Shown here: positions 1 to 64,000 of the stretch, in pieces
Position numbering within the stretch: the stretch's first letter is position 1
How the letters are laid out: each line of letters opens with the position of its first letter
Source: Raillietiella orientalis
Taxonomy: Eukaryota
Length of the DNA stretch: 64,000 nucleotides
NCBI GenBank assembly: GCA_036172245.1
Contig: JAYWIR010000041.1
Span: forward strand, 1,922,001 to 1,986,000
Reading direction: 5' to 3'
Made by a program: the position numbers and the translations under genes
The notes under the pieces: model-generated
Database searches by the model: none
Told to the model about the DNA's origin: nothing
Seen by the model: only the letters and a program-made list of their open reading frames with translations

Positions 1-153
1 TGGAAGTGCCTCAGAATACCATATGCTGCCCCTTGGGCTACAATGCTTGGAGGCAGGAGGAGTGGGGACCAGGGCGCATGTGCCGATCACCACCCGAAGT
101 CTTTTCGTTCCGCCTGGTACTGCATGGAGGTAATCCGAAGGAACCCGAGGAAG

Positions 154-1700
154 TTTTCCGCCCGGTCACGCCGGGCGTTTCTTTGATTGAAAATAAACCA
201 ATTGATAACAAAAGTTTCCCGACGACAACAGGAAACAAAGGGGAGAATCCGTCAGTACGCAGGCCGAGGAAACGGAAAGTCCGGAAAGGAGTAGGAACAA
301 GGGGACAGCAAAAACAAACAAAATGGGTGGGAAGGGTAGGAAGGGATCTTTGGTTTCGCTCCGCGTGCATCCGGATGAAAACAAAAAGCACCGGGGAAGT
401 TACGGAACGGATGGGGATGGGTAACAAAGAAAAAAAATAATAAAAAGGGGGGAGGGGGGAGAAGGGAGTCACCAGGACTGCCGTTCCAAACCGTCCATCA
501 ACCGGCGGTAAATACCAGTGATGGTCTTGGCTTCCTCTTCCAGGTGAGGCCACCTTGCAGCTGCCCTGATGTGGATAGCTATCATTTTGGCGATCTTCCA
601 TCACTTCTTGGTCGTCTCGAGCACCTGTAGGGCCGCAACGATGGCACGGATACTACCCATGGTTGCCGTTGAAGCGCCCATCGAGAGACCTCTCGGCGCG
701 GAGAACCGTCGCAGCACGTCTCCGGCGGTACCCTCCTGGTGCAGGAGTGCTGATGTCAGCCTATGACACAGTTTTTGAAGGGCACTGCAGTCCAGAAGCA
801 GGTGCCTCGGATCGACTCTGCCGATCCTCACCTGGCGCAGTTCGGGGGTGGCAGCAGTGGCGGGAAACTCGGTGCCGTCTCTGGTTACACTGGAATCCCC
901 AGCGGATGAAGAGCAGTACGACGTGCTTCCAAGCGAGGAAGAACACGCAACTGTTCCAACAGTGGGAAGGGACCACGAGTAATTTGAGAAAGTGGATCCC
1001 AGCCATCGCAGCTCCCTCAACCGCAGTACTGTCCTATCTATAGGAGAGCAACGACGGCTGCCAACCGGTGGAGTTGGAGCTATCCTGATCCGCAGGAAAG
1101 GTGAGGAAACTACTGGACTGGGTTGGTCGGTGGTCCAGGTCACACACCGGGAATCGTCCAGTACACCGTCCAAAGGACAGTTAGTGCACTGGGGCTCCCC
1201 CGGCAACCAGTATCAGCCTTACTGGACGAGGTGTACCCCTTATCTGGCTGAGGGAAAGCGGAGGCGCTCCTGAGCCTGTTTTTCGGACTGTGGTGCTCTT
1301 CTTGTCGATGTTAAAAGGTAGATGCTTTAGGCCATGTTATCCGAAGCGATGGCAGTATGCAAAAGTCATTCGTGAAGAGGCTACCTGAGCCTAATGAATT
1401 CTCAGGACCCCATTATGATGGAAAGCCAGAAACTCTTCTCGGTCATCGAGGAGGGCTCGGTGGTGTGCTCCTGGTAGTCGCCTTGCCCCGGAGACACCCT
1501 CAAGGAGCTGCTGCCGAACTGCACAGCTACCACCCAGGGGCTAGCGGCTGCAGTTCCCGCTGTCCCGGTCCGAGAGTCCAGGGAGGGAGGGACTTTTTGT
1601 TTGCCGTTGCTACCCTACAGTTGGGCAGGAGGGATGGTGCCGCGTCTTGCCGGACGACGTGGAACGGTGGCGGCCAAGAGGTAAGAAGAAAGTTCCGAGA
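154..1700 (-). mobile_element. Decayed 3' part of L1/Tx1-like LINE (ORF2 C-terminus + 3'UTR)
   Basis: ORFs 601..1206 and 761..1006 match the ORF2 C-terminus of the 46198-52111 element (WGFQCNQRR, HLLLDC, DVLRRF, ATMGSIRAIV). Terminal hairpin cccgg-cgtga-ccggg then gaaaa ends at 154. 5' limit approximate. Confidence 0.8.
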
Positions 1701-1934
1701 GCAGCGAGGGAGAATTGGTCGAAAAGGCGGAACAAACCGAATGAATACTGGAAATCCATCCGCAGCGGAGGCGCCATCTTGTTTTTATAAATATGGGTGT
1801 AAAAAAAATCAGAATAAAAAATCAGCAAAAATCTGCAAGCTCTTAATCCATTTAAAAGCAAAACAAAGACGTAGAGCGCAGTAGAAAAATTGAAGATACG
1901 AGATAGGGAAACCGAAAACAAAAACCAAAAAAAT

Positions 1935-2500
1935 CTACCAAGATGAATTGAAAATGGAAAGGAAAAAAAAATCGGGAAGTCGGTGGCTGCTAGGCAACGG
2001 AGATCCGCGTTGAGCGCAGTCTGAAGTCTGGGGCAGTGAGAGGAATCTTCGGCGGGCTGTTGTTATCGAGGAGAGACGACTAAAGTGAACTGTCTGCCCT
2101 CTCCCCCCCCCCCCCCCCCCCATTTTCAACCATATGTAGCGCCCTTTTCCGCACTGCATCACCTGAGGCGAGATTCCGGGCTGGCCGGAGACCGCGAAAT
2201 TTCCGTGAAGCTGCGATAAAAGCCTGCTCGGCTGGGAAATTTCCCGTTCCTTCCCCACCCTCACCCCATGCCCACCCCGGGTGAGCGGACATCTCCACCT
2301 TCTCCCCTCTGTTGGCGGCAGCGCCTTTCTTGCACCGGGGTCCCCAGAGCACTCGGCCTCCCCAGGTTCCGGAGGGACTCATCCCAGGAGGATGTGAAGC
2401 CCCTGAGCTCGCGAGGGGAGGCTCCGCCCTTCGCGCGCGGTCCATGGAATCTGCTCCCCCTCCCCTTCCCTCAGAAGATGCCTCCCCCTACAGCGCCAAT
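1935..2500 (-). pseudogene. Possible degenerate LINE ORF1 remnant
   Basis: Weak similarity (GQPGISPQVMQCGKGRY) to the ORF1 first-knuckle region (GQSRTCEQCGKEGH). Heavily decayed and interrupted by a poly-C run at about 2103-2121. Confidence 0.3.
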
Positions 2501-2949
2501 CCTTCTCCCGCGGCGAGGGCTCAACTGCCTCCGGCACCTCGCGCCCTCCTCTGTCCCCCTCTTCTGCTGAAGCAGCTCCCTTTGCAGCTGAGATCAGCCA
2601 CGGAATCACCCCGTCTCGCGAACTGCATCTTTCAGGCAGCGGAGACCAAGCATCACTCGGGAGACGCCGGATGGGACCGACTCAGGAATGGTGGACGCCA
2701 GCCTCTAGACGACATTCGGGATCGCATTCGTCCCAGACCCGGATCTGTTTCCGTACTTCCCCTTCTCTCCTTCCCTCCCAAGCAGAACATTTCCAGGAAA
2801 GCCATCCCAGAACTTGCAATACTGGACTCCTCCAGATGAATCCAGGATTCTCCTGGCAGCATCCGACGCATCTGTCAAGTCAGAATGGTTTGATCATTAA
2901 GGGATGAATAAAATAGAGGAGCCCGTTCGACCGAGTGGGCATTCTCGCC

Positions 2950-3893
2950 ACGTAGCTACGTTTTCAGGGAGAACCATTACTCCTGGGAAGATTGCAAGGA
3001 GGAAATAAATAAAGTAATCCGGACAGGCGTGATCCTCACCTCTAGAGAAGAGCTGTTCTCGCCCCTGATTCGAATCCGAGCCCGCACCCCTTCTCTTTCT
3101 CGAGCGTTCGGCAGGTCCCCCCCCTCTGCTCCGCAGTTGCCTCTACCCTCAGCTCGGCTTTTCGTGTTGGCTCCCCACTTTCGTTTTCTCCGTGTCTCCT
3201 AATACGCCGGAAGCACACTGAGCAGGTGGAGGGAGGACCCTTGAAGACTTCTGGGTTCCTCCTTTGCTTCCAGCCCGGAGACACCACATGGCTATGTTGA
3301 ATCTTCTCCAGGACGTCCAGCAGGAATGACCACGCGGCCACTTTCAAGGGAGTCCGGGGCGGGGGGATGAGGATAGAGGTCTTCTGTGAAAGGCACTCCT
3401 TTTCCCCTATGACCGGAGCTGAATGGTAGAGACTTTTTGTTCCAGGAGAGATGACTTTACATCCGCACCCTTCAAGGCCTGCCCTCATCCTGCGGAGATG
3501 CTCTGGCAGCAAAGAATCGCTATCTCTGCTGCCAGCACCCATTCGACTTCCCACTGAGGCAACTCGCCTCCCGTAGTGGAAGACCACTCGTGGATCTCCT
3601 ACCGCCCTTTGAAGTACAGCGACTGACGGCAGGAGGCTGTTGAGTTCTGGGCTATGTTCCAGGGAATGAGCCCGGAGGACCTTTGCCTCCTGTGACACTT
3701 CCCACCACGACCTTAAGAAGCGGTGATGCAGGACACGGCAAAGTGGTCGGCCCTGGCCGCTGCACCCCTCTCCGCAGCGCTGTATACCCTGAGGGCGAGC
3801 GACGACATCTGCCAGCTGGGTGAGGCTGGAGTTTTCCTGCACCGTCGCAGGGAAAGACGAAATTCCTTGGCGGATGCAAGACGCACGGATTGG
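2950..3893 (+). pseudogene. Degenerate LINE ORF2 (post-RT) fragment
   Basis: MQDTAKWSALAAAPLSAALYTLRASDD (3723+) aligns with MQDKKMSDRLAATPLAAALSALRASND of ORF 49505..51694. FPLRQL..WIS motifs near 3550-3600. Confidence 0.7.
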
Positions 3894-4095
3894 TTTTCCA
3901 CCCGGGTTTACGGTGAAGTTTATTTAAAATAAAATAAACATTTACAATTTTTTGTGGTTGGACCTATGGTCTAATCAGGTCCAACATTTCTGTAGATACC
4001 CTGCCTCGTTAGCGGTTCGCAGACGGGTGAGGACCACCGCGTCAGCAGATGGGAGGGGCCAAACAAAAAGAAAAATAAAAAAATAAAACCGTTCG
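3894..4095 (-). mobile_element. LINE 3'UTR/terminus-only fragment
   Basis: T-rich tract, C tract, structured domain, AATAAA and a degenerate terminal hairpin ending ccgggtggaaaa. Confidence 0.75.
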
Positions 4096-4610
4096 GGGGT
4101 TGCCACCCAGTCACGCCGGGGCATTTATTAGAAAACTTGACAATCTTTGAGGTACGAGCCAACACAACAACTGAGCTGCCGGGTTTTCGGTATACAGACC
4201 GACTTGACTCTCCTCGGCAGCGGAGGGGGAAGGAGGAAAAAAAAATAATTAAGAAAAAGAAACAATTTAGAGGGCCGGGAAGGGATCACTGTGCGCTTGC
4301 GGGAGGGTCCATCCTTTGCAGGATGTCGTTGAGTCCATCCGTATGCTTCCCAGGTGGGGCCATCTGGTCGCAATCCGCAGAAAGCGAACTGCAAATTCGA
4401 TGGCGTCCCTTTCTCTGCTTCTCTGTGGGCTTCGCTCCACGTAGCCACAATCCCACACCTGGCACAGTTGGCACTCTTCCCAACTCGTCCCAAACGTTGA
4501 TTATCGTGTTGCACCAGAAAGAGCGCAGGTTGGCTGTTAAGGCGGCTGGGAAGCCCATGCGATCCAGGAGCTCAAGAAGAAGCGTCTGATCCACGCAGTT
4601 GAACGCTCTG

Positions 4611-5698
4611 AATCACCTGTCGCCCCGCGAACGGTAGTGCCTGGCTGCAGGAAACCGTTCGCACGTGGGCACAGAGCGAGATGCAACGCGCCGTACAGAA
4701 ACGACGGTTCCTGTTCGGGCGCTAAAGTTGCACGCTCCGAGAAATCCTGGAGATCCCAAGAAGAGAGCTTGGTCAGGAAGAACCCTCCTCGCTGCTGCGC
4801 CGGCCCTCCTAAGGGAAGATCTGGACAGCGATGTTGCGGCGAAGTGGGAGGTTACAGTTACCATCTCCGGAAAGGAGAAGAAGCTAGGAGAGTGGAAGAC
4901 GAGCCAGCTTACAGACGCTGCGACCCTGAGTACGCCTCGCCATGGACTTCTGCGCTGGGGCGCGCTGTTCCCATTGAACATCTGAAGTGGCCCCGGTTCT
5001 TATGAACACTTCCACCCTCCCCTTAAAATGGCAAGAGTCGGCTCTACTGTTGCAGCACTGGGGACTCCCCTGCAACGCCCGCCGACACCATTGGACCTCG
5101 GGGACGGTGAACCCTAATTGTGTTAGGTGTGAGGAACGGGAGTCCCTCCCCCACCTCCTTATGGATTGTGTTGCCCTTCGGCTCCTTTGACTACGCTTTG
5201 CCGCGGCCATCAGAATCCCCTGTGGCAACCCCAGGGACTCACTGAAGTCCCTTTTTGTGTCGGACGCACTTCGAACTGCGGTCTCGTTAGCAACCTGTGC
5301 TGCCTTCATGGGATCGTCGCCGCTTGGAGCAAGGCAACGGGAGGACCTCGAGATAAGGTGCCATCCAACGCGCCGCCGAATTTTAGGAGAGGGCGTCGCG
5401 ATGACCCTACCTGGATCCAGAAATACAGAGAGAGCTTGCCGGCATCCTGCGAAGGATGCAACAGCCCCAGCAACAATAGTGATCCCTTCCCTTCCCTTCC
5501 CACGTTTTCTTTTCTTTTTGTTTAGTTTTTTGTTTGTTCCCCCTTCCCCCTGCTGCCGTGGTGAACCGTACCGGTCAGCGAACCGGTGACCCGGCAGGCT
5601 CTGTATTGTTTCTTCGGGCGTGGCTGGATCACTGGCCTAGCCACAGCGCGTGTTAGAGTTTGTTTTTAATAAACGCTCCGGCGAAAACCGGGTGAAAA
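4611..5698 (+). mobile_element. 5'-truncated LINE inserted antisense into the RT KAFD motif of element V
   Basis: ORF2 C-terminus (LPLKWQE..HWGLPCNARR..CVRC..HLLMDC), 3'UTR and terminus ccgggtgaaaa. Imperfect 12-bp TSD ttgaacgctctg (4599-4610) / tcgaacgctttg (5699-5710). Confidence 0.9.
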
Positions 5699-6780
5699 TC
5701 GAACGCTTTGCGCAGATCAACCGCGACCGCAAGGCTCCCGACGCATCCCTCGACAGAGGACCTCCCTGTCCCTGGCTCGCGGGTAGTCGAGGATTCCCAC
5801 GGCCGGCTGTCACCCCGCTGTAGCAACGCGAGCCAGGTCCGCGCGAGGAACAGGTTGGCTTCCATCGATCGGCTGGGAACAGCGTACATCTGCTCCGGAC
5901 TTATGAATATTTCGGCCACCCGTCCGATGCTCGCGGACCACAGTTTCGCGGCAGCTTGACGTCTGCATTCACCACTGTTACGGAACGTCAGTTGCCGATG
6001 TTGTGTAGGTCTCCTCCCTTCGGGAGGAGCTGACCGGAACGAGTCGGGAAACTCGTCCGTTTCTCGAGTCAGCACTTCCATCTTGTGCACCAAGGGCGCG
6101 AGCTCTACCGCAAAGCTTTGGTAAAACTCTGCGGGCAGGCCATCCTTCCCTGGAGCTTTCCTTTTCCGGAGCTTTCCGATGACGTTGATGATTTCGCCAA
6201 TCGAGAAAGGTTCCGTGAGCTTCTGCCGGGACTCCTTCACTGGAGCGCATTCTAGCAGAAGGTGCCGCGAGAAGTCGTGCTGCAGTGGTGACTTTGCGTA
6301 AAGGGAGTAGTAGTAATGTTGAAGTCGCTTGCAATCAGGTGGTCCTTGTGCACGCACGCCTCAGAGAGCCATCTGCGTTGCAGGGCGTCCAAAAGTTTTT
6401 GCGCACCTGGTGCAGGTTGGAGCTGCTCTGTGCGTAGACGTTGGTAACGACAAGGTCGATCGAGTCGGACCACTTGAGCACAAGCTGGCCGACCCTACCT
6501 TTCGCGTCGAACCGCACGCTATGCACCGTACGCATGATGCCTGACTTCAGCAGAAGGCCACCCCTTTCGATTTACGGTGCCGCACCGCCAGTGCAGCTTT
6601 CCGCCCGCGATCCGTTCGAAATCGGCGGCATCCTCGTCCGAGATCATGTGGATCTCTTGGAGGAGCACCAAGGAGAATTTTCGCAAGGAGTGGGATGCAT
6701 CGCGCCCTTTTCCCGTCGTTGCGCAGGCCGTTCACGTTCCAAAGGACCGCGCAAGCTACGGAAGGGCGCGATGCCACGCA

Positions 6781-8430
6781 TTACTTCAGGGAATCCGACG
6801 GCGTAGCACTCGAGAGGCTCTCGGCCGGCACGATGATTGGGCAGGGAGGAGGAAAGGGGAACCTGAAACCCATCCCTTTCCTCTATCCCTTCTTTTTTTG
6901 CAGGGATCCACAAGGCGGCCTTCACGGAGGATTCCCGGAAGCTTTCCTGCTTTTCTGTTACGGAGGCTTCTTCCTGTTCGACTTATTGTGCCGGGAGCGT
7001 TCTAGTCGCTTTGGCCTTTCGCGTGCCGAGTGGCGAAATCCCGGCTCGGGGCAACAGGTCACGGCATCCCGATTCCGACGACCTCTGGAGAGGCCTCTTC
7101 GAGGATCTCCAGATTTCTTTCCGGCCGGCCTTTGAGGCTGCGCGCGCTGTTACGTCTTCGACGGTCGGTGGCTCCGCAGTCGCAGCGTTCGCCATCGCGC
7201 CGTTGGGTGCGGTTGCTTCTTCATCGACGAGTCGATCAGAAGCAGGCTGCTTTCCCGCGTCGAGGTTAACTGGAGCGGCCTCCGCGTCGATCGCGCTATT
7301 TTCGAGGCCACTGATCGCAATGACCACGACCTTCGTAGTCTGCCTAGAAGCGCGATCGTTAGCGCCTTTCGAGGCCTTCGGAGCTTTAGGCCGCGAAAGT
7401 CGCGGGATTTTTTCCATTTTCAAGTTGAAACTTTTTTTTTCCCCGACAGGTCACCACCGTCCAGCTTCTTTCTCCGGCAGTACCTCGGGGTCAACGGGAC
7501 CCACCTCGGCTGTATCGGGGGAAGGGACCTCCTTGCTGGCATCCCCCACCTGTTTTTCTCCTTTGGGGGAAATCGCGCTCGATCTTCTCTTCATTTGGTT
7601 TTGTTTTTTCTTTTTTTTCCTCCGGCACGCTCTTGAAAGCTCTGCTGGGTCTGAGCGGGCAGAAAAATTTAATATGCCCGCTCTTCCCGCATTTTTGGCA
7701 CAGAAGGTCGGGACATCTTCTCTCCAGGTGCTACGACTTGCCACAGTGCATGCAGACCTTTGGCTTCCCCTCACAAACTAGAGATCGATGAGTTCACCAC
7801 GACCTCTAGTTTGTGAAGAAACCCTTACCCTTCTTGGACGACCACGCGCGCTCCGGCTATCCCACCGATCATCCCCTTGGAGTCGGGGAAGATGCTGGGC
7901 TTTGACCACAGTTCGTGGACCGTCCCGTATTGCTACAGTGAGCGGATGATCGCTTCTTTGATCATCCTCACCGTAACTCCGGTAGAGTGTACGACCATAG
8001 AGAGGTCCTTCGTCACTGGGAAGAGCTTGCGCCTTCCGATTGTGATCGGTACGTGCAGTAGTCTTTGGGTAAGGCTCGCCTCCTTGCAAGCCACCTCGAT
8101 TGTTTGCCCACCACTCAGAATGGGCGACGAAAGACCTCCTGTTTTACTTGCAGCTTGTGCAGCTCCTCCGAGAAGCGCGCTACTGCGGGATTCTACAGTT
8201 GACCTACCTTGTACCTCAGGCATGGGTTGTGGCTTCGAGGAGAGGTAAGCCTTAGCCTCTTCCGCGGCCGCTGGCGAGGGTGCCGCAGCCACAGCGCTCC
8301 ACAGCGTCCTCCTGGGGGACGTCGATTCTTCCAAGGAAGGGACGGGATCCACCTCCACCGCCCTGAGTGCTGGGGCTTTCACTCCTGCTCCCTGGGCTTC
8401 AGTGGCAGGGCCACTTGACATTTCAGCCAT
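6781..8430 (-). pseudogene. LINE ORF1 (gag-like, zinc knuckle), frameshifted
   Basis: WSAVAAAPSPAAAEE..IEVACK..LTQRLLHVP..DLSMVVH is homologous to ORF1 at 38509+. Broken CCHC knuckles at about 7700-7770. Confidence 0.8.
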
Positions 8431-8503
8431 CAGGCCGCCTCCAAACAGTCACACCAAACAAAACACCAAACTCTCGGAGAGTGCCAATGCACGTCCGACC
8501 GAC

Positions 8504-9029
8504 ATGGTGATCGCAGAGATGGGTTGCATGGAAGCCATCGTCACGGCCCGCCATGTGCTGGAGACGATGGCGCATCGAAGGGAGGTCACTGGGATGGCAG
8601 CCGCCTACAGGAGGACGACCTCAAGGTGACCTCACCGGCAAGAGGAAGTGAAGGCGAAGATCGTCGGCATCCAGCACCGTTTCTGAAGTGAAGGAACGGC
8701 CGACACCGATGAGCCTTGTCCCATCTTCCTTTTTCCTCTTTTGTTTTTTTTATTGATCACTCCCTTTCGCTCCGGACCTTTCTCGTTTTTTTGTGTATTT
8801 CTCCCAGTGCATGTGGAGCGACGCCAATGACCCTTGCCCCACCCCCCCGGATTTTCTCATTTTTTGTTGCCCCCCTTCCCTTCTCTCCCATTCCGGACTT
8901 TTAGGGTATCCTGACCTACGTGTGGATGGTGCCTCCTCCTGAACTTCTTTTTGTCTTCTGTTGGGAGCTGCGTCTTCCCCACTTGTTTATTTTTATAAAA
9001 TAAACGTCCCGGCGCGTCCGGCTGAAAAA
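8504..9029 (+). mobile_element. LINE ORF2 extreme C-terminus + 3'UTR
   Basis: MGCMEAIVTAR resembles MCCIRAIVKAR. Pyrimidine-rich UTR. Terminus aataaacgtcccggcgcgtccggctgaaaaa. Confidence 0.75.
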
Positions 9030-9970
9030 TCCCTCAAGGCCTACTGCCACACGGATGTCCTTTCTTCACTGCACCCGAGACGCTCTCAAACGGCGCTCTG
9101 TGACGATGGTGCGGATGCAGCATCTCGTCGCAACCACGGCGCTTGACGAAAGAGGTCGCCACGTACGAAGGATCTCCGTAGGCAAGTCCACAGAGGTGTC
9201 CTTCGGGCGGCGGGCACCCTCGAGAATGTGTCTAGCATACGTTCTTGAGAGCGCTGCAGTCCAACAGGAGGTACAGGAACGATTCCATCGCACAAGGAAG
9301 CAGTTTGGGGACGCAACTCCCTCCCCTCCCAGAAACCAGGTGCATGCTCCGGTTGCACTGGAATCCCCGGTGCAGAAACGTCTTGTTACGACCGCGTCGG
9401 AAACACCGAAGTGTTCACACACAAAGGAAGGAGCCCAAGTTTGTCAGGGAACACAGTGAGGAAGGAGCTCTTTCACTGTAGCAATCTCTTCGTCCGGGAA
9501 CGAAAAGTGGCAGCGTCTACCAACTCGCTCGTCTCCCAGACGTCAAGGAGTTTCTTGACTCTGGCAATCATACGGAAGAGCTACCAGACCCGCTGGTCAA
9601 CAGCCTAAGCAGCGCCTCACAGGGCCTTCCTGAGGAGGTGCTGATCCCGGATCTTCACAGGAAAAGGAAAAGGCAAACAGAAAACAAGGGGAGAAGGGAC
9701 GACAGAAGAATTCTAGATGGTGGCCTATCCCAGCAAGGCGAATTCTCCATCGAGGAATGGGCTGGGGGCCATCTCAGCCCCTTGGATGCAGACTGACCAC
9801 GCATCTGCAACGCAAAAGTCGCCGCCCACGCCTTCGAGGTACTTGAAGCACCTTCCTGCAGCGATTCTCAGATAGATCCGGTCTTCCATTGGCCCTTCCT
9901 GCGACGCACCCACCGGAGCGACCATGCACTTCGTCCTGTTGACGCACACGTCCTCTCTCCGGCTGGTCAT
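9030..9970 (-). pseudogene. Degenerate LINE ORF2 fragments (RT C-terminal part and zinc-finger region)
   Basis: VNRTKCMVAPVG..FKYL..GDFCVADAWS..FLDGEFAL (9725..9970) and a decayed PPNC..CG-like region at about 9250-9370. Confidence 0.7.
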
Positions 9971-10229
9971 TGTGAAGAAGTCCTCAAGCGATTTCTTTGG
10001 GCTCGGCTGCGAAACGGATGCTCAATGGATCCTCTAAGCATCCGCTTCGTGGATGCGTTCTGGTGCGCACTCGTGGGCACAGCCCTGAGACCCGCAGGGC
10101 TCGAACACATAAAGGAGAAGGGAGGAACCCGCAGCCGAGAGGCGGGAGCACCCATCGAAAGGAAAAATGATGGCTTCTGTTGAGTTCGATCCTTTGTGAC
10201 CAGTTTGATGAGTGAGTGTAAGCGATGGG

Positions 10230-11258
10230 ACCGGCAAAAAAATCGCTTCAATCGTTGTCCCGCGGTGGACCACGAAGGAGTGATGGTGGCAGGGAAGAAA
10301 CTGGCATTTGTAGGCGCTCATTCGTTTCGTGCGGAAAACTGGATGGACTCTTGGCCCGTTCCTCCAAGGCAGTTTCCTCTTTCCAGAGTGGGACGAGGTC
10401 TGGGATACTTTGTGATCCCCGTTCTTCGTCCCTTGCATTTTGTTTTCCCACCCACCCACTCACCTACCCAAGCAAGTTGGAAAGAGGACATGGAACTTTC
10501 TGTGAAATGCCCTTCGGGGCGTAGGGAGGTTCTGCGTTCGATTGGAAAACCTCTGTGCTCTGAGTCGGTAAAGTGGACTTGAATATCCCAACACTGAAAC
10601 GAATGGAGCTTCAGCTGCATTTCAAGAGATCAGCCATACCGGCCAAGTAGTGGACCACCCACTGGTGCGTCCCAGGACGTCTTCTCGCCCGAGAAGCGGC
10701 TGGCTGCAAAGGATTGACTTCCTCGCAGCCACCGGAGTCTAGACGCCTGTCTGCAGTTTCCCACTCCCGCAAGTGGCCTCCCTTACAAAAGCACACCAGT
10801 GGATCTCCTGCTGACTCCCACGAACACTCATGCCTGGCAGCAGAAGACAGTTTGAACGTGGGCTGAGATTTTCAATTTTACGTGTGACGTCACAAAGTGC
10901 AGGCAGTTCCATCGAAATGGCGAAGAACCGTGGAGGCGTGGGCAGCGAACCAGTACTGCTGTTTTGCCACCCCCTTCGCTTCGGAAATGTCCTCCACTCC
11001 GGGATCCACTGCTCCTGACTAGCAGGGAATTGGGAGGTTTCCTGAGAGATCTCAAGAAGAAGTTTCGAGATGCCTGAATCCTCAAGTGCTTAAGAAGTCT
11101 GGTATTTCTTTCCCTTTCTAACCCTTCCATGATGTGGATCTCGCTGGCGCCTCAATGGACGGTCGGACTTGGCAGCGCGTATGCTCCCATCGACTCCTGT
11201 CTGTTTACTTTTTTTTGTAAAAAAGAAAAAGGAGCGTCCCGACACAACTGGGCAGAAA
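10230..11258 (+). mobile_element. Old degenerate LINE 3' half
   Basis: Manual translation gives LGPF..SFLFPE..VWDT / VIPVLRPLHFVFPP, LKRMELQL and WCVPGRLLAR, followed by a degenerate terminus gcgtcccgacacaactgggcagaaa. Confidence 0.65.
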
Positions 11259-14149
11259 CTCCGCCCACGGCAAGAAAAGAGCTCTCGTGAGGGAAAGCAG
11301 GGAGGAAAGCTCATCGACTTCGCCCTCTCCACTCGGTTCTTCAACTCGCATTCATTACGAGGGTGCTGTCCCCGAGAGGCCATTCTTTAAGGGAGGTGGT
11401 TACCCATTTGAGGCACCCGATGCGTGTCCCGGGAATGCCTTCCGGTACGCCATTTCCTTCCCGGCAGCTTCGCCTGGTCTTTCGGAATTCTCGACTCCTT
11501 CTCCCTCCCCAGCAACCCTGCGACTCGCGGCCTGCGGACTCTCGCTCTGAGACGGCGGAGTGGGAGAGCCAGTCTTTTTTTTTGCCATGTCTCGTCCAGC
11601 TCCGTTGCTGGGCATTCATGAAGGAAGACGTAATAAGGTGCTTTCCCCCTGGAGCACCAGTGTTCTTCCCGGAATGGATTAATTGGAGACCACGGAATTC
11701 CGATCTTTTCGAGGAGACTTCCTTGAACCCCTCTTTCCTCCCAGTGATCGGAGTCTTACGTGTTTCTCATGGCAACGGCGAGACGTCTAGTATTCCTTCC
11801 GCATCCTCCAGCTTTTTGCAGCAAACGTCTACCATCAGGGAACTGGGATCCAGTGAATCATAAAGCAAAGAGCTTGCTGCCGTTTCCTAGGTATTCAGAG
11901 GAAATTCACATCCGGTCACGCCAAGGGCGTTTATTCAGAAAGCGCACACTAGTTAGGAAAGGAGTTCCCAACGGAAAACAAGTCCAAGTGGAAGATCCAC
12001 CGACACGCAGGCCAGGCACTTTAAAAAACGTAGATGGAAGGGGAATAAAAAAATGAATGAAACCAAAGGCAGGTCCTCCATAGGAAACGGGGCAAATGAA
12101 AAGCCTCAGCAGATTCTGCAGGTCGGAGAATGGAGCGCCTCCAGCGCACGCACATAGGAAGGAGGCGCTCTTGAATTCACTTCGGCCAAGCACTGTTTCC
12201 GTCTGGCCTTCCTGCATGATATAGCATCTTCCTTGCTCCATCGCTGCTGCCACATGGAGGATTGCCGACTAGAAATCGCAAACGTGGCTCTTCCCTTCCG
12301 TGGAATGCGGCGTGTACGAATTCCTTGCTCTGCAGGAGAAATACTTCCGGGAGTGCTTAATGAATCCTCCTGCAATTCCATTCGCTAACCTGCATTTCCT
12401 GGAACGATGATGACGTACTCACGGCTGCTTGCTGCTCCAATCTGTATGATTTGATTTATGTTCAGACCACTACAGAGATATGTAATGCGACTACCACTGA
12501 ACGGTTGCATGGTAACAAAAGCACAGCAATGAAAGGACTTCAATTTGAACAGCACGAAATGAGGTGGCAAACAAAACAGTGGCCCTTCATGAAGAGCAAA
12601 CTCTGGAATAGTTCTATGATCCATTCTGTAAAGAGCAACAGCCGAGGATCCTCTAGAACCAAGTGTTCGTTTGGCAGTACGAACGCAAATGTTTATTAAT
12701 ATATATTAATGTTCTTCGTGGTCGAGGGTCCCAACTGCAGCAAAGAATGGTCCTATTGTGAAACTTTGGTTCCTTTACCCTTTGCTCCTCATAGTTTCAA
12801 AGATACTCCAAAATCTCGGGAACTCTGCTTGCACTGAGATGCGCATACAAGAGGAAAATTGTAGGTATCTCGGAACTGCATCAACCGGCAATAAAAGCCA
12901 AGGAGCAACTTCTCCAATTCCATGAACTTTAGCTGTTTTGTTTCGTAAGAAGAAGCAAAAAACAAACTGTGAAAGCTACAGCGCTATATCTCAAGTAGAC
13001 GTAAACATTGGTGATTTTTTCAAACGACGGCCCTGAGCATGAGCTGCCCTCAAAAAGCTTGTCTGAAATTCATGCCCATTGGGGCCATCGGTTGAAAAAA
13101 TAACAGACCTCAAGCTTCTTGAGGAAAAAATCTTGAGGTATGCAAGGAATCATAATGAGAGCTGAAAACAAGCATTGGACGTCCTAGATGTGAGAGAAAC
13201 CACCAGAACACAAAGCTCTTCCTGGAAAGAGCTGATCCGGAAATTAAATCATGAAGTACCCTATTTTGCATCCTGTTCGGATGATCAAGAAATGCGCATG
13301 AGCAAACTGCACAACTGAGCCCTATGCAAACAAATGGATTGTTGATTCATCTTATGGAATTAAAATAGGAAAAAAACATTTCTTGTAAAAGTACTCACGG
13401 GCAAATTGAGAAGTGACACGTGGATGTTTCTTGGACCATCGCACAACAGACGATACCCCAAAAGAAAGAAAGATTATGCCTCAGAAGAACCATTCAAGTC
13501 AAGTGAACCGCGAGACGGACCTCCGGTAAGAGCTTGAAGGCCATGCAGGGAAGATCGCGGACATACATGTGGTGTTTCAAAAGGAATTTGAACATCACGA
13601 ATCTAGGAGACCTCCCATTCATCAGTACCACGTTTCGTTCGCCTGCTAAATTCAGATTCAAGTAGTAAGCAGTTCTTGCCAAGTATTGCTCATGCACCAA
13701 TTTTACATGAATTTGTAAAGATGGAGCTGTAATCCATAGCGAAACGAAATTCTTCCGTGTCTCTCATGGTTACAAGATCAAGACGAGGACGGATTCGTTC
13801 TTGAGTAGAGAGCTGATGATGATAACGCATGAATGTAAATAAGACGCTATTCCCACGAAGATCTGAGATTTCAAAAAGGATTGAATACATAAGAGATTGC
13901 TCGTAATGCAGCATCGATTCTTTTTCACATACGTATACAGGCGAAAGATTCCACAAAAGCCTTTTTTTATACTTGCTTGAGTTATCACAATACGAGTGTG
14001 AGCTCAGTGGCTTCCCACTGTTTGGCCACTGGATACTCAGGGAAATCCTTTATTTGTCACAAGAACAAAACACAAAATCGACAAAACACGCAGGATTTTT
14101 TCGCTTATTTGGAATGCTTCTCTGGGACAGAAGACTGAGGCATTGACAT

Positions 14150-17100
14150 CACTCTTGTGCTAATGAGGATGCATGGATGACATTTGAAATTTCAAGGAAT
14201 GAAGGGGGATATGGAATTGCAGCGGAAATTCGGGAAACTTCTTCTGATTCTGATGATTGTGATGTGCGCTCTTATTTGGGATGCCTGAAAAACGGGAATG
14301 TATACTGGAATTCCTGCCTAAGAACGCAGCACATCTGGTGTAGGCAATGGATATGGGAACCACATAAAATCTGAAAATGTTATACCACTGAAAGATAGTG
14401 GACCACATCCTCGAAGTGATTGAAGAAAGCCCGGCGACTTCACCTTCATCAGCTGAGGAACTGAGTTTCATAGTGGATCTTGTCCAGGCAGCATAGTTTT
14501 CTCCTGATAGTTGGCGAGAAGCAATCAGAAAGACAATTCGCTCGCTGCGGTTCGAAGTTCCCAGACTTGGAAATGCACACAAACGGCTAAGAGAAAGTAC
14601 GAGGCCATTTCAGGACTACAGAAAGCTAAAAAATACGAAGAACCCGAAGCTAAAGACAATGTTGGATGCTGCAACGGAAATGAGCGTCGCAAGGAGGCAA
14701 TCGTTGGAGGCATTCTATTAGAAAGTGATGAAGGTGGGGAGAACCTGGACCTGAGCTGATGATGCAAGGAAAACGTTGCAAGGATCATACAGAGGTGCAG
14801 GGAAACTTATTGTCGGAATACCCCAAGCAGGAAGGCAATGAAGGTAGTCCATTATCTGCACTGGTTGTCTAGATGTCTGCTTCTCCGTCAACGGCCGTAA
14901 GGAACGAGCACTCCTATGGTAAACTGTGTGCTGCAAGCGCATATTTGCTGCATACACTTCATCTTTAATTATCAAATATTTCCTCTTATATGCTGTATAA
15001 TCTGCTTTGATTCCGTTAGAATGGAAGGACTTCAAGGATAACAGACAGCACCTCGAACAGATGTTTATACTGATGATGAGGAAAACGAAAACAGTTCAGC
15101 ATGAAGAACATTTGAATTTTCGATATTTTGCTCTAATTTGTTCCGCATTCCATATGAATCTATAACTTGGCGCCCAGTCGGATTTAGTTTTCCTTTTATA
15201 TATAAGTTTTCTCTTGCATAACTGGGGCAGCCCCTTAACTCGACCGAGCTGTACGAGCCCCCTGTGTGTTCCATACAACCGGAGTTCACAATATTCAGAA
15301 CGGATAGTGCACCTTCAGTGGAGGACATCGACGTCACCTCGTCGTTTAGATGGTGGAAAGTTTCGTTTTCTAGAGTTCCGATTTTATATCTGAGCTCTGC
15401 GTAAAAGACCTCCCATGCTCTCGAGTGAGCCCACTTGACTGGTGAACCGGGTGAGTAAACACAGCGAAGGTCTACGAATGGTGGCGTACCGTGGTCGAAC
15501 GTCCCCCAAGGAGAATGGACAAATGAATGCACTCACTCACGGAGCGTCAGAGAGCTTCTTAAATCAGAAAGCACAACTGGGGGCCACTTTTTCGCAGGCG
15601 CTGTTGCTTTGCCAGTTGACATCAGAATGGTTGCTAATTGACAGGAAGAGTGGAAATGGATTCAGACTGCTGCACTCCAGCCACGATGAACGAACCCAGT
15701 CAGCTTGAAACGATATCTTCAAGATGCTCTTCAGGGGCACATCGAGAGAGCTCGAATCGAACGTGTTATCAAAATTCCAGCACTCGCCGGAAATGAATCA
15801 AAAGATCTGGAAGATGCTGGAAGGAAGTCTTTGTAAATAGGTGTGAATATGCTCGGGAGGTCGATGCAGAGATGGCACCCACATGGTTGAACAGAGAGGT
15901 ACTTCCCTTTGTTTTGAAGTCTTTGAATGGAAGGATTCCGGAAACGAAATCTGCAAGACGGAATCATCAACGCACTTTGTTGACTTCCAATCCGAGAGTA
16001 TTGCGATATGGAATAACTCTTCGTAACTGCTCCCAGCAACTCCTCTGTTTACTATGATACAACGTGAATATTAGGCGCGAATAAAGCATGGAAAGCTGTT
16101 ATAGTGGAATATGTACGTGATGTCATTACGTGTGTTCCACCACACTTGAAACATCAGAAGAGGCCAATTCTCTTCTTGTTTTCAAATGAGCCTTTCTCGG
16201 ACAACAAATCGGGAAAGTTTTGAGATTCGATTCCGATGGCCTCTGAGCTCACCACTCCGAGCCTTCGAAACCAAACGTGACGAAGATTGAAATGAAGTTT
16301 GGGTCCTGTTAAATAATCCATCGCCGTTCCCTTGCAAGCAAGGAAGATAACCTAATCAAGATATAGAAACTCAGGATTCGCAGAAACGATAGAAAGCCAA
16401 ATGATTGGAAGTTCATGTTTGATGAATTATGATACAGATCTAACAGAATCGTGACAATTTCTCTGTTATCAATGTCTCTCGATAAGATTAGTTAATGATC
16501 TTCCTCATTCATCCACAATGATGCCTGATATGATGATAGGCAATGCCTATCACTATATCCACAAAGAACCATCTGCATGATCCTTAGCTGATTAATAACT
16601 GGTAGCAACTTGGAGTATGCTAGGACCATTTCTGCTTGGAAATTAGACAGGAAAAAGAACGATCCATAATTCGTTCATTGATGAATTTCCGTTTCTGATG
16701 GAACCACTGATTCAGAGTAGCATTATATGCACCGAACATCAGTTTGATATTGTGATTATTGTATAAGATAACTGAGCTGAATGTAATTAATTATACAAAA
16801 ATTTTTAGACGAATTCAGTCCGTTTAGAATTCGTTTCTTAAAAGGTCAGTGGATGTGTACTATGAATGCTCCTTGGAATCATGCTTGTTAGTCTTCATGG
16901 CAGATTGCTGAAGTACCTTAGCTACATCTTTAGGATGAGGAGCTTTGCCTTTTCAAACACATTAAGGCTTCAATGAATCTTCTACTTAATCCAGAGCATG
17001 TTGGTGTCCCTGAGGAATTTGCACTCGTTTCTTCCAGAATTATTTCAATATTTTAGCAAATTGTGCGTTCTGATTTTCATAAAAAATCTTTCTAGAATCG

Positions 17101-17700
17101 ACATAAAAAAAGGGGGCCCCTAGTGGATGGAGGATTTTCCTTCAACAGGGAGCATGTAGTTTCCTTCCAATATTCTCAAAGATCCATCGTATTGGAAGCA
17201 CAAAATACCTCTTTACAGATACGTGCCATTCCTGAATGGCACCTCCACCTATGCTTCCTGCTCGTCGAAAGATCAAGGCGGGATCAAGTTAGAGTAAATG
17301 AAAACTCCACTTCTCCCGGGACATCGAAGATCCCAAATTAGTCGACCGCGAAGGCGAGCAGCCGTGGAATTTTCTCGATGTGCCCCGCAAATAGCGAACA
17401 GATTTCTTTGCTGCCTGTTCCTTGCTTGGCAACTATTGTGATGCAGATTCCAATAAGAAAGTCGATTTTAGCAGATTTTGGAAAAGTCACCTCGACGTCT
17501 AACCTTCCCTTGAAATAATATCTCAAGGTCTATCTTACAGATTAAGGTTTGGGATCTGTGGGCGAATTCTTTGCACACTGGGATGAAAATTCAGCATCAT
17601 AAAACCAGGACGCAGACTTGGCAATTTGGAAAGCTAAATAAGTCGAAAGAAAGCTGGATGTAGAAGGTCGTAGAACAAACTGATGATAGCGACTAGGCAC
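14150..17700 (+). pseudogene. Decayed coding-like sequence of unknown identity (weak hAT C-terminal-like motif near 17470)
   Basis: Protein-like stretches broken by in-frame stops (KIVDHILEVIEE.., LESNVLSKFQH.., FSRFWKSHLDV*PSLEII). No confident homology. Confidence 0.2.
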
Positions 17701-20419
17701 GTGTTGGAGCCAGTCACAAAGTTACGATGCTCTGCTTATAAGAAGTGTTGATGTCAAATCGGAGCACATGTCCTTCCTTTTGGAATTCCTGTTCACCTCA
17801 CTCTTTTGCGCCAATAACATGCCTCTTCATTTCATCCAGCTTCGTAGGCACTGACAAAGGAGACTTATGTGCCTTCAGAAGTTCCTAAAGACTGCGACTG
17901 CCTTCTTGGGAAGGCAAATTTGCCCAAACAGCCAACCCGTTGTTCATTCCCATATGCAGGAGCATCGATGCAGAAGCATCGGTTCTCTCAAAAGCACCTC
18001 CTGTCGGTCCTGTCCTTTGGAATAGCTCGGAGCGCGTGTTTATGGATCCATTTTTCAGCGGCGACATAGCGAACTAGAGATTACATTATTTCCATCTAAT
18101 CGTTCAATTCACTCCATCGCTTTAGGGTGAACGCCGAATGGAAGTGAATGTCTTTCCATAAAAGTTGGAATGGACCTATCCTGGACTTACTCACCATCTT
18201 TATGATTTGCAGCAAACATTCGATTTTGTCTCAAAAGTCAAAATGTGAAACTCAGTTTCTGTTTTGTTTCCATTTTCTGTTTTTATTTCTTTCGAATATC
18301 AAACAGGGAAAATCTGTTTACTCAATACACCTATTCGTAGTCAGTTTATCTGACTACCAATAAGTGTCCCTAGTACTTAGCGTCCCTTTACTCAAATGTA
18401 ATCAAACGCTTCTTCAATGGTTTATTTTTTTTTTTTTTTTTTTAAAAAAAGCGTTTGTTCATTAATGAAATCATTTTCCATCTGTTTATTAGGCGTTTCT
18501 CAATGCCCAAAATTCTGAAAAATCTAGAGAATGTGTCATTTCTCCTATGGGTCGCTCGTGCAAGCCACTCGTTGGCAAATTAGAAATTCTGAAGCCTCTC
18601 TTTGAAAAGAATGTGCATTCACTGTGCAGCTAATTGGCCTGAAAGAAGAAAGATTCATTTTGAGAATTTCAAGAATAACCTGACGTGACTTGACCCAGTG
18701 CTTCAGCTGAGAAATCCCTACCATTTCCAGGAAGTCGAGGTGGTTTGCGAAATAGAAAGCTGTAAGCAAAGATTGTTTTCCATTCCACGCTATGGTGTCC
18801 TGCAAAGCGAGAAAAAAGCAAGTATAAACCATAAAACAAGGATAATGATTTGTGACGATTAGAGTTTCACATCGTGATGCTTCCATAGCGATGATGAAAG
18901 CTGCTCTCGTGAGTCCTGATGTTTGCGTCTGCGAAGATGAGAAGCACATCGCTTCAATCGCTTCCATTTCCTACCGGGAGAGAGAATCGCTAGGGTTACT
19001 ACTCACTAGGGTTACTTCCCCTAACCGGGAAAAGGAGCAAGTGCGTGTGAAAATGCAAACCTTCGAAAGGAAGCTGTGGTCACTTTTACTGGGTGCGTTC
19101 TGACCTTACAAACAATCGATAAAGAGTACGCGGTTGATAGACGACATTTCGATCCCTAGGGACATCTGTATTAGCCTCGAGGGCTTCTCGGCTAGGAAAT
19201 ACTTCTGAAGTAGTAAAGTAAGCCCGATGGATCAATTTTAGGGAAGATTACCGAGGGAAAACGCCAGCATCGTTGTCACGAACCCAAAAACCCAGATGAA
19301 GATGCAAGGATCTTCATGGAACCTCATTTACATGATGTTAGTGTCGATTTTTACTCCATGCTGGCTGCTATTTAAAAAAAAAAAAAAAGCTAGGAATAGA
19401 GTGTAGAATGGAGGGCAATTTTTTTTAAATGGTGTGTGGGATCACTAAATGGAAAGCACAGGACTGACAGTTGGGTAGTAAATTCATTCTCGATCTGAAG
19501 ACCAATGAAAATGAAAACACAGAGACGTACTTCAGCGGATTTTCAAGTAAGCAACACAAATTCTTGCAAAATTTGCGTGTCAGCAACACCACTGCTTTGG
19601 ATTCGAGCTTGACTTGTCGGGTGCCGTCCGATACCAGTAACTTGGATTAACGTGCCTCGGCTCTCAAGAGTTAAAGGATACAGTGTTCTACTTCATGTTT
19701 CCGTGAAAGGATACTCAACTGCTTCCTCCTGAGGCCCGGGCAAGATGCTGCCACGCTGGGGGGCACCCTTTCGTCAAGTGCACGCAGAAGTGAATTCGCC
19801 ATCACACAATGTGCTGGCAGTCGGGCGTAGTGGGAGAGCGAAAAACGGTCGTGGGCAAAAATCACCGATTCCTTGTGCTTTGGCCCAAACACGATTTGGA
19901 TTTTTCATTTTGAAAAGAATGTTATGAAGTGTTTGCAGGAGCTGATAAGTGTTTGGTATTTCTCAAATGAATGGATCGTTCAGTCGTATGAGTCGGTACA
20001 GATATAGGAATCACATTCTAAAAATCGAGAATGCTCTTCTTTGTGAATGCAAACTTTGATCCTCTCATGGATTCTTTTTGACTAGCCAGAAATAGCTAAA
20101 ATGAAACAGTGTTCAAGACTAAATTTACACATAGAAACGAAGTTCTGATCTTAAATTTAAAAATCTGCTTCGGAGTTTTGTTTCCATGGTTTCCAGATTC
20201 TGACAGATCTGCAGTCGTATTTGACTACGAAATGTCCCTAGATTTGAGAAAACTCCCTAATTATTGTAGGTTTATTTTCCTTTCTTCCTAAATTACTTAC
20301 TAATTCCGAGATTCGATCTAGATTTAGGAAACTGAATCTCGTACCCAAAGTTCAAATATCTAATCCACGATGCGCCTTCCAGAGTGAATGACCGAGTTGA
20401 TTCCCGTTTGTCTGATGTT

Positions 20420-21102
20420 TAGCGCCCAGATTTGCCATTATTTATTAAATTATAGAAATAATAAAGGTGCAATTAAATGCTCCTGTGCTGAACCGTCTGA
20501 TTCACCACGTCAGTCCAACTTGCCGATCACCAGTCCGTAGACCGGCGAGGTCCGTTTCCGCGGCGAAGAGGGAGGGAAGACCACAAACAAAAAGAAACAC
20601 AAAAGAAAGTAAGGGGGGGGAGGTGATGTTTATTGGGGAGAGGAGGGCGGGGGAGGGATTACTGTTCGCCTGGATACGGCCTCTGTATGCTGTCCAGGAT
20701 GTCGACAAGTTGTGCTCTTCTCTTTCCCAGGTGGAGCCATCTCGACGCGGTCTTCAGAAAGTGAATGGCCTCCTTACCATTCTGGCCTCTTCTTCTCGCG
20801 TTCCAGCCCTCAAGGATTCCGTGGATGCAGCAGAGACGGGACGCGGCTGGCGGCAGATGGCAGCTAACGAAGAGGACCTTAAAAGTGTCCCTGGGGTCGC
20901 CTTCCGGGTTTCCCAGGATCGTCGATAGACGATCCCAGAGGAGGAGGAGGGCGGCACAGTCCAACAGAAGATGCGGCAAAGTCTCTTTCTTGCCGCAACT
21001 CTCGCAACGGGCAACCACACTCCACCGTGTCCAATGACGTAGACGTGTTTTGCATGGGAATCCCCCATGCAATGCCACCTCTTGCCACTTCATGGGGAGG
21101 GT
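20420..21102 (-). mobile_element. 5'-truncated LINE in AT-rich host DNA
   Basis: ORF 20659..21093 (KWQE..HGGFPC..CESCGKKETLPHLLLDC..CCIHGI). 3'UTR with hexaloop hairpin gccggt-ctacgg-actggt. Degenerate terminus. Confidence 0.85.
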
Positions 21103-24100
21103 GAATTCGATGTAAAGCAGATGTCATGGAGATCTTCATCGGGAACTGAGTGCAACACTCCTTAGCTTGAATCTTTTTGGTGCTTGGATATCTCCAGCCA
21201 GTCATTTCAACTGGCTTCTGTCGCTTTTCAGATTCATTGAGAAATCGCTTGCTTTTGCATTCAAATGTTGCCGTACTTTCTTAATTTTCTGTTCGATGAA
21301 AATTTTTGTTCTTGGACCAGTAGTCTAGGTTATCCTTCCTTCAATTCATCCCCATTCGAGAAATTAAGTGCCTCGCGACTTCTAGCAATGATAATTAATT
21401 GCAATAATTTCAAAATCAGCTTTTTAGCTCCTTCTGTGTTCTGCAACTTGAACTTCCTCTTTTCAAAATTAAAAACTGCTTCTTTGAATATGTAAGAAGG
21501 CTATTTATAGAGAAGAATGTAATTGTAAAACTACTCTCTCTACGTGGTCTTCTGTGCTTCAGCAACGCACCGAAGACAATGTTGGAAACCGAAATTCAAA
21601 TGTCCGCTTTTATCTTCATATTTGTACATTAATCACGCACCAGTATTACGTGCCTACTTTCCAAACCTGCATTTATGAACATCTTCACTGTTCTGGCTGA
21701 AGTTTTGCTCAGAAATTACTGCCGGCAATTAAATCCAACGAGCTGACGAATCTGATGAATAATCTGAATCAGACGATCCTGAACTTCTTTTTATGGAAAC
21801 TCAGGTCTGCGAGAATCCATGTTCTTCTTTATTAATTCATGTTAGAAAAAAGAGCACGCACACACATACGCCCATTTGTATTTCTGCTTGCTTTTTAAAG
21901 AAAAGTGGAAAATCGTCGACGGAGGCAATAATTCCCATCATCCCATTGCAAATAGCTCGTAAGAGTTGCATGTGTTTGTGATAAACTTATAAGATGTCTA
22001 TCCGCTCTACCCATTTCAGTGGATGGTGCTCGAAAACATCCAAGATGCAAGAGTGATGCAAGAGTGAAATAGATTGGAATTTGGTTTACAATAAAGTAGG
22101 CGTTTCCCCCAAGTCGACAAAGCAACACTGCAGGGATCTATCTATATGCACAGGGATGTCCGCAGACAGAATGCTGAAAACGCTGAAATACAAGATAGCA
22201 CAAGTAAAGCATAAAAGACTGAATCAGACGCACTTCATTAGCGGTTCCGACTGTTCATTTCAGCCCATCAAAATTGCTCGTTTCCCTCGAATGCTACCTG
22301 CCCTGTCGTCTTCCCGAATTTCGAACTGATTCCAAACTGCAAACCGTTAGTCCCTTCTTTTGATGACAACACGTCTCGGAAGTAGCCACAAGGGTTGTTC
22401 CTCCTCGCCCATTTTTTTCTGGGATATTCTCACGGGAAAAGCACAAAAGGTTGAAACGGTTATTGCGAATTACATGACGGATCTCTTGATGATAGATGAA
22501 AAGTTACCGAGAATTTTCCCCTGATGCGTTTCCTTGCTTCCAATTTCATAATCCAACTTTCCGTCTAGCTGGCTTCAAGTCAAAACTCTATTCAGCTGTA
22601 AGCTTGCTTGAATTTTCTTAGGGCATTTCAAAGCCCTAAGAAAGTCACGGTCGAGCTCGGTGAGCGACGATCCTCTTCGGATTGCGAAAGGGCGCGCAGG
22701 GAATAACACGGAATGATGGTGAAGGCTAGTGACCTGCAACGGAAGAAGGATGCCGTGTACGATACTTCAGTTCCATATACTTTGAAACTGCGCCTGAAAG
22801 CCTTTCATTTGAATAACTCTTCTGTGAGAAGAAACGGAATCTGCTAAAAGGCATATGACAGAGCGTTGTGTGATCTATGATACAGTAGATGATGCGTTTC
22901 GTACTGTAGTTACAGGCAAAAGCATTCAAGCCGTTATGAGTCGGTCCTTATGTAGAGAAAGAATTGGGTATTCTGTCCGAAATATGAACAGAAAGCAGCC
23001 TTTATCTTCCTTTTTTGTTTTGTTTTGCCTTTTTTCACGATATCTGATGAAAATAAATTTTGGCATAACTTCTACATTCAGTGAATGCTGTTCACGCACC
23101 AATGGTTATGATAGTATTAACATGGGCTAAATCATCAAGCCAATACTTCAATTTTTTCTTGTTTAGAATAGTTGGTTTTTGTAACTCCGATGAATGTCTA
23201 AAAGGTCAACAGGAGTCGAGTTCATGGGCATGGTGGTTGTTCTACTGATGAAGCCGTTTTCGCTGCATGCGTATCTCTGCAATTAAGATCAAAGTGATCA
23301 ATTCACGATGAAATAGATTCTTATAATTCAAATAACTTTGATTATTAGTGTATCGGAAAGAATGACTGCGTGTAAATGGTTTTCTAACAAAAACACAAAA
23401 CATCCAAACCCCTGAAGACCAAAGTACCTTCATGATGACATATAGCCATTAGAAAATTTTCCAGCTTACACGAAAAATTCATCGAGAGGTCCAGATGACA
23501 AGGAATAAGAATGGCATTTTATGTAACACGTTCAAATGACCTGAAATACCAAACTGTGCGGTTAAGATTTTAGTTTCATCCAAAATCAGTAGTATATGGT
23601 AGGTACGCATACAATTACACAAAATGCATATGCCTTTCTGATAAGAGCATATTCGAGTGGATTTCCGTTTTGCCAATAATAACTGTGAAAACAAATCAAG
23701 GACTTAAGGTTGAATAAAAAGCACTTGAAACTTGACATCCTAGTTGTTTGTAACTAATTAGCGAGGCGGAGCACTCTCAGCTCATCAGCATACATAACTC
23801 TCAATTCGAAATTAAATAACTCCATTACTAGGAACACATTTTATCTGTAGTGTGCAGTCGCGATAAATCTCTCGAGCAAACACCCTATGAGTTCACTGAA
23901 TTGACGAAGCTGCAAGGTCCACATATCCTCATCAAAACTTTGTTTTTGGATTTTGTCTTCTGAAAGATTGCGCTCAAATCATCCTCTTCCATTATGCATC
24001 TTCGGTTCATCATCTTTAAGCTATATACCGAGGCGCACTCCAATATGGAACTATCAAGCTTTTATGTATTAAATAATTCAGCAGATTTACAGAACTTTTC

Positions 24101-27100
24101 CTTTAAGGAAAAGAGCATTCTCAAGATTTCAAAGATAACTGTTTTTTATGATATCCAGCATGAAAATCGAATTTTTTATACTTTCCTTAGGCTGCTTTCT
24201 TGGATGGAGTTGCATATCTTATTATATGTTCGGAGTTGTTGCATTAAGAACACAAAAGCAGAAAATGGTGCTCACATCCACTCTGATATCTAAAGACCAC
24301 ATTGGAGAAAACACACAAATGTTTAATTTTTTAATATTTATTTTCCTTTCTCTTTAAAAATGTAATCTAATTATGTCTTAGCCAGGAGTAGTAGTAGGAA
24401 TGTTTATCATATTGATTTATTTTCCAACCAGCATATTTCCATTCAAACAAGGGTAATACACTGATACCATTTCGTTTCCATTATCAAATTACCAAGTGGA
24501 ACTCTATGTAAAGGTTCCGTGGAAATTTCATGAGCTGTTTCGTACCTTCGTGATCTTGACCACTTTCGCGGTACAGTTATGCTGATTATAAGTTTCAACT
24601 AAATCTTCAACAACAAAGTACCGTTTATTTGGGTGGATGCATGGTGCGGTATCAGTAAGCCTCGCACCAATAAGCATGAACGTTGCATCATGCAAACTGT
24701 TAGGTGGGAATCCATTTGAACACAATTTACTTTCCAATTAAAGACGGAAGAAGACATCAGAAAACGCATCCTTCATAGGTGCAAAAAAATCGTCAAAGTA
24801 TTGAATCATTTCGTTGAAGACCTTGATTTTGAAGATTCGAAACGAGTTTCATGGGATGGCAATTCTGAGGGACTAATTAAGTATATTTCGGAATTCTTTA
24901 AAACGTGCCAAATTAAGTAAGGGTGATTCCGAGGAAGATGAAATCAGTCTAATACTTAGGCGAGATCTCAACCATTATGTGCTCATTCTAGAATACGTGT
25001 GCACCCAAAAAATATGTTGCATCTGAATGAGTTATGCACTCATGAACATATCTTACCTTTGAGAAACTCAAAATCAAAAACAGAATCCATAATTCAGTGT
25101 TGCTCAGTTACCCCAAACCTTTTCTGCATTTCTATAATCTAATCGTTTTTTGGCTTCGAAAGTCAGATGATTAGCTGGAGAAGATAAAACTTTCAGGTTT
25201 TGATACTAGTACACGAGTATCAAGTTAATTTAAAAGATAAAGCATCTAACGAAAAAATCAAAGAGACATGGGAGAAGTTTTACAAATATTAGATATTTTT
25301 AAAATACTGTAGAAGAGTAAAAAAAACAAATCCTCAAAAGAATCTCTGCAAATATTCACAGTTCCTGAAACAGGTGGCTGACAACACATGATTTTTTTAT
25401 GGAAAGAAAACTTGCTCAAAATAGTTCTTGAAGTCGAAGTTATTCCTGGGTTAACCATAAAAACAAATAATTTCGGTACTAAGATCAACCCAATGTAATA
25501 CGAAAAGAAATTATAACTCCAATCTCCAAAAAATACCATAGAATAAAAAAACGATGTTTAATCTATATTAATCTTTCATATTTTCTATACAAATTTCAAA
25601 TTTTCTTACGTTCATGATAATCATTATTAGCATTTTATAAAGAACCCAAATACCAAGAAAGAAGTTGACCTTTCCCTTACCGGATTCCCACTAGCACATT
25701 ATCATAATGAACCCCTAATATGCCACCCCTAAATAATAACTTATAATTCAAATTCCCACTTTCCAACAAAACTTTTATTATTATAATGTATTCAATTACA
25801 GCAATCACTTCACCAAGCCATACTAATATGTAGCAAATACAGCAAATGCAAATAAAAATGCGTAATTGATTGACAAACTCATGTTAAGGATCTCTGCCTT
25901 CAACACCAAGTCTTCAATTACCTACTCTTCATTAAACTCCTTTCTGCATCATTTAATAAGAATCATAATTCTGAAAAGATTAACTCTGAAAGACAGGAAC
26001 ACTAAGACCTTTCATGACTAAACTCTCAACAAACAATGGATCATCTTTGTTATGAACATTTATACATCACAAATACTCCTCCCCTAAGAATTATGACTCT
26101 CACATTAATTAAAAGACGCACAAACGTGTGCTGTTATAAACCTAATAATCTCATCAGTCAACTCCAAGCTCAATTGACAAGCATGCAACAAACACAAATC
26201 TGTAATAGGGCTTCTATTCTCTCCATAACGGAATGACAAAAATATTTGCTTTTCCTGGCATTCATAAACAATACTATTTGCAGAAAAGGACCCAAACATA
26301 TGTTTTTGAGTGAAAACTCAAAACCATATTTTTAATAAGGGTATAGATCCAATAGCATACCAACCACTCTCTCTATCTCTTTCCATACACAATCTTACAT
26401 ACCCAAAAAGAATAAATTATTTCATAAAAAAAAGACTACAGAAACAGAACTCTTATTACGATAATTTCTTTTGAATATATCACCAACCCTACTCACTGTA
26501 AAAGGATTCAAGAATCATACCAACCTATATTTTAACTTTCACTAGAGAATCCACAAGGACCTCAAGAACAAGGAAAACACTTCGTAAACTACAGAATTAA
26601 TCAAAAAAATCAGGAGCATACCAGCTTCACTTAGTTTCTTTGCTCAACATCACTAATCCCATTTTTAAATAGACAAATTACATCAAAGTCAGCAAAATCT
26701 ATAGGTTGTAAAGATAGTCATAACTCCAAACTCTAAACTGCACCACTTGAGAACTGAACCTGCTAACAATCACAACAGTAGTCCTCCTATCAGCAAACAT
26801 TTAAGCATATGAAAACTAACACCTAATGTATGAATCTAAAATCTTTTAATCTAAAATCTCATGAATTTCACACTAGGTGATATAGGCATATCCATGAAGT
26901 CTCTCTCCATGTTAAATAACAAACCTAAATGCTCACCTGTATCACAGTAAACAAAAGTACCAGGATCAAAGAAAATGATTCATCTTATTTATTACACTGT
27001 AGCTAACAAAATACACCATAACGAATTATTACCACTATGAATGTGGAATGAGCATACACCATTCTAAATACAACTCATAAGCTGACAAAATCAAAACTAA

Positions 27101-27923
27101 CACCCAACCATATGTACAGAATAACAAGAATCAGAAATGCAGGCACATTTCAAAGAATTCATGACAACAATAATTCATGATAAAGCAACAGTCCAACAAT
27201 CTTTAATACCCCAGAATTCTACAATCAGTGCAAGATAAAAAGCAAAAGCACTCTTTGCAAAAGAAAATTTGCAACTGTAAAATTGATACAAATATCTATC
27301 AATGAAAAAGCAATTCAAAAACAATCACAGAAACGCTGTTGAGTCTAACTTGTTAGTTTTCTGTTAGTTTTCCTGAAAACCTTCCATCAATACACACACT
27401 CCATAGGAAACTATTTAAGCACATTGCACATACTTTCCTTGTCACTTTTTTTCATGAGAAATTATTCAAAAAGTTAATTTTGCTAATGGTATTTAATACA
27501 GGTCACTTGGTTCATGTATAAGCATTGCCAATAAAATGAAGTTTGAATAAAATAATGAATAAAATGAAAACAGTTGTCTACATCACATGCTAGAAATCTG
27601 AATGAATGAACTAGTATATTTGCTTGCTGTTGTATCAAATACCAGGTCATTGGAAACCTACCTTCATCACTCAAAATAGCACACTGTACATACATACTTA
27701 CATTATATCACAGTTAGCTGTATGAAGTAAATGTAACTAGTAACTAATGAAACATCCTTGCATACAAGAAACTTTGTAGATGTGTCAACCATTGATCATA
27801 AGGCAAAAATAATTTTTAGAAACAACTAAAAACTATGAATTAATACTAAAATAATTTATCTGAACTTGTTAAGGATCTGACATAAAAATATGAAGGATGG
27901 ATACTAATTAAAGCAAGAGTACT

Positions 27924-28844
27924 TTATTTTATTTTTTTGTAACCAAATTGAGATGTCTCTAGGTCAGGAAGAATATCTGTTTTGTGCCCTTGAAATTTCT
28001 TTCTGTACTTCACGCTTGATACAATACAAGAAGTTCCAGGAAAGGCACTTATACCATTGAACTTGACATCAGCATCTGCAAACACAATATAAAAAACTGG
28101 CCAAATTATTTTCCCAACCTTTTTCAAAACGCACTGGTTCTGTCATTACATGCAGATTTGGGGGCAATTCACTGTTTGCCAATTTATTTATTGGATTTTC
28201 CATGTGAACTGGTGTTTTATAGAAGATCAAGACATCACCTACAAATGCACTTAAAAGAAGATTAACACACAACTAACACATACCAATGGAAGACATAGTA
28301 TGCAATAAAGAATTTGGGACACTATAAGAAAATTCCTCAAAACATTTATTAAGTACATCAAACTTCACTTTCGCACTACTTAAGGGAATGTTCTTCCAAT
28401 CATGAGGCAACACATCACAGAATAAACTTTTACATATTGATCCAATTTTACCCTCAACATTACTGTCTGGATGATAAGATTTTTGGTATCTTGAAAATCT
28501 AAAAACATGCATAGAAATCAATCAAAAAACCAACATTTTAATCACTCTACTTCTGACTAATGAATAATAATGTTTACAAGGTATAATTACCCTCTACTTG
28601 CCAGCGATTGACAGTAACTTTCAAATTTTTCAGCATGGTAAACTTCTGATTCATGACTAGAATCAATGGGTAGTTTCGGGGGATATGTGGCTTCTTTTTT
28701 CTTAATTTGCTTCACCACATTATGCTGAGGTCTGTAATAAACATCTGCAGTTTCAATGGCTTTGCAGGCTTGTATAGCTCTCTTGATTTCATTGCCTACA
28801 CGCAAACGTTTATAATATCTACCCCAAACTCCTTTGGCTTTCAT
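27924..28844 (-). CDS. mRpL50: Mitochondrial ribosomal protein L50, at least 4 exons (?-28591, 28498-28284, 28238-28119, 28075-27924); start codon uncertain
   Basis: Spliced product SLASRGFSRYQKSYHP..LPHDWKNIPL..KFDVL..VPNSLLHTM..DVLIFYKTPV..LPPNLHV..RFEKDADVKFNGISAFP..KYRKKF matches my recollection of metazoan MRPL50 (W.DI.L, VPNS.LH.M, DVL.FY, LPPNL). GT-AG introns keep the frame. Confidence 0.88.
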
Positions 28845-31269
28845 TAGACACACATCAGAGTAAGCTCATAAAACTGTTACGCAATACTTTTACAGAGAAT
28901 TGCCACAGAACACAACTTTGTTCAAATCATTTTTTTTTTTTTTCAATAAAGTCCCGTTGTAAAAAGCAGACCTTGCAAACATATCTACACTAAAATCCAC
29001 GAATTAGAAAACATTCCTTTTCTATGAATATTCACTTACAACTTATATAAAATTATATAAAAGGAAAAAAAGGAATTTACTACTCTCTTGGTTTAAATCT
29101 ATTAAATTATGAAAACCACTAAACAGCAAAAATCATATAGGGCATTTGTAAAAACAACGACATTAATAAAAGCAAAAGTTAAGCCATGGTATCGAATATT
29201 AAGATCTTCGATGCCTTGAAATTAACTTTTCTTAATGAGAACTACGTTTAACAGAAACTACATAGAAAAATCAAATATTTGCTAAAGGGTTTGATCCAAT
29301 TCGAGTTAAGATTGCCAGGTGTCGCGCTGTTAGGAAACATTTCATCAAATTGTATTGGAGTCGCACATCCCTCGAATAAAAGTGCTCTTGTCCCTTATCT
29401 TAATTAGTTTTCAAACTAACTGATCATACATACACACAAAACATGCCTTTAAATCTGAAAACCTAGAGATCGGTATATTATTTTTTTTGTAAACCAATAA
29501 ACTTTCTTAATTTTAAGTGACAGCACAAATGATTAACAGTTAAAATATGTTGCAACCAACCGATCCTAAGATTCTACGGTGCAGAGCACACACAAGTGGC
29601 TGTGGATGTTCACTGAAGGCTTTAGCAACCAGCAAGAAGCAAGTTAAGGACTGGACAACAGTGGTCTTCTAAGCAGACATTGCTTCCATGGCCATCAGAG
29701 TGGACGAAGGAGTCACCAGGAAAGTTGCGCCCTTGAATCAAAATGAATGAGAAAGTACACTATCTTTAGAATGTTCTCTCTGAATACCTTACCATAAGGG
29801 AACTGGACTGAAAAATTGTCTTAAACTGAAAAACATCACTTTTCTCTATATGTAAGCGATGTTCTTCGTAGTTGAGTATCCTATTACAGATAACTGGCAA
29901 CGGCTTGAAGAGATAGTGGGACTCGAACTGCTAACAAGCCTTAAAGAAAAGGCAACTAAAACAATGCGATAGTAGTGCAACCATTTCGGACACAATCCCG
30001 TGACAAATAGGTTTACCTGTGTAGGTTTGTGTCCAACACGGCTAAGTAGAAAAAATCCTCCATAAGAAAGTTCATCTTGTCTTCTTAGGACAAGCTATTT
30101 TGAAAATACATCTCAGCAAGAAGACCCAAATCCCAATTCTCCTAGAAACAGCAGAACTCTAGTAAAGTTACATGATCTGCCTAAATCGGACTGATTTCTG
30201 TAGCTCGTGCATGTGTTGAACACGCCAGGAAAGGACGTCTCAAATCCGATAGAGGAAATATGAGAAGGAACGGCACCTTCTCTTGGTCATGAGAAACACT
30301 CATGAAATGGCGGATAGGACACTCATAGAGGTGTTTCCTGTACTTCAAAAAGAACAGCCGTGCAGGCTAAAGATAAGCTCCAATAAAAAGCTAACGGAAT
30401 CAGGGCTACAGTTTGCACGGAGGCCAAAGCCACGAGACTGCAAGAAAGCATTTTCAAGAAAAAAAGTTTCTCCTCAAAGAGCAGACACAAATTGAGGTGC
30501 TGAAAGGTGGAACGGAGATGACGAACTTGTAACTTATACAGGATCTGAAAGTTTTCCAGGATTTAGAAGAGGAAAAATTTGATGAGGGAAATTTGGGGAG
30601 GATTTGCATCAGTTACACCAGAGTACTCAGGAGGACGTCTTCGGCGGAGCATCTAGGTCGCAGATGGAATTACACAGGAGATACAAACTCTTCTTCGAGG
30701 AGAAAATGGAATTTTTTTTTTACAGAAATTCGAACACTTAGAAAAATAAAAAAAAAAAAAATTCTGCAATATTATTTTTAAAAACAAGTGCTCCACATTT
30801 GCATGGAATCCGTAGCGAATATCAGCTTTCTACTCGCATCAATAACAAAAATGCAAGCAAATAGCCTTTTGGAATGGTAACACACAGAAATGATAAATAC
30901 CAGTAATACCAAGTTTCGAACATTTTTTGCCTGAAAAGATGAGAGCTTTCGTGGTTCTGCTATAGAACAAGCATTTTTCGAAACTTGGATTATCATTATC
31001 CAAGCTTCAGAAAATTGAATTTCAGAAAATCACTTTTCTCACAATATCTAATTATTCCCAAAACATTAATTTGTAGCATGAAATTTAAAAGCACTTACAT
31101 CTATGTCTCTGGATAATAAGTTGATATTTGAGGCTTAAAAAAACTAATATGATATTTGCAAATAAGAAGAACGATAGAAAATTAATCGAGGATGCACATT
31201 TTTGGTGAATTATTTTAGAAATCTGTGTTTAAAGTGCTTATGATTAAAGAAAATCTTGGATAACCTGGA

Positions 31270-32130
31270 CGGCGTCCAGTTTTTCTCTCTTCAAATCTGC
31301 CTGTTGCACCTCCTTACCGGAAGGTGCGGGCAGAGCGGCGGGATTCTTCGGAGTCGCCCGAGGCTTTGCAGGCTTTTCCGCCGATCGGCTCGCCGTGGAC
31401 GGCTTGCCTTTCGCGGCCGGAGGGGCGCGCGACCCCTTTTTGGCCGCTCCGGTGGACTTCCCGAGAGTGCCACCGCCATTTCGTTCTGGTGCGGGAACGG
31501 ACGGAGACGGTGGTTTTGCCTTTTGTTATCGGCATGCTGGAGTCGCTCAAGGCTTACTTCGCGCAGCTTTCAGAAGCTTTTTGCCCTTTTGCGTGGACTT
31601 TTGGGGAGCTTTGCTCCCAGATACGCCCGCGCAATCGGACTTTGGCGCACTCCTCTGCGGAGCCTCGTTCGAGCCGAACTTCTTGCCCGATGCTGGGGCG
31701 GATGGAATCGGCGCGGATGGCGATGTCGCGGAGACGTTTCTCGCCCGCCTTTTTCGTTTCAGCTCGGCGCACTCATTGATCGAGTGGCCGAGCATTTTGC
31801 AGTATCGGCAACTGCGTGTGGGGCACTTCCGCGGACGGTGGCCTTCCTTGCCGCAGTTGCCGCAAGCCGGGGTTTGTCCGGCAAACCGAAGAAAAACGAC
31901 GGCGTCACCAAGATGGATCTGCGAAGGCAGCAGCTTCCGGTTCTCCATGGTGACGCGCGCCGTGGCGAGTCCGCAAGAGAGGCGCGGAAACTTCTTGACG
32001 GGGTTCACGCGCCTCCACAATGCGTGCACGGTGGCGAACGCCTCCGGTGCAACGATCAGGTCGCGGTCGGAGATTCCCGGCCGAACGGCCGAGAGTTAGA
32101 CCACGAACGACTGGTCCGGGGTCTGACCGT
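31270..32130 (-). pseudogene. LINE ORF1 fragment with two CCHC knuckles
   Basis: ORF 31547..32029 HALWRRVNP..ARVT..CGNCGKEGHRPRKC..CRYCKMLGHSINEC is homologous to ORF 46607..48181. Confidence 0.85.
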
Positions 32131-32350
32131 GCTCAGCGGGGCACAGTACGTCGAGGTTGTATGCAAAGACATCACCTTGGCTAAGTGCCTTATCAATACC
32201 CCGCTGGTCATGGACGGACGCAAGATCTCCCGGTGTCGATGTACCGGTCCATCGTGGTCCATCTCACCGGCATCACTAATCATATGACGCGGTCTGCGGT
32301 TAGTGATGAGCTTAAAAAGTACGGAGAAGTGCATGGAGCAGTACGAAAGG
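32131..32350 (+). pseudogene. LINE ORF1 fragment (other subfamily)
   Basis: QYVEVVCKDITLAKCLINTPLVM..SIVVHLTGIT..KYGEVH is homologous to ORF1 at 38919+. Confidence 0.75.
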
Positions 32351-34049
32351 ATGAAGCAAGTGTAAAAGCATGGAGCAATAAGAAAGGAAACAATAAACTT
32401 GCCTGCTCTACACTTCTCTTCGAGAAGAACTATGAAGCGTTTGTAATAGTAATGGATTGGGCTTGTGTTCGGCTGCAAATTGGGTCCAGAATGATTGAGT
32501 TCTACATGATTGAGTTTGCAATGAATAGGATGCATTCATATCGTGTAACATGGTGACAACATGCAAGGCATGAGCATTGTACCCGACATTGAAAAAGGAC
32601 TGTGGAGCCAGAGAAATTTTGTATTTGCTTCTACGGAAATAAGTATCCTCGGATATTTTTCCTGAGCACGAGGATTTATAATGCGCTGAGATGGAAGTTA
32701 CACTTACAAATTTCATTGCCTCCTTTTACGTATGGATGAAGACCATAAAATTAACGGCTGGGAAATTTGTTCTGCTTGGACACTGATTTTGAGCTACGGA
32801 CAGAAGACACTTTTCCACGAAGGGATTCAAGACTGATTAAACTCGGGGTTATTGTGCCAGCATAAATGAATGGATGAGATGGATCCCACGAAACTGGGTG
32901 ATGTCCAGCTTCCACGAAATCAGCTGCTTATGAAGCCGCATTTTGTGAGCATCAAGCGTCATTAATTTCATCCCCGGTGGGTGTGAGTAATCTTACTAAG
33001 GTATTAAACATTTGAGAATCATGGCATTATTAGAGCATGGTAGCGAAGGCATCTCATTTTCCGGGTGCTTTGTTACTTTGCCTGTTATCAGTCTAGTCCG
33101 TGAAGTGGACCTCAGCCACTGGTCCACCTTCCGTAAAAGGCAAACGTCGCTATTCAAATCAAGGAAGCACTTTGATCAAGTGCACCGTTGAATCCGCGTG
33201 GGTGCGAACCGTGACTGCGGTTCGAATGCACCCATTCTGCTAACTCTTGGAAACAAACTGACTTTTGGGTGGAATCATATTTCGTGCATGATGAGACTAC
33301 AAGAAATACTACACTTTGACTACGGCGTGCCTAACTGGGTTATTGTTTATCTGCTTCTAACGTACTTCCTTCAAATGTACTGTCTTTTGCGATGGTAAAC
33401 AGATGCCAATGAATGATGGATAGCCCGCGCTATCTCATATTTCATCTTTTGTGACAGAATGGCTGTTCTCTGTGACTATGCTCTGCAGTACGAGCACTCG
33501 CTTTCTGTGCACATTGCCCTTTTGAAAGATCCACTGCGAGGTGGAGAGTCCCATTCGGTCTGTCCGTTCATAGAATTTATACAGCATTTTCCTCATGCGG
33601 ATTATCTTACCGATACTTTCAAATTGCTGTTATTCATTCATTACTTATTCATAGTATCCATTATTTACTCATTTCTTATCTTGATTGGAATACTTGTTCC
33701 GTGCAAAGATGCTCGTAGCTTTTTCTTAAAGAATCTCTTTATGAAAATTCGTGATGTCTTCTGGAAACACGACATCATAAAATAATTTAAATTCATGCAC
33801 TTGCTTTGAGAATTGCAGCTGAGATACTTAGAATAAAGTAAAGATTTAAGTCGCTCTACTGGGGAATGATCCGTAGCTTTTACATATCTTTGACCGAGGG
33901 CGGACAAATCCTTGATCAGAAGTATTCTTGCCGCTTAGCGTCAATAGGTCGTAGCATGATGGCTGCTCGACTAGGTACAACGCCCTGGTCGGAACTCAAG
34001 ACGACTCGATCGTTACAGACGATTTAACACCTCCACATTCGCCATGCCC

Positions 34050-34446
34050 CCTTTGGTACAGCAATTGACCTTGGTGATTCGTGACGTGATTGGCGTTCCC
34101 ACCTCGTTTCGCTCAGCAAAGGTACGTTTCCTTCCCAATGGAGGAGACTTATGGAGCATCGGCAACTGGCGTCCAATAACCGTCTTTAACAGGAAGCCAA
34201 GTTGCTAGCGAAGACATGGGCCGAGCTTCTAGAATGGGTAGCGGAATCCTTCATTGGCCCGGAGCAGTCTTACTCTGCCCCCTGGCTAATCATGGATGTC
34301 GACCTGTTCTACGCTAGCAGCTGGATCGCGCTCCAACAAGAGAGGGGCAGGATGGGCACCACGAATTCTGGATCGTCCGTCGGCCAGAGGCAAGGTCGGG
34401 CGGGAAAGGGATCTCTAGCTGTCGCAGCCCTGCACAAGGCTTTCGA
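34050..34446 (+). pseudogene. LINE RT N-terminal fragment ending at KAFD
   Basis: SFRSAKVR..GGDL..NWRPIT..PEQSY..LHKAFD. Confidence 0.85.
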
Positions 34447-35277
34447 TTTCCACCCGGGTTTCGCCTGGGCATTTATCACAAAAACAAACTTCAACACGCG
34501 CTGCGGCTGGCCCAACGATGCAGCCACGCCGAAGAAACAGAACCTGCCGGGTCACCGGTTCGCAGAACGGTAGGGTCCACCGCGGCAGCAGGGAGAAGGG
34601 GCAAAAACAAAAAAACTAAACAAACAAAAAAAAAGAAAACGTGGGAGAGTGCGGGAAGGGATTACTGTTGTTGCTGGGGCCGTCGCATCCTTCGGCGGAT
34701 GCCGGCAAGCTCTCTCTGCATTCCTGGATTAAGGTGGGGCGATCGCGACGCCCTCTCCTAAAATTCGGTAGCGCGTTGGATGGCACCCTTATCTCGAGGT
34801 CCTCCCGTTGCCTTGCTCCAAGAGACGACGATCCCATGAAGGCAGCACAGGGCTGCTAACGAGGCCGCAGTTCGAAGTGCGTCCGACACAAAAAGGGACT
34901 TCAGTGAGTCCCTGGGGTTGCCACAGGGGATTCTGATGGCCGCGGCAAAGCGTAGTCAAAGGAGCCGAAGGGCAACACAATCCATAAGGAGGTGGGGGAG
35001 GGACTCCCGTTCCTCACACCTAACACAATTAGGGTTCACCGTTCCCCAGGTCCAGTGGTGTCGGCGGGCGTTTCAGGGGAGTCCCCAGTGCTGCAACAGT
35101 AGAGCCGACTCTTGCCATTTTAAGGGGAGGGTGGAAGTGTTCATAAGAACCGGGGCCACTTCAGATGTTCAATGGGAACAGCGCGCCCCAGCGCAGAAGT
35201 CCATGGGAAGGTGCACTCGGGGTCGCAGCATCAGTTAGCTGGCCCGTCTTTCACACTCCTATCTTTTTCTCCCTTCC
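34447..35277 (-). mobile_element. 5'-truncated LINE joined antisense at the KAFD motif
   Basis: Close relative of 4611-5698. Its terminus ccgggtggaaa abuts ttcga of KAFD. Second TSD copy not found. Confidence 0.85.
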
Positions 35278-35279
35278 GT

Positions 35280-35485
35280 TGATCCCTTTTTCTCCCTTAG
35301 TACTCCCATTTAGGCTGTTGCTTTTTGTTCGCAGTCCCCTTCTCCCCCACTCGTTTCGCACCTACCGTTTTGCTGGCCTGCGTGCCAGTGGTGTCTATGT
35401 ATTATGGTTTTTGTAGTCATCGGCTGGAAGCAACTGTTTCCAGCTGGTTTATGAAAATAGGCGTCCCAAAGTGACCGGGACGCAA
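35280..35485 (+). mobile_element. LINE 3'UTR-only fragment (type of element 46198-52111)
   Basis: ctggc-ctgcgt-gccag hairpin identical to 51974-51989. Degenerate terminus gcgtcccaaagtgaccggg. Confidence 0.7.
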
Positions 35486-35511
35486 CTTCATGCCGGGCGG
35501 TGTCGTGAATT

Positions 35512-35551
35512 CCTTTCCGCATAGTCAAGGGCCTTTCCGCATAGTCAAGGG
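35512..35551. repeat. Perfect 20-bp tandem duplication
   Basis: cctttccgcatagtcaaggg x2. Confidence 0.9.
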
Positions 35552-36353
35552 CGGAGTGAAGGAGAGAAGATTCGGCCGTATCGCGCGCGCGAGCGCACCC
35601 GCATCGCGGTGTCCACGAGGGCAGTATCCCCCTGGTAGCCCCCTCCTCTGCATAAACGGTCCTTAGGCGTTCTTCTGGTTTCTCGCGGCGTCATCGGAGA
35701 GCGCTTCCCCGCGTCTCGCCTCTCCATCGCTTTACCTTGGGGCATATACCCCTTTCCTGCTCTCTCCAGGCAGCCACCCTCGCACTCTGCATGCCTACGG
35801 CTCGGTGCATCGGTCTGACCAAGATCATGCGTCTCCTGCCTCTTCCGCAGGCTCGCTGCTGATGATTTTGCATCTGTAGCATCAGGAATGCCCAGCCGAC
35901 GACCTTCAGGGAACCTCTCTCTCTAAACGCAACTGCGCCGTTCGCAAGGGCACCTTCGTGCATAGGTGCTCCTTCGTCTTCGGCGTATGCTGCACAGACG
36001 AGGCACGCCAGCCGCCCGGTCGCTCCAGCCGTTCGCATCCTTCATCCGGATCCTAGTGTTCATCACGTGCATCCGCAGCATCGCTGCCCTCAACACGTAC
36101 TTTGTCAACACTCTCGAGATCGTGGAGCCTGGATGCACCTGCAAGGTGAAGGTACGCAAGGTCGGCTTGGCCGTGGTCCAGAACAGGTATGCGGGAAGGG
36201 AGGTCACGCGTAGAATAAAGAGAAGACGGAGGATGAGAGCGCGGGGGACGCGCGCCCATTTAGCCCGATTGCAGTCACGACGGCGTGCCCTTTGGTGTAG
36301 AGCGGTGGGCGAGCATGACAACCGGTGCGTAGCGCGGGTGGAGTACGCTCTGC

Positions 36354-38415
36354 TTACACACTCGGGTGCTTCGGGGCGTTTACTTTTTAAAAAAAACAAA
36401 CAAGCATGTGTAGGGCCATTGCCCCTACAGCGTTCGAAACTCTGAACTTGCCGAGTAGCCAGCGCGCAGGCCGGCGAGTTCGACTCGGCAGCAGAGGGGG
36501 AAAGGAGAAATAAAGACCAAAAAAGAAAACACTATTTGCAAAAGCAGGAAGGGTTTGGGGAAGGGATCACGTTCCGCGGGGGTCGTCCTCTACATCCTTT
36601 CCAGGATGCCGGCAAGTTCGGTCCGCATACGTCCCAGATGGGACCATCCGGCTGCCGTCCTCAGGAAGCGCAAGGCGGAGCAGATATCGTTCGGTCCACC
36701 AGTGGCGGTGCTCCAGGCCGCCACAATCCCTCTTAGGCAGCACAGTGCTGCAAGGGCTGCGGCAGGCGAAAGGGCGTCGCGCACAAAGAGGCGCTTCAAT
36801 ACATCTTTGCGGTTGTTCATGGATGCTCCAAGGGCCGTTGCGAAGCGCAGCCACAAGGGCCGGAGGGCAACACAGTCAAGGAGCAGGTGCAGGAGGGATT
36901 CTCGTTCCCCACACCTGACACAGTTCGGGTCCACAGCCCCCATTGTCCAGTGAGATCGGCGGGCGTTGCTGGAAATCCCCAGTGCAACACCAGGAACGCC
37001 GACTTCTGCCACTTCAGGGGGAGGTCCCGGGTATTTGTCAGCACTGGGAGCCACTCGAGTACATCCAGCGGGATGCTCAGCAGCTCGCTGCAGCGCAATA
37101 GTCATTTCTGTGGAGCACTTGGGGTCGCAGCGTCAGTCAGCTGACCCGTGGTCCAACCAACATGTTCCTTCTCTCTTCTTCAGAAGCTACAACGGACCTG
37201 CCACTTGGCCAGCTGACTACTGACCCCAGGTGCTCCCTGAGTTAGGGCAGAGCCGCGACATGGGAGGTACTCTCAGCCCACGCACTCGAGGCGGGCTGCA
37301 CGATGATGTCCTGCAGCGAGCGGCTGTTGTAAAAGGTGTGCAGCAGCCGCTGCGGCGACTCCTGACTCGCCTCCTCAATCTGGGCCCACGTGCGAAGGCT
37401 TTCTTGCAACTACGAAGTGCCGTTCGCGGGCCGGCAGGTGATCCAGGTGTTCATTCTGGTCAGCTTGACCACTCGCCGAAGTGCCAGTCTGCAGTGGAAC
37501 ATGTACCGGCGTTTGCGGCGCTCTAGGAAGGTAGACAGTCCCGCGCAGCCTCTGGCTCGCTGTACCAGGTGTCGTGCAGGCTCGCACCAGCTGGTGCTCC
37601 ACAACTGCGCCACTAGGGCTAGCGTCTTGAACTGCAGCTGCAGTTCCAGCCGCTCCAGCGTCACGAGGCCGAGATCTCCATCGCGACGCGAAGCACACAA
37701 GTCCTTTAGGCGGACTCGGGACCTCCCTCTGCCCCGAAGGGTGATTCTCAGGAGGTCCTTCGTCCGCCTCCTCACACCGCAGGGTGAGGGGCAAATAAAA
37801 AGCAAGTGGCGAAAAAGGAAGGCACGAACGTGATCCACAGCGCGGCCCGTTCCGGCAAGAAAAATTCGCCATCCAGAAACAGGCCGGTAGACTTCTACAC
37901 CTTTTGGAGGCAGCGAGACTACGCCTCAGCCGGAGAGTACTCACCGAGGTACTTGAGGTACCGCACCGTGGAGATCCCCAAGCAGAACCGGTCCTGTTGC
38001 CCTGCTCACGAGAACCGACTGCAACTACGGACGGATTCGCTCTGTTCACCTCCAGTCCTGTCCCGCGACGCAGCGGCAGCTCGAAAAAGTATTCCACCGC
38101 AGACGCCGGGAGGACATGGGGGGCAGCAGCAGAAGATCGTCCGCATACGACACCACGGCCGGTGTACCTGGGCACACGCGCGGCAGGCGAGCTAGAGTCT
38201 CAGTGTACGCCCTCAACACCAGCTCGGTGCTGAAGAGCAAGGGGCTCAAGCTGTCACCCTGCCGTATCCCGCGGCGCACTGGTACACCGAACACGTTTCA
38301 TGCGCTGAAAGAGATATTAGTCAGCTCGCAGAAAGGCCATTAAAGAGGCCGGGAAGCCTAATCGCTGCAGAAGCTCCAGCAGGAGCTTCTGGTAGACGCA
38401 ATCGAAAGCTTTACG
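36354..38415 (-). mobile_element. 3' half of LINE W (RT from KAFD to 3' end)
   Basis: KAFDCV, GIRQGDSLSPLLF, SYADD, GRSRVRLKDLC, zinc finger, 3'UTR and terminus. Several frameshifts. Confidence 0.9.
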
Positions 38416-38529
38416 TCGTTAGAGCGGACGTGTTTCCTCGGTGCTCCTCGTGCCGGGAACCGTCCCTAGGTGTAGGCTTCGTGTGCGGTGGTGGTCGATC
38501 AGGCAGCAATGCCTGACACGACCACCAGT

Positions 38530-38643
38530 GCGTGTCAGGGGGCGGTGGCAACGTCGCCTCCTGAAGAAATGGAGTGCCAGGTGGCGGCGGCAACGTCGCC
38601 TCTAGAAAAGTTGGAGTGCCAGGGGGCGGCGGCAACGTCGCCT
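38530..38643 (+). repeat. About 2.7 x 42-bp in-frame tandem repeat in the ORF1 N-terminus
   Basis: Unit gagtgccagggggcggcggcaacgtcgcct..., encoding (E)CQGAAATSP.E. Confidence 0.85.
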
Positions 38644-38918
38644 TCAGTGGCGAAGGAGGTGGGGGCGTCCGCCCCCACACAACCGGTCCCCGCTGCAGCG
38701 CGGGCGTGGAGCGCCGTTGTGTCGGCGCCATCGCCTGCAGCCGCGGCGGAATTGTCGGCCTATGTGGAGGAGGGGTATAACCCCTCATTGTTCTACAAGG
38801 TAGGCAATCTATATTCTTTAGAGAGCGCGCGCGCCTTTTCGAAGGGGATGCGCGCTCTCGATGTTAAAGAGGAGGAGCTCTGCGCTATGACCATTCGTAG
38901 CGGGGGCAGTACGTAGAG

Positions 38919-41018
38919 GTGATCTGCAAACACGCAGATCTGGCCCAACGTCTGCTCAAAACCCCCGTGGTGATGGGGACACGCAGGCTCCTTCCCATTA
39001 CGGCGGACCACAGTATGGTGGTCCACCTTTTAGGAGTTACCGCGCGGATGCGGAAAGAACAAGTACGCGCCGCGTTGGGAAAAGAAGGCACGGTACATGC
39101 AGTATGGACCAAGCCTAGTCCTTTCGAGGACTATACCACAGTTCAGTGCGGCCTCACGGCTGCCCGTGTAACCGTTTGGGAGGGCTCTACCCTTCCCCAC
39201 AAACTGGTGGTCGGCGGAGAAAGCGTCGACCTCTGGTACGTGGGGAAGCCCAAATACTGTGGCTTCTGCAACACGTCGGGACACCTCAAAAGGAGGTGCC
39301 CCAACGTACAGTGCCTGGTATGCGGGACAATGGGCCACACGAAGGAAGTGTGTCCACAATCCGCTGTGCGCGTGGTTTCCCCGAGGAACGTAAAAAAACG
39401 CGCGCGGCTGCTACAGAAAAGGCTGGCGGCGAAAGCTGCCGCTCAAGCTGTGCCACCCACTCCCGTGGTCCAGTCCTCAGCCGACACCCCGGCAACGAAT
39501 GCCGAAAAGATCGACAAAAGCGGTCAGGTGTCGGAATGGCAAGAAGCCACAGCGAAAAAGAAAAAGTCGAAGAAACAACGACGAATTGAAAAAAAGCTCG
39601 CCTACCAAAATAAAAAACAGCAGGTTAGCGAGAATTTAAAAGAATGCAGCGTCGTCGTGGAACGCGTTCCCGCCGAACGCCGCAAGGTAGAAATCGCTGC
39701 TACCGACGAGCAACCCACTGTTGAAAATGTCAACAGCGTGGGGAGCGAACCGGCGGAAGCGTCCGTCATCGAGACCGTGATCGATGACGCCGCCTTCGAG
39801 CGTGCCGCGGAGGAGCTGGCTGCATCGTTGCAGCCAGACCCCTCCAAGGCTGGCCCCCGAGTCCCTCTGAAGGACTTGTGCGCTCCGCGCCGGGACGGCG
39901 GTCTTGGCCTCCTGACGCTGGAGCGCGTTGAAATCCAGCTGCGGTGGCGAACCCTCGCCATCGCAGCGAAGATGTGGAGCACCCCTTGGTGCGTTCCGGC
40001 CCGCCTCCTCGCCAGGCGTGTGTCCCGATGCGAAGGACTCGCGTCGTTTCTTCTGTGCCCTGGCCGGAAGATTCGAAGATGCGGCCTTATCCTCGGACGC
40101 ATAGCAACCCTGGCGAAGGCGAACGGTTGGATGGTTTGTGGCCCCGCCAACTCCTCCGCCTGGCTGGAGGAGACTGCTGGCACCTGGGCCAAGCAGAACC
40201 GGAGGAGAGAAGACAATATGAACTGCCTGCGAATCGGCCCATACGCCAACCGCACCCTGCGGGAAATACTGGAATTTCCCCGGAGTCGCAGGTGGGCGTT
40301 GACGACCCCCCTTGCTACGGCGATGCCCTACCTCCTGAGGGCGCTTCAGGACCGCCAGAAGCCGAGGTGGCAAGTCTCCTGCCGGATCGCAGGCAGGGAG
40401 ATGTTAAGCGGCTGGACCACAGGAGAACTGGCGGACGCCACGACCCATAGCGTCCAGCCGCGAGGCTTGACGAGATGGAGCGAGCTGCTCGCCATCCCTA
40501 CGGATGTTCTGAAGTGGCCCCCGGTAATGAAGGAATCCAGGATCCTGCCCCTTAAGTGGCAAGAGTCGGCGTTGCTACTGCTGCACTGGGGTTTACCCTG
40601 CAACGCACGCCGCTTCCACTGGACAAGGGGAGCTGTGGATCCTGAGTGTGTCAGGTGCGGAGAGCGGGAATCGCTCTCCCACCTTATTGTGGACTGTGCT
40701 GCTCTCCGACCCCTCTGGGAACGGTTCGGGACGACCCTCGGGCTCCCTACGGGCAGCACCCCCAGAAACGTTCTTCGGCCCCTCTTCGTGAAGGACGCAC
40801 TGCAGCCAGCCGCAGCCATCGCAGCCTTGTGTTGCGTCCGTGGCATCGTGGCGGCATGGAGCGACGCCAACAACGGAGGAGTGGGTCCACACGCGAGGGA
40901 TGTCATCCCATATGCCCAACGCTTCTTGCGGAGAGCTGCCGGATGGCCCCAACTGGGGAATATGCGGATGGACCTCGAGGGCTTCTTTCAACGGATGGGC
41001 CCTCCTCACAGCGAGTAG
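38919..41018 (+). CDS. Chimeric ORF: LINE ORF1 (2 CCHC) fused in frame to the ORF2 C-terminal domain of a nested copy
   Basis: 699-aa open frame. It switches from ORF1 (..QPDPSKAG) to ORF2 (PRVPLKDLC..) exactly at the TSD 39841-39854. Expression unknown. Confidence 0.6.
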   Translation: MICKHADLAQRLLKTPVVMGTRRLLPITADHSMVVHLLGVTARMRKEQVRAALGKEGTVHAVWTKPSPFEDYTTVQCGLTAARVTVWEGSTLPHKLVVGGESVDLWYVGKPKYCGFCNTSGHLKRRCPNVQCLVCGTMGHTKEVCPQSAVRVVSPRNVKKRARLLQKRLAAKAAAQAVPPTPVVQSSADTPATNAEKIDKSGQVSEWQEATAKKKKSKKQRRIEKKLAYQNKKQQVSENLKECSVVVERVPAERRKVEIAATDEQPTVENVNSVGSEPAEASVIETVIDDAAFERAAEELAASLQPDPSKAGPRVPLKDLCAPRRDGGLGLLTLERVEIQLRWRTLAIAAKMWSTPWCVPARLLARRVSRCEGLASFLLCPGRKIRRCGLILGRIATLAKANGWMVCGPANSSAWLEETAGTWAKQNRRREDNMNCLRIGPYANRTLREILEFPRSRRWALTTPLATAMPYLLRALQDRQKPRWQVSCRIAGREMLSGWTTGELADATTHSVQPRGLTRWSELLAIPTDVLKWPPVMKESRILPLKWQESALLLLHWGLPCNARRFHWTRGAVDPECVRCGERESLSHLIVDCAALRPLWERFGTTLGLPTGSTPRNVLRPLFVKDALQPAAAIAALCCVRGIVAAWSDANNGGVGPHARDVIPYAQRFLRRAAGWPQLGNMRMDLEGFFQRMGPPHSE

Positions 41019-41243
41019 TGATCCCTTCCCTGCCCTCCAACTTCTTTTTGTTTGTTTATTTTTTATTTTTCTTTTTGTTTTACCCCCATCCCCCTTCGCT
41101 GCTGAGGAACGCTATGCCGGGCTGCGTCCCGGCGTCCCGTCAGGTCCCGTGCGTATGGCCGTGAGCGGGGCCTTGTACCGCGTATGCAGAGTTTTTTTTT
41201 TTTTTTTTTTTAAATAAACGCCCCGGGCGTACCCGGGTGTAAA
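39855..41243 (+). mobile_element. Young 5'-truncated LINE nested in ORF1 of X
   Basis: Perfect 14-bp TSD cctccaaggctggc (39841-39854, 41244-41257). Open frame to the ORF2 stop, full 3'UTR and terminus. Confidence 0.95.
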
Positions 41244-41625
41244 CCTCCAAGGCTGGCAAAAAGGCAGTTAGGCGTCCGGCCTCCACCGAGGAGTCGGTAC
41301 CTTCCGACCCCGAGGCGCAGGCCGGAAACGAAGTTTCCATCTCCGCGGCACCCCGCCGGAAGGCTGGAAGGAAGTCCAGCAAACCCCGGAAAACCCTTCT
41401 CCAGGCCGAAGGCGTGGAGATGACTTCCGACTGCGAGGGTGCCATGAGCGTGGGAGAATCCCGGGAATCGTCACCCGAGAGACCACCACGCACAGACACG
41501 GAGGAGATGGAGGGGGTTGAAGCCGGAAAGGTACCCAAGGTGCCTGAGGAGGCCGAAACCCTAATGGTCATCTCACCCGCCTCGGAAGAGGCGGGTTCCC
41601 CCACACCGTCATCTTCCCGGCAGTA

Positions 41626-43958
41626 ATCCCGGGAATCTCCTCCCGCCGTCGTCTGCGCATCGCCGTATGGAACGTAAACGGCATGACAGAGGCCGGCAGG
41701 AGACGACACATGGCCGCCATTCTAGGATCATTCGACCTTGCGCTGCTGCAGGAGATCCATGTGATCTCTACAGAACAAGCGCAGGAGATCGAACGCATCT
41801 CTGGAGGGCGGCTGTGGTATCGGTGTGGAAAATCGAGAAGTTGTGGTGTCGCCTACCTGCTTCGGCCCGCCGTCGAGGCCGCGGTCCGTGGCGGGCCGAT
41901 CACGGTCGTGTCGGTCAGCTGACTCTCAGTTGGTCCGACTCGATCGACCTGATCGTCACGAACGTTTACGCCCCGAGCGGAGCGGACCTGACGAAGAGGA
42001 GGGCCAGGAAAGGATTTTTCCTTGCCCTCCGTCGCGACTGGTTGACCGAGGCAGGCGTGCGGAATGCCCATCTGGTTGCAGGCGATTTTAACATTCGCCT
42101 GAAACCGGATGGGCCGAATCACGAGCGGGACCTGGTCAACGAGGTGTGCACGGCGGTGCACACTTGTAATTTGTTGGCCAGTGTACCAGGGATGGAGGAC
42201 AACATCGATCACGTGTTCCTTGACGAGCACCTGTGCACTCGTGTGGGCAGGCGCTGCAAGTTACCGTGCGAGTTGTCCGACCATCGACCAATCGTGGTTG
42301 AAATCCATCCGCGCGACAGGGGCCCCCCCTCGTCAGCGTGGCGTTTGCCAGGGGACTGGCTGAAGCTCCCGGACGCGACGGAACATCTCCGCACGTTTAT
42401 ACGGAGCTTTAGGATGCAGACACTCCAGGATTGGGACCGCTTCAAACGGTCGGTCCAGGAGTTCTGCGACCAGTTCCCTCTGCACCGCCTACCTGCGGGA
42501 TTTGGGGACGGGGTACGTAACGAACGAGCCTACCTGCAGGCCCGTCGTTACGCCAGGACCCCCGACATCCGCAGGCTGGCGGAATACAAAGCGGGAGCCG
42601 AGAGGCAAGCCTGGCAGTCCGGATCGGCCAGCTTACTGGACGATCAGGGCCAGGAGCACTCGGCACCTGCCCAAATCCGCGGCCTGCTGCGGAGTTACTA
42701 CTCCTCCCTGTATGCCAGGGCACCTCCGGAGAGGAACGTCTCACGACTCCTGCTTCCGGAAGGCGCTCCAGCGATCGGGGAGGAGCAGAGAAAGACCCTC
42801 GACGAGCCTTTCACGATGGACGAGATCATCTCGGCCATCGGAAAGCTCAAGAGGCGCAAGGCTCCAGGGGAGGACGGCCTGTCCGCGGAGTTTTATCAAA
42901 CTTTCGCGGCTGAACTAACCCCCCTGGTACATCAACTCACCTTGCTGATACGCGAGACAGGTGACGTTCCCGCCTCGTTTCGTTCGGCAAAGGTGCGGCT
43001 CCTCCCTAAGGGAGGAGATCTGAGGAGCATGAACAACTGGCGTCCCATCACAATAGTGAATGCGGATGCCAAGTTGATAGCTAAGGTTTGGGCTGAGCGC
43101 TTGGGACGGGTTGCAAACGCCTTCATCAGCCCGGAACAGACGTATGCTGTTCCGGGGCGAACCATGGAGGCGAACCTGTTCCACGCTTCCACCTGGCTAG
43201 AGCTCCAACACGAAAGGGGCTTGATGCGCACCGGGAATTCCGGTGAGTCCGTTAGCCATGTGACGGATGGTCGGATGGGGGAGGGAGCACTTGCGGTCGC
43301 TGTCGACTTGCGTAAAGCATTCGACTGCGTCGACCAGAATCTCCTGCTGGAGCTTCTGGAACGCTTGGACTTCTCGGCCTCATTATTGGTCTATCTGCGC
43401 TCCAGCTGGCGCGACGCGCTCATCAACGTTTCTTTCAGTGGGCAAACCGTACACGGCGTGCCGGTGCGTCGTGGGATACGGCAGTGAGACAGCCTGACTC
43501 CCTGGCTCTACAGTACCTACTTTGAGTTGGTACTGAGAGCGTACAGGGAAACTCTGGCGCACCTGCCGCACGACTGCGTTGGTACGCCGGCGATTTCAGA
43601 GAACGCGGACGACCTTCTGCTTCTGCTCCCCATGTCCACCCCGGCTTCGGTGATCGAGGAGTTCTTCGATCTGCTGAGCCACGGGACCGGACTTACGGTG
43701 AACAGGGCGAAGTCGTCCGTGATGCCAGTTGACGCGGCGTGGGCAGGGCAGCAGGACTGGGTCCGTTTGGGAATCCTTACGGTGAGATACTTCAAGTACC
43801 TTGGTGTGCCGTTGGGGGACTATTCCGCTGCAGAAGCGTGGTCCGGCTGCCTCCAAAAAGTAGATACGGCGATCGGCCCGTTCCAAGGCGACAGGTTTTT
43901 CCTGCCGGAACGGGCCTCAGTTTGGAACACGTTCGCGGCTCCTCTCCTCCGCCTCCAC
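41626..43958 (+). pseudogene. LINE ORF2 (APE endonuclease + RT) of X
   Basis: WNVNG, LLQE, NVYAP, AGDFN, IDH, SDH, KAPGEDG, WRPIT, DLRKAFD. Stop at 43485-43487, YADD changed to NADD, frameshift at about 41890. Confidence 0.9.
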
Positions 43959-43966
43959 CGTGAAAA

Positions 43967-44385
43967 TCGAACGCTTTGTGCAGATCGACTGCGATCGCTA
44001 GAACCCCCTTCCCTCCCGGTCGTCCCTTACTTGCCGCGCTGGCGCTTCCAAATCAGGGTTGCCGACATTCCGTCTTTCCTTCTTTTCTTCGCGTTGCACA
44101 TGGAACCATGTGCTGGCGAAGAACAGGTTAGCCTCCATACTTCGCCTGGGAACAGCGCAAGTTTGCTCCGGGCTAAGTACGGATTCGGCTACGTGTCCGA
44201 GCCGCGCAGCCCACAGTTTTGCAACCAACTTGACGTCCGTGTTCACGACCGTGATCAAACGCCAGTTGTTTAACTTACGAAGGTCTCCTCCCTTAGGAAG
44301 GAGCCTCATCCTAGCTGACCGCAACGAGGCGGGAACATCGCCTTCTTTCCGGATCAGCTGTGTCAACCTAAGCACCAAGGGGATC
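43967..44385 (-). pseudogene. RT N-terminal part (probable 5' continuation of W) ending at KAFD
   Basis: GDVPASLRSA..LLPKGGDL..NWRLIT..PEQ..VDLHKAFD. Confidence 0.85.
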
Positions 44386-44834
44386 ATCGTGCGGGACGCC
44401 CTGCAGCCAGCCGCTGTGGTAGCAACGCTCAGCTGCATCCGCGGTATTATGGAGGCTTGGAGTGGATCCGACGAAGCAGAAGATGTTAACGGAAGGGATG
44501 TCATGGAGTATGCAGCTCGATTTCTGCGAATAGCAACCCGATGGCCCCACCTGGGAAATCTGCAGAGGGACCTCGTCGGCATCCTGCAAGGAATGGAAAC
44601 TCCACGCAGCGGACGGTGATCCCTTCCCGGCCCTCCAAAGAACTATGGTTTTGTGTTTTCAGTTTCTTTTATTTTTATTTTTGTTTTCCCCATCCCCCTT
44701 TGCTGACGTGGAGTGTCAAGTCGGTCCGTGCACCGACCACCCGACAGCTCCATAGACTTATTGGCCGCAGCGGGGCCTTGTACCGCAAATACCGAAAGTT
44801 TTTAAATAAACGCCTCGGCCTGACCGGGTGAAAA
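44386..44834 (+). mobile_element. Short 5'-truncated LINE
   Basis: VRDALQPAA..CIRGI..RFLRIATRWPHLG, 3'UTR, terminus ccgggtgaaaa. Confidence 0.85.
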
Positions 44835-44965
44835 CATCGGGTGCCGGTTCATCCCCCTCATTCTTGGTCCGGATGCGCCTTCTGGGATGCTGGGACTTGC
44901 GACCCGTCTTCTTAGGTGGCGCCTCCGCTGAGGAGGACGCACTTCCGGCATCAAACAGGTGGAAG

Positions 44966-45617
44966 TTTTCACCCGGTCACGCCGGGGCGTTTATTACTAA
45001 ACACTTTACATTTGTGGTACTAGGCCCCGCTACGGCCAATATTTCATGGGACCTGCCAGGAAGCCGGTTCTGAGGCCGGCTTGTCTCTCCTCGGCAGCGG
45101 AGGGGATAGGGGGTAAAACCAAAAAAAAAATAAATGAAATAAACAAAAAGAAACTATTTGGAGGGGCGGGAAGGGATCACAGCCTGCTGGAGGAAGAGAC
45201 CATCCTTTTCAGGATGCCCTCGAGGTCCCTCGTCATAGCTCCCTGATGGGGCCTGCCGATCGCGATTCGCAAGTAGCGACCAGCGTGTACGATAGGGTCC
45301 CGATCGCTGCTTTCCTCCGTTGGCTGCGCTCCATGCAGTCACAATCCCTCGGGGGAAGCAGAGCGCTGCCAGGGTTGAGGCTGGTGGCAGGGCGTCTCGC
45401 ACGAAGAGGACTCTCACAACGTCTCTGGGGGTACTGCCGACCGGCATCCGGAGGGTCGTAGCAAAACGTTCTCACAAGGGCCGGAGGGCAGCACAGTCCA
45501 CTAACAGATGGGGGAGGGATTCCTTCTCCCCGCACACTGCACAGTTCTGTCCCACGTTCCCCAACGTCCAGTGGTGGCGGCGCGCGTTGCAGGGAAGACC
45601 CCAGTGCAACAACAGCA
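44966..45617 (-). mobile_element. 5'-truncated LINE with a perfect TSD
   Basis: 13-bp TSD aaacaggtggaag (44953-44965, 45618-45630). Zinc-finger region, 3'UTR and canonical terminus. Confidence 0.92.
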
Positions 45618-46197
45618 AAACAGGTGGAAGCATGGAACAGGTTCGCCTCCATGCTTCACCCGGGAACTGATGAAGCATATGTCTGTTCCGAGCCGATGAA
45701 GGCGTTTCTAACCCGTCCCAGACGCTCTGATCACAACTTTGCTGTCAACTTGGCGTCCGCATTCACTATTGTGATCGGACGCCAGTTGTTCATGCTCCTT
45801 AGATCTCCGCCTTTAGGGAAGAGCCGCAACTTCGCCGAGCGAAACGAGGCGGGAACATCACCTGTTCCGCGGATCAGCAAGGTAATTTCATGTACCAGGG
45901 GGATAAGGTCTGCTGCGAAAGTCTGATAAAACTCCGCCGGCAGGCCGTCCTCCCCCGGTGACTTCCTCTTTGTGAGCTTCCCGATTGCGGTGATGATTTC
46001 ACCCCTTGTGAAAGGCTCGTCCAGGCATTCTCTCTCCTCCTCTCCGATCACCGGAGCGCCATCCGGAAGCACAAGCTGAGAGAATTCCCTGTCCGGAGGC
46101 ACCCTGGTGTACAGGGAGGAATAATAACTGTGCACTAATGGCGGTGGCCGCATCGCCACATAAGCTCACCACCTGCTATCTTTTCGATCTCTTGCGC
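45618..46197 (-). pseudogene. LINE Z fragment (APE remnant + RT N-terminus)
   Basis: RAQEIEKIAGGELMWRCG, then a deletion to SYYSSLY..KSPGEDG..WRPIT..MEANLFHAST. Confidence 0.85.
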
Positions 46198-46315
46198 TCG
46201 CACAGTGCAGACGTGTTTTCGCGTCTCTCCGCGTCCGCGATCGAGCATCGTTGTGCGTGCGTTTTCGCTTGCACTTGTGTGTTTCTTGGAAGTGGACGAA
46301 GCAGCGTTGTGCACC

Positions 46316-48215
46316 ATGGCCACTTCTAAGAATGGTGTGGAGGAGACAGCCGTTGAATCCAATTCAATTGGAATGGAAGCGGCCGCATCCTCCGTGACGA
46401 TTTCCTCGCCTTCGGTGAGGAGCTACGCCGCTGTCACCTCCCAGGGAGCAGGACCCTGCGATGCGGAGTTGCAGGCTTATGTGGCATCCGGCTACATGCC
46501 CGCACTCCGTTAGAAGGTCAGTGGGTCCCTTAACGGGAGGACCGGGCGTTAGCTCAACGATGAGCTCGTCCGGATCGGCGTTCGGGAGGAGGAGCTCCTT
46601 GCCATCATGCCTGCGGGCAGGATGGAATACACAAAGATACGGTGCAAAAACGCGGCACTTGTGCAGCGTCTTCTCCGTACTCCGTTGTCCATCGGTGGCA
46701 AGGAAGTCCTGCCTTCCGTGATGGACGACTCGTTTGTCGTCCAATTGTGCGACATCGAGCCGGAAATCTCCGACCGCGATGTCGTAAGTGTGCTGGCGAA
46801 GTTCGCCACCGTGCACGCTCTGTGGAGGAGGCCAAATCCTCTAAAGGATTTCCCCTCTGTCCACATTGGACAAGCCTCCGCGCGGATCACCGTCGCGAAC
46901 AGGCGTGTTGTGCCCGAGCAGCTGCAGGTGAACGGCACGGTCGTTCACCTGTGGTTTATAGGGCAGAGTCGCACGTGCGAGCAGTGCGGCAAGGAGGGAC
47001 ACCGAATGAAGGAATGTCCCACCCCGAAATGCCGCTATTGCAAAGAAACCGGGCACGAAATAAAAAAGTGCCCGGTCCTTGCAAAGAAAAGGGCAGCAGC
47101 GGAAGTTCGTCGCATTCAAGAGACCAACGCACGAAAGGCCGCTGCCCCCAAGAAAAAGCAGTGTCCGCGTAGTCTTGGCAAAAGAGCCAAGCAATACGCG
47201 GCAATACAAAAGGCGTCCCCGCCCGCAACGCCCCAAAAGGGAGAAATCGCGGCGGGGAAGCCAATTAAAAAGGGGCGCGAGGGTTCGACACGTGCCGTGC
47301 CCGCCCTCGCTGCCGTACTGGGAAACACCTCTCCAAGCCAGGAACCGGGAAATATCCGAAGAACCTCGGTAGGAAAGGTAGGTGAGCAAGGAGATCGCCA
47401 CAGGGCGAAGACTTCCAGCTCCAACCCGCTGTCCCTTCCCAAACCGGCAAACCCCCAATCCAACGTAGGGGTCTCTGCGGCGGCTATGAAACTTGTAGCA
47501 AGCCGCGGCGCGCCGCGCAAAAACACGCTGCATGCATCCGCCCCTTCACCGACTCGGCAAGAGAGGAGCAATCTCCCGACTGCCAAGGTGAATCCGCTGC
47601 CTCCTTTTGAAGGCGTGGCGAAAGCGACGCCCCTAGAAGCGGCAGCGAAAACTCCGGAGGTTTCCGAGACGAAAGTCGCGGAAGCGTCCGAAAATCGTGA
47701 CGGAGAATGGAAGGTTGTGCAGAGGAGGAAAGAAAAATCTCCCAAGAAGGCTTCGCAACCTCCATTCGCGAGCTCTTTGAAGGCAAAGAACAGCCGCGTG
47801 AACAAGAAAACACGCGCGGAGGGTTCTTCTGCCCAGGAAAAAGCCAGCGCCGTCAACGCTTGCAAGTCCGCCTCTGTGACCGCCGAGAAGACGATTCCGG
47901 TGCGATCGGACGGATGCAAACGCACGTCGATCGTGCGAGCATCAGACTCCGTGAAGGAGTCCGATAACGCCGCTGAACGACGAGTTACTCGCGCCGGAGC
48001 GAGCGCCCGCAGGGCTGAAGCCCTGAGGCGTGACACACGCCGAGGAAAGGCGAGTGCTCACCCCGGAACCCACAGGTTCTGCACCCGGGGAGGAGCACTC
48101 GATTACGCGCAGAACGGTGGAGGCCGGTGGCGACCGCGCCCTCCAGCCCGTCGTGCTGCTTACTGCCCGCTCGCCGGGTGAGGCGAGCACCACGGCCTCG
48201 CTTTCCCAGCCGTGA
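46316..48215 (+). pseudogene. ORF1 of Y (two CCHC zinc knuckles, basic low-complexity C-terminus)
   Basis: CEQCGKEGHRMKEC and CRYCKETGHEIKKC. One premature stop (46513) and two apparent frameshifts. Confidence 0.88.
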
Positions 48216-51200
48216 TGAGGGCAATCGCGTCTTCTTGTCGTGTTGCCGTGGCGTGTTGGAACGTCAACGGTCTCCAACACGGCGAGAAGAGGCGACTAGT
48301 ACCTAACGCTCTGCGCGCCTTCGACTTGACGCTCCTGCAGGAGATTCACAGCATCTCCGACGACCAGGCTGCCGAAATCGAACGGCGTGCGGGCGGAACG
48401 CTACATTATAGGTGCGGCGTCGCTTTCCTCGTACGAGGAACTTTGGCGGGAGCGGTGCGCGGCGTTCGCTTCGACACGGAAGGCCGAATGGGACAGCTTG
48501 TACTCAAGTGGTCCGACTCGATCGACCTTGTCGTAACGAACGTGTACGCGCCGAGCGGTGCTGGACGATGGGCCGAAAGGATTGAGTTCTTCGGTACCGT
48601 GCAGAGCCAGTGGCTCACTCGTTCTCACCCTACTGTGGCGCATCTCATTGCGGGGGACTTTAACGTCCACCTGCTGACCGAGAATAGCGCACACAAAAGG
48701 GAAAAGTTGTTAGTGGAAGAGATATACGCGTCCGTGCACGCGTGCAACTTGTTCGCTAACGACCCTGTTATGGCGACATCACCGGACCATGTATTCTTCG
48801 ATGAACACTTGCTCTCTCGAGTGGGTCGGAGCGGTCCCATGCCGTCCGTGCTTTCAGACCACAACAGGCTCGAGTTCGAGTTGCTCCCGCCAGGCAAGGG
48901 GCCTCCGAACTGTGTTCGGAGGATGCCGGCAGACTGGCTAAGTCACCCGGAGGCGGCGGAGCATCTTCGCCAGTACCTCCGCGGCTTCGCCATAAGTGAG
49001 TTCGCTGACTGGGACGATCTGAAAAGATCGGTCCGCGAGTTTTGCTGCCGGTTTCCCTTGCACCAGCTTCCGCGCGGCTTCGGAGGGGGTGTAGCCAACA
49101 GCAGAGATTTTCTGCAGGTCCGCTCCTACTCCAGGCGCGCGGACGTTGGTCGATTATCCGAGTACAAGGCCAAGGCTGAGCGCCAGGTCTGGCAGTCTGG
49201 AGCGACAGTTCTGCTCGACGACCAGGACCGGGAATGCTCGGCTCCAGCCGACGTGCGGCGGATAGTCAGGCGCTATTAATCTTCTCTGTATGCAGAGGCA
49301 CCAAAGGAACGCAGCCTCTCTGAGCTGCTTCTGCCGATTGATGCACCTGTTGTAGACGAGGAGGAACGCGCGCGTCTCGATGAGCCCTTCACGGCAGAGG
49401 AAATTTCTTCGGCCATCTCGCGGCTCAAGAGACGAAAAGCGCCAGGCGAGGATTGACTCCCCGCAGAATTTTTCCAGTGCTTTGCGGCGGAGCTCATACC
49501 CCTGGTGCTCCAACTCTCGTCGCTGATGCAAGACGCGGGCGATGTCCCCGCCTCGTTTCGCTCAGCGAAGGTGCGTCTCCTGCCGAAAGACGGAGATTTG
49601 CGCCAACTGAACAATTGGCGTCCGATCACATTAGTGAATTCGGATGTCAAGTTGTTCTCGAAACTTTGGGTGGCGCGGATGGGGACGATCGCGGAGTCTT
49701 TGGTAAGTCCGGAGCAGACCTACGCTGTTCCTGGGCGGTCCATGGACGCGAACCTCTTATTCATCCGCACATGGCTGCAATTGCAGCATCGCGTGGCGAT
49801 GGATCGTCGTGCGGAAGCTACGCCTTCGATCTCTCACCGACGGAGGCGCGGGTCGCAAAGGGAAACCCCGGGAGCCTCGGCGGTTGCAGTCGATTTGCAC
49901 AAAGCTTTCGATTGCGTGAACCAAAAGCTTCTTCTTGAGCTCTTGGAACGTCTGGGCCTCCCGGCATCCCTATTGGCGTACTTGCGCTCCTGCTGGCGCC
50001 ACGCGATTACATCCACTGTTTTCAGTGGCTGTCGCGTGTACGGCGTGCCGGTAAGGCGAGGAATTAGGCAGGGCGATAGCTTAAGCTCGCTGCTGTTTAG
50101 CATCTATTTTGAAATGGTGCTGGAGGCTTACAGGCTGACGCTAGCCAACCTGCCGAGCTCCTGTCCAGGTACGCCGGCCGTGGCAGCCTATGCCGACGAC
50201 CTGCTTCTCCTGTTACCAATGTCCACCCCGGCGGTGTCGCTTGAAGATTTCTTTGAGTTGATCCGTCGCGGTGCGGGCGTGAGCGTCAACAGGAGCAAGA
50301 GCATGGTTGTTCCGGTTGGAGCGACGTGGGAGGGGCAGTCCGACTGGATCCGCCTGGGGATCCCCACGGGCAGGTACCTAAGGTACCTTGGCGTGCCGTT
50401 GGGCGACTTCTGCATCTCAGAAGCGTGGTCGGACTGCCTTCGGAAGGCAGAGCGTGCACTTGGCCCTTTCTCAGGAGGCGAGTTCGTCTTGCCGGAACGG
50501 GCCAGCATCTGGAACACCTTCGTTGCCCCCCTCCTCCGCCCCCTGTTTTTTGTTTGTCCACCCCCCCAGAAAGTCAAAGTCTGGGCGCAGCGCCTTCTAC
50601 GCAAAACGTTGTGGGGCGCTGCAAGATCCCGCGTAAGACTTAAAGACTTGGTGGCGCCGCGTCAGGATGCAGGCTTGGGCATCCTAGACTTAAAAACCAT
50701 CGAGCTGCAGGTGCAGTTGCGAATGCTGCGGCTCTGTGCCAAGCTGTGGTGTACGCCGTGGTGCTTACCCGCACGACTTATACTAAGGCGCTGCACGGGA
50801 AGCGAGGGACTGCTTTCGTTGCTGCCCCACTTTCGGCACACCAGAATAGGAATTGGCTTCCCGCTGAGGCAGCTGTCCTCACTGCTGGAAGCCCAATGTT
50901 GGATCTCCTGCCGCCCAATGAACATTAATGCATGGCGGCAGGAATCTTTTTCATCGTGGGCAGCTTCCGAAGGAACGCGCCCGGAAGATCTTCGGCGCCT
51001 GCGACTTCTCCTCAGTCATCCAATGGACGAAGTCATGCAGGACAAGAAGATGTCGGATCGTCTGGCCGCCACACCGCTCGCCGCAGCGCTGTCTGCCCTC
51101 AGGGCAAGCAACGACAGTTGCCTACCGGCGAAATGGGAGTTCTCCTGCTCAATAGCGGGAGTCAGTAAGCTCCTCGGCTGCTGGACGACAAAGGAGCTGG

Positions 51201-51783
51201 TGGAAACTGCCACTCCTCGTAATCGGGCGAAAGGCCTGCTTCGGTGGAGTGAACATTTAAGTGTACCCCCCGAAGAGATAGTGGTCCCCCCCGTTTGTTT
51301 GAACAGCTCCGTGTTCTCCTTAAAGTGGAAACAAGATGTGCTGCTCTTTTTACACTGGGGCTTCCACTGTAATCGGCAGCGAAGCATCGTTTCCGGGGGA
51401 GCTGCTCCGCCAAACTGTTTGAGGTGCGGTGAGATCGAGTCTTTTCCGCACCTCTTGATGGACTGCGGTGACCTCCGTGAACTGTGGCGAAGGCTGATTT
51501 CAGCCATCCTGCCGCAGGGAGGCACTGCCATTGATGTGCTGCGGCGCTTCTTCAGGAGGAATGGATTTTCGGTAGGCGCGATTGTCGCAACCATGTGTTG
51601 CATTCGCGCCATCGTGAAGGCCCGCTACGCCCATTTCAGCGCAGCGAAGGGAGGCTCACCGGTTTGCAGCAGAATCCATGGAAAACGCTGCTAGGTGGTC
51701 TCATCTTCGTAACGAGGTCAAAGAGGACATCGCCGGCATCCACCACCGGTTTACAGACTTGTAGGAACGGCTTAATCCGGTGA
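48215..51783 (+). pseudogene. ORF2 of Y (APE + RT + C-terminal zinc finger)
   Basis: WNVNG, GDFN, SDH, DLHKAFD, GIRQGDSLS, YADD, YLGVP, C..CG..ES..HL..DC. Stops at 49277-49279 and about 49455, late frameshift. 3' limit approximate. Confidence 0.92.
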
Positions 51784-52111
51784 CCACTACGTCCTGAAGC
51801 CCACCCATACCCCTTCCCCGCTCCCTCTGCTAAAATACCGGTTCCATTACTATTATCCCGGAGAGAACCAGAACGATCCCAAAGACCCTTGTCCCCGCGT
51901 CCCCCGTTAATTTCTTTTTATTTTGTTTTTGTTTGTTTGTTTTCCCAGTTCCCACAAACCGTTCTGTGTAATTCTGGCCTGCGTGCCAGCAATGTTCTCT
52001 TGATACTTGTGCCGTCGTCGGTTGGGGGCATGGTTCCCAACTGGTTTATTTTATATATTTACTTCTGTTGTATTTATATGAAATAAACGTCAGGGCGTGA
52101 CCGGGTGAGAA

Positions 52112-52700
52112 ATCTCCCGCGCATGTTCTGAAATCTGATTGTTCTCCTGCAGCAAGGAACGAGGTCGCATACCTTTCAAGCCTTCGGGCTTGAAAGGTAT
52201 GTCTCGTCTCCTGCCGTCATCGCAAAGACGGTTGACGTTCCAGCAGGCGATGCCTATTTGACAGCAGATGTCGAGTCCCGGCATTCCTGCTGGGAAAGTG
52301 ATGCTGCGTCTCCAGCCTCCCCATCGGACGGGATGCTTTGTGACTGCACCGCTATGGGGGGCGCCTCGGTGATTCCCTCCGCTTCCATCGGTTCCGCAGC
52401 GACCGCGCATCAGAATCCAGGACACGTGTCCATTTCTCCCCACGCTCTGAGAGCACCATTCGCGTGCACGCTGTGCAACGCGGAATCTTGTCGGCATGGC
52501 ACTGCTGGCGGAATGTGGATGGGTTCCATGGGTGCAGCTATCCTTCCGAGTCTGTCGCCGTCATAACCCCATTCCTCCGGCAACTTCGAAGTCGGGATCA
52601 GGAACGCTTCATGTTCCGAACTCCTTCCAGGATCGCTTTTTCGATCCAGAAGTTGGTGCTGCAGCCATTCGTGCTGGCATTGCGGGATAAAGGCATCCGC
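52112..52700 (-). pseudogene. 5' continuation of Z (APE start and ORF1 end)
   Basis: MPGLDICCQIGIACWNVN..LLQE. Upstream limit approximate. Confidence 0.7.
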
Positions 52701-53488
52701 TGACAGGATTCGCACTCCGTTTCTTCCCGAAGCAAGGCGACCAGCCAACCGCTGCCCCTAATATGAGGTTCCAACAAGAGCAACCACCTTGAGCAACCGT
52801 CGTGGTCCCTCTCTCTTTTTCCCGTTACGCAACCGTGGTGTCAGGGTTTTCCACGAAGTCCGCAAACTCGCTTGTCTGTAATGCGTCAGGAAAGAGGGAA
52901 AGAAAGGGAGACGTTGTCTTGAAATCCCGTCTGCACACGGGCATCTTGCCCGTTCATCCTTTCAGTGCACGTCACTTCCGTCCCGAATGTTTCGCAAGGC
53001 GTGTTCACGGCGACCTTGAGACCCTTGTGCACCGACGTCACCGCATGTGGACGATCCGTAGATTGCAGGCACACTTATTGTGCCCACCCTAGACTCGTTC
53101 CTTCTTTTCCCTTGAAAAAGGAACGCTAAAGAGAGAAACATTGCCCTTGCTTATCAACTTCTCGGAGCACGATTCAAAAAATAGACTGAGCCGTGTCGAA
53201 ATGGCCTTTGCGTTCGCTTCATGCCGCCGCACCATCCACAAGATTTCCTCAGCTCTTCCTAGATCACGCAAGCACCAGCAGCAACATCGCAGCGACGAAT
53301 AATTTATTTTCAACCTTAAGGTGCCGGCCTACAACGAACACGTGGGCATCCAGAAGCATCATCACGCCCATTGCATGTGCTTCATAGCAATTATGCTTGG
53401 AAACCTGTGATGGTAACAGCCACATTCCCATGAGAATCCATGTAAGGTACAGAGCAAACTTTTATTTCCTATAAGAGATACCAGGAGA

Positions 53489-56400
53489 TCACGAAGACTC
53501 TTGAGTGTACACGAGGTTGAAACCAGCGTTCATCGCCATACCAGCCACAACGTTGTTTGTTCTGATGTGCAGCATAAATGGAAACACGGCAGCTGAAAGT
53601 GCAAATCACAACGGAAACCTACACTGAATGTCATCTTACTGCACACTTCGGAACCAGCATCGGTCGCAGTTTCAGCATTTAGCCAAGCCCCACAGAAACG
53701 CTCTTGTGCGCACGGTACGTTGGCCGTAAGTACAGCAACCTTACTACAACCGCAAGGGATAATAAAGGCATCGTTCATACAATTTGCAGCTACACTGTTG
53801 CTCAAGGAAGGCGCAGCAGTCGCGTCAATCGAGAAACCAACTGTAACTAAGTTGGGCATTGCATTCAGACACAACGCCCTAGCTGTAGGGGTACGCCTCA
53901 CGCACATCGCGTATTCCAGGTTGGTATTCAAAACCGACATAACGCTGTTCATCCAGCCAAAGGAGGTGATCGTACCTGTGGCCTCAAGGAAGTACTGAAG
54001 GCATCCAATGGGAGCTGGAAATGAACGAACACTTTGAATACTCTGCACCGTATCCGCGTCGCGATGGGGATACGATAGGATATTCCGTGAAGAAGAAATC
54101 CGCATCCATTGCAATATATAATTTGCCACAACCTCTTCATTCCTTTGGGAATTTTTGCTGGTACACGGAGAAATTCGGGGTAAAGAGAGCTGCGAACCCT
54201 CCCTTGGTTTTGGAGTCGACCGACCTCAGCAGAAACCAAAAGGCGGGAAATGCCTCCGTCACAAGAGAAAACCAATGCCGTCAGCCCGGCAACATTCCCG
54301 GAGGTCACTCCCACAAGTGCACAACCTACTACCGCCTGCGGGACAGGAAAGGTAGCGCTTTCGTTGCTTGGGGAGCGAATTCGACGAAGCATGGTATGAG
54401 ACAGCGCCTTCCACTTACCCAGATACGCGGATCCGGATTCAATCTGCAACACACGGATGGACCAGGATCTTGCTTCCCCCGCGATGGCAGCGGCGACCGT
54501 GATGACGAGAGCAACTCCCGTAGTTGCAGCGTCCATCCTCACATACACTGAAATCCAAAAGGACAGGCTTCACTGCCGCAGCTGGCATGGGAGTTCTGCG
54601 CCTCCTGACTGTTCTTCAGTCAAGCAGTTTCGCTTAGTATCCGGAACTACTTCACGGATATCTGTCCACGAGCACTGCACCGCTGGTTCATACCAGCGGA
54701 CACTGGCCGGCATGCCACGAAGTCAAAGGCAACAGTGGCACTCTCTTGTCGAAATTCACTTCTGGAATCTAAAAGGTGCACAAAGGCAGAAAGGAGTTTC
54801 GAGGGTGTAGAGCTCCTCCGATAGTGTGTCCCCAACCTCCATCTCTTCTCCTACTACACAGCAGATGGCTAGGCCCCGTAGAACGTGATCAACGCCGCGG
54901 ATGAACTAACACTTCCCGGGACGAGGGGTTCCTATTTCGGCAGGACTGTTGCTTCGAGTTGCCCCTAGCAACATAATCAATCCCTGCCCTCTTATGTCAG
55001 CAGGAGCAGACAGGAAATAGCAGCACTGCACGTGAAACGTGTTGGTCGGGAGGAGGCATCGCAGCGCGCGCGACTGAGGTGCACGGTGGCTCTTCGAATG
55101 AAAGAAGAGTCGCATTTCCCCTTGTGGTGCGGCACACCCAAACCGAACAGACGATCTTCAAGAGTCACACCGCGTCAAAGATTGGCAGCGATGTTTCGGA
55201 AGGCGTACTGCATTCCGGGCTTCCTTTCAATACGGCCTCCCACGAATAGGGAACCTGCTGGTTATTGCCACTTTCCGGTGTCGAAAAGAGTTACTTACGG
55301 TGATTGTTCGGGTTCGGTCCGCAAATCGACGATGGGATGCTCTGAAAAGATCCGCTGCCCAAGGGCGTTATCACCAGCGAATCCGGGTCGCACTGCCCGC
55401 TTGCGCGGATTGCTGATCGAAGAGTCAGGGGCTGTAGTTCGATCCTGAAATTCACAGGTGCTTGAAAAACAAATTCTCCTCTGTGTCCCTCCTTTTCCAC
55501 CGTGAATTAACCCTCGACAGCCCTGCAGGCAAGGAACAGCGCGTGTGCGAGAGGGAATTTCGTGATGAGGAAATGCGGCCAGCAGTCACGCTGCTTTTCT
55601 CACTGTGGATCCTCACAATCGAGCGGTGCCTTTAACCCGGGAACCCTTCAGGCAGCTCCTGCGAGTGGGCCTTCTTAGGGCACGCCACGTTTCTCCCAGA
55701 AAAAGGCTTCCTGCGGTGTCTTCCGCTGCAGCATGCGCTTCCCTTTGGACTTCCGTGCCTTTACACGTGTTCTGATTCCCGATGGTTTCCAAGCACCCGT
55801 GTTTTGTGCTGAACCTCATACCCAAACATTGCGCGTTTTGCCTGCCCAAATTTAGCGGACGTTCGTTTTCGATTCTCACAGGAACACAACTGCACAATGA
55901 TCCCTATTTGTCCATTGTCCTTCCACTTGAGTGCAAACCTTCCTTTCCAGCATGCGTCCCTCCACGGAAGCCTGTTGCGGCACGCAACGGTATACTCAAA
56001 GGGCACTCCCCCCTTCAGCATGTCGCTTGTCATGAATCTGCGCAGCAAAACTCCCTGACACTGCATATGACTTGATGCGCTTCCCGTAAAAACGCTTTCC
56101 GCGGTTGTTCCCGCGCATTTTCTCAGCGTTGCTGTTTTCGACTGTGGCGGCTGATCGTCATCGGTGGACGGTCTTCCGGATCGTGTTCCCGGTAGGGGTC
56201 TAGGAGGAAACCGCTTTTTGGTTCCCTCACCTCAAAAGTCACGCCAGGAGCCGAGACGGTCTTCAGCGTAGCCGCATTTGCTCAGAGATCCACCTGTGGG
56301 TTTGAACTGTTTCCTCTTTCTCACCTGAATTGCTGAATATGCGAGTTCAGTTTCTGGACCGATGCTTGGCATGTCCCTCCGGTCGTTAGGATGTCCATCG

Positions 56401-56648
56401 TGTCCTCGAAGTAGGTATTGTTTATTCTTGCACTTTGCCCGCATCCAAGTATCACTTTGGAAGTTTGACCATTTTCGGCATGGGACCAATGCGTTTCTTA
56501 CCTAAACAGCAAACACCCAGCCCCAGGGCACATTGCCCAATCCTGCTACCGCCGGCATTACTGCACTCTACAGGAGGAAGACACGTCCCGTTGCGCGAGT
56601 TTTGGAAGCAAGGCGAATTTTGTATCCGCACTACTTGCATCAGTGAAC
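53489..56648 (-). CDS. Arthropod-type Cys-rich CUB-like secreted protein; exons 56648-56502, 56454-56325, 55444-55299, 54547-54419, 54014-53640, 53592-53489; first exon(s) unresolved
   Basis: Frame-preserving GT-AG splicing gives QVVRIQNSPC..RNGTC..C..GG..GQCALGLGVCC..CG..NNTYF..ICGPN..HLYV..RSWSIRVLQIE..APIGCLQYF..GTITSF..YAMCVRR..RFCG..PF..GFNLVYTQ, the motif order I recall for this family. AATAAA at 53461-53466. Confidence 0.85.
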
Positions 56649-57114
56649 CTGAGGAGAATGACCAAATGATGAGTACTCGGCGGTTATCCCGAAAGAACAT
56701 TTCCGTTTGCCACGAAAATCGTGCCCGTCGAAGACATTCTCTTTGCGTGCCATCGCCTCACACTGTCACCTAAGTTCGAGTTGCACGCATTCAGTTGGTT
56801 CACTTTCAGGGATGCTTTCAACAGGAATGGTTTCGATAGTCGAATGAGGAGGTCGTAGGTTACCCGCGTGGCGAGGGAAGGATTGGGGAGAAACAAGTGG
56901 AGGGCATGGAACATGCGGGAAGAAGGAGATTCCAGAGGTGCTCGACTTGCATCTCTTTCGTTCTTGTGCAATGACCACCGCACTGAGGAGGACTTGCAGC
57001 ACCCAGCAGGCGTTTTCTTCCGGAACTGGAGGGGGCACACCAATCCGTGGAAGAGAGCAGATGCCTGGCGGCTTGTGTGCCACTGCAGTTCTGCCACGTC
57101 GGTTCGTGTGGTGT

Positions 57115-57200
57115 CGCGGTTGTGAATGTGTGTGTGGATGTGTTTGTGAGAGGTGTGTGTGAGTAGGTGGATGTATGGATGGATGCGTGTGATTGTGCGT
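57115..57200. repeat. TG-rich low-complexity tract
   Basis: tgtgaatgtgtgtgtggatgtgtttgtgagaggtgtgtgtg... Confidence 0.6.
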
Positions 57201-57723
57201 TCGGAATAGCGTCAAGCGAAATCGCGCAGAGGTCTTCGGCAGCACTCGTTACTTACGAGATTGGTGTCTTGAGGTTGTGTTTGCTGCTTCTCCCTGCATG
57301 GCCTGAAACATGAGGAAGATTCCGACGATCCACGCACACATCTCGACAATCGTGCGGCCACTTTGGAAACCACCTCGAGTTATCAGCATGATGGATCGAA
57401 TTCCCTACGATTGTGATAGCGCTTAGAACAAAAGGTCTCTGCAAGCTATGATTTCGTGTAAAAAAAGATTGTCTTGAATGACGAAAGTGGAAACGGTAAA
57501 GTCAGTTTTTGTTTTTCTGAATGTGTGTTCGTGAGTTTTTTTGTCAGCTTGCAATGCCCGTTATTTGGAAAGGGTCGTTTGTGGTTTTCCGTTTTGGAAT
57601 CTGCGGGAATACCAGTGGATTCAATCCGAATTATTTGGGTGTTTCCATTTGATGACATTAAATAATACCTGTTATGCTGGATTTGTGACCAGGTCTGGAT
57701 CTACCTCTATAGGTCTGTTTCAT

Positions 57724-59341
57724 TTTCACTCGGATATGCCGGGGCATTTATTTGATAATAAAAATACAAGAATTTCTCCGTGGCGAGCCCAGTGGATCAC
57801 CACTCCAGGACAGCTTGCTTCTTGCCGGTGCGGAACCGACGAGGTCCATCCGACGCGCGGGGTGGGAAATAAAAAACAAAACAAACAAAAAGTTCAAAGG
57901 TGGGGAGGGAACAAATGTTTGAGGGGTGGGAGGGCAGGGAAGAGATCACTGTGCGCGCGGAGAGGTCCTCTAGATCCTGTTCAGGATCCTCACAAGCTGC
58001 GTCCTATCTGCGCCCAAATGGCGCCACTTGCCCACGCTCCTCACGAAAAGGCGAGTCCAGTGTAAGTCGCTGCCGCAGGCTTGGCGCCTTCTTCTTGTCG
58101 CATTCCAAGCCGCCACGATCCCTCTAATGCAGCATAAAACTGCTACACAAGCGGGCGGGGACAAGGCGTCACGAGAGAAGAGGCTCCTGAAAATGTCCAT
58201 AGGAGCGCCTCCACGAATGTTCAGAATAGCCGCAAGGCGATTCCATAGAGGGCGGATGGCACTGCAATCGATAAGAAAGTGGGGGATTGTCTCTTTTTGC
58301 CCGCACCGGTCGCAGTGGGAGTCCACAGCCCCCCGTGTGCAGTGATGCAGGCGTGCTTTGAAGTACACCTGCATCACTTCAATGTACCAAAAGCAACGCC
58401 ACCTCCTGCCATTTCAGGGGAAGGGTTACACTGTTCCAGGACGCTGGGGGCCACTTCATCCCCTCCGGAGATAGTCCGAGTAGCTTGCCCCAGCGTCGAA
58501 TTCCGTTGGGCGGGACTCGGCGTCGCAGCGTCCGCTAGCTGCCGAGATGTCCACGCCTTGATAAGTCGTGTGCTGCCGTCAATGGTGCAGGGCACTGTCC
58601 ATTTTCCCTGCTCGCTGCTGTCCCTAGAGTTTACAAGAAAAGGCAACACAGGGGCAAGGGGAGTAATGAGAGCCTACAGAAACTGGTCGTGGGACTGCAC
58701 GATCTCCTGCAGCGTTCAGCGGGCTTTTCAGGCAAATGTTCTTTGTGCCCACCGGAACGTTGATCTTTTTCCACGTGGACACTGACTTGTGCAGCCATGC
58801 AGAGTAGTTCCCGGCAAGGCAGGAGATCCAGGCGTTTTCCCGAACCACAACGGCCATGTGCCGCAGGTGAAAGCCGCAGTGTGCTTGTCTGCGGTCGCGC
58901 GCCCAGAGAAACGACGAAAGTCCGCCATAACCGGAGGCTCGTCGGGCCAGGAGGCGTGCTGGAACGAACCAGGGCGTCTCCCATAGTTCTGCCTCAAGGG
59001 CGAGAGTCCTGAATCGAATTTGCAGTTCTATGCGCTTCAGCGAAAGTACGCCAAGTCCACCGCCCTTACGTCGAGCGCACAAGCCTTTGAGCCTCACACG
59101 GGACCTACCTTTGCACCAAAGGACTGTCCTCAGGACGCCTGCTGCTCGTTTTTTGACAAAGTAAGGGGCGGGGCGAACAAAAAGCAGGAGGCAGAGGAGG
59201 GGGGCCGCGAAAGCGTTCCAAGCTACGGCCCGTTCCTGCAAGTACAATTTGCCATCTCGGGACGGACCGATCGCCAACGATGCCTTTTGAAAACGGTCGG
59301 AATGGGCTTCCGTCACGCAGAAGTCCCCCAACGGAACGCCA
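57724..59341 (-). mobile_element. 5'-truncated LINE upstream of the CUB-like gene
   Basis: Runs from LGVPLGDFC through the zinc finger to the terminus ccgagtgaaaa. 13-bp TSD aggtctgtttcat (57711-57723) / aggtctctttcat (59342-59354), 1 mismatch. Confidence 0.92.
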
Positions 59342-62300
59342 AGGTCTCTTTCATGAGGAACAAAGACGGTATACAGATTCTTAAAGGGCCAAACAAGAGT
59401 GGTGTTCTTTTTTGTCCTGCTCAAAGGCCGCTCTCAAACCAAGAAACTCGCTTCCCGTGAGTTTCGCATTCCAATTTCGAACTGTGCTTTCACGCAAGCG
59501 GACGACGAGATGTTAGAGAAGGATGGTATCCAACGCAGTGCAGCGTTCCATTCCCTTGTGATTTGCATCCTCAGCGTACAGCTCACACTTAATAGTCCAC
59601 GTAGGGTAAGAGAAAGAAGCACAGGAGAATAGCCTCACATGCCATGTGGCAGCATGCGTTATCGCGGTCGAGCCAAAGGTGTTTTTTGAGTCAACACATC
59701 GAAGGGTCTTCCGAATTTCGTTTTTTCCTGGATGTGAGCTGTTGCTGAGTTGCCGTCGTAGACGTCTGTCGCGAATGCCTCAAAACGAAACAGCATCTGA
59801 AGCGCACATTTGATACCAACAGACGGAGGTTTCTGTACTGCCGCCAAAAGACCCTAACTGATATTGGAATTGACAGTGTCACTGTACGGCTCTCTGATTG
59901 GTGTGCCCTTCTTACTTGGGAAATCAACTGGTGTCCGAGGTAGCTGACGTAACTTACCTTACTGATGGACTGTGAGCGAAGTTCACCAAAATCATGGCCC
60001 ATTCATGCATCAACCGTGCACTATGAATTACCAGACAAAACTACTTATTGGACACCTCATGTCAAAGAAATGGACATTTGTTTTTCATATGACAGCATTG
60101 CTGGAAACATTTCTCAGACAGAACTGTGTTTTGTTCCGTCTAATGGATCTGCAGTGTGTGCAGCCTCCATGACCTTTTCGTGCCCGTAGTCCGCTGTCCT
60201 TGCGTGATTTCCTGAACGTGAAATGCTAAAAGCAAATAAGCTGAAAAGACTTTCTACCTTTTACGAAATTCTTGCACTGACTTGTCTGATTCGAAACGGA
60301 AGCTTCGGCACTTCTTTGCATTTCCACGGCACACCGAGCTCCGGATCCTTGCACTTCTGGCCCCAACTTCAAAGGGCATGCGGTCGCAGAAGAATCAACA
60401 CTTTGTCATGAGATGAAACACTTTCTAGACGAGGAAGCAGAGGGGAACAGTCGCTCTTGAATTCCGATTTCCTCATGCGGAAATGGGTGCATTGCAAAGG
60501 GCAAACTTTCGGCTCCCTATACCCAATCTTTTCTCCGTTGATACGGGCATACGTGACATTCGCCATATCAAGCCCTTTTCGAAAAGTGTGCTTCCTTGAT
60601 AGTCACCGATTGACCTCAACGAAAAGTTTCATTTGCCGTCCGTAAAGTACGTCGACTGTTGATCTGCTAATTAGCGGTGCAAGATGCTTTGTTCCTTGGT
60701 TTCATAGAGTTCATGAGTAAGTAGAAAAGGAAAAGCTATCGGGTGCAATCACGGCTGTTTATTTGGTACGATGCTGTTCATGGAAGAGTCTTTGATGTGG
60801 CGATAAGCATTTGCTTCCCTGTGGCAAAATTGCAATTTTGGAAGGACAATGAGGAATGTTCAAGGTCTAACATCAACCCACTCTGAAACTTTGATGATGG
60901 GGAGATGATGGTCAGTTTATGATTTGTTAGGGCGGACATGAAGGGAGCACCATCAGCTTTGCTGAGCGATGCTGTCTCCTGGCTCTGCCGGTTTCGATGT
61001 GTGGCGTCTTCCTGGAAATGAGTCTTGGAAAGCGACTTCCTTGTGCTTTACAGAAGAAGGGCATATGGGTTACCTTGCAAGGATAGCAAAGGTGCGCATG
61101 TTGTGAGTAAGAATGTCCAATTTTAGGTCCCAATTCCCATATGCACGTTAAGGATTCTTAGGGAAATTATCGGAAATGCATCGACGTACTGTGAAAGCAA
61201 AAGAAACTGAGAGAGCTGTATTGGGGTCGACCTTTTGCGTGTCACCGCGAAATACTCTATTTGAAACATACTTGATTTATTTATTTTGAAATACTTTATT
61301 TGTTTCGAGACGTAATGTTGGGAGGAGAGTGAAGGGGAGAAGGTGAGGTGAATGGTGAGCATAATGTTTTGGGATTAATGGTACTGTCGGAGGAGGGTGG
61401 TGGTATTTGCGGTGTTCGAATGATGATTGTATGATAAATGATGATGGTAAAGTAGTGGAGAATAAGGGGTCCGAATATATGGGCATGGAATGCGGAAATG
61501 AATCGATTCATAATGGAATTCATTGTAGTAATAATAATCGGCAATGTATTGCAATTTGTTATTTTCAATCCTAATGTTTGATTGTTCTAATAAAGTCTTG
61601 AGGGTCGCTAGACTTCAAGTGAAAAAAACTGCTGCCACAGATTCGGGAACTTTGACTGAATGAGATCCGTGGATGATCTATTACAGGGGTGTCGAACTGG
61701 CGGCCCTCGATGTGATGTTATGTGGCCCGCCATGCCCAGAAATGAAATGAAAAAGAAAACACACACGCGCGCACACAATATGTAACGAAGAAAATAGATA
61801 ATAACCACCGCGTCGTTGCTATGGCATCCGCTACGATGCACTGCTCAACCGTGGGAGACCTGTGGGAGATTCATAAATGCATCGTGAGAAATAGTCCGAG
61901 TTTTTGTAATGCTTTCCTCTAATTCTAAGCAAAGGCATTTGCTGTAGTTTCTTTGTTCCGATCGTCCTTCCAAGCATTTGTGGGCCGTGTTTCTTCTATA
62001 AATTCTTTTCCAGAAATGTAAGTACTTACACCTTGCTCGGACAAGCCACTTTTGGAAGATGCCCTGTGGCCACGGCTCGTATTATGCGGACGAAGACGTT
62101 CCTGCATACGTACTAAGGTTCAAGTACGAAAGATGTCAAGTGATATGTAGGATGCACGTGTGTCTGCATTCAGAAGGAAGAAACATTACAGCCTGAACGC
62201 TGCTTTGCTCATGCTGATTTATCAGAGGCTTCTCGGACATTCGTTCCCTTCCCAAAAATAGCGTGTCACTTTCTCGCGGAATCTCTTCGTTGGCCTGATG

Positions 62301-64000
62301 GAACTGCTATTCGATAGCTGCCGAGCTGCCTCAGCAGTGCAGTCTGGCCGGTAAAACACGAAGTTGTTTTCACGTTGGTGACAATCAGCAACCATCCTTT
62401 GGGTCTCATCACTGCAGAGTTAGTTTTCGCCGCCAAAAGTAGTGAAGCTGAGGATCCTCCGGTATCAGAGGATCACGATGGCGAGAAGCGGACAGATCCT
62501 ACCGCATAACGTGCAGAAACTGAATGTATCTCAGAAAATCAGCGTCCTCGATTACCGCTCCATACGTGCGTCTTGCTTCCACCTCTTCAGATACCTCCCG
62601 AATCCCACAATCCTACCTCATCTATGTCAAACATATGGGAAGAAAAATGAACTGTATTGGAGCTGTGTCGGGGTCCTAACGGACTCTGGGCTAAATGAGA
62701 CCTCGGCGACACGATGAGCCAGCGAACCGTTTAAGGAAACATCCGGAAGCCCTCCCATGCGCTACGCGCAGCCGCGTTTTTTGCGTCGACACGTGACTGG
62801 GCAGTCTGTCGCTCTCTCGGCCGAAGTATTTCACGTAAGCAGGAAGTGCCGCGAACGGACCGTGCAATGATGGCCCTTCCTGCCCTTGATTTCATTCAGC
62901 CCACTGATGGGGAACACTGAACCTTTGGATTGCAAGTTACAAAGGGTCCCAAGGACTTTTCAGGAGTTTGCATGAGGTCCACTCTGGAACAGATTTGCAG
63001 AAGTAAAAACAAGCTGGTACAAAAACGGAGCATGGCAAAAGATGGATGCGACTCTTGTCCGTCGTTCCTTTTGCTGGTAACGCACTCTGTTGGGCGGAGT
63101 ACTCGTCTTCCTTCGTTGACATGTTCTCCTCTAACAGGCCCGTGACTCGCTATCTGGACCAGCTGCCCTTCAACATCCCCGGAGATCTGTTTAGCTGTCT
63201 TTTGCTGTCAATCCTTCAAGAAAAGGCTCTCTTTGATCATTTTTCAGCTCGTTGCGATTCGTTCCGTCAGCACAGCGCATACCGCAACAGGAATGAAAAC
63301 TGTAAATATCTTTGTGACCTGCCACAGTCGTCACTAACCTATTTTCTACTATTCCTATTCCTTATCGGCCAACACATCATTCGCTTTTCATGAGGAAATT
63401 TTTTTGTTTCCAGCCCCACTCTAAGCATTATAAGGCACCGCCTTATTATCAGTGCGATTCCCACAAGAACTCTCTTCCCCAGCTGATGGAGGGGGATAGC
63501 AACCTTCAAACCACTCATCACTGCATCACTTGATGGCAAGGCAACTGTTGTCATCATCATCGTGGCAAACTTTGAATCCTCCAATCTGTGACTCGATGTA
63601 GCGGTATTGACTTTAATAATAAAGTGCGTCGCAGATCTTTGAAAGAAATTACCACAAAAGAATGATCCTATGATGAAGACTTCCGGTTAGAAACACGGAA
63701 CTGCAGTAGCAAGGTGGCTAGTTCCCGGAATTTTTTCCAGGTGTGGTTTGCGTTAGCAGCGCAGCAGCTTTTTAACAGATCAACAGAAAGAAACGTGTGC
63801 TCTTGCTTCCTATGCCTGGCTTTCTTTGCTGAGGCATCCGTTCTACCCCGAAACGGTTGGCCTCGTCTTCGTGACCTCCAAACATCTAAAATGCGCGATC
63901 GAGAAAAAACCGCAGACGCTTTTCGTCTGACCTCCGCTTCATGGATTCCAAGATTATCCGGTTCAATATCACGTCAAGTCCCAGCATTTCATTATGGGGA

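Follow-up and report, generated by a model that had tools for sequence, protein, structure and literature searches.

Three antisense LINE insertions at one bond of the reverse transcriptase KAFD codons in a nest of L1-like retrotransposons

The 64-kb stretch of DNA analyzed here (the window) contains a nest of L1-like non-LTR retrotransposons. Its yardstick is a near-intact, full-length element (REF), in which, as in L1-like elements, an APE-type endonuclease (Exo_endo_phos, E = 5.8e-10, 39.7 bits; Pfam cut-off 24.5) lies N-terminal to a reverse transcriptase (RT; RVT_1, E = 4e-19, 69.6 bits; Pfam cut-off 29.6) in ORF2. ORF1, endonuclease and RT of REF share a reading frame, which stop codons interrupt at 48179, 49277 and 49454. 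A zf-CCHC match in the ORF at 46553-48181 (E = 2.6e-6, 27.7 bits; Pfam cut-off 20.8) represents the ORF1 nucleic-acid-binding motif upstream of ORF2, and human L1 ORF2p is the top-scoring PDB relative (E = 3.4e-25). Matches to zf-RVT are sub-threshold both in element C (E = 0.0062, 17.6 bits; cut-off 27.5) and in a remnant at 20662-21123 (E = 0.00097), and PF13966 is present in database relatives of these elements. Those relatives are plant L1-like proteins at no more than 29% identity, or are unnamed, and the Atlas relatives are generic RT clusters only.

Fourteen elements close with the motif AATAAA..CCGGGTGAAAA (14 nhmmer hits, all E <= 9e-5), which is a real terminus because it is shared by elements with different flanks; in 14 copies, AATAAA lies ~20 nt ahead of two to four terminal A's. 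The hallmarks of target-primed reverse transcription are also present, with TSDs of 9, 11 and 14 nt and truncations at approximately residues 483, 568 and 392. Nested insertion with a clean TSD is ordinary in the window, as illustrated by C, which interrupts element B between exact 14/14 copies of CCTCCAAGGCTGGC (39841-39854 and 41244-41257). A single X1 contig (n = 1) that joins 39851 to 41259, with a shorter side of 68 nt, represents the empty C site in a relative. The GC content of the LINE blocks (1-12 kb and 31-60 kb) is 50-61%, versus 31-45% between blocks, and LINE orientations in the cluster are mixed. To the left of the upstream part of host H2 (Table 1) is AT-rich, non-LINE DNA.

Table 1. 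Elements, host fragments and duplications in the window, in order of position
Feature	Coordinates	Strand	Evidence or remarks
H1 downstream half, from (K)AFNCVDQTLLLELL to its own 3′ end at ~4100	4100..4607	-	
J1 TSD, left copy TTGAACGCT	4599..4607		Right copy TCGAACGCT, 5699-5707; sole difference CpG-to-TpG
I1, 5′-truncated LINE insert, antisense in H1; ~RT residue 483 to stop, 3′UTR, AATAAA, hairpin, GTGAAAA	4608..5698	+	tblastn RT residues 483-712 at 4612-5295; 3′ terminal profile match
H1 upstream half; ORF1 7524-8106, endonuclease 6315-6768, RT residues 1-152 up to KAFD	5699..8500	-	5′ end near 8490-8500 (GGACGTG motif)
H2 upstream part, 5′-truncated LINE; RT residues ~6-152, last ..LHKAFD	34015..34446	+	
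I2, 5′-truncated insert; ~RT residue 568 to 3′ end ..cccgggtggaaa	34447..35278	-	
LINE tail; stop codon and 3′UTR (..gtgaccgggacgcaa)	35279..35485	+	Terminal profile E = 5e-7
H3 downstream half; KAFDCVYQKLLLELL to RT C-terminus to 3′UTR	36357..38412	-	3′ end uncertain by a few nt
J3 TSD, left copy TCGAAAGCTTT	38402..38412		Right copy TCGAACGCTTT, 43967-43977
B, insert with full-length 5′ end and nested element C; 5′UTR, ORF1, endonuclease 41593-42698, RT residues 1-361 to 43956, then 'accgtgaaaa'	38413..43966	+	
C, younger 5′-truncated LINE (from ~residue 392) in ORF1 of B	39855..41243	+	Not at KAFD
H3 upstream part; RT residues ~13-152, last ..VDLHKAFD	43967..44387	-	
D, relative of B; RT residues 1-109 joined to 628-733 (internal deletion)	44966..46129	-	
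REF, near-intact full-length element, yardstick	46190..52112	+	

Three of these elements, I1, I2 and B, interrupt older LINEs, all in one orientation and at an identical bond: at 5698/5699 (J1), 34446/34447 (J2) and 43966/43967 (J3). On one side of each bond is a LINE 3′ end (..GTGRAAA) and on the other is TCGAAMGCYTT, the antisense of the K-A-F-D codons in the RT of the older element, so that the shared base and antisense abutment proposed in the initial annotation are confirmed by the junction sequences. At J1, ..aaccgggtgaaaa meets tcgaacgctttgcgcagatc, the reverse complement of which reads DLRKAFD; host H1 picks up again on the minus strand in the left copy of a 9-nt TSD, T(T/C)GAACGCT, and continues as AFNCV. 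Similarly, at J3, ..gcctccaccgtgaaaa meets tcgaacgctttgtgcagatcgac, and host H3 resumes on the minus strand in the left copy of an 11-nt TSD (one mismatch between copies), continuing as AFDCV. At J2, where ctgcacaaggctttcga meets tttccacccgggtttcgcc, the host is in plus and the insert in minus orientation; this junction has neither a partner TSD nor a resumed KAFD half, and the host continues only as 3′UTR. Judging from strand and position, the LINE tail beyond I2, which has no blastn relative in the window, is probably the rest of H2, with residue 153 to the stop missing. Both of the partner TSD halves annotated initially do exist, but the one placed at 38402-38415 belongs to J3 (as 38402-38412) and not to J2. 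The third insert was also credited with an element 3′ terminus, which does not hold as described: RT homology in B runs almost to the junction and is followed only by ~10 nt of the canonical end. The reading of J3 as a 3′ junction rests on this terminal vestige together with the TSD and the orientation. The TSDs, the 5′ truncation and the canonical AATAAA..hairpin..GTGAAAA end show that these junctions are real and arose when one element inserted into another by target-primed reverse transcription.

The three events are independent, because their 5′ ends and TSDs differ and because the hosts are far more diverged from one another than I1 is from I2. The 5′ end falls at ~RT residue 483 in I1 and ~residue 568 in I2, while B is full length; the TSD is 9 nt for I1, absent for I2 and 11 nt for B. 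The upstream halves of the hosts are 62.7-65.1% identical pairwise (277/442, 278/427 and 273/435), which agrees with the different upstream loops noted initially, and all 10 pairs of KAFD upstream halves, the two uninterrupted copies included, fall between 54.8% and 68.1%. I1 and I2, in contrast, match at 753/825 positions in a global alignment (91.3%; 90% over 838 nt by blastn) and at 245/293 across the last 299 nt (Fisher p <= 6e-10 for host versus insert identity). The earlier view that the three hosts are distinct, and not one duplicated locus, is supported. This argument follows the logic by which repeated independent insertions at one site in R1/R2 of rDNA and in TE double insertions were told apart by TSDs and distinct 5′ truncations (McGurk and Barbash 2018; PMC5932611).

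That a single ancestral insertion reached the other hosts through segmental duplication, gene conversion or ectopic recombination at the conserved motif is a rival explanation, and it is largely refuted. It draws some support from the lack of a TSD at J2 and from a 460-nt block in which I1 and I2 reach 97.8% identity and have their in-frame stops in common, between flanking stretches at 81-84%; given this block, either DNA has been exchanged between the loci or both inserts stem from one defective source, so that part of the two has been exchanged or has descended in common. Yet the block stops ~300 nt before the junction, there are three distinct 5′ junctions and two TSDs of unequal length, identity falls at the junction (from 84-91% in the inserts to 63-65% in the hosts), the 3′UTRs of H1 and H2 are unrelated, and B has no sequence in common with I1 or I2. 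Coincidence of three unrelated insertions is scarcely credible, even though nesting is very common in this window. Under a uniform model, a single bond in one orientation, present five times, would receive at least three of the 15 ends with a probability of ~3e-11, and this is still 3e-7 to 2e-6 once corrected for the 12,000 possible element positions (any position and orientation in a 6-kb element). Moreover, the junction 19-mer GTGRAAATCGAAMGCYTTG, with at most one mismatch, occurs three times, precisely at the junctions, and never in 100 shuffles.

Within the window, which with its three events is the whole extent of the evidence for a hotspot, nhmmer recovers the upstream side of KAFD in five copies and the downstream side in four, and three of the five KAFD-bearing RT copies have an insertion at the same bond. 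The sites of B (43314-43327) and REF (49901-49914) are intact. None of the 10 GCNTTCGA sites outside KAFD adjoins an insert end (Fisher p = 0.022 versus 3/5). Conversely, 12 of the 15 recognizable 3′ ends lie at other sites, in line with the original description of a hotspot rather than strict specificity. Seven of those 12 flanks start, as judged by eye, with a YTYCC-like pentamer (CTTCC, CCTCC, TCTCC, CTTCA, TCCCT, CTTCC and TTTCC), which the KAFD target does not resemble.

The KAFD site is a hotspot used across the family and not the preserve of one specialized sub-lineage, because at least two subfamilies are found there and the relative of B, D, lies at an unrelated site. I1 and I2 form one subfamily, at most 72% identical to other copies except for a 64-nt stretch that is 81% identical to the H3 downstream half (blastn). 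B belongs to another, and D, which is 82% identical to it over 509 nt and only ~69-72% identical to I1 in its 3′ region, has its canonical 3′ end at 44966 beside CTTCCACC rather than KAFD. The initial proposal that a sub-lineage targets KAFD thus gives way to one involving at least two subfamilies. A strictly site-specific LINE of the R1/R2/Tx1L type was also considered and rejected, with only 3/15 ends at KAFD and D elsewhere.

The recurrence probably reflects a nick site whose sequence makes it a favored one for the endonuclease or RNP of this family; target-primed reverse transcription would then start from the nick. We infer that the endonuclease makes the choice of site and that the pattern holds genome-wide. 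In such a scheme, three retrotransposition events, by at least two subfamilies, would have entered three different older copies. The host RT-sense strand would be nicked right after 5′-GCNTTCGA-3′, which encodes the Ala-Phe-Asp of ..VDLHKAFD. Reverse transcription, primed by the freed 3′-OH, would start at the 3′ end of the element RNA, so that the insert would come to lie antisense to the host. On the other strand, a further nick 9-11 nt away would then give rise to the duplications at J1 and J3. The recognized site may be longer than the 8-mer GCNTTCGA, or dependent on context, and the KAFD preference would operate alongside a looser, general target preference. By inspection, the 3′ end of the RNA shows no complementarity to the nicked strand that could account for the choice of site.

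Conceivably, homology or DNA structure picks the site instead of endonuclease sequence specificity, although we regard this as unlikely. The incoming sense RNA could pair with the antisense strand of the resident RT at its most conserved stretch to form an R-loop, or the partly palindromic AAAGCTTTCGA DNA could be exposed or damaged to an unusual degree; a nick in the displaced sense strand would then supply the primer for the RNP of whichever subfamily is present. Such a process would accommodate the presence of at least two subfamilies at KAFD with a close relative of one elsewhere, as well as the insufficiency of the 8-mer alone. In addition, conservation in the five-copy alignment is highest over the ~25 nt beside the junction, and the strand nicked is always the RT-sense strand, which an R-loop would displace. 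However, an identical bond in 3/3 cases is finer than expected of an R-loop edge or a lesion, and direct evidence of pairing is lacking. No feature separates hit from unhit KAFD sequences, REF matching one of the H3 TSD copies. It is more doubtful still that the I1/I2 sub-lineage is truly KAFD-specific and that B arrived there by coincidence or in a secondary event. Both I-subfamily copies in the window are indeed at KAFD (2/2), and their mutual identity sets them apart from all others, but they are only two, they share a converted or co-inherited block, and both are 5′-truncated and so lack the endonuclease of that lineage. B, for its part, is a genuine third insertion: it shares the bond with I1 and I2 but has a TSD of its own and a complete 5′ end. 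Its arrival by chance would be about as unlikely as the whole pattern.

Beyond the preferred nick site, a more tentative extension is that RNPs of several subfamilies may be drawn to the codons for motif A (..VDLHKAFD) in resident relatives and nick the RT-sense strand there at an invariant bond, these codons forming a self-renewing safe harbor; RNA-DNA homology might contribute guidance besides the endonuclease. If so, every hit would split an older RT just past motif A and leave the newcomer antisense to the older copy. The inactivation of competitors and the production of antisense RT RNA are speculation.

Site-specific LINEs are known to target rRNA, tRNA, snRNA, microsatellite, telomere and transposon sequences, Tx1L, for example, inserting in the Tx1D transposon. 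One account of target-specific non-LTR elements counts transposons among their targets and the Tx1 and R1 clades among the groups concerned (PMC4640811). The elements described here resemble such Tx1/R1-type elements in combining an APE endonuclease and an RT with a multicopy target and a fixed orientation and bond. They differ in targeting the RT-coding region of their own relatives and in that use of the target is partial and shared by at least two subfamilies, and the likeness does not imply a clade placement. The targets of R1/R2 and of the double insertions are rRNA genes or generic preferred motifs rather than an RT motif of a relative. Like Zepp and ZeppL, L1-type LINEs of green algae, the copies in the window form nested clusters richer in GC (for Zepp, 61% versus 53% for the genome; PMC3446292), although kinship is not implied. 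Zepp arrays, however, are described there as tandem and composed mostly of 3′ ends, whereas orientations here are mixed and KAFD inserts are antisense; the excerpted accounts of Zepp mention neither a single-nucleotide target in the RT gene nor an antisense rule. CNL1 of Cryptococcus is a non-LTR element that reportedly prefers to insert into its own copies in arrays (PMC12810828), but it is R2/MoTeR-related and subtelomeric, unlike the L1-like, APE-bearing elements with a defined bond in this window.

A limited keyword search of the literature found no description of a target bond inside the RT motif of relatives, which may nevertheless exist in print. To our knowledge, the self-nesting LINEs Zepp and CNL1 are characterized only as inserting into their own copies. 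A defined bond in the RT motif of relatives would give nesting a molecular handle, in the form of a nick site open to testing, and would point to a way in which LINE clusters grow without hitting genes, as well as to a form of rivalry between LINE lineages.

At three places in the window (J1, J2 and J3), the 3′ terminus of a LINE abuts the antisense of the KAFD codons, a conserved part of the RT gene, in an older LINE. All three junctions read as antisense insertions at the same bond in three different hosts (H1, H2 and H3), as the initial annotation had claimed, and with the corrections given below KAFD is confirmed as a genuine hotspot in the RT gene of relatives, hit by three independent insertions. 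At J1, the insert I1 splits H1, a near-full-length minus-strand element that reads ..DLRKAFD up to the insert and (K)AFNCVDQTLLLELL beyond it, and the insert is bounded by a 9-nt target-site duplication (TSD), T(T/C)GAACGCT, with copies at 4599-4607 and 5699-5707.

Coordinates of the junctions and of the principal LINE features in the window
Feature	Position	Strand	Description
J1	5698/5699		I1 3′ end against H1
I1	4608-5698	+	RT residue ~483 through the canonical 3′ end; inside H1
J2	34446/34447		I2 3′ end against H2
H2	ends ..LHKAFD at 34446	+	RT residues ~6-152; unique AT-rich DNA to the left
I2	34447 to ~35278	-	RT residue ~568 through the canonical 3′ end
J3	43966/43967		end of B against H3
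C	39855-41243		5′-truncated, younger; interrupts B ORF1
D	44966-46129	-	relative of B, 82% identity over 509 nt
REF	~46190-52112	+	best-preserved element in the window
REF ORF1	46553-48181	+	with CCHC knuckle
REF endonuclease	48182-49279	+	APE-type
REF RT	49457-51694	+

At J3, the minus-strand host H3 reads ..VDLHKAFD from 43967 upward and resumes with KAFDCVYQKLLLELL from 38412 downward, and an 11-nt TSD, TCGAA(A/C)GCTTT, is present at 38402-38412 and 43967-43977. Between the two halves of H3 lies a single 5.5 kb element, B, which is complete at its 5′ end and has the start motif GGACGTG in common with H1 and with the reference element REF. The ORF1 of B is interrupted by C, which is flanked by an exact 14-nt TSD, CCTCCAAGGCTGGC, at 39841-39854 and 41244-41257; given this TSD, a reading of 38413-43966 as a circular permutation was dropped. 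Past C, B continues with the endonuclease and RT residues 1-361. Because RT homology stops at 43956 and is followed only by about 10 nt of terminus (accgtgaaaa, the canonical accgggtgaaaa minus two bases), B is an internally deleted copy that retains the last ~10 nt of its 3′ end. Its relative D is likewise internally deleted with the 3′ end kept, residue 109 being joined to 628 (45611-45621; the joint in B is at 43953-43966), which suggests that template jumps during reverse transcription are frequent in this subfamily. The 5′ region of B also carries a 28-nt direct repeat (38532-38643), the copies 84 nt apart and 92.9% identical.

At J2, neither a resumed KAFD half nor a TSD is found beyond the 5′ end of I2. 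Matching partner TSD halves had been annotated at two of the three sites; they are present at J1 and J3, the copy at 38402-38412 pairing with J3, and J2 is without a partner. Next to the 5′ end of I2 is a plus-strand LINE stop codon and 3′UTR with its own terminus at 35485, which we infer to be the tail of H2, about 1.8 kb having been lost at or after insertion. The boundary between I2 and this 3′UTR (35263-35299) contains two identical 13-nt copies of CTTTTTCTCCCTT, 11 nt apart, which may represent microhomology used in joining the I2 5′ end. Just past the tail, at 35509-35552, is a 22-nt tandem duplication in which cctttccgcatagtcaagggc occurs twice.

The terminus that defines these junctions is common to 14 copies and consists of AATAAA, about 20 nt with a short CCGG..CCGGG hairpin, GTG and two to four A's (14 nhmmer matches, every E ≤9e-5). 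The flank beyond the motif differs in each of the 14, and the LINE 3′ terminus named in the initial annotation is therefore real. Elsewhere in the nest, the canonical ends of an element E (plus strand, 3′ end 44834) and of D (minus strand, 3′ end 44966) point towards one another, separated by 131 nt (44835-44965) that resemble, in the minus-strand reading, an ORF1 C-terminal region. The 3′ end of H1 itself (~4100) adjoins the last ~200 nt of another LINE 3′UTR, ending at 3895; the arrangement at 3895-4103 is that of a nested insertion into a 3′UTR, with the flank CCCCCGAACGG.

Six-frame mapping of the window with REF proteins as queries reveals dozens of related non-LTR retrotransposon fragments in both orientations, located within 1-12 kb and 31-60 kb, and the GC content of the LINE blocks is 50-61%, compared with 31-45% in the DNA between them. 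The closest solved relative of the REF RT is human L1 ORF2p (E = 3.4e-25). In a collection of 5.8 billion proteins, the top relative is a metagenome protein at 60% identity and the remainder are at ≤29%, many of these containing RVT_1, Exo_endo_phos and zf-RVT; the Atlas search returned generic RT clusters only. ORF1, endonuclease and RT of REF form one continuous frame of 1714 codons (46553-51694) in which the only in-frame stops are at 48179, 49277 and 49454, and two further stops precede 46553, downstream of the likely ORF1 start near 46317; REF was very recently inactivated or depends on read-through. Rfam yielded no match in the window, and Pfam found no host genes among 52 ORFs located away from the main LINE blocks, with a single weak zf-RVT match. 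An isolated LINE remnant lies at 20574-21123, within the AT-rich stretch between LINE blocks (weak zf-RVT, E = 0.00097).

The coincidence of three ends at one bond is difficult to attribute to chance. There are three occurrences of the junction-spanning 19-mer in the window and none in 100 shuffles, and under a uniform model the probability that at least three of 15 ends share one bond and orientation is ~3e-11, or 3e-7 to 2e-6 once all positions along a 6-kb element are allowed for. Nor are the hosts one duplicated locus, as the initial annotation had recognized from their upstream loops: the upstream halves of H1, H2 and H3 are 62.7-65.1% identical pairwise, the indels in the loop before KAFD differ between them, and they are equally distant from one another and from the two uninterrupted copies. 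Between the inserts I1 and I2, identity is 91.3% overall (753/825) and falls to 83.6% in the 299 nt beside the junction, a likeness that differs from that of their hosts at Fisher p = 6e-10 or lower. Because the 5′ junctions and TSD lengths are all different, the hosts are distinct and the 3′UTRs of H1 and H2 are unrelated, a single ancestral junction that was duplicated or converted can for practical purposes be excluded. Twin priming was rejected, as the points that it joins are always internal, a 3′ terminus never being one of them, and so was 3′ transduction of a composite of insert end and antisense RT piece, the hosts being just 63-65% identical.

The identity between I1 and I2 is mosaic, at 80.6% over 4868-4939, 97.8% over 4940-5399 and 83.6% over 5400-5698. 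The 460-nt central block (34745-35205 in I2) has identical in-frame stops in the two inserts, which are 29 kb apart. It reflects either gene conversion between them, in which case it shows that the two loci exchange DNA, or a defective common source mobilised in trans. The block stops ~300 nt before the junction is reached and does not undermine the independence of the insertions.

Profiles of the 120-nt stretches flanking KAFD, run on the window, identify exactly five upstream sides (H1, H2, H3, B and REF) and four downstream sides. Three of the five copies are interrupted, all at the same bond; the site is intact in the insert B and in REF, the youngest-looking copy. The 8-mer GCNTTCGA occurs at ten places outside KAFD, none with an insert end (Fisher p = 0.022), so that the recognized sequence must extend beyond the 8-mer, or recognition must depend on context. 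I1 and I2 belong to one subfamily (90% identity over 838 nt by blastn), which is at most 72% identical to every other copy save for one 64-nt stretch, 81% identical to the downstream half of H3. Because B has no region in common with I1 and I2, and the 3′ region of its relative D is only ~69-72% identical to I1, the KAFD bond has been used by at least two subfamilies. One of these uses other sites as well, the canonical 3′ end of D adjoining CTTCCACC rather than KAFD. With 12 non-KAFD flanks in the window, the site is a hotspot and not a strict specificity, as had been proposed; seven of the 12 start with a YTYCC-like pentamer, as judged by eye, and the KAFD flank (TCGAA..) falls outside this loose preference.

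The anatomy of the junctions fits standard target-primed reverse transcription. The host RT-sense strand would be nicked after ..GCNTTCGA, priming would start there at the A-tailed RNA end, yielding an insert antisense to the host, and a second nick 9-11 nt away would generate the TSD. The bond is probably a preferred nick site, determined by sequence, of the endonuclease or RNP of the family. The main rival explanation, in which RNA-DNA homology or the structure of the DNA directs insertion to this partly palindromic stretch of highest conservation, accounts naturally both for the presence of several subfamilies at one site and for the neglect of the bare 8-mer elsewhere; it seems to us an unlikely one.

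Three comparisons with outside sequence do not bear on the hotspot in either direction. Scanning metagenomes for CCGGGTGNAAATCRAANGCYTT, the junction pattern, gave seven loci with seemingly unrelated flanks, none with a tblastn match to LINE proteins, and the chimeric frame across J2 (residues 67-127, ORF 34190-34570), used as a protein query, gave no candidate. The sequencing run X1 (Logan contigs, word share 0.15), compared with 33900-45100 at 80% likeness, contains related LINE contigs (461 aligned, 14 at ≥99% likeness and 283 below 90%), with a depth of only ~1 in the bin over the I2 3′UTR and with at least 342 loose ends. One X1 contig joins 39851 to 41259 (shorter side 68 nt) and represents an empty site for C in a related copy. 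Another joins 38295 to 43965 and resembles an uninterrupted H3-like RT; its shorter side of 28 nt is below the 31-nt threshold, and it was not counted.

Target-specific APE-type LINEs are established, with transposons among their targets (PMC4640811), and CNL1 is reported to insert into its own copies with undefined specificity (PMC12810828); independent double insertions have been recognized through TSDs and distinct 5′ truncations (PMC5932611). Unlike these LINEs and CNL1, the elements described here insert at a defined bond within their relatives' RT coding sequence, in obligatory antisense orientation, and use of the site is partial and common to subfamilies. A keyword search of the literature found no account of such a KAFD-type target, which is weak evidence of absence. 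That a specialised sub-lineage is responsible, and that its relatives' RT offers it a safe harbour, as the initial annotation suggested, are hypotheses. The first catalytic aspartate of RT motif A presumably stands shortly before KAFD, in which case every hit would cut motif A off from the rest of the polymerase.
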